64,000 nt of DNA from Strigamia acuminata. Its lineage: Eukaryota. Below are positions 1 through 64,000 of this stretch, piece by piece. The DNA lies in assembly GCA_949358305.1 (NCBI GenBank), contig OX442314.1, positions 8,742,001 through 8,806,000 of the forward strand. The letters are read 5' to 3'. The position numbers and the translations under genes were made by a program. Below the pieces are notes generated by a model. It ran no database searches, was not told the DNA's origin, and worked only from the letters and a program-made list of their open reading frames with translations. Each line of letters begins with the position of its first letter. Positions within the stretch are counted from its first letter, which is position 1.

Positions 1-1169
1 TAACTATTGCATTAGGTAACACTTTGGTCCACAGATTATCTCTACAAGGAATGAATTATGCAGAAATTCATTCTTCTGGTTCAGATAATACAAAACTTGA
101 GTTTGGACTAGAATGTTCCAGTTATTATTTTTTTTGCTAATGCGCAATAGCAAATTGCCACTTCCTGTTTTCAGATTTCAGTTCATTTTTTACCTCAGTC
201 AGTTTTAAAACTGTTTTATTTATTTTGTGATGATTATGATGGTGTATATGGAGATAAATGTCAATATTTGCCACCAGATTGCGCTTTTGTGCATAATGGC
301 GGTAGATTTGACTAAAACCCTAAAAAAATGGACTAAATACATAAAATGAATGTTTTATGTTATTTTATCAGCAGAAATATTGTTTAATGCATAGTAACAA
401 ATGTTTACATGTGATATTAAAACATCTTGGCCAAAAATACTAAATTCCTTTGAAAATTGTCACTGTTGTTGTCATATTTTTATTAAATCTTTCAACTTTA
501 ACATTAAAAAAATGTTTTTTTTTTCTAATCACAATCTTATTTACAAAAATTTTTTTTAACTTACACATCTTAACATCTAAGCTATTCCCTTAATCAACCT
601 CCGCTATCAAACTTAATATCTTAAGATTGCTAAATCCCTAAACCTGAGACACCAAAATCAAATATTAATTAAAATATAACTATATAACAAGATATATATT
701 TCCATTTTTCTCTACACGTAATTAAATTAACTTTAAAAAATCTAAAAACTAATTAAATCAAACCATGCCCACATATAACCCTAACCATAGGATCATATGT
801 AAACAACACTTTGGAGATTTGTTCTAACTTTTAAAAAAAAGTAGAATACAAAAGAGAAAAAAATCTTGTTAGTAACATTTAAAGGTCGTTGCAATTTCAA
901 CTTTGCTTTTGGCATTCCAAACTAGAGGAAGATGGAGATAGAAAATTGCTTGTGGGAAGAGACCGAACAGGATGAAACTATAGAAAAGTACAGAGGGGAT
1001 GTGTGGGTTTGGAATGAAAAGTCAACCAAATGAATAAAAAGGTTTTTCTCATCAAATTCTATTCACACCAGCATCTATTGAAAATAGTCAACTTCCAGTT
1101 AAAGCATTCTTGAGTAGTTATACAGAATTCAAAGGTAAATATAATATTACATTTCTTTATGGAATTGAC

Positions 1170-1410
1170 CAAAGAGCAAAAAGGTCACCAAAAGATGACC
1201 AAAATGTGACCAAAAAGCCAAAAAGTGACCAAAATGTGTTCCAAAATGTGGCCCAAAAGCCATAAAGTGATCACAAAGCCAAAAAATGACCAAAAATATG
1301 ACCAAAAAGCCAAAAAATGACCAAAAATGTGACCAAAATGTGACCAAAAAGCCAAAAAGTGACCAATATATGACTGAAAAGCCAAAAAGTGACCGATATG
1401 ATCAAAAAGC
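1170..1410. repeat. Degenerate tandem repeat, ~10-20 bp units (TGACCAAAAA/GCCAAAAA)
   Basis: Reiterated GTGACCAAAA(AGCCAAAAA) units; accounts for the low-complexity ORFs at 1147-1385. Confidence 0.85.
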
Positions 1411-2092
1411 CGTTATCTTCGGTTTTAACAAATTTTCAGTTTTTTAAATTTTATTTTATTTAAATTTATTAATTTTAGAGTATTGATTGAACTTGTCATT
1501 GCAGCAGCATAATTAGACCAATACCATAAATAAATAACTAATCATCAGATTTAAAACCAAAATCTGATTTACCCCCCCCCCCACCCCTCCCCTGCATATA
1601 GATGTCAATAAACCATCTCTTTTGTGTATCTTGTTTGCTAATTAGTTTTCTTAATTGGCCAAGTGAAATAAATAATTAATTGATTTGGTTATTTAATATA
1701 GCAACAGAACAGAGGGAATTGTAATTACATCTCTTAAATTATGGCTCAAACCAGCACATATTTCATTTTTATTTGGCTTCATCACTTGATTTCCATATGT
1801 TTAATAAATTTTTCCTCCAGATATTTGAAACCATCAATTACTTTCTAAATTGCTGCCCCTTTTTCCTCTTTTTGCTGCATTTCATTTTCATTGTTCCATT
1901 TGCTACTGAAGAGACATCTCTAATTGTTTATGCTGTGCTACTTCTAATTATTGCAAAAAATAACCTTTTTATTGTTGAATGACGTCATGTTTTAAGCCAC
2001 TTGGGAGAGGGGCTCTTGTAATGACATCAACTCTAATTCCATTATAATTAAGAAGAATTTTTTATTGATTTCTTTTTGCAGAGCATAATTCC

Positions 2093-5000
2093 ATGACTCC
2101 AGAAAGCCTGGATGTTGTCGACAAGTTCAATAGCAAATATAACAACAACGGGATATTATTCGAAGACGATAAACCGGTGGTACCAGGAATTGCTGTTCGT
2201 TCAGCTGCTGTTGAAACCCTCATCGAATTCTGTGTCAATTGTTTTGGTAAGTTATTTTGCTTGTAGCTTATAAAAATGAAAGATATACTCTTGTTGAACT
2301 CAAAAAGGCCCCCAAATTACATTGGTCGAGCCTCATCACTACAATCTCCAGACTGTATACTACCACTAGAAGAAGTAGTTTTGATTTTGATTTATTTTTG
2401 TGATTGTTATGACCATTTAAGTTAATATAATTTTAGATTTTTCTTATTAAAAAATGTTATTTCCATTTATGAAATATAGTTTTATGCCCATATCAATGTA
2501 AAACTCGTATTTGTTCTGTTTATTGGTTGCTTTGTCTGGAAAGCACATAATTTTGAAATTTTGGCCGTTACCTAGGCAATCGATTACAATGTCTGTACAT
2601 TGCAATGCAATTCTGGTGTTTGGGTCTATTTTTTTGGATCACTACACCAGTAAAATGGCTCGACCAATGGGATTTGGGGGCCTTTTTGAGTTCAAGAGTA
2701 TAGTAAGTATTCGCAGCTTGCGCTGATACTCTCTGCTTGCATACATATGCAGACGTTGACGGAAAGTTGCAGGAGGGATATGAGTAGTATGACACTCAGG
2801 GCCACCTTAACAATTAGGCTACCAGAGCTAAAGGGCACTAGGCACCTCCTAGTAAGTGTCTGCATAAGTGTGCAACATTGACTCATATAAAACAGGTTTC
2901 ATTTATTATTACCCCCTAATTACCCAGAAATTCCCATTAATTAAATACTAAATTTCCCACTTACTGAATTCCCCACTTAATAAATTTTTTTCGCCACTAA
3001 TTTAACTTAACCCAAATTAATTAGTTTTTCCACTAAAATTAAATTTGGTTTCTACTAAAAAAAGAATTCCGTAATACCTGATTTTACCACCATGTATACC
3101 ACTACTTTACTGGGATGAGGAGACTTGTTCTTGCCCGATCTTTTTTAAAGCATACACTTGCAAACATATCGTGGGTATTGCAATTACAGAAAAATATCTC
3201 AGTGTTCCAAGTGAAGCAAGGAACGTGCCTTTGGGCCAGAAACGCAAATGGGGAAGGCCGTCGAAAGCCAAGAAGGCATTCCTTGCACATTAGTGAAAAA
3301 GGTATATGCAACGAATTTTTTTAGTGGTACAATCAGTACGGTTGAAGTTCGTCTGTCATACCATTGGGGGATCACCTTCTGATGGGGAGTCACAGGGAGG
3401 TGTTAGGGCAGTTCAGGTTAGCAAGAAAATTAGTTTCAAGCTGTTGCAGTATACCGCATTCATTACGGTATTTGGTGAATACCATACCGCACTCGCGCGA
3501 AAAAGTTACTGCACAAGCCTAGCCCCAATGAGCACTGCCTCATAAACTATTGCCGGAAGATGAGTCTGCTTCGTGGTAAAAATACCCAAATGTAATTGCT
3601 TGCCTTCAGCTTTAGTAACAACTTTTCTCTCCCACACCACTACTGCCTACATGAAATACGTAGTCGGATAGCACTAAAACGTTATTTTTATTGGACATTT
3701 ATCCGCCCAAATGTAAATGTATGTTTGAGAAGTCAAGTTGAAAGAATTCAAATAAGAGGATTAAGATTAAGTGGAATTGAAATCACTTCTTTGACTTATA
3801 GAAGTTACGTATCTCTTCTGCACCTGCTATTGGCTATTGTATCTTTAAAATTAGCAGCGAACTACACTCAAACTAAATGGTGCTTTGACCAATGGAGCTG
3901 AAAATTGTCCCTAAACACATAATGCCATATACCAGGGATTTCTAAACTTTTTAGCATCGCGACCCATTTTTAAGCAAGGCGCTCTTCCGCGCCCCACTTC
4001 ATCTACCGGTGCATTAAATTTTTCAAAAATGAACTACTAAAAAGAAAAAAAGAAATATAAAAAAGAAATTTTACATAAGATTTTACATAAGTTTGCCTCA
4101 GACGGTTCAGTTTAGTCTAAATTACTGAAACACCAAGTAATGAGGTTTGGACACCGGCAGAGTCCACAACAACAGACTGCGAGAACTGTTGGAAGTATAC
4201 ATTAATCATTCGGCCAATTACTGCTATCTAAACTGGGAGTTTGTGAAATATAAATAAAGTAACAAATTGGTGGGAACTCTTGTTGCTAAGCGACAGGAAC
4301 CCGCATGCATGGGATAAACTTCCGCTTTCACAGCGGGCAAAATGATGGATCGAAGGAAGAGAGGAGTCAAAACGAAGAGAGAAAAAATGTTGGTGCCAGA
4401 TCCGCCAATCAATACATTGGTGAAAGGAAGATTTTTTTCTCCCCTTCCTGCACGAATGACCTTAGGGATTGAAAAGCTGTCAATGTCAGACTCGTGGCGG
4501 ATATTGAATGCTTGGGATCGCACTTGTCACAATATAAGATTGACATTACCATTCTTGCTTTCGATAGACAATATATGTATTGAAGATTGCTCCACTGGAA
4601 TGGATCAATTTTTCCTTTATTTCTTTTATTTATTATTTTATGCCAAAGCAATTGAAATATTCCTAGTCAAAACAAACATCTACAAATGACAAGTTAATGG
4701 ATTTTTGCATGGAGGTCACTTCATTTCGTCGCCATTTATTTCGTCGCCCTCGCAATTTTTTTTTTGAAATTTTTTTTTGAAGAAATTTTTTCATTTCGTC
4801 GCCGTTATTTCATCAACATTTCATTTCGTCGCCATATAATTTCGTCGCTGTGTTGTTAGATGCTCAAATCTGGAGGCTGATGAAATAACATGAGGACGCC
4901 ATTACAGTGTAGAAAACAACAACTAGTGCCCCCTTTTAATGGTACACATAAGTATAATACAAGAACGCCATCTGGCGTGATAAATACACAACATATCACA

Positions 5001-8000
5001 CATCCCCCTCCCAGTTACAAAGTTATAATTGGAACGAAACAAACGAAAAGACTTCTTAGCATTCTTCAATGAGCCGACTTGGCTTGTTGACCGCTCTTCC
5101 GCTCCTCGTAACCATTGGTCTTGGAGATGTTCGCATCGTCTCTGGTGATTGTCGAACTGGAACCGGAATCTCGGCCGTCGCTGGTGCCTGTTGATCCATT
5201 GGTGGTTCCTCGACCTCACTGGACTCATCTGCTTGGCTGTCCCCTGGATCGATGTCGTCCGGCTTGTCCGAATCGTCCTTCAGTGGGATGAGGTGGAATC
5301 GATTGCGTTGCACCGTTCGCTTGTCGGTGTTAACAATGTATGAGCGCGGTCGTCCCGCCTTCTTCTCGATGACGCCCGATCGCCTCAAATCGATGATCCA
5401 AACCCTCTCGCCTGGTTGTAGATCTGGAAGATCCCTCGCTCGATGTCGCTTATCGAAATTCCTCTTTTGGTCTGCTATTCTCTTCTCCTCCTTCCCCCGA
5501 AGAAGTTTCGCATCTGGAGTCTTAGGCATCAATTGGGTTGCGGCGATCGGAACTTCGGTCCTGATTTTCCGCCCCATCAGCAGCTCCGCGGGTGAGAATC
5601 CGTTTGCCAGTGGAGTCGCACGATAGCTTTGAAGTGCTTTAAAGCCGTCGCTAGATTTCTTCAAAATCCGCTTGATGACTTTGACCCCGGCTTCTGCGAA
5701 CCCGTTACTCTGAGGATATTTCGGACTCGATGTAGTGTGGATAAATTTCCAGTCTGTCGCGAATATGGAAAACTCCGATTTTAATAGAGTTCCAAATTGC
5801 GTTCCATTATCGCTGACCACCTCTTGTGGTGTACCATGTCGCGAAAATATAGATTTTAGGAATAGAATCACTTCGCTTTCCTTGAGCGATGTCAGCGTCT
5901 TGACTTCTGGATACCGCGAGTAGTAATCTTCAACGAGCAAATACCACTGACGATCCAAGTAGAAAAGATCCATGCCAACTTTTTGCCATGGCCGTTTCGG
6001 GAATTCCGCTGGCATGAGTGGTTCGTGAGGATTTGTGGACTCTTTGATGCATTCCGTACACGTGGAAATGCGTTTTTCAACGTCCCTCGAAATCCCTGGC
6101 CACCAAACCGCAGACCTTGCCCTGGCTCGACATTTTGTGATTCCTAAGTGTCCCGTGTGGATCTTGTCCAATATGAATTCACGTAATTCCGCTGGGATCA
6201 CAATCCTTGACCCTTTCATGAGTAGGTCTTCTTCTATGGCTATCTCATCTCGGTATTGCCAAAAATCCCCTAACCCTTGTGGTAATTGATCTTTGACTGG
6301 CCATCCATGTTGACTGAACTGCCGAAGCTTGATGCAAATCGGATCCCTGTTCTGGACCTCTATGATTTCACCTAAGCGTTGGTCAGTAGCTTGAAGATGC
6401 TTGGTAATCAGCTGCACATATGCAGTCACACAACCCTCGAGTCGTTGCTCAATGTCGCCATCTTCTTCAGTGTCCGGCAATGGACGCCTTGACAAAACAT
6501 CAGCCGCGCCTAACTCCTTGCCTGGAATGTGCTTGACCGTGTAGCAGTATCGCTGAAGTCGAAGTCGCATCCGTTGCAATTTTGGAGTGATCTCGTCGAG
6601 TTCCTTCGTCATCAAGATGGGTACCAACGGCTTGTGGTCAGTTTCCAGACAGACGGGAATTCCAATGATGAAGTTCTTGAACCTCTCACATGCCCATACG
6701 AGAGCATATCCCTCTTTCTCTATCTGTGCCCAATTCTTCTGACATTTCGTTAAGGTTTTACTCGCGTAGGCAATCGGCCTGAATTTGCCGTCTTTTTGCT
6801 TTTGTTTAAGCACTGCACCGACTCCGTATGAAGACGCATCTGCTGTGATCACTGTCTCTCTCGTAGGATCGAACCACGCTAATGTTGGGGCCTTTGATAA
6901 TTCCTCTTTAATGGCGTCAAACGCTGCTTCTTGCTGCGTCCCCCATCGGAATTCATTCTTGCCGCCCAATAGTTCATTCAACGGGTGTGCTTTTGTCGCC
7001 AAATTCGGGATGAATCTACCCAGGTAATTGACTGAACCCAGTAGACTTCGTAATTCCGACACATTTTCGGGTTTGCCCATTTTTCTAATGGCAACAATCC
7101 GGTCGTCATCGACATGAACTCCGGCTTGATCAATGATGTGTCCCAGGAATTTTATCTTGGTTTTCCCGAACTCGCATTTCGCTACGTTCAACGTTATTCC
7201 CGCTTCTAGCAAGCGTTGGAGTACTGCACGTAAACGTCTATCGTGTTCCTCGATGGTGTCGCCATAAACCAATATGTCATCAACGTTGACTTGCTTGCCT
7301 TCCAATCCTTCAAGGATTTCGCTCATCCTCTTCTGAAAGAATTCAGGTGCTGCATTTATGCCGAAAGGAAGTCTCTTGAACATGTATCGGCCAAATGGAG
7401 TGATGAATGTTGTCAACAGCCTTGATTCGGCATCCAACTGACACTGCCAAAAGCCATGATTGGCGTTGAGCTTTGAAAAGTACTTCGCTTTTCCTAGTCG
7501 ACCCAACACGTTCTCAGTAACGGGCATCGGATGTGTTTCTCGCATCACGTAGCGATTAAGCCTCACATAATCCACGCACATGCGAATTGATCCGTCGGGC
7601 TTCGGTGCCAAAACCAGCCCAGAACACCAATCTGTTGGTTCTTCTACCCGTTCTATTACTCCCAATAATACCATCTTGTCGAGGTTTGCTTTTATCTCGT
7701 TTAGTAGAGGAATCGGAACTCTTCGAGGTGTCATTAACGCATATGGACTTGCATCAGGTTTCAGTCGTATTTTGTACGGTATTTCGACGCGCCCCAAACC
7801 GCTGAATAGCTTCGGGTAAGCCGTCTTCGGATCGAATGACATCTTTGGTGTCTTCTCCGTTTTCACCGCATCAACTCCGCAACGTCTGATGATGTCCAAC
7901 TCTTCGCAGGTATCGCCATCTAGTAATGGCTGCATCAAACCTCGAACGACGTAGATCGCTGTTAATTTCGACCGTCCTCGGTACTCGATTTTCTCCCATA

Positions 8001-11000
8001 ACATTCCTAACGTTTCCATTTTTCCTTTGGTCGCATTGTGCAAGTTCAGCTCGGGTTTCCGTAATTTTCTATCGGAAAAATAGTCCATGTAGACTTCCTC
8101 GGGAATACATGTCGTTTCGGCGCCGGAATCTGCCTTGAATGTGATTCTTGCGTTCCTGATCTCGACCGACACATGCCATCTTCCCTGTCGACTGGCAACT
8201 CCATTGACTGATTCAATGTAAGCATCCGTCGCTTCATCGACCCCTTGAACCGCTGCACTTCGACAAACCCTCGCATAATGACCTTTGCGATTGCATTTGT
8301 GACATGTCAGCCTCGTTGCTGGGCAATCCTTCATCGGATGGAATCCGCCGCCACATCTGCCGCAATTACTCGAGTTTTTCGATGCATTCTTCGGCTGTGT
8401 CTTGGGACCGCCGTCCGGTTTGCTCGATTTCCCGCTGTCATCTGGCCGTTCTGTCTTCCTTTTCCAGAAGTTGGATCGTTGCACCTTCTTGGAGTCAACT
8501 CGATCCACGGACTTATTGGTCGATGACGCTTCCAGCAATGTTTTCGACTGCGAATTGACCTGTTCAGACTGTTTCGTCATCTCGATTGCCTTCGCCAATG
8601 TCAAGTTGCTTTGAAGCTGAAGCTTCTTTGCCATCGCCTTGTCCCGGATGCCATTCACGATCTTATCGCGGATAAACTCGTCGTACAATGCATCAAATTT
8701 GCAGTGTTTGGCCGCTGTGTGCAATGCCGTGATATATTCGTCCATTGCCTCTCCGTCCTTTTGCTGGCGGTTGTAGAACATGGCTCGCTCATAAATCACA
8801 TTTGTTGTCGTAACAAATTTTGCCTCAAAAGCTGCCTTCACTTTTGCATAATCGTGCTTGTCTGGATCCGCCAATTTAAATGATGTGTAAATGTCATTTG
8901 CTGTGTCCCCCATGTGGTAAAGGAGTGAAGCCACTTGCTTTTTGCCTGGCTGTGTGTCCAAATCCACCATGGAGCGAAACAACTCAAATCTGGCAATCCA
9001 TCTTGGCCAATCTGCAGCATTCTTGAAGTCAAATTCATCTGGTGGTTTGCAAATGCTGTGCTCCACTTTTGCCATTATTTGTGGAATGTTTTTCTCTTCC
9101 TTCTCCTCCTCTTGGTCCTCTAGTATGGGCTCAATGATGAGTAAGGCTAAAATTCCTTTTTCACTTCCTCCTCCTCCTCTTGGTCCTCTAGTATGGGCTC
9201 AATGATGAGTAAGGACTCAATTCCTTGTCTTCTTCAAACAAAAGGCACATTTGCCAGCTTCTACAGACGAAAATTGTCGAAAATTGACGAATCTCGAAGA
9301 ATACTCGGCAAATAATCGGCGTGCTCGAGCTCGCGCATCAACGTCGCACTTGTTGCTCACGATCGCACGTCGTTTTCGGTCCCAAATGTCTGAATTTTGT
9401 ATGGCCTACCGTCCTTATTGACGTATCTTCACCCAGTTGATATTTCCAACCAATTTCCAGTGTGATTTCCGCTGCCACCATGTGTTGTTAGATGCTCAAA
9501 TCTGGAGGCTGATGAAATAACATGAGGACGCCATTACAGTGTAGAAAACAACAACTAGTGCCCCCTTTTAATGGTACACATAAGTATAATACAAGAACGC
9601 CATCTGGCGTGATAAATACACAACATATCACACAGTCGCCATATAATTTCGTCGCCATATCATTTCGTCGCCCTATAGTTTCGTCGCCATATCAATTCGT
9701 CGCCATGTCATTGTTGTGGCATTTCGCCGCCATTGCCACAGAACACGCCGAAGCGTAACGTCGTATAGACGTGCGCCGAAATGTGGCCAAGTTCTGACCA
9801 AATTGTGGCAACATTGAGGCCAAATTGTGGATAAATTCTGACCAAATTCTGGCAAACTTGTGGCAAAATTGTGGACAAAATGTGGCCAAATTCTGGCCAA
9901 ATGCTGACCAAATTGTGGCAAAATTGTGGCAAAATTGTGGATAAATTCTGACCAAATTATGGCCAACTTGTGGCCAAATTGTGGCAAAATTGTGGCAAAA
10001 TTGTGGCCAAATTGTGGCCAAATTGTGGATAAATTCTGACCAAATTATGGCCAACTTGTGGCCAAATTGTGGCAAACTTGTGGGCAAAATGTGGCAAAAT
10101 TCTGGCTAAATTGTGGCCAAATTCTGGTCAAATTGTGGCAAATGTTCCGGTTACTTAGCAGTATCATTTCGTCGCCCTTCATTTCGTCGCCGTGCCATTT
10201 CGTCGCCCTTCTGTTCGGTTTGGGTTGTTTTGGTTGTTCAACCGTATCATTTCGTCGCCCTTCATTTCGTCGCCGTTTTTCCGTTTTGGGTGTCATTTCG
10301 TCGCCAAAAACGGCGACGAAATGACACGGCGACGAAATGAAGGGCGACGAAATGAAGAAACCGCTTTGCATGTTCTTGGGTTTTTCTTAAGAAGGGGGGG
10401 GGGCATCACCCCCCTTGAACCCCCCTCACCCTCCGAGCCTCACCTTAACTGCTTTTTTTAATGTGATGGGTAGGGCCCGGATGAATGCATAAACGCATGA
10501 GATATATTTTTATTCAATATAAAGCCAAAATCTGCTATTAATGTATATTTTCCAAAAATCAGAAATAAATGCATAAATTGCAGTTTTTATGATACGAAAA
10601 TGGTACGTACCATCTATGCACGATACGTTTTGTTTTCGTGTCATATCGTATAGGCCGAATAACCGAATGCAAACCGAATATTCCGTGCAACCCTAATCAA
10701 TACACTTGAAAGACTGAAACTTGAATTTCAGAATGATTTTTGGTTCATTGATTCACTGCAATTTGCAATAAGATGTATCCATAATGTATTGTACAGTAGA
10801 AAGATATGCTGGCTATTTGCCAAAAAATAGGGAGAAGAAACCACTGACCGGGCATTCTTTCATCGGTCAAAGCAGGGTCATTTCTAGACAATTTTTAAGG
10901 TGAAGAACCCAACTAATTGGACTTACTGCACAGTGGCATACACTACACAAGCAAAAATAAACCAATAAATAAATAAATAAATAAATAAAATAATTTAAAA

Positions 11001-14000
11001 TTTGACATGTGTCAAAAATTTGTTTTTGAAAAGCCGAAAACACGGTATCTTGATATAGGAATTCAGATCTGTTGTAGAGAAGAGGCATTTGCACACAAAG
11101 GTGCATCTTGTTGATATCTTTGAGTGCACTTGAAGTTGCCCACAAATTCCAATGTATTTTGCCTGTCAGCCCCAACTATACAAGTGACAAGGCTTAACCT
11201 TTTTTTGTCGAGAAGAAAATCACATTCCTCCGGAAGCAAAATCAACAATCTGTCATCGATTGGCTTTCACGGTTTATTGGCATTCATGACACTCTTGAGA
11301 AGAAAGGCCGAAGGTCCTCAATTTCATAAACATTACTCTTAGTATGCAAAGATACTAGAAGATCTATGGAACAGAATCAGCATCTCGAGACAACCTAACG
11401 GCAAGTTCACACTTGAGTTCACACAAGACACAGCGCAACGTAGGCAAAATAAGTTAGACCCTTAAGCATTTGTTCACACATCAGGACGTGTGGACGGGAC
11501 ATAAAACTCCATATGTTGCATCTAGCTAATCAAGAAGCTTCATACGCCACTGTTAAAGTTAAACTTACAAACCGCTCCGGGTATCTTGATGCCTACGAAG
11601 TTCACGTTCACCGTGTGCATTCAAAGTCGAATGAATTATTTGATTTATCATAATCTGAATTATCAACAATTCATGCAAGTCATTGGCTGATGTCGCTAAA
11701 ATGTTCTACCAGCCACAGGAAACGATGTAATTTACATCACTGAAATGATAATTTAATTCCAATAAGTGTCTTATTGATAAGTCATGATTGGTTTTTGGAA
11801 TTTCAGTCAAACTCACAAGTTATTTTTGTGCTTGAAATGTGCACAGCATCCAGGCTAGATGCAAAAATAGATGATACATTATTACCCATAGATAAACTGT
11901 TTGTTTTTGTTTTTCCATTTGCAGATTACCTTGGAGACATAACCGAAGCCTATTCCAATTACCCGCGTGTTTTCTTTCTCATGCACAAGTGGTTCGTGCC
12001 GTCCGAACAAGTGGCCATGCATCTTGTTTCCCTTTTCCGACGGTCAGAAAAAATTCCAACCACATCGTGCCACGCGGCATGTCGCCATACACAGTCTCAT
12101 GCAATCACGTGTCCACTTTTTCAACAAAAAAGTCGTGTTTGTCATACATTCAGGTAAGCAGAATCAAAAGAAATAAATCAATTTCACTTATTTTTCAAAC
12201 GACTGCCAACGGCATCAATAAATGTGTTTATAGAACTCGATTCTTCTTCTCGAATGTTATTGCTTTAAATTCCTTAGAAAATGAAATTCATTATTTTTTG
12301 TTTTAAAAAACAGTTCGGCTTGTTTTACGTCCCAAACTGCGTGGCATAAGAGTCATGGAAAATTTTACTTACTAGTCATAAGCAGTTTCCTACGTAGGAA
12401 ACCAGTCTGCCCGCAGAAATTTTGCCTACAGAAAAAACTGGTACTCACAAATTTCATTCCACTCTTGGAATGTCTGCGAGATATGTTTTGTGACATAAAA
12501 AATTAACTTTCTGGCTTGTCGATGCAACGAAAAGCCGATCTTCGTTTCCAGGCACAGAAACTTCTGCGGCACAGAAAGTAGCGATCGGTCTGGACAATGT
12601 GTCACTGGTCGTAATTTTTTTTAACCGGTCTCAAATATGGCAGCAATCAGTTCTGTCAACAAATACAAACAACTGTATATTCTATTTATAAAAATAGATT
12701 ATTAGTTTATAAATAGAATTAAAAATTAAAAACAAACTAGCAATCCTATTCATCCTAACTCCAAAAGTAGCCTTCAAATTTTTATTGGCATCCATCTTGT
12801 TTTTTTTTTATGGCCATTCACCATTTCTTTTCTGTTGCATAGAGCTGTGAGTACCACAAAAAGACTCGTGTGACAGACTAGCACAAATTCTGTTACAAGA
12901 TGATTCTGTCAAGTCTATACACACAGAAAAGTCTTTGGGCATACACTTCTGTTAGCAGATGATCTTATGAGTACTAAGCTTTATGTATGATGCATGACAA
13001 ATCGGGGAATTGCAAAAAAATTAATTCAGGGATTCTCATAGAAATAAATCGAGGAAGAACGAAAATAATAATTAAAAATGAAATTTAAGAATTCTTTAAA
13101 ATAATAAATTTTTTTTTATAAAAATTGTATCTGTTTTGATCCGATTCGTCTCATCATCCAAAAGATATTTTTTTCTAAAAACTGATTGATAAATTTGATC
13201 CGATGTATCTTATCGTCCGCAAAATACGATATTAAAAAAATAATTGATATTTACGGGAACATAATATATTGTAATTACTGCCAGAATTGCCGAGGTGAAG
13301 CTGAGTCACAATCGGAACAAAAAGACGCTTATGAAATAAAAAATCGGCAGGGAAAACACAAGAAAAGACGATAATTCAATATTAAACATTTTCTTTCCGA
13401 TTGTGACTCATGAGTGGCATTCGCCTCATCAATAAAAAAAATTAGATTTTCTTCCATAAAATATTTTGGAAATATAACTGAAATGCAAAATTTCCAAACC
13501 CGAAAGTTATATATTCCAAATTGTACAAACATCAAATTTCCAATGACTTTCCAACACTGAACGCAACCGTTTCCAAACGACTTTTCGTAGCATGATACAT
13601 TAAATTTCCAAACAGTTAAACACACATTTCTCAAACAGTAAAGTTAAGATTTCCAAATGTAAAATATATTAGTTTCCCATCAGTAAATAACAACTTTCCA
13701 ACTCGACACTCAATAAATGTGACATTTTTCTGGGAATTTTATCACGGGATTTCCCAGGCCAAAATCACTACCATCGACAAACTATTAATAAGATAACCAA
13801 AAACGACTTAATTTTTCAACAGATATTGGATCCATAAATTCCCAATGCATTTTGATATGGAGCATCGACTTAAGAGCATTCTTAAAGACTTTCATTCAGA
13901 ACTATTGAACTCGCACAACTATCCACTTTCACACCTCGTTGATGTATCTAATGTGTAAGTAGTTTCAAAATCACTCAGTTCCACGCGAAAAATTGCTAAT

Positions 14001-17000
14001 TATTCTACCTATGTTGTTATTCACAGACCTTCTTACGATTGGATGAGGAACATGAGTGTCCGGAACCCAAGCGTCAAACACAATCGCAAAGTGTCCCTTG
14101 TATTCAATCATTTGGAACCTGATGAGTTGGCTGAACACCTTACATTTCTCGAACACAAGGTCATGAGGAGGATTAGTGTAAGGGAATATTGCTTTATCTC
14201 ATGTCAAACCACAACGGATCTCAAACTTTTTATTTGGGGCCCCAGTGACCGACTGCTGTACTTTAGAATTGGGCCCCCTTCAAGTTAGGTTAGGTTAGGT
14301 TAAGGATAGGTTAATTTCCGATACTTTTGGGTGTCTTTACGGAATCAGGTAAAAGTGGGTTGCGATTGAAGTTTTAAGTTATATACTCTGGCTCACTGTA
14401 ACTTGGGCCTATTTTCCATTAGCTGTGCCTTTTTACTTGCGTAGTGATACCAAAGAATAGATCAAAACACTGGCTGACATTTTGAATGCTGGCCAGACAA
14501 AACAAGCAATAAAAAATATAGAAAATTGTTTGCTTTCCGGAAAAAGCAAGAAATAAACTTAATAAACTTGAATGTTGAAATAAACCAGCATTAATCTTTA
14601 TTTTATGACTTGAAGATACATTTTCTTAGAAAATACAAACAATATCACATCATTTCAATGATTAAAATTATCAAACAAATTTAAAACCAAACTGAACTAT
14701 TTTTCCTGGTTGTAGCACACAGACCACAGTTAAGAGTAATGAGGCTCAGCCAATGGAAAATAGGCCCAAGTTACAATGATCCAGAGTATAGTTATAAAAT
14801 TAGAGTAAACCTTTTACATGTCACATGATTACCAAAACTAGTAATGTCTCATTTGCTGTCCAATGCAGTCGATTGTATCATAAACACATGTTGCAAGCAT
14901 TCGCTTTGACATTTCCATATTGTCGTGGTTTTTCATTTTTGAATCCTTCCTGCGGTCGATGGCCAAGGTGTTTGCTTGGCAACTTTTGGCAAACATTGAA
15001 TCCTCAAATGTCAATGTTTCAATAACATCTGGAGAAGAAGCATTAGCATTTCAACAGCAAACGTTTTAAACAATCTACCGCTCAGCATTTGTTATTTGTT
15101 GAGCTCCTAGATACTATACACACATTTGCTGAACTTCTGTGTTCCAATAGGAACAAATATATTATTAAAAATCTATTATAAAAAAAAAAGTTCTAAATAT
15201 TTAGATTATATAAAGATTATATAAAGTCCAAAGCTTGCAGAAGGAAATAGAAATTGTTTCTGTCATGAATATTACACAAATATTGGCAGAATTCCATACA
15301 AGTTGAAGTGATTGAAGTCCTCCCATCCTTGCAACTGCATTTAGCCTCAGCTGCAGAGCCACATGCAGCAAGCATTAAACTAATCACAAACCACAGCAAC
15401 AGACATTGAACCGTAATTTAAGTCTCTAAAACATTTCCATTTTTTAATCAGCTTTATGCCTCAAAGGTATAAAGAAAACAAAATTGTATTTTTTTCTTCT
15501 TTACTTCTGAAAAGAGAAAAAAAACTAATGTCGGTAAGTTAAATCAATAACGAGTATAATGTTTGCTGGGTTGAATGAAGATCAAATCCTTCTGCAACAA
15601 ATATGCAAAAAAATGGCATTTCAGTGAATTTTGGGCACTAGATGCAGGGCCGGATTTACCATATTACCTCACATTAAGCCGCATGCCGGTGTAGTGCAAG
15701 TTTTACCGGCATGCCGATAAAATACCTTGTTCCTACCAGGAAGTTTGGGCTAGTTTAAATTTAGTTCTGGTTCTTGGTGCGAACGCATCTAGCCCAAAAT
15801 TATCTAGTTTAAGATTTTTTAAACTAGATACCGGTAATTCTAATCCAGTTGTGTGAACTAGATAATTGCCAAAGAACTAGATAACTGCCAAAGAACTAGA
15901 TAACTGCCAAGGTCATTTCCCACAATTCTGTGCGTAACATGGTCTGGTGATTGTCTATTGGGTGGGGGTGGGGGTAGAATAAAAAATTTTGTGTTTAAGG
16001 GTCCCACAATACCTAAATCCGGGCTTAGCTAGATGCACTTATTTGAGAGTCAGAAAAGGATAAGTGACTTCTATCACGAATTCCACGAAGCCAAGATGCG
16101 TTTTTCCACTTTTCTATTTCTAAAATTTTAAATTCAATACATTTCTTATAATGTATTAATAATTTAGTTTCAGGACTACAAATCATACGCTGTGTCTGCA
16201 ATGTTGAAAGACAATGCCAAACTTGAAAGGTCAATTGCATTATTCAATGGTCTGTCCCTTTGGATCCAATGCATGGTCCTGAGCAAAACCACTCCTCAAC
16301 AAAGAGCTGATGTGATAGTCAAATTTGTAAATGTTTCTAAGGTAAGTTTAATTTGGAGAAAAAAAAATCTTTTTCTTCCTAAATCGCAACATATAAATTA
16401 CCATTTCAGAAATTGCGTGAAATGCAAAATTTCAATACTTTGATGGCTGTTGTTGGTGGTCTAAGTCACAGTGCATTAGCAAGATTGGGTAAAACTGCAG
16501 CTTGCATTCCAACAGAGACACAAAAGGTATTGGTCTGTCAGTATAAAATCACCCTAGGGCTAAAAATATCTACATTTTTAGACACTCACAGAGATGACTG
16601 AGTTACTTTCATCTGCATCTAATTTTAGTAATTACCGTAGAGCATTACATAGGTGTAAAGGATTCCGAATTCCAATTTTGTAAGTATTAATTATTTCTGA
16701 TTTTAGTTCAATGTGGTTTGTGGTCTGGACACAGCTTTCGAGGGGCGTTGTTAGCGCCACCTGTAAGGTCCGCGCCATAAGTATAGAATAATCAGTTTTT
16801 TTGAAATATTTCTTTTTGCGCTTCATCTGGAATCAAACCAATTTTTTAATAAATGTATTTTGTCATTAGAATTCATTTAAAATTAACAGGTTTATAAGTT
16901 TTGTAGAAAAATAAAATTGGCAGTGATTTTACATAAAAATGGGGTTGACATAAGTATAGAATATTTTAGGTTTGACGCAAAAAAAATGGATAAAATTAAC

Positions 17001-20000
17001 GTCACGTAACATGCCTTTGTATAATTTCCACACCGGTACTGCCTGATAATTCGAATTCTCCGGCACCCTGGTCGAACTCACGATTTTAGGGCATGCCCTC
17101 CAAAGCAGGTTAAATGCTTAGCATGATCAGACCACTGAAGACCCCTCCCTATCATTGATTGCACACATTGTGCATGGTTCAGAAATGCATATTAATTCTT
17201 TATTTATTTTTAGAGGCGTGCATATGAAAGACCTCATTTCTCTACATGTGGCATTGCCAGACACTGTGGATGGTGGTTTACTTAATTTTAGAAAAATGGC
17301 ACAATTATCACTCATATTCCAAGAATTAGCAGAACTGCAGAACTCTAGTCCACCGATTGAAGCAAATATGGATCTTGTTAATACACTGAGGGTAAAACTT
17401 AGTCGGCAAAACGGGATTTTCAATAACAAACCCGGCCAAAAACGCCCCTTTCTATTGATCACATTCATCTTACCTCACATCTTTGATCTAACCTTGGAAT
17501 AAATTTAATAATTGCAATGTCGGATGTTTTCTTACGAACAAAAGATAATATTTCCTTTCCGGTTGTCTGGTGCACAGTCTCAGTTGAGAAATATGAAATG
17601 ATCAACTTTTGTGTACTGTACTTAAACCGACGTTTGTTATTCTAAAACCCCTTTGGTATTTCCATTTCATTTGTTTTATCTAAAAAGTATCATTTTCAAC
17701 AGTTATCTTTAGATTTAGCCTACACAGAAGATGAAATCTATGAACTCTCATTAGCGAGGGAACCTCGCAATATGACATCAGTAAGTTTCCAGAATTCGCG
17801 CATGATTCATGACCGCAGAATACTAATCGATGTTTTCTACTTGCATATACAGCCACAATCATCTCCCATACGTCCACCCGTGTTTGCTGAATGGGCCGCA
17901 GGAGTACTCACCGCTCCGGACCCAGAGACTATAGAGAAACACGTACATGCAATGGTTGATGTACGTCAATATAGCAATCTTAAGCTAGGTTCACACTTGT
18001 GTTCACACTAGACACAACGCAAGAAAACTGACGCAACGCAAGCTGCTTGCGTCCAAAAATTGTTGACGTTGACGCCAATTCCTGCTTCAACTCCAAGTTG
18101 AAGTTAGCAACGCAAGGAAAGGTCTTGCGGTTAACCAATCACGATCGACTCCAACTCTCGTCGATTCACGTCTGGTTGGCGAGACTTTGCCACACGGAAA
18201 CAGGCTGCCAGTTTCGGATTCTGGAACTAGTTCTAGAACTAGATCCAATTCCAGGTTTCATTGAAACCATCTGATTGGCCAGACGCAACATCAATTGTTT
18301 CAGCTCTGTTCACATTCACACGTGCCCTACGGTGTGAACAGACTCTGCATTGCGTTTGACTAAATTTTCCTTGTGTTGCATTGTGTTACGTCTAGTGTGA
18401 ACATAAGTGTAAACCTAGCTTAAGAGGTTGAAATTGTTGCAGTAATATCTGTCTTACTCTTAAAACATAGGCCGTTTTCAAAAACTACGACAACGATCGT
18501 GACGGTTACATATCTCAAGCAGAATTTGAAGCCATTTCTGGCAACTTTCCGTTCATTGATTCGTTTTGTGTTTTGGATGCTGACCAGTAAGTAAACCAGT
18601 GTACAATTGAGGACATAAAAATTGTTGCTTGCATTGTGCTGCTTACTCAACCAAAGATGGCTTTGGTTTTTGTGACACTTTCCATAAGATGTTTTTGGAA
18701 TCGCTATTCAAATAATAAGAAATCCTTTATAATCTTTTTCAGTGATGGAATGATCAGCAAAATAGAGATGAGAGATTACTTTATCCGAGCCAATTGCCAT
18801 GCCTTCAAGAATGGGTTTAAACACGAATTTCATGAAACGACGTACTTCAAACCAACATATTGTGCACATTGTACAGGATTAGTAAGTAGTTAATTAATAA
18901 TTCCTATTAGTTATTATGCAGGAATCCCTTGCTTGTTTCAATCAGGTTTTATAGAGCGTTATCTTTTCCTTTCAGTTATGGGGTTTAATAAAACAAGGAT
19001 ACAAATGCAAAGGTAAACTTCTTAAACAAAGACTATCCAGTACTCAGTTTGAAATGCTAATTTTTAACAATCATAGATTGCAGTATCAACGCACATAAAC
19101 ACTGTAAAGACTTAGTTGTTATGGAATGCCGGCGAACAATACCAACCGGCCGGTCCATGTCTGTTTCAGGAACCTCAGGTACATTTTATCAAAGTAATTA
19201 GAAAGAATAAATTACCGTGTTCCTTAGATTCTAAGATGCAATTTTTTACCCGTATATGCATCTCTACGAACGGAGTGCGTCTTTCAATCGATGGCGTCAT
19301 AGTATCAAAGAAATACAGTAATAAACACAGTAGTGCCGGGAATTTAAATAGTTCTGGCCAGAGGAACAAATTTAGTTGTGGGAAATCTGGATAGATCGGG
19401 CCATGGGAACAAATTTAGTTGTGGGAAATCTGGATAGATCAAGCTATGGGAACAAATTTGGTTCTGGGAAATCTGGATAGATCGAGCTACGGGAACAAAT
19501 TTGGTTCTGGGAAATCTGGATAGATCAGGCTACGGAAACAAATTTAGTACAAGGAAATCTGAATAGTTCTGGCCAGGGAAACAAACTTCGTTGTGGAAAA
19601 TCTGGATAGATCGGGCGACGGGAACAAATTTGGTTCTGGGAAATCTGGATAGATCGAGCTACGGGAACAAATTTGGTACAAAGAAATCTGAATAGTTCTG
19701 GCCAGGGAAACAAATTTCGTTGTGGAAAATCTGGATAGATCGGGCCAGGGGAACAAATTTGGTTCTGGGAAATCTGGATAGATCGAGCTACGGAAACAAA
19801 TTTGGTTCTGGGAAATCTGGATAGATCGGGCTACGGAAACAAATTTAGTACAAGGAAATCTGAATAGTTCTGGCCAGGGAAACAAACTTCGTTGTGGAAA
19901 ATCTGGATAGATCGGGCGACGGGAACAAATTTGGTTCTGGGAAATCTGGATAGATCGAGCTACGGGAACAAATTTGGTACAAAGAAATCTGAATAGTTCT

Positions 20001-22990
20001 GGCCAGGGAAACAAATTTCGTTGTGGAAAATCTGGATAGATCGGGCCAGGGGAACAAATTTGGTTCTGGGAAATCTGGATAGATCGAGCTACGGAAACAA
20101 ATTTGGTTCTGGGAAATCTGGATAGATCGGGCTACGGAAACAAATTTAGTACAAAGAAATCTGAATAGTTCTGGCCAGGGAAACAAATTTCGTTGTGGAA
20201 AATCTGGATAGATCGGGCCAGGGGAACAAATTTGGTTCTGGGAAATCTGGATAGATCGGGCTACGGGAACAAATTTAGTACGAGGAAATCTGAATAGTTC
20301 TGGCCACGGGAACAAATTTAGTTGTGGGAAATCTGGATAGATCGAGCTATGGGAACAAATTTGGTTCTGGGAAATCTGGATAGATCGGGCTACGGGAAAA
20401 AATTTAGTACAAGGAAATTTGAATAGTTCTGGCCAGGGAAACAAATTTAGTACCAGAAAATCTGGCTACATCGGGCCACGGGAACAAATTTAGTACCAGA
20501 AATCTAAATAGTTCCGGCCACGGGAACAAATTTAGTTGTGGGAAATCTGGATAGGTTGGGCCACGGGGACAAATCTAGTACCAGAAATCTGAATAGGTTA
20601 GGCCACGAGGACAAATTTAATACCAGAAATCTGAATAGTTCTGGCGACGGGAACAAATTTAGTACCGGGAAATCTGGATAGGTCGGGCCAAAGGAATGGG
20701 CTACATTAGTGAAATAAAAAAAAACTTCACAACATCACAGGCCACCAGGAAATTCCCGGTAATCCCCCGGCTAAACCAGCCCTGAACAAATTACATGGTT
20801 GTAGGTTGTCCTGATGTACAGTCCTTTCATCTTATGTTCCATAGATTGTGACTAGAATGACATCAAAAATAGTTGTCAATACGATGAAGAAAGTTCTCTT
20901 TTCTTTGGGACAAGTTCTTATTGGATTTCTTATATCAATTTCAGATGCAGCCGCAAGTAGGGCCAAGTTTCGTAACCGGCGTCGACAACAAAAGTCTCTA
21001 CCGGTGGATGGTGAACTGCCACCAAGCTTATCCTTGCAAAACAGCCAAGAACACTGTAGAAGAGAATCTGTTATTGCACACTGCCAGGTGGAAAATCTTC
21101 ATGATAGGTTGGCCCAAGCTGAGGAGGTACACGAAATCGGTGATGGTAAATATTCTTTTTGAATTCAAAAGGATTATGCTTGTGACCTAGCATGCATCAA
21201 TCAAATGTAGAAGTACTTATTTAGTGTAAGTGTTGTATCGAAAGTTTCCGTTTGCATGAAGAGAAAATGTGCTTTTATTTTGCTTGTTAACAACCGATGC
21301 ATCCGTCAAGCCTTTTTTAGTTCAAAAAGAAATGTTTTTGCTTGTGCTAATAACTAACATGTAGTTTTCCTGCTATTAGTAGCTGATTGTTTGTAAAATT
21401 CCCTTGGGTGACGATGATTCCTTGCCTGTGGTGTGTTGGGAGTCCATAGTTACTGTATCTACTACAGAGTATACTCTAAACCGATACAACGTTGACCTAA
21501 CTCCAGCCTTATCACTGGTGTAGTGGGACAAAAAAGCAGCTCTTAACACCAGAATTGTAATAGAACTCCAGACATTGTGATCGATTACCAACACTTGTTT
21601 CATTGTCAAAAGTCATGCTTTGACACAGAACTACTTTTCCGCCTAGTAGAGCACAGTCCACAGTTAGGCGTAATCCGGCTCAACCAATTGGAAATAGGTA
21701 AACGTTGTATCGGTTTATAGTATCACCTATCTCTCAGATATTGGTGGTGAGCAAACCCATTCTGTAAATGAGAATGTTCCCTACCGGAGACGTAAGAATT
21801 AAGAGTGCAGTGCGTGCAATTGACAAGGTAGAAGGCACTAGCCTATGACACCCATGGGGGATGAAAATTCTAGCTATGGCTTTGCTGAAAGGCCTGTCAA
21901 CCCAACTGGCCCATTAGAGAGGTTCTGCCAGGCGTAGGACCGGAACGGCAACTCAATCCAAATGTGGTTCATGACTGTACATTCAATTCTGTTTACACGG
22001 TAGATACGTTCCAGTAAAAGTCGTAAAAAAAATGTAAAAATTTTTGGAAGGGAGTGGCTCCTTCACAACCTGGGCCCCTACTCCTGGGAGTATTGCAACC
22101 AACCTCAACTCTGCAGCAAACCGACAAAACTAAATGCTGCTTAACTTCTGTGTTCTAATGGCAATATATGGGGGTTTTACCATCTAATCGCCAGAACAGC
22201 TCCAAGTCTATCAGCACCCTGTGCGATTTATTTTGTTTGCCCTATCATTCATTGTTTTCAATTCTATACTCAAAACCACCGCAACGTTGTCCTAACTCCT
22301 ATTGGTTCAGCCGTCTCACTGGTGCAGTGGCACAAAAAGTATCCCATCACACCAGAATTGTAAATAAAATCCATCATTCTAATCACTTTTTACACAGAAA
22401 TTTATTGAAAATAAACAGAACTACTTTTCCGCGTAGTAGAGCACAGTCCCCAGTTACGCGTAAACCGGCTTAGCCAATAGGAGTTAGGACAACGTTGTGG
22501 TGGTTTTGAGTATAGTCAGTGAATCTTGGGAGCATTAGTAGAGAGGTTCTGCCAGGCGTAGGACCGGAACGGCAACTTATAGAGTAAGCTCCGCCCGCCC
22601 TTTGCCGTTGTTTTCACGACGTCTGGACCCGCCATTACAAGTTGTAATCGCGCGCGCAATGAAAAGCTTAGCTACGCCCCATGACGTCAGCACAAAAAGT
22701 TATGCTGTTTCGGCTTACCGTTCCCGTCTGACTTGTCCTATTTGGCATGTCGTGCGGTTGCACACTTCGATCTTGCCGTGGTACAACTAAACAAGCTATT
22801 TCTTGTGTTTTCTATCCAGATCCAAGATCAACTTCACTTCGAAAACTCGCTTTTGCGAGCGCAGCTCGCCACAGCTCTCGACGACCTGCAAGTCTTGAGG
22901 GAAGATATGGGCAGAGTGCGCCAACAGACAGTTTCCTTCATTCTCAGTCAGATGGAGACACTGAACATCCAGAAAGATACCGTAGTATGA
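2093..22990 (+). CDS. RASGRP: Ras guanyl-releasing protein (REM + CDC25 RasGEF + EF-hands + C1 + coiled-coil tail)
   Basis: GT-AG exons join in frame: 2093-2246, 11925-12153, 13823-13954, 14027-14177, 16168-16341, 16410-16526, 16582-16679, 17214-17391, 17703-17780, 17853-17960, 18471-18586, 18743-18881, 18976-19012, 19077-19178, 20945-21126, 22820-22990. Motifs: [45 protein letters not shown]-hand [18 protein letters not shown]1 [42 protein letters not shown]. Confidence 0.95.
2284..2702. mobile_element. MITE, TATACTC...GAGTATA family (copy A)
   Basis: ~45-bp inverted arms (TTGAACTCAAAAAGGCCCCCAAAT.CATTGGTCGAGCC and its reverse complement); internal core shared with the copies at 14382 and 48912. 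Confidence 0.8.
3108..3293 (+). pseudogene. Mutator-like transposase C-terminal remnant (SWIM zinc finger)
   Basis: Frame absent from the ORF track: [25 protein letters not shown]...[17 protein letters not shown] (CxC-x8-CKH SWIM pattern plus basic tail), preceded by short AAATTCCCAC repeats at 2900-3070. Confidence 0.7.
4849..9634 (-). mobile_element. Full-length Ty3/Gypsy LTR retrotransposon
   Basis: Two identical 154-bp TG...CA LTRs (4849-5002, 9481-9634); 5-bp TSD GTCGC (4844-4848, 9635-9639); PBS TGGTGGCAGCGG (tRNA-Leu-like 3' end) at 9469-9480; PPT GGGAGGGGGA at 5003-5012. Confidence 0.97.
5056..9075 (-). CDS. Gag-Pol polyprotein (Gag, CCHC knuckles, aspartic protease, RT, RNase H, integrase)
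   Basis: 1339-aa ORF with [26 protein letters not shown]...[21 protein letters not shown] integrase zinc finger and DLF/SDNG/E triad, in Gypsy domain order. Confidence 0.96.
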   Translation of the reverse strand: MAKVEHSICKPPDEFDFKNAADWPRWIARFELFRSMVDLDTQPGKKQVASLLYHMGDTANDIYTSFKLADPDKHDYAKVKAAFEAKFVTTTNVIYERAMFYNRQQKDGEAMDEYITALHTAAKHCKFDALYDEFIRDKIVNGIRDKAMAKKLQLQSNLTLAKAIEMTKQSEQVNSQSKTLLEASSTNKSVDRVDSKKVQRSNFWKRKTERPDDSGKSSKPDGGPKTQPKNASKNSSNCGRCGGGFHPMKDCPATRLTCHKCNRKGHYARVCRSAAVQGVDEATDAYIESVNGVASRQGRWHVSVEIRNARITFKADSGAETTCIPEEVYMDYFSDRKLRKPELNLHNATKGKMETLGMLWEKIEYRGRSKLTAIYVVRGLMQPLLDGDTCEELDIIRRCGVDAVKTEKTPKMSFDPKTAYPKLFSGLGRVEIPYKIRLKPDASPYALMTPRRVPIPLLNEIKANLDKMVLLGVIERVEEPTDWCSGLVLAPKPDGSIRMCVDYVRLNRYVMRETHPMPVTENVLGRLGKAKYFSKLNANHGFWQCQLDAESRLLTTFITPFGRYMFKRLPFGINAAPEFFQKRMSEILEGLEGKQVNVDDILVYGDTIEEHDRRLRAVLQRLLEAGITLNVAKCEFGKTKIKFLGHIIDQAGVHVDDDRIVAIRKMGKPENVSELRSLLGSVNYLGRFIPNLATKAHPLNELLGGKNEFRWGTQQEAAFDAIKEELSKAPTLAWFDPTRETVITADASSYGVGAVLKQKQKDGKFRPIAYASKTLTKCQKNWAQIEKEGYALVWACERFKNFIIGIPVCLETDHKPLVPILMTKELDEITPKLQRMRLRLQRYCYTVKHIPGKELGAADVLSRRPLPDTEEDGDIEQRLEGCVTAYVQLITKHLQATDQRLGEIIEVQNRDPICIKLRQFSQHGWPVKDQLPQGLGDFWQYRDEIAIEEDLLMKGSRIVIPAELREFILDKIHTGHLGITKCRARARSAVWWPGISRDVEKRISTCTECIKESTNPHEPLMPAEFPKRPWQKVGMDLFYLDRQWYLLVEDYYSRYPEVKTLTSLKESEVILFLKSIFSRHGTPQEVVSDNGTQFGTLLKSEFSIFATDWKFIHTTSSPKYPQSNGFAEAGVKVIKRILKKSSDGFKALQSYRATPLANGFSPAELLMGRKIRTEVPIAATQLMPKTPDAKLLRGKEEKRIADQKRNFDKRHRARDLPDLQPGERVWIIDLRRSGVIEKKAGRPRSYIVNTDKRTVQRNRFHLIPLKDDSDKPDDIDPGDSQADESSEVEEPPMDQQAPATAEIPVPVRQSPETMRTSPRPMVTRSGRAVNKPSRLIEEC
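14382..14790. mobile_element. MITE, TATACTC...GAGTATA family (copy B)
   Basis: TATACTCTGG.TCA.TGTAACTTGGGCCTATTTTCCATT inverted at both ends; core is the reverse complement of the copy A core. Confidence 0.8.
15645..16027. mobile_element. hAT-like MITE
   Basis: CAGGGCCGGATTTA...TAAATCCGGGCTTA ends; near-perfect 8-bp flanks ACTAGATG/GCTAGATG. Confidence 0.55.
17984..18419. mobile_element. MITE with GCTAGGTTCACACTT termini
   Basis: TIR GCTAGGTTCACACTTGTGTTCACACTAGAC / GTCTAGTGTGAACATAAGTGTAAACCTAGC flanked by TTAA on both sides; related degraded sequence at ~11400-11620. Confidence 0.75.
19335..20690. repeat. Intronic minisatellite, ~40-bp unit
   Basis: GGGAACAAATTTGGTTCTGGGAAATCTGGATAGATCGAGCTAC-type units in alternating variants; accounts for the repetitive ORFs at 19525-20444. 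Confidence 0.95.
21470..21723. mobile_element. MITE, TATACTC family (copy C)
   Basis: TATACTCTAAACCGATACAACGTT / AACGTTGTATCGGTTTATAGTAT. Confidence 0.75.
22265..22514. mobile_element. MITE, TATACTC family (copy D)
   Basis: TATACTCAAAACCACC.CAACGTTGTCCTAACTCCTATTGG inverted at both ends; core shared with copy C. Confidence 0.8.
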
Positions 22991-23546
22991 GCTCTTGAGC
23001 ACAATCACTTAATTCAAAACATACAATACATTGATATTTTCATACCAGTCTTAAGAATCACTAACTGCATCATTCGTCCAACATTTACATAATTTTCTAA
23101 GGGGAAATCTTTCAGAGAAAACAAAAAGAGAGAAAAAAGATATGATATTTTAATATATTTGTAAGATAAATGTGTCAGTGAAATCATTTTTCTACCATGT
23201 GTTGATTAAATTTGGCCTATTACGACATTTCATATAATACATTTCTACGTTGAAAATGTCTTCCGGTGCCAGTGCAAGGCAATACATCCAAACACTGGAC
23301 TGTATTCAAATGGAAGAAAAATTCAAACTTGTGCATAACTCTATAGTACTTAACTATTTATTTCACCAATTTTCCACCTTAACTTCGGCCCGAGCTATTG
23401 TATTCAATTGTATTATTTGTAATGAAAAATATTATTTAAAACACGAGAGTTTATACATGTTAATTTTGTATAGTAATTTATTTTGAATGACTTCTTCAGC
23501 CAGTTTTCGAAAGGTCAAGTACAGTTTACTGTGTAACCCGGACATA

Positions 23547-23899
23547 CCGTATTACCCGGCTTATTGCCGCATGCCGATAAACCCAGTTTTCAAAGACATG
23601 CCGATGTAAGTGAGTACAAATTCTTTTTAATTTTGAGGAAATTGGCCAAAATTTCTATAAATTTTCCCAAAAATTTAGTAGTAATCTGCAGAATATCAAG
23701 AAAACTTTAATTTCAGGCCCAAATTTTAACATAATTATTCAACTGGGCTATTTTAAACAAAAAACAAAAAACCAGTTTTTCACTTATAGGAGCATGTTTC
23801 GCTCCATACCCACATGCCGGTATGGACTTTTTACGCGCAATTTGAAAACCGTCATAAACCCATGCCCAACGGCATGCGGCAATAAGTGGGGTAATACGG
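23547..23899. mobile_element. Tc1/mariner(pogo)-like MITE
   Basis: TA|CCGTATTACCC..CTTATTGCCGCATGCCG ... CGGCATGCGGCAATAAG..GGGTAATACGG|TA. Confidence 0.7.
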
Positions 23900-26754
23900 T
23901 AGGTCCCAGAAAGATGTCCGGAATTTAACATTGCTGGGTATAGGTTGGGTCCCGTCCGTACGGAGTACACTGTGGCCACAGACCCAATAAAGAGGGACAT
24001 GGCGGTAGGGCTGGGGATTGAAGCCTCCATTAGATGGCGCTGACAGTTGTTTTCGAAATGCATGATTTACTTTCCCCACAATCCTATACAAGGCTTGTTT
24101 TGATCACGTGATAAGCGAATGCCAATCGCAGTGTAGGGAAGTGCCATGTCTCTCTTTATTGGGTCCGTGCTGTATCAGTAGGCAGAAGCCTAGCCATCGG
24201 GTGTTTAGGGCGTGCAAGAAACATGGGTGCTTCAACTTTGGGGGCATTAACTCTTCGATAATGGTTTATTTTGGCTTGAAAATATTGGTTTTCAATATTG
24301 CAGGTGTTAACCGAAACTTGCCGGAGTTGCCTAGAATTACTTTAAATGTTTCAATAAGTCGGTTTTGTTTACAATTAACCACATTTGATTTAAATTTGTA
24401 TTTCGCTAGTATTATTTGTGTTACTACTATTACTCAATAACTATGTTAAATCGATCATCCGTGCTACTGCGGTTGTTTTGTCCCTGAGAAATCATGACTT
24501 GTGCCTATTTCCATTGTGTAAGAAAGATTATCCTTGTGAATGACTGCGAATAACAAACTACTTGATAAATTCTAACAACATCTCAGAATTTTTTTATAAA
24601 TTCCAAAAAAAAGTCTGAGAATTTTTTTTTATAAATTCGAATAATTTCTGACATTTTTTTTTTAATAATTTTAACAAATTCTGAATTACTTTTTATAAAT
24701 CCCAGCAAAATCTGTAGGGTTTCGGTACCCGGTTTCCCGAAAAACTGGTTGAAAAATCACAGAACCGGGAACCAGGAAGTTTGAAAAAAATAACCGGTTC
24801 CGTCCAAAATTGTCAAAACGTTGCTGAAACGTCATTTCCGTCATTAAAACGTTACGTTTTGTAACGTTTCAATGATGAAAACGGCCATTTTTGACGAAAA
24901 ACGACCATTTTCAGCCATTTTTCGTTGCCTGAGGCCTGACCTTTTTTAGTCCCAGGAGTACCGATTTCCCGGGAGGACCGGCCATTTTGGTACCGAGAAC
25001 CAGAAATTAAAAAAAGGCGGGAAAACAGAAACCCTAAAAATGTGAAATTATTTGATAAATAAGAACAAATTTCAATACATTTCAAAATAATTGAAGAAAA
25101 AACCTTTTCCAAACCATTGTTATACATGAACAAACTGTCACAACTCCCTTAAAAGATATCAAACTTAAAAAATTTCAATATAAATGGAATGCCACCAAAC
25201 CAAATCTCCTTACCTTAAGCTTCTTATCTACTTAAAAACTCTCGATCCTCAATGTTCCTGATTAATTGCAATTCACTGATCCTGCCACCTGATGCATCCA
25301 TCTGTAAAAATAAAAACAAAAACAATCCATCACCAATGGAAATAGGCCCAAATCAATTCAACTTATACAAATTCTTGATTTCAACATTCCACAACCATTG
25401 ACTGACAGAAACATCATCATCACTATCTACCAAGCACAATTGCAATATCTGACTCTCTTGGCCATGTCCAGAATAAAAGAAACCACAGATCTACACCAAT
25501 CATCAAAACAAAACAAAATGTGTACAAAAGTTTATATTTTTCCTACAAAACAAGACAAATATTCTACAACAACTTGTGAAACCTTCAAATTGTTGCCACA
25601 TGTGCAACAGGAAGTGGTCATTTTGGTTTAACTTTGAATTACTTGGCAATTTCATGGTCTTCGAACAAATCGTTAACGGACGTTTCGCCGACAATACATT
25701 TTCACAAGTTTTTGCAAAAATTAGCAGCATATCTTGGATGGGGTGAGGGGGCACTTGCCCCTTCCCAGTGACCAGACACCCTGGTGACCATACTCCTTGA
25801 GCAGCAGAACCAGTTCACCACCAACTGGATAGTGGGAACGGAGTCAACGAAAAGTCCGTTGACGAAATGGATCGAATTCCAATATCATGTGTTGACTATA
25901 CACAAAAAGTGATAATTTGTGGATTTGAGTGTTTTAATTTCTTTTAAATTATTTTATATGCTGTTTGAGGTACAGACTGTTTGGAGGTCTTGTATTTCTT
26001 TCTATTTATTCCCTGGAAAAACACAGGGTGACAGTAATGGAATGTTTCCAGCATCTTTAAACGGTTTTCTAATCTAATTAATCCAACAAAATGAGTATTA
26101 CTTGCGTATTGTTTAGTTAGAGACGATGTAAAAGTGTTAGTTGATCATTTCAAGTTCTAGTACCACTTGTTGTCACTTGTGTCACTGGACAGCATTTTTC
26201 AATTTTCATAGACTTATATAATATTTGTGGTTGTTCTAGTCATTCCTGTTAGAAAATATTTTAAATCAGTGTTTATTACTTAGATTTTGTTAAAGATTTG
26301 CAAATGTTTCTATAAATTATTAAAAATCGAATTCAAAAAGAAATTTCGTGTCCAAATTTGAAACTTTTGTGCCTATTTTTACTTTTTCTGTTGCTTGTTG
26401 CTGAATCTCTCATCACATAAACAATAAACCAAATTTCATAATATTAATACAATGGTTTTACCTTCATCGAACAACATCACTATCAAATTTCGATTTTCCT
26501 TCGACGTTTTTAAACTTAACGACGTTTCAACATGAGCCGCCATTGTCCAGACGTTGATGTAGCGTCATTTCAATTTCGAAAATTCTGAAAACAATAATAA
26601 AAAAATTATTTATTTCGTATACAACTAAATAATATTAATTTATCTCATTTGTAGTAAGTATTCAATGTTTTTATCGCAATATATCAAGTCCATAATCTCA
26701 AAAGCGCACCGTACCGCCATCTATTACGAAAAAGAAACCCTATCAAACCAAAAT

Positions 26755-26816
26755 AACGTCAGATATTCTCAACTTCTATACGCAAAAACGATCAATTAAG
26801 CGTCATCACAGACATT
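26755..26816 (-). ncRNA. Box C/D snoRNA candidate
   Basis: Minus strand reads AATGTCT-GTGATGA(C box)...TTGA(D')...GTTGAGAATAT-CTGA(D box)-CGTT; AATG/CGTT ends can pair; intronic. Confidence 0.7.
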
Positions 26817-27018
26817 AAAACGAAAAATTCCCCTTTTTAACCCACTCAGCAGCCAAACCTCAATTAAAATTAACAAAAATTACTTTAAAAAACACCTAAT
26901 GAATTGCTATTTCATCAAATAAACGTCGTTAAAATTTAAACCACACTAAAATACCCCGATTACCAAACCGGAAGTATACATCCCGCCGTTCCGCGATTAG
27001 TAAAAACCGAGTTTTAAA

Positions 27019-27126
27019 AGGTGTGGCGATAAAGGTACTTCACACTCGAATACATCGTTTCGGGAAGCAAACCTGACCTCGTCTAGCACCGTCTAGTACC
27101 ACACACGTGTAGTAAGTGACTGGCAC
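27019..27126 (-). ncRNA. Box H/ACA snoRNA candidate
   Basis: Minus strand: hairpin GTGCC..TACTAC/GTGGTA..GGTGC, H box AGACGA, hairpin GGT..TGCTTC/GAAGTA..GCC, then ACA + 3 nt. GC-richer island inside an AT-rich intron; short (108 nt) for the class. Confidence 0.65.
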
Positions 27127-28162
27127 TTTTTATTTTCTATTTTATTCCCATTTACCACTCGTAAAACACGCACAAACACGGTTTTTTCACCCGAAATAAC
27201 ATCGTCACGCACTCAAACGTTCCTAAAATCCACATAAATCGCATAAATTATGTTAAAAACGTCGAAAAAACAAATAATTTGCGTATTAAACGCGTACATC
27301 CGGGTCTCGAATTCGAATTACACTGAAAAATAGAAAGAAAAATTAATGACGGCCTTAAATCATTTTTTTTTAAATTTTTTTTTTAAATGTTTTAACTGTG
27401 CCCGACTAACCCAGATTTCGAATCAAGAATGTACTCTTTGATTCGCAATTGAAAGTTTACTATAACCTTGCGACGGACCTAGATAACTGACAGACTCGAG
27501 GGATGATGTTGAAAAATTGCACGGTCGCGTATTCCCCATCTAAAAACTCCAACAATGAGCGCGGTAGTGTTAAACTGAGGTAAGAGTTGAGAAATCTGAA
27601 TTTTTATATGCGCTTTGTTGGGTATGTGTAAAAACTGGTTGGATTTGGCGGAAATTTCGTAATTTTCGGCGTAAAAAGTTTTTTTTTTGAAGGATGTTGA
27701 TGGGATTTTTTGCTTTGGATGATTTTCTGCTCGTTTTTAGTCGTTTTTGCGTGTTTTAGCGTGAAAAAATTGTAAATTTCGAAATTTTGTGTGGAAAATT
27801 CGAAATTCGTTTCGTTTAATGACCGGTTAACTCATTCTGTCAATTTTGATGTTTGTAAATTTAAAAACCCATTAATTAAATTTTTTTTTTATTCCTGTTA
27901 TTGCAACATCATTTCGAATGTAATTTGTATTTATCTATTCATCATTCATCACACCTTTCCATGTCAACCCATTTTCTGCACCTGCGCACTAGTTTTAGAC
28001 CATAAAAATACAATTATCTTGATTTAAATAAGAAAATAAAATTTCATGAATTTATATATATAAATTTAGGTTTAATTTGTGTTAAATTTTGCAATTTATA
28101 TTCGCTCTTTAATTTTTTTTATATTTTATTTCAGGCGGTTTAGTATTTTGCGATCATCAGCC

Positions 28163-30106
28163 ATGTCTGGACTAAGTAATGAGGAAGCGGACAACGCATG
28201 CGCAGAACCTGATATGGTCACAAAAGTATATTTGTATTATTTCTCGAATTAAAAAATTGAAAAATTAATTTAATTTGTTCTTTTTAGGATTATATAATGC
28301 AACAAACCATGTATCGTATTAAGGACCCTAAAGTATCGTTGGATTTCTACACCCGAATTATGGGGATGAGGTGATTATGAAAACGAGGCCGATCAATGAG
28401 TTTATTCGTTGTCATGGTTTTATTTCCCATTTCAAACTCAAGATAAGAGTTAATGATTCGAGAAATGGATAATATAAGTATTTTACGATAAAAAGGAAAT
28501 ATGTTACTATTAATTATTTACTTTCGTAATGATAAAATTCGAATTCTCCATAATTTGTTTACCAACAAGCGGTGGCGCTGCAAACCAGAATTTTCAAATC
28601 GCCGCCATTTTGAACAAAATAAAATGCAAAAAAATGTCGTTTTTAGGTGTTTTTAGACCAAAAATTGCTAAAATCGACTTTTTTTTAGACGAAATAAATG
28701 GCTGAAATGCAATTATACACCAAAATAATTTTTTTGTGATTTTTTGTGATTTTTTGTGATTTTTCCAGATTACTCCAGAAACTCGATTTTGCCGACATGA
28801 AATTCACTCTCTATTTCGTCGGATACGAACCTGCACATTCCATCCCGAAAGACAATGTGGAAAGAACGAGATGGACATTTACCCGAAAGGCGACGTTAGA
28901 ATTAACTCAGTAAACATTTTCATCGTTAAAAGAGAAAACAAAATTGAAATTAAATAAAAATTGAATTATTTCAGCAATTGGGGAACTGATACCGATTCTG
29001 ACCTTAAATATCATAATGGCAATACCGAACCAAGAGGTTTTGGACATATCGGAATAATGGTACCTGATGTTGACAAAGCGTGCAACAGATTCGAAGAACT
29101 CGGCGTGAAGTTTGTCAAAAAACCCAACGATGGTAAAAATTTTATGTTTTTCTACACAACTATTGAAATTACGCTTTCACCACCACTAACATTATCCTTT
29201 TTAAGACAACAAAATGCATCTTCAACTACAAAGACGCATTTTGTGAAAAAATGAAATATTTTGCACAAAAATCCAAATTTCTCATGCAAAAATGCATCTT
29301 TTATGCAAAAATTATTTTTTTTAATGCAAAAATTATTTTTTTTAATGCAAAAATTATTTTTTTTAATGCAAAATTTTTTTTTTTTAATGCAAAAATTATT
29401 TTTTTTGTGCAATAATTATTTTTTAGGGACCATAATGCACTTTTCTGGTAGCAAATGCATTTTTGACTTCTAAAAATGCATTTGCTTATGCAAAAATGCA
29501 ATTTTCTTATACAAAATTGCATTTTTCTTATATAAAAATGCATTTTTCTTATGCAAAAATGGATTTTTCTAAGTCAAAATGCATTTTTTTTATCGAAATG
29601 CAAATTTTATTTTGCAAGAATGCATTTTTAGGAGCCAAAATGCATACCGTATTTTACCAAATAAGAGCCGCGGCTTTTATTCAAAACTGCCACTTTGAGC
29701 TGCGGCTTTAATTCGGGGGCGGCTCCAATTCGGGGGTGGCTCTTATTTTAAATAGTGGCCAATATCGTACTATTACGTTCATTGAACGTATATAGCCGCG
29801 GCTACTATTCGAGGGCGGCTCTTATATCAAGTCGCCTATCTCAGCCGCGGCTACTATTCGAGGGCGGCTACAATTCGAGGGCGACTCTTATTCGGTAAAA
29901 TACGGTATATTTTTTGCACAAACAAATTTTTTTGTGCTAAAATTCATTTTTGTGTGCTAAATAAATCTTTTTTGAGTTATATAAATAATAATTTATTTTG
30001 TTGTCACTTATTTCTAGGTAAAATGAAAGGAATTGCTTTTATTCAAGATCCAGATGGATATTGGATAGAAATTTTGAACAGCGACACAATGGCGGACGGA
30101 TTATGA
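28163..30106 (+). CDS. GLO1: Glyoxalase I / lactoylglutathione lyase, copy 1 (possible upstream in-frame exon 27503-27579)
   Basis: Exons 28163-28225, 28288-28370, 28769-28909, 28975-29132, 30018-30106. Motifs [41 protein letters not shown] metal ligands intact. Confidence 0.95.
29647..29905. mobile_element. Tc1/mariner(pogo)-like MITE
   Basis: TA|CCGTATTTTACC.AATAAGAG.CGC ... GCGACTCTTATTCGGTAAAATACGG|TA. Confidence 0.8.
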
Positions 30107-30432
30107 AACCCAAACTTGAAAATCGAGGCTATTATATATTATATTGTATTAATTAATAATTAACTTTATATTCTATGTCCCTTTACTGATCTTTTGAGTG
30201 CTAATAATGTGATTTCTCAGTTTTCTTTAATGTTGAATTAAATTAATTTCTCTTCTAATTTTCGCTCACGAATTTTGGCATTAAAATAATTGCTCAAAAT
30301 TACAATTCACCAAAGTTTGTATCGAATTTTGTATACACAATGCAAAGAGTTGTGTTGATAATTTATAGAATTAAAATAAAACTTAGTTTTTGTTGTATTA
30401 CCACGTGATGTTCATTTGTTTAAAAAATATAT

Positions 30433-33400
30433 ATGATGTGTATTCGAAAAATGTTTTTATTCCGCATTCCTAATTTCGCAGTCAATATGAAGCAAATATC
30501 GACAAGAAAAGAATGTTTGTGGTAATTTGTTCCTTTCAATGCGATGTTTTCAAATATTTTCATTTTTAATTTTATTTTAGGCGAATTTGTATTTCACGAT
30601 CACTATCGTCCGCCATTACCGGACTAAGCAACGACCAAGCGAACCGCGCATGCGCAGAACCTGACATGGCCACGAAAGTAATTTTAAAATTATTTCAAAC
30701 CTAATATTTAACTATTGATTTTATTTATTGTTTTTAGAATTATATAATGCAGCAAACTATGTATCGTATTAAAGATCCCAAATTATCATTAGATTTTTAT
30801 ACCCGGATAATGGGAATGAGGTAAATTTGAAAACGAGGCTGATCAATGAGTTTATTCCGAGGTTTATTATTCGTTGCTATAGTTTTATTTCCCACTTAAA
30901 ACTCAAGATAAGAGTTTATGGTTCGAAAAGTGGTTAATATAATATATGTCGTATTTATCAAGGTAAATTAAAAATATTACTATTATTTATTCACTTCGTA
31001 ATGACGTTAATTCGAACTCTGCATGATTTCCTCAGTTTGTGTTTATCAACAAGCGGTGGCGCTGCTAAACAGATTTTTCAACTCGTCGCCATATTGGATT
31101 TATTAAAATGGCCAAAAAATCTCGTTTTTAGTCTTTTTAGACCCAAAAATAGCGAAGATCGATTTGTTTCAGACGAAATAAATGACTAAATAAGGGTTTT
31201 GCCAGCCGTAAAATGGTTTAGCCTCTTCTCTTTTAGCCTCATTTCCTACTTTTTATTGTTGTGTATGTTGGATAATATTGCGCCAGCCTCTGGCAGTGCC
31301 AGCCGACTATTTGCCAGCCTTTTATTTTTCAGCCTTTTTTAATATTTTATAATAAAGTAAAATAGACAAAAAATGATTATTTAATATTTGCCTGCAATTT
31401 AATTTTTAGCTTTTTATTCCCTAATAGCATTAAATGAAGTAATTAATTTTAATTTGCCAGCCCTAACATTTTCAGCCTTTTTTCCCCTTACTAAAACATT
31501 TTATACATAGTACTGATTACTTGTCTGCAAGACAAGCAGTACGGCTCCACCTTATCTTGTAGGAAGTTTTCCACACATGCGGAGCAGAATCTGTGTGCAC
31601 ATGGCACCAACAAAATGTTCAGCTTGTTATCCAGGCAAATGGAACATTGGTTTGATTCATGTTCCGATTCTTCAACTTCCGCACCTCGCAAAACCTCCCG
31701 CAAGTTATAACGATGCTGTACCTGCTCCTCAGTCATGCTTCGGTGCCTGGGCATGCCAAGACTCGAGAGCGTTGTTAGTCCTGTGCGGCAAACGGTACAC
31801 AGTTAATCTTTCCTTACCCACCGTCTGCAGCCAATACCTGTCTGTGTAATCAAGGAACGTGTCAATCGCACTGGCTTCTGGAAATCGGTCCTTCACTGAA
31901 GCCCACTCCGCTTTGACGATGGCAAAACCCTCCGGAATTAGATCAGCCTTCAACAACGGCAACGCCATCACCATGTGGATTATCGATGTCATCAACACAT
32001 AAAAGAAAGACACCAACGAAAACTTCACGACACCGTGAATGACACCGATAATGCGACGTTCGTGCGACGTTTGAGGCGTGTTCAAAAGAGGCTAGAATAT
32101 AATGGGCCGGCAAATATAAGGCTGGCAAACTAAAGGGCCGGCAAACTAAAGGGCCGGTAAGTGTAAGGCTGGCAAACAAATAGACAGGCAAGTTATGAAT
32201 ATTTTATTCATTTAATTTATATTAAAAAAGGCCAAACACAAAGAGGCTGAATTAGAAGTTAGGAAATACCAAAACCAAAAAGGCTAGAAGTTATAAGGCT
32301 GGCAACGCTGTGCACCAGATTACAGACCAAAATAAAATTATTTTTGTCATTTTTTTCTTACAAAATTTAACTTTTTGGTTATTTTTTATTTTTTTTTTTC
32401 AGATTGCTTCAGAAACTCGATTTCGCAGATATGAAATTTAGTCTTTACTTTCTCGGTTATGAACCTGCAAATTCTATTCCGAAGGACAAAATGGTGCGGT
32501 TGAGGTGGACATTTACTCGGAAAGCGACAATCGAATTAACTCAGTAAAAATTACTTTTAAAAAATTAAAATATAAAAATAAAATGGATATTGAATTATTT
32601 TCAGCAATTGGGGAACTGAAACAGATGCCGGATTTAAATATCACAATGGCAACGCCGAACCGAGAGGTTACGGACACATCGGAATAATGGTACCGGATGT
32701 TGACACAGCATGCCAAAGATTCGAAGCTCTCGGTGTTAAATTTGTTAAAAAACCTAATGATGGTAACAATTATTAATTTTCTAGAAAACTATTCAAATCA
32801 AATGCATTTTTAAGAGAAAAAATGCATTTTCCAGTGCATTCATGTACATCTAAGTGTATAATGTACTTTGTACGGGCAAAAATTGATCAAAAATGATATT
32901 TTTACGATGAAAAAAATACAAAAAATGCCACTTTTGAGCTTGTCACGGGCAGGTTACCCACCCTTCTTTTTTATTCATTTCTACTTAGTTTAACCCATTT
33001 CTTAAGTTTACTTATTTTTTCCCAATCTCTGTTTTCATCTAAGATTGATGAATCATCTCTAAATATATGCGCAGCTTCGCCGCCAGGACCAAATTTGCGC
33101 AACCCAAATTTGCGCCGTCTTTTTTTTGGCTCAAATTTGCGCAGACCCAAATTGGCGCAAAGTGGACCAAATTTGCGCCAAAAATAAATAAACTGAATAA
33201 AAATACAAGGGGACCAAATTTGCACCGGCCCAAATTTGCGCCGACCCAAATTTGCGCCGATCCAAATTTGCGCCGACCCAAATTAGCGTTGTTATTCTTG
33301 GGCCCAAATTTGCGCGGGATTAATTTAGCGCGACGCATGCACAGTAAATTGTTTGAATTGATGTTCATTCAATCACTTCTTATAACTCTATAAGTAATTT

Positions 33401-34957
33401 AATTGTTTGCAAGTGTGCACAATTTGGGTGATATTAAATATTGAACCATGAAAATTCAAATTTTTTTTTATTAACAGGAGCAAAATGTGTAGTACCACAC
33501 AAAGCAACATTGCTTACAATTGTGGTCACATGGCTTGTGCTGCTTGCATTAGAACCAGTGTGCAATTTTCGGTGGAACTAAAATGTCATGTGTGCAGAGC
33601 TGTGATGACAGAGCGTAGAGACTTGACCAGGCTTTTCATTTGAACCATCAGCAGTAGGCAACTGGCGGACCATCGAAACTTGGACCGCCAGATATTTTTT
33701 ATTATATATTATGGTATTTTTGGTGTTTTTTGGTTTTTTTTGTTGTTTCTTTTTGGTGTTTTTGGTGTTTTTTGGTGTTTTTTGTGTTCTTTTTGTTTTA
33801 TTTTGTTGTCTATTTCTGGACCTCGATAAAAATTTCCAATTTTTCCAGACCCCACTTGAAATTACTTGCCGACCCCTGATTTAAACATTAACTTGAATAC
33901 AACATTTACAAATAAAAAAAAATTTGAATTTTCATGGTTCAATATTTAATATCACCCAAATTGTGCACACTTGCAAACAATTAAATTACTTATAAGAAGT
34001 GATTAAATGAACATCAATTCAAACAATTTACGGCGCATGCGTCGTGCTAAATTGATCCCGCGCAAATTTGGGCCCAAGAAAAACAACGCTAATTTGGGTC
34101 GGCGCAAATTTGGGTCGGCGAAAATTTGGGTCGGCGCAAATTTGAGTCGCGCAAATTTGAGTCGCGCAAATTTGGTTAGCGCAAATTTGGGTCGGCGCAA
34201 ATTTGAATCGCGCAAATACGGGTCGCGCAAATTTGATTTGCGCTAATCTGAACCCTGTCCCGCAGCTTCATCGCGCGCATTTCATTATTTCTAACAATTA
34301 GACTTGTTTTATACCTTTCACCCCCTGACCTACTTTGATCGATCTAACCGTGTGACTCATGTTTACCTCGTCACCTTTTTCACTGATTAATATCACTTCT
34401 TCATACTTCTTTCAACGAGTTAACACCTTTTAGACTGAGTTGAAGTGGTCACCTTTAGTTTAACATTGCGTCTTAATACGCGCAACTCTATTTAACTCTT
34501 AATAGCGCCTCTTTTTGCCCACCTTTTATCATTCGCATGCCTGTGACATTCTACGCCCACCCGCTTATGAATTACACTGCGCATACTCATTTCTTTTAAC
34601 GTCAAAACCCACAACGTGAGATTCGAGCCCGTCGAATATAAATAATGGGTGTTACAGCGAGCTTAGGTTTATTCACCGTCCGATATCCGCATCTGACGAC
34701 GGCACAACACGAGTAAATCTACGAACTTTGCCCACTGGTTTGCGCTACATTTCCTTGCGCGTAAATTCAGATCAAATTAACTAAACATCTAAGTTGATTC
34801 GTAACAAGCTAAAATAAAACATTAACAACATTTGATGTTAAATTCTGTTCATGTCGAGTTTGTTCTAGGTACGATGACTGGGATTGCTTTCATTCAAGAT
34901 CCAGACGGATATTGGATAGAAATTTTGAATTGCGACACAGTGTCAAGCGGAAACTGA
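30433..34957 (+). CDS. GLO1: Glyoxalase I, tandem copy 2, with N-terminal presequence-like extension
   Basis: Exons 30433-30521, 30581-30677, 30738-30820, 32403-32543, 32605-32762, 34869-34957 are in frame. Same intron positions as copy 1, homologous intron sequence, metal ligands intact. The codon matching the copy 1 ATG is ATT (30615). Confidence 0.85.
31194..32320 (-). mobile_element. Internally deleted Mutator-like element with transposase C-terminus and RING finger
   Basis: Inverted GCCAGCC/GGCTGGC subterminal repeats. ORF 31729-32085 (MALPLL...FLDY..YWL...[14 protein letters not shown]-type) is followed by ORF 31491-31754 (CSICLD...[10 protein letters not shown]...CLSCR, RING-HC). The insertion is absent from the homologous intron of copy 1. 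Confidence 0.75.
33079..34260. mobile_element. Mutator/foldback-like element with long TIRs and a RING-finger fragment
   Basis: 9-bp TSD CGCAGCTTC (33070-33078, 34261-34269); inverted CAAATTTGCGC arrays plus long inverted arms; internal 33479-33643 (+) reads SKMC...CGHMACAAC...CHVCRA...TRLFI*. Confidence 0.85.
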
Positions 34958-35963
34958 AACCAAGAACTTTACAATTGAAACCATTACATATTAAGTGAAT
35001 TTGACTGCTAATACAGTGATTTCTAAATTTTGTGTAAATAAACATTCAAAAGAAATTTACGTCATTAATTTCTTAACAAATGAAATATCGTTAAGCTTTA
35101 CGTTGGCGCCGGGTCCGAATAAGCGCCCGGGGTAAAAATATTAATTTAATATATAATATTAATTTAATATTAATAAACGCCGACATCAACCCAGAAATTG
35201 TCCAGTAGTTGGATTCAAAAACTCCAAAACGGATCATTTCTGTCGCCATTTCGCCAAGTACGCGAAAAAAAAGTGCACCGTCATACGCGGTTAACGATTG
35301 CTGTCGAAGTTGAGCAGGAAAGCCGCCCGTGTCCCCGACGATACACAGTCATTATACGTATCGAATTATTGATGTTTACACTCAATTTGAATGAGTGTAA
35401 ACATCGTAGCGTGCTTTTTATTGAAGAGTTGATTAAGAATTACGACGGGATTTTGAAAGTTCAAAAGAGATCCACACGTTGATATTCGACAAAAACTGCA
35501 TCAAACTTACGATTGAAATGGATTGAAAATCTGACCAAAAATCAAGACATGCTGCACGTGGTAAATTTGAAATTACACTGATTTATTCGGGGTTCACAAA
35601 ATACAAAACAAGGACAAAGAAAGATTATGACAAATTATGACACCAAAACGTATTTCCGGTTCCACGAATCCGCGTCATCGCTTCTCAACCAAAAAACACC
35701 TCCTCGATGTCGACTTCTCTGCACGGCGCGTCTTCCAATTCCTTCGATTCTGTGCGACCTCGAGGCTTCTAAAACACCCAGTTTTTACAGGGATGGAGAT
35801 CGAGATGGAGATTTAGATGGATTTGGTTAATTCGTTCGTGAATTTTCAAGAATTGATTTAAAATTAATAAAAAAAAATTAATTTATTTGAATTTATTTAT
35901 TTAAATTTAAAATTTATATACAAAAAAAATAGAATAAAATAATCAAATTAACAAAAAAAATAA

Positions 35964-36419
35964 TCATAATGCAGCTGTATATCGTTTCGCTGCACAATAT
36001 AGTGTCGCTGTACCGAATCCGAACAGCAACAAAATATACAGGCTGTACATTTTGTTGCTGTTCGGATTCGGTGAATTTTTGCTTACAGGACCAAGAATTT
36101 CAGTTAAAACAGGTCGCCAAGTGACTCTTTTCAATGGCTTGAGTTTTTTCTTTTTTAAACCACTTTGTTTATCCGACCAATTATTTACAATATCAAATTT
36201 CGAATCCTGTGAAACCGGAAGTCCAGTTTGAACATCGTCCGTTTTATTGGAATAACAACCCAGCGGTCGTCGCCCGTTTAGAAATAAATCGATCATTTCT
36301 GGACTATTTTCTTGCAATTTTTGTTCAAAATCAGATTTGACTTTACTTCGTGCTGCCTCTCTTTTCCTGCGTTTCGCAAATTTCCGGATAATATTGGCAT
36401 TACTATTTTGTTTACTCAT
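35964..36419 (-). CDS. Hypothetical 151-aa basic protein with RVxW motif and C-terminal hydrophobic anchor
   Basis: Uninterrupted non-repetitive ORF in AT-rich DNA; KKKKLKPLKRVTW; YSLYILLLFGFGTATLYCAA followed by KR; TATATA and TCAGT upstream at ~36510-36543. Confidence 0.5.
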   Translation of the reverse strand: MSKQNSNANIIRKFAKRRKREAARSKVKSDFEQKLQENSPEMIDLFLNGRRPLGCYSNKTDDVQTGLPVSQDSKFDIVNNWSDKQSGLKKKKLKPLKRVTWRPVLTEILGPVSKNSPNPNSNKMYSLYILLLFGFGTATLYCAAKRYTAAL

Positions 36420-36853
36420 TTTGCTAATCGTAATAGTAGCCTAATTTTAACCAAAAAATGTACGAAGCGTCGTGTTTTCCAAACGTCGAACACAAAACTC
36501 GTTTCGAAGTGACTGACTGTTACGGGTTGACTGTACATATATAGGTACATAAATGAAGACGTTAGACCGACGCATGCAAAGTAACGAAGCGTCTGTACTG
36601 GTACGTACAATTATTACTAACAAATATTAAATTTGCATCTATTTCTTTCGTAGTAGTGCTTATTAGTTACCAACGTTTTGCGAATAAACATCGCGCACTG
36701 TTCGAATTTCATCGAATGAATAAATAAATAAACTATTATTAAAAAACATAAATTACTTATTTAATGACTAGACATGGATTGAATAAAACTTTACAATATT
36801 TAAAACATTAACATGAATAAAAAGCTAAGATTAATGCTAAAATGTTTGACAAT

Positions 36854-37343
36854 TCACACAAAATACATTCGAGAGGCGTCGTCGTGAAGCAGCACCGCCT
36901 TCTCCATTTGCTGGATGAGATGCTCGAGTTCCACGCCCGAATTATCCATCCTAAAAACAAAAGAAAAAATGAAAAACAATTTAATTTAATTTAATTTAAT
37001 TGCACGCACTTCTCCTGTAGTTGTTCCAGGTGCTTCCTCGCCCTGAACGCCGCCAAATGCGCGTAATACGCCGGCGCCGGGATCGAAACCGACCGCGGAC
37101 AACGAACGTACGTGTGACACAATTCGTACGTCAACTGGTGCAAATCGTCCGCACTGAAATCACTGTCGTCCCACAACACGTGATAATGCGTCGGCCGACT
37201 CGTCCCCTGCAAAAAACACGAATAAATCAATAAATTCCCTCCATTTAATTCAATTCAATTCACTTGAATTCCTTGATGGCTGCACAGAAAAACGTTGTTT
37301 TCGCTCGGATGGACGATGGCCCTGTCGACCACGGTGCTCGGTG
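36854..37343 (-). pseudogene. 5'-truncated Argonaute duplicate (last PIWI exons)
   Basis: [13 protein letters not shown]...CSHQGIQ / [14 protein letters not shown]...[11 protein letters not shown] / ...RMYFV*. Introns and ~300 bp of 3' flank are nearly identical to 62070-62900. No upstream exons. Confidence 0.9.
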
Positions 37344-38025
37344 GAACGTTCTTGCTTCTGCCGTACTTGGCGAAATGTTTTAACACGCCAAGTTTGCAAA
37401 AACAAAGTGCGTCGACTCCGAGGACAGGCCATTACACACGGCATACGCGGTTCATGGTTCGCGTCAAAGTTGAGCCGGAAAGCCGCCCGTGCCCCTGACG
37501 ATACACAGTCACTGTGAATCGAATTATTGATGTTTACATTCAATTTGAATGAGTGTAAACATCGTTCATTGTTGAACACTGCCCAACACTGTGACGGTAC
37601 CGGTGTAATTGGATTTTTTTGAGTTTATTTTGTATACTTTTGATTAATAATAATAAACATTTAGATTTTTTTACTAAACAATTACTGTGAATTGCTTAAA
37701 CAATTCGCTCGCTGTATAACGAATCGCGCTAAAATTGGGTTGGGTATTTGTTTATCGCGCAAAATCGATTAGCGCAAAATCGATTCGCGAATTAAATTTA
37801 CGCGCTAGATGACACGGACCATGTTCATGATGGGTGTACTCGTAATATAAATCCTATCAAAAGAAGGAATTTTTAGAAGAGACTCGTTTAGCATTTATCA
37901 TTTGATCAAATGTTAAATGGCGGCAGACTGAACTTTATGTCTAGACTTGAAAATCACCTTAATAATAATTAATAAATAAAGACATGAAAAAAAATCGTAA
38001 TGAATCCTCATTAGACCAATAATTC

Positions 38026-38845
38026 GGATTGTATTTATTGGCACACTATTTATTCTTTGTTTTTCACTAAAAGTGATTTTCGTTCGCACTACTTTTCTCC
38101 GCACTATTTTTTCCAATTTCACACTACAGATTACTTAACGACACACTAAATTTTTTTTTTTTTTTGCCGTTGGTTCAGTCAGACCTGAATCCCTAAGTTT
38201 GGAACGAATTGTCTTGGGTTTAGTTACACCATTTTGGTATAACTCACGTATTTTATTTTTCGACAATTGTGGTATGCCCTAAATCGGGAGAGGCTCGTGC
38301 ATGTGTGTGTCGATTGTGTAGTAGATTTCGCATTTATCGGAAGTTTGCGACAACAAAACGTATTTCTTTGCGCTGCAATCATTCGAATGGCAGCAGTCAT
38401 AAAAAAAATTTTCATTAATACTCGTTTGGTACCGCCTTCTCATTATCCATGTCTTCAAAGCTTGTAAAGCTTCACCAGAATTCGCATATTAGTAAGTGGT
38501 TAGCTTGTTCCATTCTAATCCTTTCTTTCGCCTTCGTTTTGGTGCAGGTTCAGTACAATCAACGTCGCTTTCAGATTCCGAAGATGAGAAGAGATTACGT
38601 GTAGTCATTGCTGCTATAAAATTAACAGTGTGAACCAGGCCTTTATATACTAAAAAGTGCTTAAACGTTCATGAAACGTTACTAAAATAGCGCCTGAAAG
38701 TTCATAAAACGTTTTTCGGTGGTAGTGACAAATAAAGAACATTTAGTGTAAAATTCAGTACAAATAGTGCGGAAAAAAGTAGTGCGGAAAACAATTAAAA
38801 ATAGTGCAAAATTAAGAATAAATAGTGTGCAACTAATTTATGGCG
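38026..38845 (-). mobile_element. Deleted Mutator-like element with N-terminal transposase remnant
   Basis: 9-bp TSD CAATAATTC (38017-38025, 38846-38854); inverted GCACTA/TAGTGC subterminal repeats; disrupted frame from ~38608 (MTTRNLFSSSESESD...W...CCHSNDCSAK...HMH, C2H2-type) with stops. Confidence 0.75.
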
Positions 38846-39146
38846 CAATAATTCTACGCTTCTATCAATTCAAACATTTGAATTTGCCCCTACAAATTAT
38901 TGTTCCAACAAATCTAATTTCACACTCAAAAATATGATTATTCGACCAACAAAAAATTGAATTTTAGTCCAAAAAGTTCAATTTTAGTCTAAAAAATTCA
39001 ATTTTAGGTCAAAAAGTTCAATTTTAGTCTAAAAAAATCCATTTTAGTCCAAAAAATTCAATTTATTCAAAAAAATTCAATTTTATTCAAAAAAATTAAT
39101 ACATAATGTATCAGGAAAAATAAGAAATAAATTTGTTCAAAATCGG

Positions 39147-39800
39147 CTAAATGAGCTGTTTGAGTTGGACTTCGACGTTGGTCCATTCCTCGTCCGTGAG
39201 CGTTGGCCAGATGTGGTCGGGTTCGGTGACGGTGGTCTCGCCGGGCTTAAGGACGGCATCAGTTCGGTCCTTGTTCACGCACAGGGCCTTCAAGATAGAG
39301 GCGAGACGGGATAAGGCGGCATCGGATGAAATGGTTTTCAACCAATCGTCGTAGAGATTGAAAACAATCATTTGCGTTTCGGCCGCTTTTGTAATCAAAT
39401 CGCGGAATTTTTCAACCTTTAAACAGGCTTGGAAAAGGAGCTGGAGTTCGGTGCCCTTGATGGCGATGTTAGGAAAATCGAATAAATGGACTTGCAAGGG
39501 CTCTAACATTCCTCTCCGGGTAGCGATCACTTGTTTCGGCCGTTCCGCCACCGGTAAGGAACGAATGATTGCGCCCACATGTTCGGCAGTCTTCCATTTG
39601 GCTAATAAGGCCAAATCTTCCAGTCCGGCCCACGCGGATGTGTGGATTATTTGGAAGAACAATTTTCCGGTTTGCGGGTTTAGAATGAAAATAGCGCCGT
39701 TGATCGGCGCGGTCGTTACATCTCCTTCGAGGGCTTGGACTCTGTATACACAGGTATCGTCGACATACCAAACAATTTGATCGGCGCAAGAGCTATTCAT
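39147..39800 (-). CDS. Stand-alone Prp8 RNase H-like domain (domain IV) protein
   Basis: Intronless 217-aa [83 protein letters not shown]. No other Prp8 sequence seen in the window; AATAAA ~60 nt after the stop. Confidence 0.9.
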
Positions 39801-40224
39801 TTAGTAAGAATCGGGAAAGAATCATCAACTAGTTAATCGTCCCGCTACAGACAAGTTATAAACGTCCGGCGTACGTTTGCAGGTTCGCAGAAACGTCATT
39901 TCCCCCCGGAATAGTGGACTTCACTTATCGTCCGATTTTGGCGGCGCTAAAATGTCGTTGCTAAAATGTGATCGCTAAAGTGCACTAGATTCATGAAAGA
40001 AATTTAATAAAGTCACATCTCAACCTTTATAGATTTATACGATATTAATTTTAAAAAATAAAAAAAAATTAAAACAGTAAACAAAAATCAAATTGCAATA
40101 ACAAGTAAGTTTCTGCCAAATCATACATTTATTAATTGTTTCACAAAAAAAACAAAAAAACTGAAATAACGCTACAATTGTAGATAATTACGATGGGCGA
40201 TGTCGAGTTTCTTCAATGAATTTC

Positions 40225-40900
40225 AGATGGGAACAGTCTGACACCGACATACAGTGGTGGAAAAAAGTTTCGAGACCACTACAGGTTTCTTAGTTGCAAG
40301 TCAAATTTTGACTTGAAAATTTATTTACAGGTTTATAGCATGACAATAAAGCATTGTTTAAAATTATAAGATATTAACTCAAATCAAATTTAAGAAATAA
40401 AAAAAATTGTTCAAAAAATGTCATTTATGCTGGAAAAAAGTTTGAGACCATGTGTGCTCTAAATCATCAAAAACATAACCAATTTTCATTTCTAATGTTT
40501 GGAATGCTTACTATTCGTTCTAATAACTATAATAAACGTATTTGTCATTTTAGATTATTTAGTGTTGTCCTTAGCATCGGTAGGTGCATTATTTGGTGAA
40601 ATTCAAATTCAAACATTGAAACATTAAATTCATGTCTAAATGGAATAAGAGTAGTATATTGCTTCAGAATGTCGTGAAACAAATGCAGAATTTGTGGTGT
40701 AACAACTGCAAGAGTTGGCATCAAAATTTGACTTGCAACTAAAAAACCTGTAGTGGTCTCAAACTTTTTTCCACCACTGTATATTCGACTTCGGTGCTGG
40801 ATAATGCGATGGTTTTTTGTTTCTTCGTCATCCAACTTACCGCACAACCTGCGAGTTTGAATATAAATCCGCTCTTGTGAAAGCAGAATCCTTTCTGGGC
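40225..40900 (-). pseudogene. Ty1/Copia RNase H remnant split by a MITE
   Basis: SGFIFKLAGCAVSWMTKKQKTIALSSTEVEY, continuing as MSVSDC once the MITE and one TA are removed. Confidence 0.8.
40252..40779. mobile_element. Tc1-like MITE
   Basis: TA|CAGTGGTGGAAAAAAGTTT(C)GAGACCACTACAGG... inverted at both ends |TA. Confidence 0.9.
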
Positions 40901-41172
40901 CCATCGCCGTAGTCGCAACCGACGAGACAATTTGTTTGTCGAAAAGGCTTTTACTTACGACCCTGGGTAGATATTGGAATGAAATTCTAACTGCAGCAAA
41001 CCAGGTGAGGCTTATTTAAACAATAAAATCATAATATTGATTTTCTTTTTCTTTTCATTTATTTAATTAGCCCACTTGGGGAAAAGACTAAAATATATTA
41101 AGTTTTTTTCCCTCGTCATTTCTTGTAAAAATAAAATTCATCAAGAAATAAATCACTCAAAATGGAAATAAA

Positions 41173-44100
41173 TCAAAATCCGGGATCCCAGTCGATTTTT
41201 TGCTCCGCTTCGACCATTTCGTAGCAGATTAAAGTGTCCCCTTGCTGGAACCTCACTTCATTGTCACTCAACCTCAAACCACACTCGATGTTCTTCTTAA
41301 TCGAATTCACTTCCTCTTTAAAATGCTTCATCGAAGACAACGTTCCTAAATAATAAATAAATAAATAAATATAAAAAATAACTAAATAGTTGTTTTTTCT
41401 ATGATTTTGCTGATTTTTAAATGTTTTTGGAGATTTTTAAATGATTTTGGAGATTTTTAAATGATTTTGGAGATTTTTAAATGATTTTGGTGATTTTTGA
41501 ATGATTTTGGAGATTTTTAAATGATTTTGGTGATTTTTAAATGATTTTGGTGATTTTTAAATGATTTTGGTAATTTTTAAATGATTTTGGAGATTTTTAA
41601 ATGATTTTGTTGATTTTTAAATGTTTTTGGTGATTTTTCTAAGGTTTTATTTTGATTTTACGATGTTTTTATCGATTTACCCTCAAACAAAACATCGTTT
41701 CCGCGTTTGAGTCGAAACTTGGCGCTCTTTTTCAGTGATCCTTTGATGCACTTTGCTCCTGCAACCGGCCATTTTTTCTTCCCTTCGGTGACGAGAAATT
41801 CCTGAAGTATTTCCGCCTCCCCTAAATTAAAAATTATAAATTATAAAAATTCATTTTAAATTTTTTTTAAAAAAGAAAATACCTATAATTTCTTCTCGTA
41901 GTGTGGTGGGTAACCGCGAGTTAATTTCTTCTTTTATGCCGTCAATCAATCGATAAATAACATTGAAGTCTTTAATGGCGATTTTTCTCCTTTTGGCAGT
42001 CTCTTTAGCATCGCTTAAAGTATTTGTGTTGAAGGAATACACGACAGCTGTGGAAAATAATCCTTAAATTCGTCAAATTCATAAATTTGTGCATTCATTA
42101 TTCTCTTTACCGCCACAAGCGTCTGCTAATTCCACGTCGCTCAACGTGACTGCGCCGACTCCGTAATGAATGACGTCGAGTTCGCACAGGGGTGACTGAT
42201 ACGTGTCTAACGTGTCTAAAATTGCATCTACTGAGCCATCCACATCACCTAATTAATTTTAAAAAATTAAGAAATAATTAAAATGAAACTTAAAACATAA
42301 AAAAATAAACGAAAATCGTCAAAAAACGTTTAAGAATCAACATAAAACGTGAAAAAACGTTTTAAAATGGAGGAAAATCGTTAAAAAACGTTTAAAAAAA
42401 TGAACGAAAATCGTCAAAAAAACCTTTAAAAATGAACGAGAATCGTCAAAATACGTTTAAAAATGAACATAAAACGTTAAAAAACATTTAAAAATGAACA
42501 AAAACGTTTAAAAATGAACAAAAACGTTTAAAAATAAACAAAAACGTTTAAAAATAAACAAAAACGTTTAAAAATAAACAAAAACGTTTAAATAAATAAA
42601 AAAATCGTTAAAAAATGAACAAAAAACGTCTAAAAACGTTTAAAAATGGAGGAAAATAGTTAAAAAACGTTAAAAAAAATGAACGAAAATCGTCAAAAAA
42701 CCTTTAAAAATGAACGAGAATCGTCAAAATAAGTTTAAAAATGAACATAAAACGTCAAAAAAACGTTTAAAAATGAACAAAAAACGTTTAAAAATGAACA
42801 AAAAACGTTTAAAAATGAACAAAAAACGTTTAAAAATGAACAAAAAACGTTTAAAAATGAACAAAAAACGTTTAAAAATGAACAAAAAACGTTTAAAAAT
42901 GAACAAAAAACGTTTAAAAATGAACAAAAAACGTTTAAAAATGAACAAAAAACGTTTAAAAATGAACAAAAAACGTTTAAAAATGAACAAAAAACGTTTA
43001 AAAATGAACAAAAAACGTTTAAAAATGAACAAAAAACGTTTAAAAATGAACAAAAAACGTTTAAAAATAAAGGAAAAACGTCAAACAACATAAAAAATCA
43101 ACAAAATCACCTTTAAGAATTATTAATAATCTCGGGCCCGTATCAGCGTCTGCGATTTCCTTCTGCCTCTGTACATATCCGGGTCTAAAATGTCCTTTTT
43201 TCAGCCTCTTGATCCTCTCTTCCTTGTAAATTCGATCGTGTTGCTTCATCTTCTCTCTGATGACTTGTCCTTCCGTGTCCAACTTCACCTGAGTCTTCTT
43301 GAACTCGCGCTCGGCGATCACAGCTCGAGCAATCTTCTGCAAATGTCCATCATCAACGTGTCCTCAAAACTGAGCATCGAAGCTTTAAAACGCTCCAAAT
43401 TTCCACCTCAAATCTTACGTACGTCCGATTCCACTTGGATGATTTCATCGCCGGCGTTTGGCAACTCTTTCCAACCGAGAATTTCCACCGGGGTGCTCGG
43501 GGGCGCCGAATGGACGAGGTTTCCGTGTTCGTTGAACATCGCACGCACCTACAAAGCATTTACATTTCTCAATTCAATCGTTTTGGTTACGTGTTTTTGA
43601 ATGTTTTTGGCTAATAAGAGCATTTTATTTCAGGGTTTTGGACTGTTTTTGCATGTTTTGTTAAAAAAACAATTGTTTTTGCTGGTTTATCAAAGAAAAC
43701 AATTGATTTTGCTGATTTTTCAACGTTTTTACTCGTTTTTGTCAGGGAAAACAATTGTTTTTGACTGTTTATCAACGTTTTTGCTCGTTTTTGTCAAGGA
43801 AAACAATTGTTTTTGACTGATTATCAACGTTTCTACTCGTTTTTGTCAAGGAAAACAATTATTTTTGACTGTTTATCAACGTTTTTTCTCGTTTTTGTCA
43901 ATGAAAACAATTGTTTTTGACTGTTCATCAACGGTTTTAGACTGTTTATCAACGTATTTAGACTATTTACCAACGTTTTTGCCCGTTTTTGCCAAAGAAA
44001 ACAATTGTTTTTGACTGTTTGTCAACGTTTTTAGACTGCTTATCAACGTTTTTAGACTTTTTACCAACGTTTTTGCTCGTTTTAGTCGAATAAAAAAATT

Positions 44101-46709
44101 TCATTTGAGTATAAACTGTTTTTTTGCTCGTTTGTCAATGATTTAAACTTGTGATCATCGATGACTTAAACTAATCACTAAAATTCTCTTTAAAATCCTT
44201 TAAATCATCGATAATTGTTCCGAGCAGCAACAACCAATAAAAGCAATTACTTTCGCCCAAGCTTGGCCTCCGACCAGCACAGCTCCCTTTCTCAACGTTC
44301 CGCTCTGTATAATCGCCGTGCACAGTTTCCTTCAAACAAAACACAAAATCAACACAAATTAACAACTACCGAAACCTATTTTACCCTCGAACGGGATCAA
44401 CCTGCGACTCCACAACCACTCCTTCGACCAAACCTTCGGGGTACCCTTTCAGCTCCATCATTTCAGCCTGCGTCAAAATTACGTCGATTAACGTGTCCAC
44501 ATTTTCGTTCTAAAATAATGATTAAAAAAAATTATTATATTAGTTTTTAATGTTTTTTATTGTTTGCGCACCTTCAGAGCTGATATGGCCACTACTTGAA
44601 CATCACCGCCGCCATCTTCTAACTGAATTCCGTGCTGCAAAAGCGATTTTTTAGCCGCGTCCTGTAAAATTTCAGTTTAATCATTTTTTTTTTACATGAA
44701 TTAATCAAAACCTACAATGTCCGCTTTCGGTTTGTCGATTTTGTTGATGGCGACAACAATGGGCACTAAATAAAATGTTAAAAAATCAAAAAGAAATCAT
44801 CAAAAATCGAATAAAATCATCAAAAATCATCAAAAATCAAAAGAAAATCGTCAACAATCGAATAAAATCATCAAAAATCAACAGAAAGTCGGCGAAAATC
44901 GAATAAAATCATCAAAAATCTAAAGAAAATCCTCAAAAAACGAAAATAAAACATCAAAAAAAATAAAATTATCATAAATGGAATAAAATCGAATGAAATC
45001 ATCAAAAATTATCAAAAATCGAATAAAAACAGAATAAAATCAACAAAAATCGAATAAAAACAAAATAAAATCAACAAAAATGGAATAAAAACCAAATAAA
45101 ATCAACGAAAATAGAAAAATTATAATTTTTAAAAACAAATTTAATTAACCATTGGCTTCGTTTGCATAACGAATCGATTCGAGTGTTTGTTCCATAACCC
45201 CATCATCGGCGGCTATCACGAGAACGACTATGTCGGTGACTGATGCACCACGAGCTCTCATGGCCGAGAATGCAGCGTGCCCGGGTGTGTCTAAAAACGT
45301 CACCGTTTCGCCGGAAGTGACTTTTACTAAAATAAAATTATTGCATATTGTATATTTTTAATAATTTATGTGATTATTGCGATGATGTACCGGAGAAAGC
45401 ACCAATGTGTTGAGTGATTCCACCGAATTCTTGATCCACAATGGAGGAGTTGCGAAGTGTGTCGAGAAGTGTTGTTTTCCCGTGGTCAACGTGTCCCATG
45501 ATCGCGACGACTGGAGGCCGTTTTACGAGCGATTTCGGATCCGGTGGATTTCTGTTTTGAAAATAATTGTTAATTAATCGTTCAAATCAGTTTGGGCTTG
45601 GGCAATTTTTTTTTATATTAAAATCAACATTTTTCAAGAATAAAACCAAATTTTGAGTTTTTATTTTAATAAAAATATTTTTTTATCGGAAAAACTTGAT
45701 TTAATCCTCTCGAAATTGGCTTTAATAAATAAAATGTTTGATTTTTTGGTAAAAATTGAATCTTTTTGCGTAAAAATTGAATCTTTTTGCGTAAAAATTG
45801 AATCTTTTGTGCAAAAATTGAATCTTTTTGTGCAAAAATTGAATTTTTTTGCGTAAAAATTCAATTTTATTGCGTAAAAATTCAATTTTATTGCGTAAAA
45901 ATTCAATTTTATTGCGTAAAAATTCAATTTTATTGCGTAAAAATTCAATTTTCTTGTATAAAAATTGAATTTTGTGCTAGAATAAAATTTTTCATGCAAT
46001 TCATGAAAATGTATTTTTTCCAATAAAAAAAATCGAATTTTCGTTGCACCTTTTTAACATCAATTCGACATCTTCATGTTTCCTCACTTTATCAGGCGCG
46101 ACGACAAAAACAGCAGTAAACCCAGCCTTCTTTACAAACTCATTCAAAATATGAGGATTATCAATAGCTAAAAACCAAAACAACCATAAACACAAAAAAA
46201 AACCAAAAAAATTCTAATTCTAATTACCAGAATCGGGCGTATCATAATCAACATCTTTGAAATGCCTCATCAACGCAAACATAAAATCTAAACCAAAAAA
46301 TAAATAAATAAATAAAATTCTAACAAAAATACAAAAATCAAAATTCCACCTAAATCTCGACCAAGTATTTCCGCCAACTCTTTAACCGTAATATTAATCC
46401 AAACTTTGACTTCATCGCCCCTGAATTTGTCCTTAACTTTCGGCAGGTACTTCAACAGTCTGTCACTTTTAGGCTGAAATAAAACGCACAAAAAAATACA
46501 ATTAATATTTTTAATTTTAATTTTCACATTTTCATACTAACTCTGGATCCCGCATTTGATTTCCTACGAGTGCACGACGTGTGGATTAAACTGACACAAT
46601 TTTCACGCTTTTCTAGTAGGTTTATATTCGAAAACCGCAGTAAATGTTTCAATCCAGCTGCTCTTCTTTCGTTTAATGTCAATTTCAAGCAATAGTTAAG
46701 CAATTTCAT
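41173..46709 (-). CDS. MTIF2: Mitochondrial translation initiation factor IF-2
   Basis: Multi-exon. [79 protein letters not shown], ends QKIDWDPGF*; basic N-terminal presequence. Confidence 0.93.
41405..41640. repeat. 20-bp intronic tandem repeat
   Basis: (ATGATTTTGGWGATTTTTAA)n. Confidence 0.9.
42300..43085. repeat. 20-21-bp intronic tandem repeat
   Basis: (AAAAATGAACAAAAAACGTTT)n; source of the KRLKMNK ORFs. Confidence 0.95.
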
Positions 46710-47310
46710 TACAAAACTTCGTGTTTATTTGACTCAAACTCACAATGGCGCACTCGCGATGTATCACTTTGCGCCAAAAGATGGCGAAGCAAACAAGATT
46801 TTGGGGCCACAAAGGACAAATTTTAGTTAATAATATACGAATAGTAGTATAAATTAGAAAAGATTTTTTTCCTGCAACGTGGAAAAAAAGCTAAAACATT
46901 ACGTGTTCTATTGTTTTTTTTCTTTTGTTTTCTGTGTGGTTTTATATAACTCCGCAAGATGTCGCTGTTCATCAAGTGGAATATAATCTCGACGGAATGA
47001 AGCGATGAAGTGAGCGGAGCGAATTCATTCGATGTAATCGAGGAATAACAGGAGACGGGTCACGTCAGTCTATGTAGCTAAAATCGATTTCGAATTTATG
47101 TCTTCTGGATTGGCGGGTATTAATGTCGAACTTGTAAAAGTTGGCGATGGCAGGGGACCGCGCCAGGCGCAGGCGCAGGCGCAGGCGCAGGCGCAGTGCA
47201 AGCAGTTGCTTTAAAAGTCGTTGTGCCGTGCAGGAAAGTGATCAGCGCAGTGACAGCTGGTCGGTCACATAATAATCTAGAACTATTTAAACTGATCTCT
47301 TCTGCGGAAC

Positions 47311-50018
47311 ATGTTGGAAGCAAAAACATTCTCCTACATTGGCTTAGCCATACTTGTGTTTTGTGGTCATGCTAATCTCAAATACACTGATTGTGGTAAG
47401 AACAACCCCTAGTGTACATAAACCTCAGAATCAACTCAGAATCACTTTTAAAAAACTGAAAAATTGCTATTTTATTTTAGGTGTTCAAACTGGCGTATTT
47501 GAAAAAGTTGAATTGATTCCACCTTGTGATACCGCTGTTTGTACTTTACCATCTGGGCAAAATGTTACCATCAAATTGACATTTAAATCAAGTAAAAATA
47601 TAAAATGATGAACAATTGTTGCAACAAACAAACAAAACAATTGTTGTATCAAACAAATAAGAAACAAAATTGTTGTCACTAACAAATTCAATTCAAAATT
47701 GATCAAGTTTAAAATAAAGGGTGTCCCAAAATTGACGCAAGATTTGAATTTGCCACCATTTTCACTAACCCTAAACCTAACCCTAAACTCTTGGCTGTCA
47801 ATTTGTTGTTGTCTCAGGGTTGCCAACAATTTACGGCACAAATGGCGGTAAATTCAAATCTTGCGTTAATTTTGGAACACCCTATACAGTCGAAACTCTT
47901 TATAACGAATCGCAAGGGACCGGACAAATCAATTCGTTATAACGAGAATTCGTTAAAACGAATTAGCTGCAAAAAATAAAATTTTATCATAAACAACATT
48001 ATTTATTCATAAAATCATGTTAATTTTATCCCGATTCTTAAAAACTGTTGAAATTATAAAACGGGACAAATTAAACTCAACTGCTACAATTGATAGCTTC
48101 TTGCCATTGTTAATGGCATTAAAAATGTTCAACTTGTCCTAAATCAAAATTTCTTTTCCTTTGGCAGCCATTTTAAAACAGAAAATTTTTCATTTTTTCT
48201 AAATGTGTTCCTGACATGAGCATAGGATGTTGTGAGTCATGTGATCAGTTTTGAAAATTCCGAGGGCTTGTTGGTATTACAGTGTACTTGAAAACTTGTT
48301 TGTTATAACGAATAATTCGTTATATAGGAAATTCGTTATAACGAAAATATTTAACATGGTGTTCTATGGCCGGCCAACCAAGTCATTCTTAACAATTCGT
48401 TATATCGATAATTCGTTATATCGCGATTCGTTATAAAGAGTTTCGACTGTATTTACATTTTTAAATTTTTGTTTTCTTTAATTAATTTTACTGCTTTTAT
48501 AAAAAATTTTATTACTGCAACGCCATAATAGACTAAATTAGATAAAATTTAATACAAACAAGTAATAAATTCTTATTACTGAATTTATGAAATTAAACCA
48601 AAATAGGCATAAAAATATTTTATTTTTAAATTTTATTTTGTAGTTTTGGTAATATGATCAACTGAAAACGATCCCTAGAAATCCGGGGCCCCTGGGAAAG
48701 CATCCAATAAGCCCCTGATGATTTCCCTTTGAGCATAAACCAATTTTCAAGCTAAACTTCTAAGAAAAAAAACAACAATAAAATTAAAGCCTGAAATGTC
48801 CACTTCATTCCCATTGAATAGCATGGGAATGACGTCACATGTACAGACACGAAACGAGGGCACGTGGTAAAAGGATGAACGGCCGAACGTTTTTGAGTTT
48901 TTGAATGCAGCTATTGTGTACTACCACTAGAAAAAGTAGTTCTTTTTTTATTTTTGTGATTATTATAATGATATACCGGTAAGTTGAATTGTATTTTATA
49001 ATTATTTTGTTCCATTTATAAAATGTCGTTTTATGCTGTTTTTAATTCAACACACAAGTTTGTTCAGTTTATTGATTGCTTTGTCTGGAAAGCGCACAAT
49101 TTTGAATTTTGTACCGTTACCTAGGCAATCGATTACAATGTCTGTACATCAATTGCAATTCTGGTGTTTTGGTCTATTTTTTGTATCACTACTCACTACA
49201 CAAGTGAAATGGCTCGGCCAATGGGAGAAAGGCCAACCTTATAGTTTGCCAGAGTATAGCAACATAGACCGAACCGAGTATTTTCATCGATGTATCTCAA
49301 CCAATCTCAGCGCATCGTGAAAATAATACACTCATGTTGGACATGAACGTAGCCATTTCGATTTTAAACACATTTACCTAGGCTTAAAGGTTAACAAACA
49401 CTCTTTTATTTCTACGGAAGAAAATTTAAAAATAAAAATTAAGAAAAATGTTACAAGCATATTGCTTTTGCCAAAGTAATAGAGTAATGAAATTTGAGTG
49501 CCAAAATATTGGAATAATCTACAACTATGGTATATAGCTTTAAATCACACATGTTTGCAAGAAAAAAAATTATTTGCTCTTCATTTTACTACTGTACCGT
49601 ATATTGTTTATAGTTTATTTTATTATAGTATATTTACTACTGTTTCTAATCTATAAACCAAAATATTTTTATCTATTGTATAGTGAGCATTACTCAATCG
49701 GTTAAAGTCACAGTACATGGGATATTAGGTGTGTTTCCAATACATTTTCCATTACCAAACTCCGACGCCTGTCAAGACAGTGGTCTCATTTGCCCATTGA
49801 TGGACGGTACCACGTACCAATATCACAATGAGATGCCTATATTATCCAGTTATCCAAAGGTTAAGACAAAAATATAAAAATTATGAATTTATTTATTTAT
49901 CTATTTATTTATTTATTTACCCGTATTCTTCCAGTTGGCAGTTACCATACAATATCAACTTGTAGACGAGAAGGGAGTGGATATAATTTGCGTAAAAATT
50001 CCTGTCCAAATTGTATAA
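47311..50018 (+). CDS. NPC2: NPC2 / ML-domain lipid-binding protein
   Basis: Exons 47311-47395, 47481-47591, 49684-49859, 49935-50018. Signal peptide, six Cys, FPLPNSDAC...CPL..G..YQY...PILSSYPK, ICVKIPVQIV*. Confidence 0.9.
47717..47884. mobile_element. Short mariner-like MITE
   Basis: AGGGTGT.CCAAAATT.ACGCAAGATTTGAATTT inverted at both ends. Confidence 0.75.
47887..48449. mobile_element. Tigger/pogo-like MITE
   Basis: TA|CAGTCGAAACTCTTTATAACGAATCGC ... GCGATTCGTTATAAAGAGTTTCGACTG|TA. Confidence 0.9.
48912..49258. mobile_element. Truncated MITE, TATACTC family (copy E)
   Basis: Core similar to 2350-2670; only the right arm GGCTCGGCCAATGG...CAGAGTATA is present. Confidence 0.7.
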
Positions 50019-50546
50019 TTTTGTGTAAAAAAAATTAAAACAAATAAATTGAAAAAAGTACGTTTTTTGAAAAGGCTTTTACATTGGTTTTTCAAATCGC
50101 CGCCAGAGTGCCCTACTATCTACGCGCCAAAAATCACAAAATAATGGACTTTTCCACATTAAAATGGAAAACAAAATATGTGGGCAGATAGGAATTTTTA
50201 TTTTAACCAGGATTAGCCTGGTTTCAGAATTTATTGAGCACTTTATAATTAAAAACGAAGCAGATTTAGAGTTGACCCTGACAATCTGGCATCCATTTTA
50301 GTTAAAATATACCAGTGGTGGCGCTACTGTGCACCGGAAGTTGAAAAAAACATTCATGTCAAGTTAAATAAAAACATCTTTATAAATTTCAATGCAATCT
50401 TATTGATTTATTTGTTGGATTTAGTCAGTTTCGTACAGACAATGGACACACAATAAAAACAAGTGGCGCCAACTGGCGTTACATTAATACAATAATAATG
50501 GTTACTTAAAACTAACAATAGGTGTCACAATTATTTACAACATTAT

Positions 50547-51164
50547 TTACATGAACAAACAATCCAAAGCTGAATTGACACTTTCCACATCAAATCCATC
50601 GGGATCGAACCAACCGAACCGTTTAATCGTCTCGTCATACTCGATATTATGGGGATCGATCAAATTGTCAACGAGTCTTTTGAACTGCTCGGGTCCGCCG
50701 CACCGGTCGGGTGGCACGCATCGCTCTCCCACAATGCATCGCGGGTATTTCACTCCGATCTCGTAAGGTAGAAGCGTCTCGAGAACGATCTCGTGGTCCC
50801 AGTAATAATTTTTGTGCAAACCGAGGAAATTGTAGTAGTAATAAACGTGTTTTTCCACCAAATTCAAATATTTGGCGACGAGCACGTCCTCGTTTTCGAC
50901 GACGCAGTAGCCGTCGCCGATTCGCTCGTAATTGGCCATGGAATTAAACTGCGAATTTTTCACGACAAATCGATGAGGCAGATTATGGATCCAGCCCATC
51001 GCCACTTGCACGACGAGGTTTAATTGGCTTAGGGTGAAGTTTTGGGGGATTTGAATCTGCCGCCATATTTTCGGTTCGAACTCGTCGTCTTCGTCGATGC
51101 ACAGGGATATCTTGAGTTGGTAGACCACTTTCCAGACGTTGTAACGGTTCCGATCGGATGACAT
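50547..51164 (-). CDS. Plasmid pRiA4b ORF-3-like (MM3350-like) protein, copy 1
   Basis: VYQLKISL...PKIWRQIQIP.NFTL.QL..VVQVAMGW...H.F; YYYNF...WDHEIVLE; YPRCIVGERCVPPDRCGG; FDPDGFD...VN. Start placed at MSS (51164); the ORF is open to 51188. Confidence 0.85.
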   Translation of the reverse strand: MSSDRNRYNVWKVVYQLKISLCIDEDDEFEPKIWRQIQIPQNFTLSQLNLVVQVAMGWIHNLPHRFVVKNSQFNSMANYERIGDGYCVVENEDVLVAKYLNLVEKHVYYYYNFLGLHKNYYWDHEIVLETLLPYEIGVKYPRCIVGERCVPPDRCGGPEQFKRLVDNLIDPHNIEYDETIKRFGWFDPDGFDVESVNSALDCLFM

Positions 51165-51583
51165 TTTATCTATAAGTACTACCTTCATAGAAATTATTAA
51201 ATTAAATGTTACAATATCTTGGAAAATACATTACTTGTAGCCACATCGAATATGACGCTGTTTAGGAAACGAGGGAGCCAGCATGTGAGGAAATTGATAA
51301 CTAATTTTTGTAAGATGAAATGTTACTCACAGACTGATGTTATACGGAATGGAAGAACAGGTCTGGGGTTAGGCTTGAGCAAATTGCAAATGGCGGAAAG
51401 CATTTTCATTGAAAAATATAAATTAAATTGCACGATAAGAATTGAAGAATAATAAATAAATTATTTATTGACTCAACTATGAGCAATTGAGAAATGCATT
51501 ACAACTCGTGTCGCATGAATGAAATAAATAAAATGAATAAAATAAAATGAATAAAATAAATAAATGAAAAAGTGTTTGACGCT

Positions 51584-54500
51584 TCACACAAAATACATTC
51601 GGGAGGCGTCATCGTGAAGCAGCACCGCCTTCGTCATTTGCTGGATGAGATGCTCGAGTTCCAAACCCGTATTATCCAGTCTACAAACATGAAAAAATAA
51701 AAAAATAAAAATAAAATTGACAATTTAATCCGATTTATTCCACACACTTTTCCTGAAGAAGTTCCAAATGCTTCCTCGCCCTGAACGCAGCCAAATGCGC
51801 GTAATACGCCGGCGCCGGGATGGAAACAGCTCGCGAACAACGAACGTACGTGTGGCACAATTCGTACGTCAACTGGTGCAAATCGTCCGCACTAAAATAA
51901 CTGTCATCCCACAACACGTGATAATGCGCCGGCCGACTCGTCCCCTGGAAAAAAACACGAATTAATTTAATTTAACTTAATTTAATTTAATTCAATTCAC
52001 TTGAATTCCTTGATGGCTGCACAGAAAAAAGTCGTTTTCGCTCGGATGGACGATGGCCGTGTCGACCACGGTGCCCGGCGGAACGTTCTTGCTTCTGCCG
52101 ACGGCGTCGCCCAAATTCTCGCAGAAGAGGCGCGTGTGGTGGCGCTTTTGGACGACCAAAAAGGTGATGGACGGCTGGTAAGCTCGCTCCAGAGAGGTGC
52201 ACGCGGCTCTGATGGCCAACAACTCGTTGCGCAGCACCTCGTAAAACTGTCCTTCGCCCACCCCGTCGCGGTAGAAAATTATTCGCGCCGGTTTGAAGTT
52301 GGTGGCGCGCTTAAACTCGATCAACAATTCGCGCACTTTGTCTTTCAGAGTGCAAATCACTTCCTTGCGGGTGTCTTGCACGCAGATTTTCGCTAAATAT
52401 CGTTGCGCGTGTTGGTCCATACTCCCCACAACCTAAAATTTAAAAAAATTTAAAAAATTGGATAGAAATTTATTTAAAAAAGACCATACGGCAGCAATTG
52501 ATGGTCGTTTGGTTTCTCCCGGAGCCGGATGAGTGACGTCAGCGCCCAAAATGATGACCGGTGCTTGAAAAACCGAAGATCTGCAATTTATTTTTCCACT
52601 AAGTCGTTAATTCACATTCTAAATCGTTTTCAACCTCGGATATGTTCGATTCGGGCTCAAAATGCTGCTGGTTTTGCCCATTTTGGCGTTGATTTTCAGC
52701 AACAGATTAATCAAAGTGGCGCGATTGCATTTCTTTTCGATCGTGTTGGTCAGGATGCATTGAGTCGTCACGCCGAGCATAATGTCTCCGTTTCTTTTCA
52801 CTTCCCCTGTTGGTAAAATTAATTAATTACATTAAATTTTAATCACCAACTTTTTCTACCATAAAAGGGCATGTTGGCGAAGGGCAGAACAACCACGACC
52901 AACTGTAGCTTCTTCCACGCTGCAAACTCGCTGGTCACGTCACCTCGCGGCGCAAATCGTTTGTTGAACACCGGAGCCGCCATGGAAACACCGATTTCGC
53001 GACCCGTTTTAACCAGTTCTTTCCAAAACCGCCTGCACATAAAGGTGTAATAATAATAATAATACATCCACAATTTTTATTTTTAATTCTCTTTTTTACT
53101 CGATTTGGTCCGGCCTCGTTCGGCAGTCCGCATGAACGATTATGCCCCACGCTTTGATGGAGGCGCCCTCGTACAATTGAGATCCGTTCAGATCCCACAC
53201 GCCATCTCGCGGTCGTATCTAATAAGTAAGTAAATAAATAAAAATACAATCGACTTAGATTGGTTGCTAATACTTCTTTGTCGTCATTTAATTGGACGAG
53301 GGGTGGCGGCAACACTCGACCCGTGACACGCATCATTTCCGTCACGACGGAAATGCCGAATGCTTGCACGTTAGAATCTTCATTCAAGTTTGCCGCTTTA
53401 AGCTGTGCAAATGATAAATTAATTTCTTTCAATCTGTAGGAATATGAAATATACAATTCTACCAATTTCATAATTTCGTCCCGTCGTTCGGGAGCGGGAA
53501 GCGCCGTTTTCTGAAATTCATTTCGAAAAATTACAAAAATTGGATTTAAAATTTATATTTAAATTTTTCTACCCGGATCATGTTTGACGTTTGTATATCG
53601 GTCAGTTTCTTCGACAGTTGTCCGGCCAAAATGGTGCAAACCTGAAAATGTGATTTATTCCATTTATTTCACATAAAATTTGATATTTCAATCAATTACC
53701 TCCATCGGAAGAAACGTGTTCTTTTCGGCAGGTTGAGCCTGGAGAGTCGGCAAGCCGGCGTGTCTAATCGCAAATAAATTCTAAATATCGTAATTCTAAC
53801 CACTAAACAAATCGATTTATTACCGTAATCTGTAATTGTACGCCGTTAAAAAATACTTCTCAGTCGTATAAAAAGCCTTTTTTCCATCCTTTTCTACTTC
53901 AAAACTACAAAAACATTAATTAATCAATCAATTGTTTATTTATAATTAATTATATTTCTACCTGTGTTCCGAAGCTGGTATTCCAAGTCCAATTAGTCGA
54001 TATTTCCTGCGAGCAGACGGATTGTGGACGACTTGAATTCTCACGCCTAAAATGGTAAAAATCGAGTTCTCAATATGCCCACAGATGGCGCCGTAAAATA
54101 CATCACAAAAATATTAAGACTAACGAGCAGATTTGATCGGATTTGATAGATTTAGTTTGAAGAGGTTATCCATAAGCATAAAATTGCTGAACATATTAGT
54201 TCCTCCACTTCATCGCAAAATTTGAAACATAATACCAAATAAATTCCCCTCGGTCCCGCAAAATGGCGCATCACCAAATTCAAGATGGCGCATCACCAAA
54301 CTCAAGATGGCAGCTCTTTGTTTACCTCACGCTGGTTTACCTCTTATTTCTTTAGCGAACAATTGCCACTTCCTAGGAGGCAGCGAAGACAATTCGTCCA
54401 CGGATCTACATCGAAAAAACTCCACGGCGAAATCCAAGGCCGGCTGTGCTTTGTAAAAGCTTCGATTTGATACTGGAAAATATGAAAAATGAACGAAAAG

Positions 54501-56127
54501 AAATAAAAAGCAATAGAAGAAAGATAAAAACGAATAATACTGAATTAAAACGACTAAAAATGAATAATACTGAATTAAAACGAATAAAAATAATGAATTA
54601 AAACGAATAAAACTGAATAAAAACGACTAAAAATGAATAAAAGCCGGCATTAACCATCGAAATTCAACTGCAGCAAATCCTTCCACTTGCCGGGACGAAC
54701 ACTTTGGTAATATCCGCGCCACATTTCGGCCCCGCCGCCGAGGTCGTAACCGTGCGCTTGATCCGGGTACAAACTCCGACCAATCGAAACGTATCTGCAA
54801 ATATTGAGATGTTAAAGAAAATCTTCGATCAAGTTAAATCGTCTACTTGAGGGACGGCAAATGTCTCAATACGATGTCCAAAGCTTGAAGCGCGTGTTGC
54901 GGGACGTCCCTTATTTGGCCTTTTAAAAATCCTTCTAAATCTTTCAACGAGATTTCGCCCACTTTCTTGATCCCCACTGCAAACGTCCTTTCTTTCTCGT
55001 TGTCTTTAGCCATGTTGATGTTAAACAACATCTGCAATAACGACACGAATAGAAATAAATATAAAAATCGATTAAAAAAAAATTAATGTAAAATATCGAA
55101 TAAAACATGAAACAAACGTAAAAAATCGAATGAAAACATCAAATAAACGTAAAAACACCAAATAAACGTAAAAAATAAAATAAAAACATCCTAAAATCTA
55201 ATGTAATCCAATATAAACATAAAAATAAAATAAAAACCCCAAAAAACTGAATCTAATCCAAAATAAACATAAATAATAGAATCAAAACTCAAGATAAATG
55301 TAAAGAATAAAAAAAACCCAATCATTTTACCCCTCGGAAATCAATGCTTGGTATCTCGAGATTCGCATACAAATTCTTTTGACCGTCGAAAACGCATTTC
55401 ACACGACCAAACAGCGTCGCACAACTGCTAACAATTGCTTCTACGATTTCCCTACACACAAAAAACAAAATTAAAAATACACTAGATAAAAAAAAAATTG
55501 ATTTTTCACCGTTTAAAACCCTTATTAGCCTTCATTTCCGGTAAGATCTCAACATCATAATGATGTATCGTAGTACTCGTGTTAAAACTCACTAAAAAGT
55601 GATTGGCGGCTAACTGTATGGGCCGTCCACGTTTTCCTAAATCCTTTCGCACCGGCGGTTTCAGAAATCTGTATTTAGTCGGCGGCAGTTGCTCCGCGAG
55701 CGACATCATTTCTGGAAATTCTTGTTTCGGAACACAAACGGACGAAGAAACTTTTCGTACATCTGCTTCCAATACAATTTTCTCTTTTTCACAGTCGCCA
55801 TGTTTGCTTGGTTTCGGTACATCAACCGAGTTTTCCGAGTGGTTTGCCGCCACTTCCGGTGCTGCAACTGGACCTAATCAAACAAACAATATTTAATTTT
55901 TATCCCAATGATTTAAAAATTGAAATAAATGAATAAATAAATAATTTTTTTTTTAAATAAACATTGAGCGGCCATTTTTGTTACCGGCACTTGTTTAACA
56001 GCCTCAGTTGCTGCTGGATAAAAATATTTATGAAAATTATTTTGTTTTTTTAACATTTTAAATAAAATAAATTCTTACCTATTTGTTCCTGACCAGGAAC
56101 TCGCATTCGACCCCTCAAAGGTAGCAT
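51584..56127 (-). CDS. Argonaute (AGO clade), copy A
   Basis: Multi-exon N-PAZ-MID-PIWI gene: [40 protein letters not shown]...[43 protein letters not shown], ends MYFV*. Confidence 0.93.
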
Positions 56128-56829
56128 AATTGAATGTTAGTGACTAAAAAATAGACGAACAGATGATGAATTATGAGACAATGGATGTTTTTATTGTGTT
56201 CTTGCTTTTATACTCGAAATTTTAAAACTCTCGAACCGTCAATCCGAAATAAAATTTTATTAAAAATTAATGAACCGATGAATGAATAATTCATAAGAAT
56301 AAACAAAGCAAAAATAATTTATATCAAATTATCGCAAATTCGAGGGCCAATTTTTAAAATATACATTTTACAGTCGAGCAGAATAGAGTTACCTCATTTC
56401 TGATTGGCTAAAATATCGTTGGAATATGCAAATTACAAAGCCAATCAGGACTCAGTTAATTCAAAAATAAAGATCCCATAGTTTAAACAGATGGTTTATG
56501 TTTTTGATTTTTGTATTATTTGATTTATTTATTTATTATTTATTTATTTTATTAAGTGATGTTGGTTTTTGTATCTTATTACAAAATAAATGGTAATAGA
56601 GATTTCTGTACGCAAAGAATGCCAATAAAATAAACTGATTTATTCATTTAGATGTTTTGCACAAATTCATGGACTTACATGATATTTTTCATTGATTTTA
56701 TACATTTCTTTGTATAATTCAGATGAAATGTTATGAAATCTGCTGTAACTTCGCAAATGTGTCTACTATTACATCTCGTAATACACTTTTAAAACATAAA
56801 AAATACAAAAAATTAATTAATCATCCATT

Positions 56830-57354
56830 TCAATAAGGAAACGAAGCGAACGCAATTTTCGGATCGAATTCATCCAAAGCGCAAATGATTCCCAAAATCT
56901 CCGAAGGAGTCGCGCATCTTCCATCAACGCATCGCGGATACTTCTCGTCCGACTCCCGCAGCAATTTCTTCTCCAAAATTATCTTCAACTCCCACGAACC
57001 CTCGTCGAAATCGTACAAATAATGCAGCGTTTTGTTCTCGTTGTTGAGATAATTATAAATCGCCATTTTCTCCTCGTCGTACACTTCGGGGCCGTAAAAA
57101 CTCCAATTGTCCTCCATTTTGGGCGGAATGCCGATCAAGTCTTGCGTGCGCGTTTTCGAATTATTCGCCTCGAATAAGTGGAAATTGCTCTCCATCCAGT
57201 CCATCGCGTGGAGAATAGTCGTGTGCAGTTGCGCGAACGTGAAATTCGCGGGGATGTGCACACGGCGCCATATTTTCGGCTTTGTTCCCAACAAAATCAT
57301 TTTCAGTTGGAAGATTTTCTTCGTCTGTTTCGACGGAATTCCGGCCGACGACAT
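56830..57354 (-). CDS. Plasmid pRiA4b ORF-3-like (MM3350-like) protein, copy 2
   Basis: IFQLKMILLGTKPKIWRRVHIPANFTFAQLH..I..AMDW...FHLF; YLYDFDEGSWELKIILEK; YPRCVDGRCATPSE; candidate 5'-UTR GT-AG intron 57424-57368. Confidence 0.85.
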   Translation of the reverse strand: MSSAGIPSKQTKKIFQLKMILLGTKPKIWRRVHIPANFTFAQLHTTILHAMDWMESNFHLFEANNSKTRTQDLIGIPPKMEDNWSFYGPEVYDEEKMAIYNYLNNENKTLHYLYDFDEGSWELKIILEKKLLRESDEKYPRCVDGRCATPSEILGIICALDEFDPKIAFASFPY

Positions 57355-57974
57355 TGGAAATTGTTATCTGAAATGTTAAATAAAATTTTAAAATTGTTCG
57401 GTTAATGTTTTTGTGGTGATTTACCACGGGAACGGACGATTTCGTGACGAAAATGCTGATGGAAATGAAATCTGAAAATTAAATCCTCGGACTTAACATG
57501 GCGGACGTGAGTAAGCGATGCGAGCGAGTGCAAAAGAATTTATGTAAGTGTTTGAATATTTTAAATATAAATATTGTATTTTATATTTTTAATTTTTAAA
57601 TAGAAAATTTTATTTAATTTTGAATAAAGTTGTCTTGTTTTTAGAATTATCATCGTGAAATTTTAGTTCGGTATTTTGCCACGTTGGATCGGCGCTTCTG
57701 TCACACCAGTGGATTCCAGAATTGAAACGAATCTTTTGTTCTGTTCGACTAAATCCGGGATAAAAGTTTTAATTAACATTAATTTATAAGACATTAACTA
57801 ATTTTTATCGATATTTCATTTGGAGTCGACAGTTCGTCTTTATCTAGTGGTAAGTTATTTCTATTTAAAGGGAAAATTCCCCATTGCACAACTTTCGGTT
57901 TCGAATTTTGTGTATAAAAGCATTCGGCGTCATTTTTTGTGATTATCTCGCAATTTAGTCTCTAAAATTCAGTC

Positions 57975-60900
57975 ATGCCACGAAAAAAGGGTCAAAAACG
58001 AGTTACCGGTAATAAACAAGGTAAGAAATTGCCAGATTTTATTAATTTTTAAATTTTTATTGTTTAATTTTCTGTTTTTTTCGGTTTCGCAGGAGCTGAG
58101 GATGATAAACTCCCGTTCGCTGAATTGGTCGCTGCTGGTGATGCTTCGCAACAAACAACGGGTGAGGAATTATCGGGAAAACTACCCGGATCTTCGAAAA
58201 TGGCTGCTCAATGTTTGCTTCTTTATTTATTCTTTCAAGCTTTCCTTTTTTCTATTTTTATACTTCCATTTTTTAAATCACGGTGGTGAAAATTTGAAAT
58301 TATTTCTTTCAGTTGGCGCAGCTGCAGCACCGGAAGTTGAGGTAAAACTCGCGGAAAAAGCGGTTGATCCACCGAAATCGGAAAAAAATGGCGATCGAAC
58401 ACGATTAAAAAAGACAAAGGGTAAAAAAGATGGAAATGCGGTTGCACCGGATCCACAATCTGAACAGGAAGTACTCGCGGCCCAAGTACCCGAGGGGGAA
58501 ATGAGACCGGTCCGAAAGAAAAACGGTCAGAAAGACAAGATGGCGGGCGAACCGGATCTATCGAAGGTTTCGTCTTCCGCCGATGTATCGAAACAGGAAG
58601 TGCCGAGACTGATGTCACTCGCGCAGCAAGTGTCCGGTGACACCGGACTGAAGCCGCCGATAAGAAAGGATTTCGGAAAACGTGGACGGCCGATACAGTT
58701 AGCCGCCAATCACTTTTTAGTGAGTTTTAACACGAGCGCTACGATACATCATTACGATGTTGAGATCTTGCCGGAAATGAAGGCTAATAAACGTTTTAAA
58801 AGGTGGAAATTTGATGGATTTTTGATAATTGTGTTTTTAATTTTTTTTTGTGTGTGCAGGGAAATCATCGAAGCAGTTGTTGGCAATTATGCGATGGTGT
58901 TTGGTCGTGTGAAATGCGTTTTCGACGGTGAAAAGAATCTGTATGCGAATCTTGAAATACCACACATTGATTTCCGAGAGGTGAAATGATTGTTTTTTTT
59001 TTGTTTTTTATATTTATTTTGACTTTTTACTCGATTTTTTACATTTGTTTGACTTTTTATTCGATATTTTACATTTATTTGACTTTTTAATCGATTTTAT
59101 CTCTTTTTTGACTTTTCAATTCATTTTTTTGACTTTTTAATCCATTTTTTGACTTATTAATCCATTTTTTTTTTTACTTTTTAATCCATTTTTTCCACTT
59201 ATTTGACTTTTTTTATCAATTATTTTTATTTTTTTCACTTTTTAATTCATTATTTTACACTTATTTGACTTTTTAATCAATTATTTTTATTGCTTTGAGT
59301 TTTTATCGATTTTTTAAACTAATTTTTGTTTGTGTCAATATTGCAGACGTTGTTTAACATCAGCATGGATAAAGAAAACGAGAAAGAAAGGCCGTTTACT
59401 GTGGGAATCAAGAAAGTGGCCGAAATCTCGTTGAAAGATTTACAAGGATTCTTAAAAGGCCAAATAAGGGACGTCCCGCAACACGCGCTTCAAGCTTTGG
59501 ACATCGTATTGAGACATTTGCCGTCCCTCAAGTAGACGATTTATCTTCATCAAAGATTATGTTTAACATCTCGATATTTGCAGATACGTTTCGATTGGTC
59601 GGAGTTTGTACCCGGATCAGGCGCACGGTTACGACCTCGGTGGCGGGGCCGAAATGTGGCGCGGATATTACCAAAGTGTTCGTCCCGGCAAGTGGAAGGA
59701 TTTGCTGCAGTTGAATTTAGACGGTTAATGTCATTTTTTATTCCTTTTTATTCCTTTTTAATTTTTGTCTGCATTTTTAATATAGTTTTTACTCGTTTTT
59801 ATTCGTTTTTCACTCGTTTTTATTCATTTTCACTCGTTTTTATCCATTTTTACTCGTTTTCATCTCTTTTTACTCATTTTTATTCGTTTTTTACACGGGT
59901 TTTTTTCTCTTTTTTCATTTTCCAGTATCAAATCGAAGCTTTTACAAAGCACAACCCGCCTTGGATTTTGCCGTGGAATTTTTCCGATGTAGAAATGTGG
60001 ATGAATTGTATTCGCAGCCTCCCAGGAAGTGGCAATCGCTCGCTAAAGAACTCAAGGGTAAATGAATGGCGGCCATTTTGATTTTGGGGATGCGCCATCT
60101 TGAGGAAGCCGCTCATTTGAGAACTCTATTTGATCATTTCAGGCGTGAGAATTCAAGTCGTCCACAATCCGTCTGCTCGTAGGAAATATCGACTAATAGG
60201 ACTTGGAAAACCAGCTTCGGAACACAGGTAGAAATTTAATTAATTATAAATAAACAATTGATTCATTAGTTAATGTTTTTGTAGCTTTGAAGTTGAAAAG
60301 GATGGGAAAAAGGCTTTTTATACGACCGAGAAGTATTTTTTAACGGCGTACAATTACAGATTACGGTAATAAATCGATTTGTTTAGTGGTTAGAATTACG
60401 ATATTTAGAATTTATTTGCGATTAGACACGCCGGCTTGCCGACTCTCCAGGCTCAACCTGCCGAAAAGAACACGTTTCTTCCGATGGAAGTAATTGATTG
60501 AAATCATCAAATTTTAAGTGAAATAAATGGAATAAATCACATTTTCAGGTTTGCACCATTTTGGCCGGACAGCAGTCGAAGAAACTGACAGATTTGCAAA
60601 CGTCAAATATGATCCGGGTAGAAAAAATTAAATGTAAAATTTAAATCCAATTTTTGTAATTTATCAAAATGACTTTCAGAAAACGGCGCTACCCGCTCCC
60701 GAACGACGAGACGAAATTATGAAATTGGTAGAATTGTAAATTTAATCTCTAAGAATTGAAAGAAATTAATTGAGTGTGTGCACAGGTAAAAGCGGCCAAT
60801 TTGAATCAAGACTCGTTCGTGCAAGGATTCGGCATTTCCATCGTGACGGAAATGATGCGTGTTACGGGCCGAGTGTTGCCGCCACCCCTCGTCCTACTGA

Positions 60901-62588
60901 AAGACAACAAAGAAGTATTAACAACGAGCCTAAATCGATTCTATTTATTTATTTACTTATTAGATACGACCGCGAGATGGCGTGTGGGATCTGACCGGAT
61001 CTCAACTGTACGACGGCGCCGTCATCAAAGCGTGGGGTTTAATCGTCCATGCGGACTGCCGAACGAGGCCGGACCAAATAGAGTAAAAAAGAAAATAAAA
61101 AATAAAAACATTATTACATCTTTATATGTGCAGGTGGTTTTGGAAAGAACTGGTTAAAACTGGAAGCGAAATCGGTGTTTCCATGGCGGCTCCGGTGTTC
61201 AATAAACGATTTGCGCCGCGCGGTGACGTGACCAGCGAGTTTGCAGCGTGGAAGAAGCTGCAGTTGGTCGTGGTTGTTCTGCCCTTCGCCAACATGCCCT
61301 TTTATGGTTGGAAAACCTTGATGTTTAAAGTATAATTGAATTGAATTGAATTTTACCAACAGGGGAAGTGAAAAGAAACGGAGACATTTTGCTCGGCGTG
61401 ACGACTCAATGCATCCTGACCAACACGATCGAAAAGAGATGCAATCGCGCCACATTGATCAACCTGTTGCTGAAAATCAACGCCAAAATGGGCAAAACCA
61501 ACAGCATTTTGAGCCCGAATCGAACATATCCGAGGTTGAAAACGATTTAGAATGTGAATTAACGACTTAGTGGTAAAATAAATTGCAGATCTTCGGTTTT
61601 TTCAACACCGGTCATCATTTTGGGCGCTGACGTCACTCATCCAGCTCCAGGAGAAACCAAACGACCATCCATTGCTGCCGTATGAGCTATAAAATGTTAT
61701 CTAAATTGTTTCCATTATTATTGTTTTAATTTCTAGGTTGTGGGGAGTATGGACCAACACGCGCAACGATACTTGGCGAAAATCTGCGTGCAAGACACCC
61801 GCAAGGAAGTGATTTGCACTCTGAAAGACAAAGTGCGCGAATTGTTGATCGAGTTTAAGCGCGCCACCAACTTCAAACCGGCGCGAATAATTTTCTACCG
61901 CGACGGGGTCGGCGAAGGACAGTTTTACGAGGTGCTGCGCAACGAGTTGTTGGCCATCAGAGCCGCGTGCACCTCTCTGGAGCGAGCTTACCAGCCGTCC
62001 ATCACCTTTTTGGTCGTCCAAAAGCGCCACCACACGCGCCTCTTCTGCGAGAATTTGGGCGACGCCGTCGGCAGAAGCAAGAACGTTCCGCCGGGCACCG
62101 TGGTCGACACGGCCATCGTCCATCCGAGCGAAAACGACTTTTTTCTCTGCAGCCATCAAGGAATTCAAGTGAATTGAATTGAAATGAATTAAATGGAGGG
62201 AATTGATTAATTTATTCTTGTTTTTTTGCAGGGGACGAGTCGGCCGACGCATTATCACGTGTTGTGGGACGACAGTGATTTCAGTGCGGACGATTTGCAC
62301 CAGTTGACGTACGAATTGTGTCACACGTACGTTCGTTGTCCGCGATCGGTTTCGATCCCGGCGCCGGCGTATTACGCGCATTTGGCGGCGTTCAGGGCTA
62401 GGAAGCACCTGGAACAACTACAGGAGAAGTGTGTGCAATTAAATTAAATTAAATTAAATTAAATTGTTTTTATTTTTTCTTTTGTTTTTAGGATGGATAA
62501 TTCGGGCGTGGAACTCGAGCATCTCATCCAGCAAATGGAGAAGGCGGTGCTGCTTCACGACGACGCCTCCCGAATGTATTTTGTGTGA
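57975..62588 (+). CDS. Argonaute (AGO clade), copy B
   Basis: Same exon structure as copy A, with a longer charged N-terminus. DEDH tetrad (GADVTH, KEVI, YRDG, YAHL) and MID Y-K-Q-K pocket intact; ends RMYFV*. Confidence 0.94.
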
Positions 62589-62904
62589 ATTGTCAAACAT
62601 TTTAGCATTAATCTTAGCTCTTTATTCATGTTAATGTTTTAAATATTGTAAAGTTTTATTCAATCCATGTCCACTCATTAAATAAGTAATTTATTTCTTT
62701 TTAATGATAGTTTATTTATTTATTCATTCGATGAAATTCGAACCGTGAACGTTACTAACTAATAAGCATTACTACGCGTTTATCTGTTTTAAGAAAGAAA
62801 TAGATGCAAATTTAATATTTGTTAGTAATAATTGTACCTACCAGCACAGACGCTTCGCTACTTTGCATACGTCGGTCTAACGTATTGATTTATGTACCTA
62901 TATA

Positions 62905-63669
62905 CAGGGTGTTTTGTTTAAGACGCCCCAGTCAATTTCCTGAATAAGTATACCGGTATGCTTTTTTAAAAACCAAGCAGACTAGCCTACAGCAAAGTAG
63001 GGATGACAAATCCAATGGTGTAATCAAATTTCATGCCAGACATGCAACAATGCACTTTTCATTTGCTAACTCGTTAGCTGGTCGAGATAGAGCAAAATTT
63101 CCAATTACAAAGTTGTAGAGCACCATCATATTAGTACTATCAAACTTATCTTAGTCACCTTAAGTTAAATTTTTTCATTTTAAAATGAAAACAAATCAGC
63201 TGAAATAAAGCCAGCCATTGTGGCAAAAATTAAATTTCTACTGCAAAAGTACTGAATTTCTTCAATAAATCTATTCAAATTTGCATTATTATGCAAGTAA
63301 ACAAGAAAAACAACTGTATTTTTTAATGCCTTAAATTATTTTATTTTCTAAGAATAAAAAATTTCAATTTGCTGATTTGTTTTCTTTTTTTAAAAAAAAA
63401 AACAGTCCTTAAGGTGACTAAGATAAGTTTGGTAGTACTAATTTGATGGTGCTCTACAACTTTGTAATTGGAAATTTTGCTCTGTCTCGACCAGCTAACG
63501 AGTTAGCGAATGAAAAGTGCATTGTTGCATGTCTAGCATGAAATTTGATTACACCATTGGATTCGTCATTTCTACTTTGCTATAATATAATATATACTCT
63601 GCTTGGTTTTTTAAAAAAGCATATACTTATTCTGGAAATTGACTGGGGCGTCGTAAATCAAACACCCTG
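62905..63669. mobile_element. Tc1/mariner-like MITE with long (~250 bp) TIRs
   Basis: TA|CAGGGTGTTT...GACGCCCCAGTCAATTTCC ... GGAAATTGACTGGGGCGTC...AAACACCCTG|TA. Confidence 0.9.
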
Positions 63670-63859
63670 TATACAAGCAAAGACATTCCATACATTCCCC
63701 CCATCTAAACATGGAGTTCACATTAATCGATCCCACACTTGAACGTGCAGCGTTGGTCAAACTCGGTGCCAGTTTGTGGAAAAGCGACTTGAATCTCTAG
63801 CAAATACTCTACGATAATCGCTTCTGCAATAAAGATGTTTTTGAAAAAGAGGTCATGAA

Positions 63860-64000
63860 AAGATCGTTGGAAGGTCGTTGGAAGGTCGTTGAAAAGTTTT
63901 TGGAAAGTCTTTGGAAGGTCGTTGGGTGATCGTTGGAAGGTTGTTGGAAGGTCATTAGGAGGTCGTTGGAAGGTCGGTGGAAGGTCATTGGAAAGTCACT
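63860..64000. repeat. 11-bp tandem repeat
   Basis: (GTCGTTGGAAG)n running off the end of the window. Confidence 0.85.

What the first reader, a model, noticed from the sequence alone, without database searches (positions are those of the whole stretch)
36854..62588. Candidate RNA-defence island: duplicated slicer Argonautes interleaved with bacterial-type pRiA4b ORF-3 genes and a solo Prp8 RNase H domain
Seen: the order is Ago 3' fragment, solo Prp8-RNase H ORF, [MTIF2, NPC2], pRiA4b-like 1, Ago A, pRiA4b-like 2, Ago B. Each complete Ago directly neighbours a pRiA4b ORF-3-like gene (gaps ~0.4, 0.7 and 0.6 kb). Known: PIWI and Prp8 domain IV both have RNase H folds, and pRiA4b ORF-3 is a mostly prokaryotic, mobile-element-associated family of unclear function. 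Inference: an Ago + pRiA4b unit may have been duplicated and kept together as a co-regulated antiviral or anti-transposon module. I know of no described system like this. Simple accumulation of young genes in a duplication-prone region is an equally live explanation.
Basis: partly seen in the sequence, partly recalled or inferred. Interest (0 to 1): 0.85.

Follow-up and report, generated by a model that had tools for sequence, protein, structure and literature searches.

The report
Centipede Ago2 duplication beside bacterial-type genes
A centipede-like genome carries two intact, slicer-type Argonaute-2 genes next to two bacterial-type genes of unknown function, and the alternating layout likely arose when one Argonaute was copied, inverted, into an older pair of those genes, so this is likely not a dedicated RNA-defence island, although one bacterial-type gene is strongly conserved and likely shares a promoter with the original Argonaute.

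Summary
The genes, order and gaps are as reported. The island reading is mostly not supported. Ago A (932 aa) and Ago B (996 aa) are intact 20-exon paralogs with the DEDH tetrad, closest to Strigamia maritima Ago2 (SMAR010593). They are 92.5% identical in the core (dS 0.17). The two PF07929 genes are only 35% identical, and the copied DNA holds Ago alone, so no Ago+pRiA4b unit was duplicated. One inverted copy of Ago B landing between two older pRiA4b genes explains the interleaving. The Ago 3' fragment is a dead DNA copy of Ago B. The solo Prp8 RNase H ORF lies about 12 kb from Ago A behind two housekeeping genes, with nothing tying it to RNAi. What survives: pRiA4b-2 sits head-to-head with Ago B (621 bp), is 87% identical to S. 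maritima T1JA37, whose accession is next to Ago2 (T1JA38), and is likely spliced. It looks like a domesticated prokaryote-type gene. PF07929 genes also occur in beetles, a spider and Daphnia. No host genome was held, and co-expression and binding are untested. A functional Ago2-pRiA4b module: about 10%.

The parts
36538..37363 (-). Dead DNA-level copy of the 3' end of Ago B: last ~110 nt of exon 18, introns 18-19, exons 19-20 and ~320 nt of 3' flank. It lacks the catalytic D, E and D and has no start codon in the Ago frame. It abuts a ~180-nt repeat also present at 35251-35407.
   Evidence: (2 and 1 mismatches to Ago B exons 19 and 20, versus 17 and 9 to Ago A)
39147..39800 (-). Intronless 217-aa ORF equal to the Prp8 RNase H-like domain alone. 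About 71% identical to human (counted by eye), with a 3-residue deletion near the N-terminal hairpin and the basic KR patch changed to ED.
41173..46600 (-). Mitochondrial-type translation initiation factor 2 (multi-exon housekeeping gene; 5' end approximate)
47311..50018 (+). NPC2-like ML-domain gene (start approximate)
50547..51188 (-). pRiA4b-1: single-exon PF07929 ORF, 213 aa, long branch, no close relative found; several family-conserved His/Asp positions changed
51584..56127 (-). Ago A: derived Ago2 paralog, 20 exons, 932 aa, DEDH intact, shortened N-terminal extension, faster-evolving copy
56830..57354 (-). pRiA4b-2: PF07929 ORF, 174 aa, 87% identical to S. maritima T1JA37; lacks part of the family's C-terminal region; likely has a spliced 5' UTR (acceptor 57369-57368, donor 57424)
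   Evidence: (X6 record 28)
57425..57974 (.). Short divergent spacer between pRiA4b-2 and Ago B, candidate bidirectional promoter; holds a TATCGATA palindrome at 57806-57813 (DRE label recalled; not above chance window-wide)
57975..62588 (+). Ago B: ancestral-like Ago2, 20 exons, 996 aa, DEDH intact, 74% core identity to S. maritima SMAR010593/T1JA38

Best explanation
The locus holds two intact Argonaute-2 paralogs and two distantly related PF07929 genes, and it likely took this shape when an inverted copy of Ago B (now Ago A) landed between an older, likely bacterially derived pair of pRiA4b genes that already flanked Ago2. Shown: gene structures, intact DEDH tetrads, the extent of the copied DNA, purifying selection between A and B (dN/dS 0.22), faster change in A. 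Inferred: both Agos slice siRNA-guided targets (viral and transposon RNA) as arthropod Ago2 does, and Ago A is specialising like Ago2 duplicates in other arthropods. Inferred: pRiA4b-2 is a domesticated gene transcribed from the promoter region it shares with Ago B, which would keep the pair together and co-expressed with no shared pathway needed. Both pRiA4b proteins likely act as small binding modules rather than with the family's original activity, because they lost conserved His/Asp residues. The Ago fragment is debris. The Prp8 ORF is a separate partial duplicate, probably under some constraint, and is likely unrelated to RNAi.
For: pRiA4b-1 vs -2: 35% aa, no blastn hit. Each scores higher against other family members than against the other. 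Ago A vs B: core identity 92.5%, dS 0.168, dN 0.038. The arms cover Ago from about 400 nt upstream to about 170 nt past the stop, and pRiA4b-2 fills the spacer between them. With S. maritima as outgroup, 31 of 42 polarised changes are in A (binomial p 0.003). Ago B keeps the S. maritima-like N-terminus. Both pRiA4b genes lie on the same strand, and a tree holding the centipede copies together is not rejected (AU p 0.64, likelihood 8.1 higher than the quick free tree). Tandem PF07929 copies occur in other arthropods: Asbolus RZC41463/RZC41464 on contigs of the same 9,682-nt length, three domains in one Oedothorax model, plus Tribolium and Daphnia. Variable, independent Ago2 duplication is known (PMC4833078, passages). 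Other local duplicates lie in the window. 0 of 12 family members match PADLOC.
Against: The pRiA4b-2/Ago2 adjacency likely persists in S. maritima although Ago has diverged 26% in the core, and pRiA4b-2 is more conserved (87%) than Ago, which a functional tie would also predict. No S. maritima ortholog of pRiA4b-1 appeared in three searches, so the ancestral tandem pair is inferred. The free trees place pRiA4b-1 apart, beside a Bacteroidota protein (97 SH-aLRT, long branches). The neighbours of the beetle, spider and Daphnia genes were not seen. The Prp8 frame would rarely stay open by drift (at most 2% with indels, 4.5-15% without, at an assumed 15-25% divergence), so the region is not pure debris.
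Confidence: 0.7

Rival explanations
1. pRiA4b-2 (and perhaps -1) is a co-opted cofactor of Ago2: co-transcribed from the shared promoter, it would bind Ago2 or its RNA and tune antiviral or anti-transposon silencing.
For: Head-to-head layout with 621 bp between start codons. Likely conserved adjacency in S. maritima. 87% conservation. Ubiquitin-like beta-grasp core, a common binding fold (Z about 5-6 to Ubl/FERM domains).
Against: No co-duplication with Ago. A partner of fast-evolving Ago2 need not be, but often is, fast-evolving; this one is slower than Ago. Two species of likely one genus are weak evidence, as gene order is normally kept at that distance (established knowledge). No PADLOC match. 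Three plasmid contexts read show recombinase, conjugation or transposase neighbours and no Argonaute.
Confidence: 0.1
2. The two pRiA4b genes are independent bacterial acquisitions, or one moved here later, and their closeness to each other and to Ago2 is accidental, with no shared promoter.
For: The free trees do not group them. pRiA4b-1 has no S. maritima match. The TATCGATA motif is not enriched window-wide (2 found, 1.02 expected).
Against: Two members of a family rare in animals lie 5.6 kb apart on one strand. The constrained tree scores higher than the free one.
Confidence: 0.15
3. Ago A and B are a mis-assembly of two haplotypes, or the pRiA4b genes are bacterial contamination.
For: Inverted repeats can be assembly artefacts. 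No single contig spans the whole stretch.
Against: A and B differ at dS 0.17 with diverged introns and N-termini. Contigs bridge each pRiA4b gene to Ago exons, in runs of two studies. GC and GC3 of the pRiA4b ORFs resemble host genes. An ortholog exists in S. maritima.
Confidence: 0.02

Closest known systems
Strigamia maritima Ago2, SMAR010593 / UniProt T1JA38 ('AGO1/2-like-2' in PMC4244043 Table S30; 'RNAi Ago2' in PMC4833078 supplement)
   Same: 74% core identity to Ago B, same N-terminal start, DEDH tetrad.
   Different: Here there are two recent inverted paralogs plus a fragment. The two S. maritima AGO1/2-like genes have unlike N-termini, so they likely stem from an older split.
Lineage-specific Ago2 duplicates of arthropods (PMC4833078; Drosophila obscura group, PMC6505081)
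   Same: Recent duplication, intact catalytic site, asymmetric rates.
   Different: Testis bias and positive selection, reported for obscura duplicates, are untested here.
PF07929 PRiA4_ORF3 / MM3350 of Methanosarcina mazei (PDB 2I1S); passenger ORF of ISAzba1-group transposons (PMC3942029)
   Same: Pfam scores 113 bits against a cut-off of 26.6. Same fold for the S. maritima ortholog's model: Z 22.5, rmsd 2.2, 155 aligned.
   Different: Host chromosome, likely spliced UTR, no adjacent transposase seen. Family-conserved H, D and G positions are changed, and pRiA4b-2 lacks about 30 residues near the C-terminus.
Arthropod PF07929 genes (Asbolus, Tribolium madens, Oedothorax, Daphnia sinensis)
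   Same: Same family in animal genomes, often as tandem genes or domains.
   Different: They form separate clades in my trees; their neighbours were not seen.
Prp8 RNase H-like domain (human residues about 1773-1987; PDB 3ENB, 4JKE)
   Same: Covers almost exactly the crystallised domain, E 1.5e-98.
   Different: Stand-alone, intronless, about 29% diverged from human, the rest of Prp8 absent.

Membership tests
Arthropod Ago2 (AGO clade, siRNA pathway) | Full N-PAZ-MID-PIWI architecture | tested here: met
   ArgoN and Piwi hits; end-to-end alignment to T1JA38 and vertebrate AGO
Arthropod Ago2 (AGO clade, siRNA pathway) | AGO clade rather than PIWI clade | tested here: met
   PIWI exon: E 4.8e-57 to human AGO2, 7e-18 or weaker to PIWI proteins
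Arthropod Ago2 (AGO clade, siRNA pathway) | Ago2 rather than the conserved Ago1 lineage | tested here: met
   Best relative is SMAR010593, listed as Ago2 while SMAR007228 is Ago1; 46-49% to mollusc and vertebrate AGO, which are 73-85% alike among themselves. I built no Ago tree of my own.
Arthropod Ago2 (AGO clade, siRNA pathway) | DEDH catalytic tetrad | tested here: met
   [24 protein letters not shown] in A and B
Arthropod Ago2 (AGO clade, siRNA pathway) | siRNA loading and target slicing | not testable with these tools
   Needs small-RNA IP and a cleavage assay
PF07929 PRiA4_ORF3 | Profile score above the Pfam cut-off | tested here: met
   113.8 and 113.2 bits against 26.6
PF07929 PRiA4_ORF3 | MM3350 fold | tested here: met
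   Model of P0121 (87% to pRiA4b-2), pLDDT 83; Foldseek E 3.9e-14; VIA Z 22.5. pRiA4b-1 was not folded.
PF07929 PRiA4_ORF3 | Complete set of conserved His/Asp residues (H..HLH..YDFGD.W.H) | tested here: not met
   Among 188 domains: pRiA4b-1 changes H (90%), H (91%), D (95%), D (90%); pRiA4b-2 changes H (91%), H (98%), P (94%), G (93%). Their role is unknown, so this lowers 'same activity', not family descent.
Transposon passenger (ISAzba1-type) | Adjacent transposase or recombinase within element ends | tested here: not met
   Flanks are NPC2 and Ago genes; no transposase-length ORF between 50 and 58 kb
Co-functional defence cluster | Genes duplicated or moved as one unit | tested here: not met
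Co-functional defence cluster | Linkage kept in relatives | tested here: inconclusive
   One congener-level case, inferred from accession order; deeper lineages not seen
Co-functional defence cluster | Genome-wide enrichment of PF07929 beside Ago | not testable with these tools
   No genome held
Co-functional defence cluster | Co-expression or physical interaction | not testable with these tools
Prp8 (full spliceosomal protein) | RT, endonuclease, RNase H and Jab1 domains in one gene | tested here: not met
   Only domain IV; stops flank the ORF in its frame

The most novel reading that the evidence does not exclude
Centipedes recruited a prokaryotic mobile-element protein of unknown function (PF07929, beta-grasp fold) as a partner of antiviral Ago2: it is wired to the Ago2 promoter, held at 87% identity while Ago2 races ahead, and stripped of its original His/Asp site to serve as a binding cofactor of RISC. 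A stand-alone Prp8 RNase H domain nearby would be a second recruited module.
Probability: 0.1. Interest if true: 0.85.

Novelty: new member of a known kind. Interest (0 to 1): 0.33.

Why it matters
As it stands, the locus adds a centipede case of Ago2 duplication with asymmetric evolution, and a conserved, likely domesticated PF07929 gene. I found no mention of that gene in the myriapod transfer survey (PMC9151784: main-text passages; 0 hits for five family terms in its supplements, one picture PDF unread). PF07929 is common in prokaryotes and on plasmids (2,779 of 72,556 plasmid records) yet has no known function, so a constrained animal copy is a handle on it. If it proved to be an Ago2 cofactor, it would be a bacterially derived part of animal RNAi, for which my searches found no report. 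The stand-alone Prp8 RNase H ORF is a separate oddity worth one expression check.

Tried and rejected
No host genome, so no genome-wide count of Ago, PF07929 or Prp8 copies. Word-based homolog search with pRiA4b-1 alone: 0 of 67 candidates scored. NCBIfam: 0 of 3 proteins. PADLOC: 0 of 12. No RNA holder listed for the stretch; this is no evidence on expression. Expression of pRiA4b-1, Ago A, Ago B and the Prp8 ORF stays unshown, and the 19 off-target letters of the pRiA4b-2 contig were not seen. Prp8 ORF relatives: none confirmed among 258 metagenome and 34 viral pattern matches; the host's own Prp8 was not obtained, so no dN/dS. Prokaryotic context survey: the family alignment was too diverse, and a single query gave 2 loci, not analysed; I read only 3 plasmid regions of 25 listed. 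Complex prediction of Ago2 with pRiA4b was not available, so binding has no verdict. ESM Atlas returned only PF07929 clusters for pRiA4b-1; the second query did not complete. Second fold match, a SNAPc chain (7xur_B, Z 8.1, rmsd 4.8), is at the level common for unrelated folds, and no SNAPc family appeared among 70 members in Pfam at E 1: left as a lead. TATCGATA as promoter proof: 26 of 100 shuffles reach the count, rejected as evidence. S. maritima coordinates: none found in three supplements searched; most of that paper's 57 files were not read. The 'shared RNase H fold' argument was rejected: Prp8's domain is a spliceosomal scaffold (recalled), and a shared fold implies no shared pathway.
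Full report
Observation. All named genes are present. Pfam finds PRP8_domainIV at 39150-39800(-), PRiA4_ORF3 twice, and Piwi and ArgoN exons; exon pieces confirm an IF-2 gene and an ML-domain gene between them. Exon models give Ago A at 56127-51584(-), 932 aa, and Ago B at 57975-62588(+), 996 aa, each with 20 exons, GT-AG introns and no internal stop. Both keep the DEDH tetrad. The gaps are 396, 703 and 621 bp. Contigs of public runs bridge pRiA4b-1 to Ago A and pRiA4b-2 to Ago B, so the pRiA4b genes belong to the host chromosome.

Organism and Ago class. Among the 120 listed of 242 hits, the PIWI exon is 81% identical to a Strigamia maritima protein (T1JA38) and 74% to Hemiscolopendra Argonaute-2, against 49-66% for the rest. 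T1JA38 matches SMAR010593, listed as Ago2 in the supplement of PMC4833078 (rows and one alignment block seen) and as 'AGO1/2-like-2' in Table S30 of PMC4244043 (rows seen). The window therefore likely comes from a Strigamia-like centipede, and both genes are Ago2 paralogs. PMC4833078 (passages) reports that Ago2 copy number varies widely and that duplications arose independently.

What was duplicated. Self-comparison shows Ago A and B as inverted arms. Finer alignment extends them from about 400 nt upstream of the start to about 170 nt past the stop. Core identity is 92.5%, dS 0.168, dN/dS 0.22. With S. maritima as outgroup, 31 of 42 polarised residue changes fall on A (residues 661-730, where the S. 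maritima model looks mis-spliced, were left out; p 0.003), and B keeps the ancestral-like N-terminus. The arms contain no pRiA4b coding DNA; pRiA4b-2 fills the spacer. The two pRiA4b proteins are 35% identical and each scores higher against other family members than against the other. They split long before the Agos did. This rules out a duplicated Ago+pRiA4b unit. The simplest history is NPC2, pRiA4b-1, pRiA4b-2, Ago2, with an inverted Ago copy later landing between the two pRiA4b genes. One event then yields the whole alternating pattern.

The Ago fragment. It differs from Ago B exons 19 and 20 at 2 and 1 positions, keeps the introns, and runs into B's 3' flank. It starts inside exon 18, after three of the four catalytic residues, has no start codon in frame, and abuts a repeat found again at 35251-35407. 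It is a dead copy.

The pRiA4b genes. pRiA4b-2 is 87% identical over 174 of 174 residues to S. maritima T1JA37, more conserved than the Ago core (74%). T1JA37 and T1JA38 are consecutive accessions. SMAR numbers follow genome order in the Hox cluster (lab 4159, Dfd 4162, ftz 4163, Ubx 4167; 4 of 6 terms found). That UniProt order follows SMAR order is recalled, so adjacency in S. maritima is likely, not seen, and its orientation is unknown. Run X6 is of unrecorded kind but behaves like RNA: one contig skips Ago intron 18, though it is only about 91% alike and may come from another paralog. Another X6 contig covers 57146-57368 and begins at the AG acceptor with 19 extra letters; a GT donor lies at 57424 after a G. 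A spliced 5' UTR is therefore likely. No close relative of pRiA4b-1 was found. Of 20 top hits that I looked up among 150, 6 carried arthropod names (Oedothorax, Asbolus three times, Tribolium madens, Daphnia sinensis), 3 clusters carried bacterial names, and 11 were unnamed. Trees of 188 and 54 domains are poorly resolved; beetle and spider copies form separate clades, the centipede pair is split in the free trees but not rejected as a clade (AU p 0.64). Bacterial origin is inferred from the family's range; donor and number of transfers are open. The fold is that of MM3350, with a ubiquitin-like core. Both centipede proteins changed several His/Asp/Gly positions kept in 90% or more of 188 domains. 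In bacteria the family rides on transposons and plasmids with unknown function (PMC3942029, passages) and matches no PADLOC model.

The Prp8 ORF. It spans almost exactly the RNase H-like domain and is about 71% identical to human by my count from that alignment. Prp8-like residues seem to continue a few codons past the stop in another frame (comparison to Prp8 recalled), as expected of a fragment trimmed by frameshifts. It may be a real small gene. It lies about 12 kb from Ago A behind MTIF2 and NPC2, and I found no tie to RNAi.

How it likely works. Ago B likely serves as the ordinary siRNA slicer and Ago A as a diverging duplicate, as described for obscura-group Drosophila (PMC6505081, passages). 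pRiA4b-2 likely draws on the same short promoter region as Ago B, which would explain both its survival after transfer and the kept linkage without any shared pathway. The cofactor reading stays open at about 10%: the pair is tight and conserved, but only at likely genus level, and neither binding nor co-expression could be tested.

Literature. Full-text searches: 'pRiA4b' (37 papers, 34 listed), family accessions (3 papers), 'argonaute' with 'pRiA4' (7 papers, all plant studies by listing), centipede transfer terms, Prp8 RNase H duplicates. From titles and abstract starts, none describes an Ago-PF07929 link, an animal PF07929 gene or a solo Prp8 domain. The library lacks most subscription papers, and unread supplements of PMC4244043 may hold the S. 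maritima coordinates. One earlier scan note (e1-9820531) reports a five-gene PF07929 array in another arthropod; it is a lead only.

Verdict. Real locus, ordinary mechanism, one interesting passenger. New member of known kinds; interest 0.33.

Noticed in passing
window 51789-51830 and 62346-62387: In three DNA-like runs, short contigs carrying the Ago B-type letters of exon 19 have summed depth about 14-25 times that of single-copy contigs at one place (1246 vs 88; 7420 vs 296; 471 vs 25), with loose ends at 62329. This hints that pieces of the Ago2 3' end are dispersed in many copies; summed depth is not a copy number.
   Followed up: partly
window 61788-62290: Run X6 holds a spliced Ago contig only about 91% alike to exon 18, where A and B differ at 4 of 432 bases: likely a third Ago2-like paralog or a diverged relative.
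   Followed up: no
window 61737-62168 vs 52432-52001: Exon 18 is far more alike between Ago A and B (4 of 432 bases) than its neighbours (17 of 197 in exon 19), which suggests recent gene conversion over the catalytic core.
   Followed up: no
window 4849-9634: Intact Ty3/gypsy-type LTR retrotransposon: identical 154-nt terminal repeats and a 1380-aa gag-pol frame with RT, RNase H and integrase; a very recent insertion.
   Followed up: partly
window 28116-32798, 30012-30141 vs 34863-34993: Further local duplicates at 75-80% identity, with a RING-finger ORF at 31494-31802 and a glyoxalase-like exon near 30050 (label recalled).
   Followed up: no
window 62901-63673, 40249-40782, 38035-38836: Elements with terminal inverted repeats (MITE-like); the first begins where the Ago fragment's match to Ago B's flank ends, and the other two flank the Prp8 ORF.
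   Followed up: no
model of P0121 (ortholog of window 56830-57354): After MM3350, the best structural match is a chain of human mini-SNAPc (7xur_B, Z 8.1, rmsd 4.8, 139 aligned), then ubiquitin-like domains. A possible distant kinship of PF07929 with a SNAPc subunit is untested.
   Followed up: partly
window 11700-23000: Multi-exon gene with a weak C1-domain hit; its exons read like a Ras guanine-nucleotide exchange factor (label recalled).
   Followed up: no

What the first reader, a model, noticed from the sequence alone, without database searches (positions are those of the whole stretch)
50547..57424. Two diverged, apparently domesticated pRiA4b ORF-3-like genes (likely horizontal transfer)
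Seen: two intronless CDSs with the family signature (QLK...PKIWR...P...T..QL...AM.W; Y.Y.F...W...I.LE; YPRC..G....P), embedded among spliced animal genes, so contamination is unlikely. They are far more different from each other than the adjacent Argonautes are, both begin MSS, and copy 2 has a candidate 57-nt 5'-UTR GT-AG intron (57424-57368). Copy 2 lacks the CGG-helix segment present in copy 1. Inference: an old bacterial-to-animal transfer followed by duplication and gain of eukaryotic gene structure.
Basis: partly seen in the sequence, partly recalled or inferred. Interest (0 to 1): 0.75.

Follow-up and report, generated by a model that had tools for sequence, protein, structure and literature searches.

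The report
Bacterial-type genes beside centipede Argonautes
A centipede chromosome carries two intact genes of a family typical of bacteria and archaea on either side of an Argonaute gene, likely old gene transfers kept by selection, but similar genes sit in spiders, beetles, a midge and a water flea, so this is a new case of a recurring pattern whose function is untested.

Summary
Observation confirmed. Both intronless ORFs are PF07929 (E about 1e-32), 32% identical to each other against 93% for the two Argonautes. Contigs of two runs join copy 1 to spliced Argonaute exons at host-like depth. Copy 2 has an 87%-identical, same-length counterpart in Strigamia maritima with the same deletion, so the host is a close relative and the gene is conserved. 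Its 57-nt 5'-UTR intron scores like true introns; copy 1 has a weaker 65-nt candidate. No RNA data.

Prokaryotic origin is likely, but the family is not unique here: named homologues occur in spiders, beetles, a midge and Daphnia, and this scan noted arrays in two other animal genomes. 'One transfer, then duplication' is unresolved: none of five free trees joins the copies and copy 1 shares rare residues with a Bacteroidota subfamily, yet monophyly is not rejected.

The fold is MM3350, a ubiquitin-like core whose next match is SNAPC3. Both copies have lost conserved polar residues and lack a signal peptide: likely intracellular binding modules. Copy 2 lies head-to-head with Argonaute B. Not found in the papers searched.

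The parts
50547..51164 (-). Copy 1, PF07929/MM3350-like ORF, 205 aa, full-length domain, intronless CDS
   Evidence: GC 0.47, GC3 0.62
51170..51234 (-). Candidate 65-nt 5'-UTR intron of copy 1 (weak, predicted)
   Evidence: donor 4.3, acceptor 3.3, 1.6% background rate
51584..56127 (-). Argonaute A (Ago2-like), 20 exons, open 932-aa frame; lies between the two copies
   Evidence: one donor (exon 2) is doubtful
56830..57354 (-). Copy 2, PF07929 ORF, 174 aa, lacks the C-terminal helical segment; 87% identical to S. maritima T1JA37
   Evidence: GC 0.47, GC3 0.64
57368..57424 (-). Candidate 57-nt GT-AG 5'-UTR intron of copy 2 (strong prediction)
   Evidence: 0 of 52,240 background positions
57425..57974 (.). 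A+T-rich spacer between copy 2 and Argonaute B, head-to-head; candidate shared promoter (inferred)
   Evidence: ATGs at 57354 (-) and 57975 (+), GC 0.31
57975..62589 (+). Argonaute B, inverted paralogue of Argonaute A

Best explanation
Two intact PF07929 genes sit in a centipede chromosome on either side of an Argonaute gene; they likely descend from an old transfer from a prokaryote, were likely kept by selection, and most likely act as intracellular binding modules built on a ubiquitin-like fold. Steps: (1) shown: family, fold prediction, physical linkage of copy 1 to spliced host exons, conservation of copy 2 in S. maritima. (2) inferred, about 0.85: prokaryotic origin; the family travels on plasmids and transposons and occurs in arthropod endosymbionts, which gives a route. 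(3) inferred, about 0.55: the two copies arose by duplication after one transfer (or came together from one donor, 0.25), lay in tandem about 1 kb apart, and the recent inverted Argonaute duplicate came to lie between them. (4) inferred: copy 2 gained transcription from the Argonaute B promoter region and a 5'-UTR intron. (5) inferred, about 0.35: both lost part of the conserved His/Asp/Cys set of the prokaryotic family and now bind a partner protein or a protein-nucleic acid complex through the beta-grasp core, as SNAPC3 does within SNAPc, rather than catalysing a reaction.
For: Pfam E about 1e-32. 702 plasmid records match copy 1, best 35-36% identity. Contigs 50400-51791 (X1, 0 differences) and 50400-51685 (X2) join copy 1 to Argonaute A exons; contig depths of the copies (87.6 and 83.2; 295.6 and 250.8) lie beside those of single-copy Argonaute contigs (89.6-94.2; 222.8-344.8). 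S. maritima protein 87% identical, same length, same deletion, 15 of 23 changes conservative, whereas Argonaute A and the S. maritima paralogue SMAR010593 agree at 136 of 197 positions (69%, counted by hand). GC and GC3 match the Argonautes (0.49-0.51; 0.55-0.59) against 0.25-0.32 in the spacers. Stem to copy 2 + S. maritima is 1.2-1.5 changes per site against 0.04-0.08 for the tips, so the gene is much older than the species split. Model pLDDT 84.8; Z 21.7 to MM3350, 8.8 to SNAPC3, about 6 to E1 ubiquitin-fold domains. Copies keep 28 and 26 of 41 family-conserved columns against a median of 40 in 357 other domains. No hydrophobic signal or membrane segment, no C-terminal GG. For duplication: adjacency, both start MSS with an acceptor-like AG 5 and 13 nt upstream, and the tree held to join them scored 8.2 log units higher under the mixture model.
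Against: No free tree joins the copies (0 of 5). Copy 1 shares 15 rare residues with a Marinilabiliales cluster (P0038) but only 4 with copy 2; 0 of 9,900 comparably diverged pairs reach 15, so part of copy 1's 'erosion' may be inherited from a bacterial subfamily. Centipede + spider + beetle monophyly is not rejected (p-AU 0.39), so one early-arthropod origin with many losses remains open. The two runs are from one study and may be the source of the assembly. No S. maritima counterpart of copy 1 appeared. Both proteins are net acidic (pI 5.0, 6.0), against direct DNA binding. A shared fold shows no function, and Z 8.8 is only modestly above common values.
Confidence: 0.62

Rival explanations
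1. The two copies come from different prokaryotic subfamilies: copy 1 from a Bacteroidota-type gene, copy 2 from the clade that also holds the beetle, spider and endosymbiont proteins; they arrived together from one donor or separately.
For: 15 rare residues shared by copy 1 and P0038 against 4 with copy 2; P0038 is copy 1's best BLAST hit among the 152 proteins and 80 locus proteins then held; copy 1 groups near Bacteroidota rows while copy 2 sits inside a 98% SH-aLRT clade without it.
Against: Monophyly of the copies is not rejected (p-AU 0.755, 0.167); two separate insertions 5.7 kb apart are unlikely a priori; shared MSS start and upstream acceptor; both are long branches.
Confidence: 0.3
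2. The genes are remnants of one transfer into an early arthropod, inherited vertically with widespread loss and lineage-specific duplication.
For: Named homologues in all four subphyla, several on chromosome-scale contigs; centipede + spider + beetle clade not rejected (p-AU 0.39); all named arthropod rows plus 3 unnamed neighbours not rejected (p-AU 0.19).
Against: The 10 named arthropod rows alone are rejected as one clade (p-AU 0.003); Daphnia and Contarinia proteins have short branches among Tisiphia, Megaira and other bacterial rows and keep 40-41 of 41 conserved columns.
Confidence: 0.2
3. The ORFs are contamination or misassembled symbiont DNA.
For: Intronless CDSs; the family is present in arthropod endosymbionts; the laid runs are of one study.
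Against: Contigs join copy 1 to spliced Argonaute exons without differences at host depth; A+T-rich spacers without neighbouring bacterial genes; 87% counterpart in a second species; best prokaryotic identity only about 35-42%.
Confidence: 0.03
4. The genes are diverged host SNAPC3 derivatives, not transfers.
For: SNAPC3 is the second structural match (Z 8.8).
Against: Sequence matches are to prokaryotic PF07929 at E about 1e-32 and to MM3350 at Z 21.7; identity to SNAPC3 is 11-14%; a 78-sequence profile does not find SNAPC3 in the PDB at E up to 10.
Confidence: 0.02

Closest known systems
Pfam PF07929 (PRiA4_ORF3) / MM3350 of Methanosarcina mazei, PDB 2I1S
   Same: Full-domain HMM match, 2I1S E 2e-21 by sequence, Z 21.7 and rmsd 2.1 over 174 residues.
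   Different: Animal locus with predicted 5'-UTR introns; 13 and 15 of 41 conserved columns changed; copy 2 lacks the C-terminal helical segment. Family function unknown; PMC3942029 (passages read) reports it as a shared passenger ORF of 12 ISAzba1-group transposons.
Strigamia maritima T1JA37 (UniRef: Plasmid pRiA4b Orf3-like domain-containing protein)
   Same: 87% identical to copy 2, 174 aa, same deletion.
   Different: Only an automatic annotation; no counterpart of copy 1 found; its genomic neighbours could not be read.
Other arthropod PF07929 ('y4hQ-like') proteins: Oedothorax, Parasteatoda, Asbolus, Tribolium madens, Daphnia sinensis, Contarinia
   Same: Same domain in arthropod assemblies, often duplicated.
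   Different: Most keep 33-41 of 41 conserved columns (one Oedothorax domain 26); none shown to be sister to the centipede genes; no Argonaute link known.
SNAPC3/SNAP50 of the snRNA-activating complex (PDB 7XUR chain B)
   Same: Ubiquitin-like core plus extension, Z 8.8 over 134 residues (chain range 169-347, which spans the DNA-contacting helix and ZF-1 ligands named in PMC9758055, passages read).
   Different: 11-14% identity; the centipede proteins are acidic and half the size; residue-level equivalence of zinc ligands was not tested.
Reported bacterial transfers into centipedes (PMC7864903, PMC9151784)
   Same: Bacterial genes fixed in centipede genomes, about half intronless in the second paper.
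   Different: PF07929 is not among the listed cases (section and passages read; readable supplements searched without a hit); these proteins lack a signal peptide, so a venom role is unlikely.

Membership tests
PF07929 / MM3350-like | HMM score above the gathering cut-off over the domain | tested here: met
   114.3 and 113.3 bits vs 26.6
PF07929 / MM3350-like | MM3350 fold | tested here: met
   copy 1 model Z 21.7, rmsd 2.1; copy 2 not modelled
PF07929 / MM3350-like | Full set of conserved His/Asp/Cys/Gly columns (my own column count, not a curated criterion) | tested here: not met
   28 and 26 of 41 kept vs median 40; 6 and 5 of 357 other domains are as low
Domesticated horizontal transfer | Physical linkage to host genes | tested here: met
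Domesticated horizontal transfer | Presence in a second species | tested here: met
   copy 2 only: S. maritima 87%
Domesticated horizontal transfer | Nested among prokaryotic sequences with a supported donor | tested here: inconclusive
   placed among bacterial and unnamed rows in all trees, but on long branches without a stable sister; fungal homologues not identified
Domesticated horizontal transfer | Spliced, polyadenylated transcript | not testable with these tools
   no RNA holder listed; intron predicted only
Domesticated horizontal transfer | Purifying selection (dN/dS) | tested here: inconclusive
   protein-level only: 87% vs 69% for the neighbouring Argonaute; no orthologous DNA available
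Paralogue pair from one transfer | Copies form one clade | tested here: inconclusive
   0 of 5 free trees; p-AU 0.755 and 0.167
SNAPC3/SNAP50 | Sequence-level match to SNAPC3 | tested here: not met
   no Pfam or PDB sequence hit at E up to 1 and 10
Conjugatable ubiquitin-like modifier | C-terminal di-glycine | tested here: not met
   C-termini of both copies lack it
Secreted venom protein | N-terminal signal peptide | tested here: not met
   crude hydropathy scan only; no 19-residue window above 1.15
Anti-phage defence system component | PADLOC or PHROGs model match | tested here: inconclusive
   0 families at E 0.1

The most novel reading that the evidence does not exclude
A prokaryotic mobile-element passenger protein, a distant structural cousin of SNAPC3, was recruited as a co-regulated cofactor of the centipede antiviral Ago2 pathway: copy 2 shares a bidirectional promoter with Argonaute B and its product binds the Argonaute or its RNA complex, and arthropods have repeatedly domesticated this family from endosymbionts for genome defence.
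Probability: 0.07. Interest if true: 0.85.

Novelty: new member of a known kind. Interest (0 to 1): 0.42.

Why it matters
It adds an unlisted family to the known bacterial transfers into centipedes and shows the same function-unknown mobile-element gene fixed in several arthropod lineages. Repeated retention suggests a useful activity, and animal copies offer a genetic handle (knock-down, pull-down) on a widespread prokaryotic family with a solved structure but no function. The fold link to SNAPC3 is a lead on the origin of a eukaryotic transcription factor domain. The interest is limited because function is untested, the S. maritima gene is already auto-annotated, and other arthropods have the family.

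Tried and rejected
No RNA holder listed; no evidence either way on expression. No whole genome held, so copy number elsewhere is unknown. Word-index search with copy 1 found nothing. Viral contigs: no relative with alignments A1 and A2; 9 loci with an endosymbiont protein as query, 33-41% identity; 3 phage records; BFVD gave two giant-virus proteins at 9-12% identity: no viral vector found. NCBIfam, PADLOC and PHROGs: 0 families. ESM Atlas returned only PF07929 clusters for copy 1 and held no structure; it did not answer for copy 2. Neighbour scan of 114 ORFs from 60 prokaryotic, metagenomic and viral loci (2 of 62 picked loci dropped as near-duplicates): among the rows shown no family beside more than 2 loci and no Piwi domain; 7 loci have a transposase, integrase or reverse transcriptase and 8 more a restriction, toxin-antitoxin or Abi-type gene (15 of 60, no control). 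No clear inverted repeat or DNA-level similarity around the two copies. Careful IQ-TREE searches did not finish, so quick trees are reported. Attempt to place T1JA37 beside SMAR010593 in S. maritima failed. Literature searches without a relevant hit: pRiA4b, family identifiers, TnpR + IS1096, 'ORF-3 family protein' + horizontal + arthropod, y4hQ; listings only. PMC1949818 does not mention the family. No complex was predicted: adjacency alone was not reason enough.
Full report
Observation. The minus strand holds two single-exon ORFs, 51164-50547 (205 aa) and 57354-56830 (174 aa), both starting MSS. Both match Pfam PF07929 far above the cut-off (E 6.8e-33 and 1.3e-32) and are 32% identical to each other. 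Between them lies a 20-exon Argonaute with an open 932-aa frame; a second Argonaute runs the other way from 57975, 92.7% identical over exons 4-20 with dS 0.16. Copy 2 lacks the helical segment after the CGG motif. No third copy lies in the window.

Host and integration. The only close hit for copy 2 among 14 word-index candidates is a Strigamia maritima protein, T1JA37: 87% identical, also 174 aa, with the same deletion. The window is therefore from a centipede close to S. maritima. The window's Argonautes resemble S. maritima AGO1/2-like-2 (SMAR010593; supplement rows seen), and PMC4244043 (passages and parts of supplements read) reports two Ago2 paralogues in that species. By hand count Argonaute A and SMAR010593 agree at 136 of 197 aligned positions (69%), so copy 2 is better conserved than its fast-evolving neighbour; 15 of its 23 differences are conservative. 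Contigs of two runs from one study join copy 1 to the last Argonaute A exon (50400-51791 without differences; 50400-51685), and contig depths over both copies match single-copy Argonaute contigs. These runs may be the assembly's own source. GC and GC3 of both ORFs equal the Argonautes' and stand far above the spacers. Contamination is very unlikely.

Gene structure. On a splice matrix from Argonaute A (18 donors, one doubtful donor left out; 19 acceptors) the copy 2 intron scores 7.9 and 8.5; its 57 nt fit the modal size (15 of 19 Argonaute A introns are 52-67 nt), and 0 of 52,240 background positions show such a pair. Copy 1 has a weaker 65-nt candidate (1.6% background) ending 5 nt before its ATG. 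Both remain predictions, because no RNA run was listed. Copy 2 and Argonaute B are head-to-head with 620 nt between the start codons, so a shared promoter is plausible (inference).

Distribution. A profile of the two copies finds 10,647 representatives at E up to 0.001; 702 plasmid records match copy 1. Of 20 hits I picked for look-up by score or tree position, 7 were named arthropod proteins (Oedothorax with three domains on a 42-Mb contig, Parasteatoda on 102 Mb, Asbolus three times, Tribolium madens with isoforms, Daphnia sinensis), 3 clusters had bacterial names and 10 had no informative name. Among 120 rows of a further search were Contarinia and the endosymbiont lineages Tisiphia (3), Megaira and Amoebophilaceae. 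So the family is present, patchily, in all four arthropod subphyla. Most rows are unnamed and the sample is biased; fungal members (recalled, not from a call) were not identified, so a fungal route is untested. Two earlier notes of this scan describe intron-bearing arrays in other animal genomes (unchecked).

Phylogeny. Both copies are long branches. None of five free trees joins them. Yet a tree held to join them is not rejected: 8.2 log units better than the quick free tree under the mixture model (p-AU 0.755) and 9.5 worse under LG+F+G4 (p-AU 0.167). Copy 1 shares 15 rare residues with a Marinilabiliales cluster and 4 with copy 2; 0 of 9,900 comparably diverged pairs reach 15 (a best-of-371 pick). 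The 10 named arthropod rows are rejected as one clade (p-AU 0.003), but not when three unnamed neighbours are added (0.19), nor is centipede + spider + beetle (0.39). Daphnia and Contarinia proteins sit on short branches near endosymbiont and other bacterial rows. Several transfers of different age are the simplest reading; duplication of the centipede pair is favoured by adjacency and the shared 5' ends, not by the tree. The stem below copy 2 and its S. maritima counterpart is 1.2-1.5 against tips of 0.04-0.08, so the gene long predates the species split.

Structure and mechanism. AlphaFold with 78 sequences gives pLDDT 84.8. The model matches MM3350 (Z 21.7), then human SNAPC3 (Z 8.8, 134 residues), then E1 ubiquitin-fold and ubiquitin-like domains (Z 5-6). 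PMC9758055 (passages read) describes SNAPC3 as having a central ubiquitin-like domain and binding DNA and partner subunits. The prokaryotic family has 41 columns conserved in at least 85% of 357 domains, rich in His, Asp, Cys and Gly, which suggests a metal or catalytic site (inference; coordinates not available). Copy 1 keeps 28 and copy 2 keeps 26; both lose the first His of the HxH motif, the Cys before PP and the Asp of PPED. Some of copy 1's changes also occur in the Bacteroidota cluster. Neither protein has a signal peptide or a C-terminal GG, and both are net acidic. I therefore favour intracellular, non-catalytic binding modules (about 0.35), over a retained enzyme, a direct DNA binder, or a venom component. 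In prokaryotes no conserved neighbour emerged; 15 of 60 loci had a mobile or defence gene next door, without a control, and PMC3942029 (passages read) reports the gene as a passenger of ISAzba1-group transposons. No Piwi domain was among those neighbours, so the Argonaute link has no prokaryotic precedent here and may only reflect a dynamic locus, which also holds an Argonaute 3' fragment and a lone PRP8 domain.

What is known. PF07929 is not among the 11 myriapod transfers of PMC9151784 (section read; 5 supplements searched, one unreadable) or the venom transfers of PMC7864903 (passages read; 11 supplements searched). Five library searches found no paper on animal members (listings only). Most supplements of PMC4244043 were not searched, and bioRxiv supplements and subscription papers are outside reach; they could list this gene.

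Verdict. A real, conserved, likely horizontally acquired gene pair; a new member of a known kind, apparently undescribed in the papers searched but paralleled in other arthropods. Interest 0.42.

Noticed in passing
window 39147-39800 (-): Intronless 217-aa ORF that is only the PRP8 RNase H-like domain IV (Pfam E 5.9e-88; best PDB match human PRP8), visibly diverged, with its own ATG and stop and stop codons upstream in all frames; GC3 0.60. A stand-alone retrocopy or domesticated domain.
   Followed up: partly
window 36538-37363 (-): 3' fragment of an Argonaute (last exons plus flank), 91% identical to Argonaute B and 87% to A; truncated at its 5' side.
   Followed up: partly
window about 41170-46500 (-): Spliced gene that reads like mitochondrial translation initiation factor 2 (recognised by eye; not searched).
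   Followed up: no
window 4849-9634: LTR retrotransposon with an open 1380-aa gag-pol frame (5056-9198, -) and 154-nt identical direct repeats at 4849-5002 and 9481-9634, so a recent insertion.
   Followed up: no
window 19331-20696: Long imperfect tandem repeat with open frames and weak SEA-domain scores, possibly spurious.
   Followed up: no
window 62901-63673: Roughly 770-nt imperfect inverted repeat (79%) just downstream of Argonaute B, like a MITE.
   Followed up: no
model m6cdde27a9229: PF07929/MM3350 fold aligns to SNAPC3 (Z 8.8) and to two giant-virus proteins (Hyperionvirus, Barrevirus; E 4e-4, 1e-3): a possible prokaryotic relative of the SNAPC3 core.
   Followed up: partly
P0186, P0192, P0210, P0187: PF07929 proteins of Tisiphia (three) and an Amoebophilaceae bacterium form one tight clade (98% SH-aLRT), suggesting exchange between unrelated arthropod endosymbionts.
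   Followed up: no
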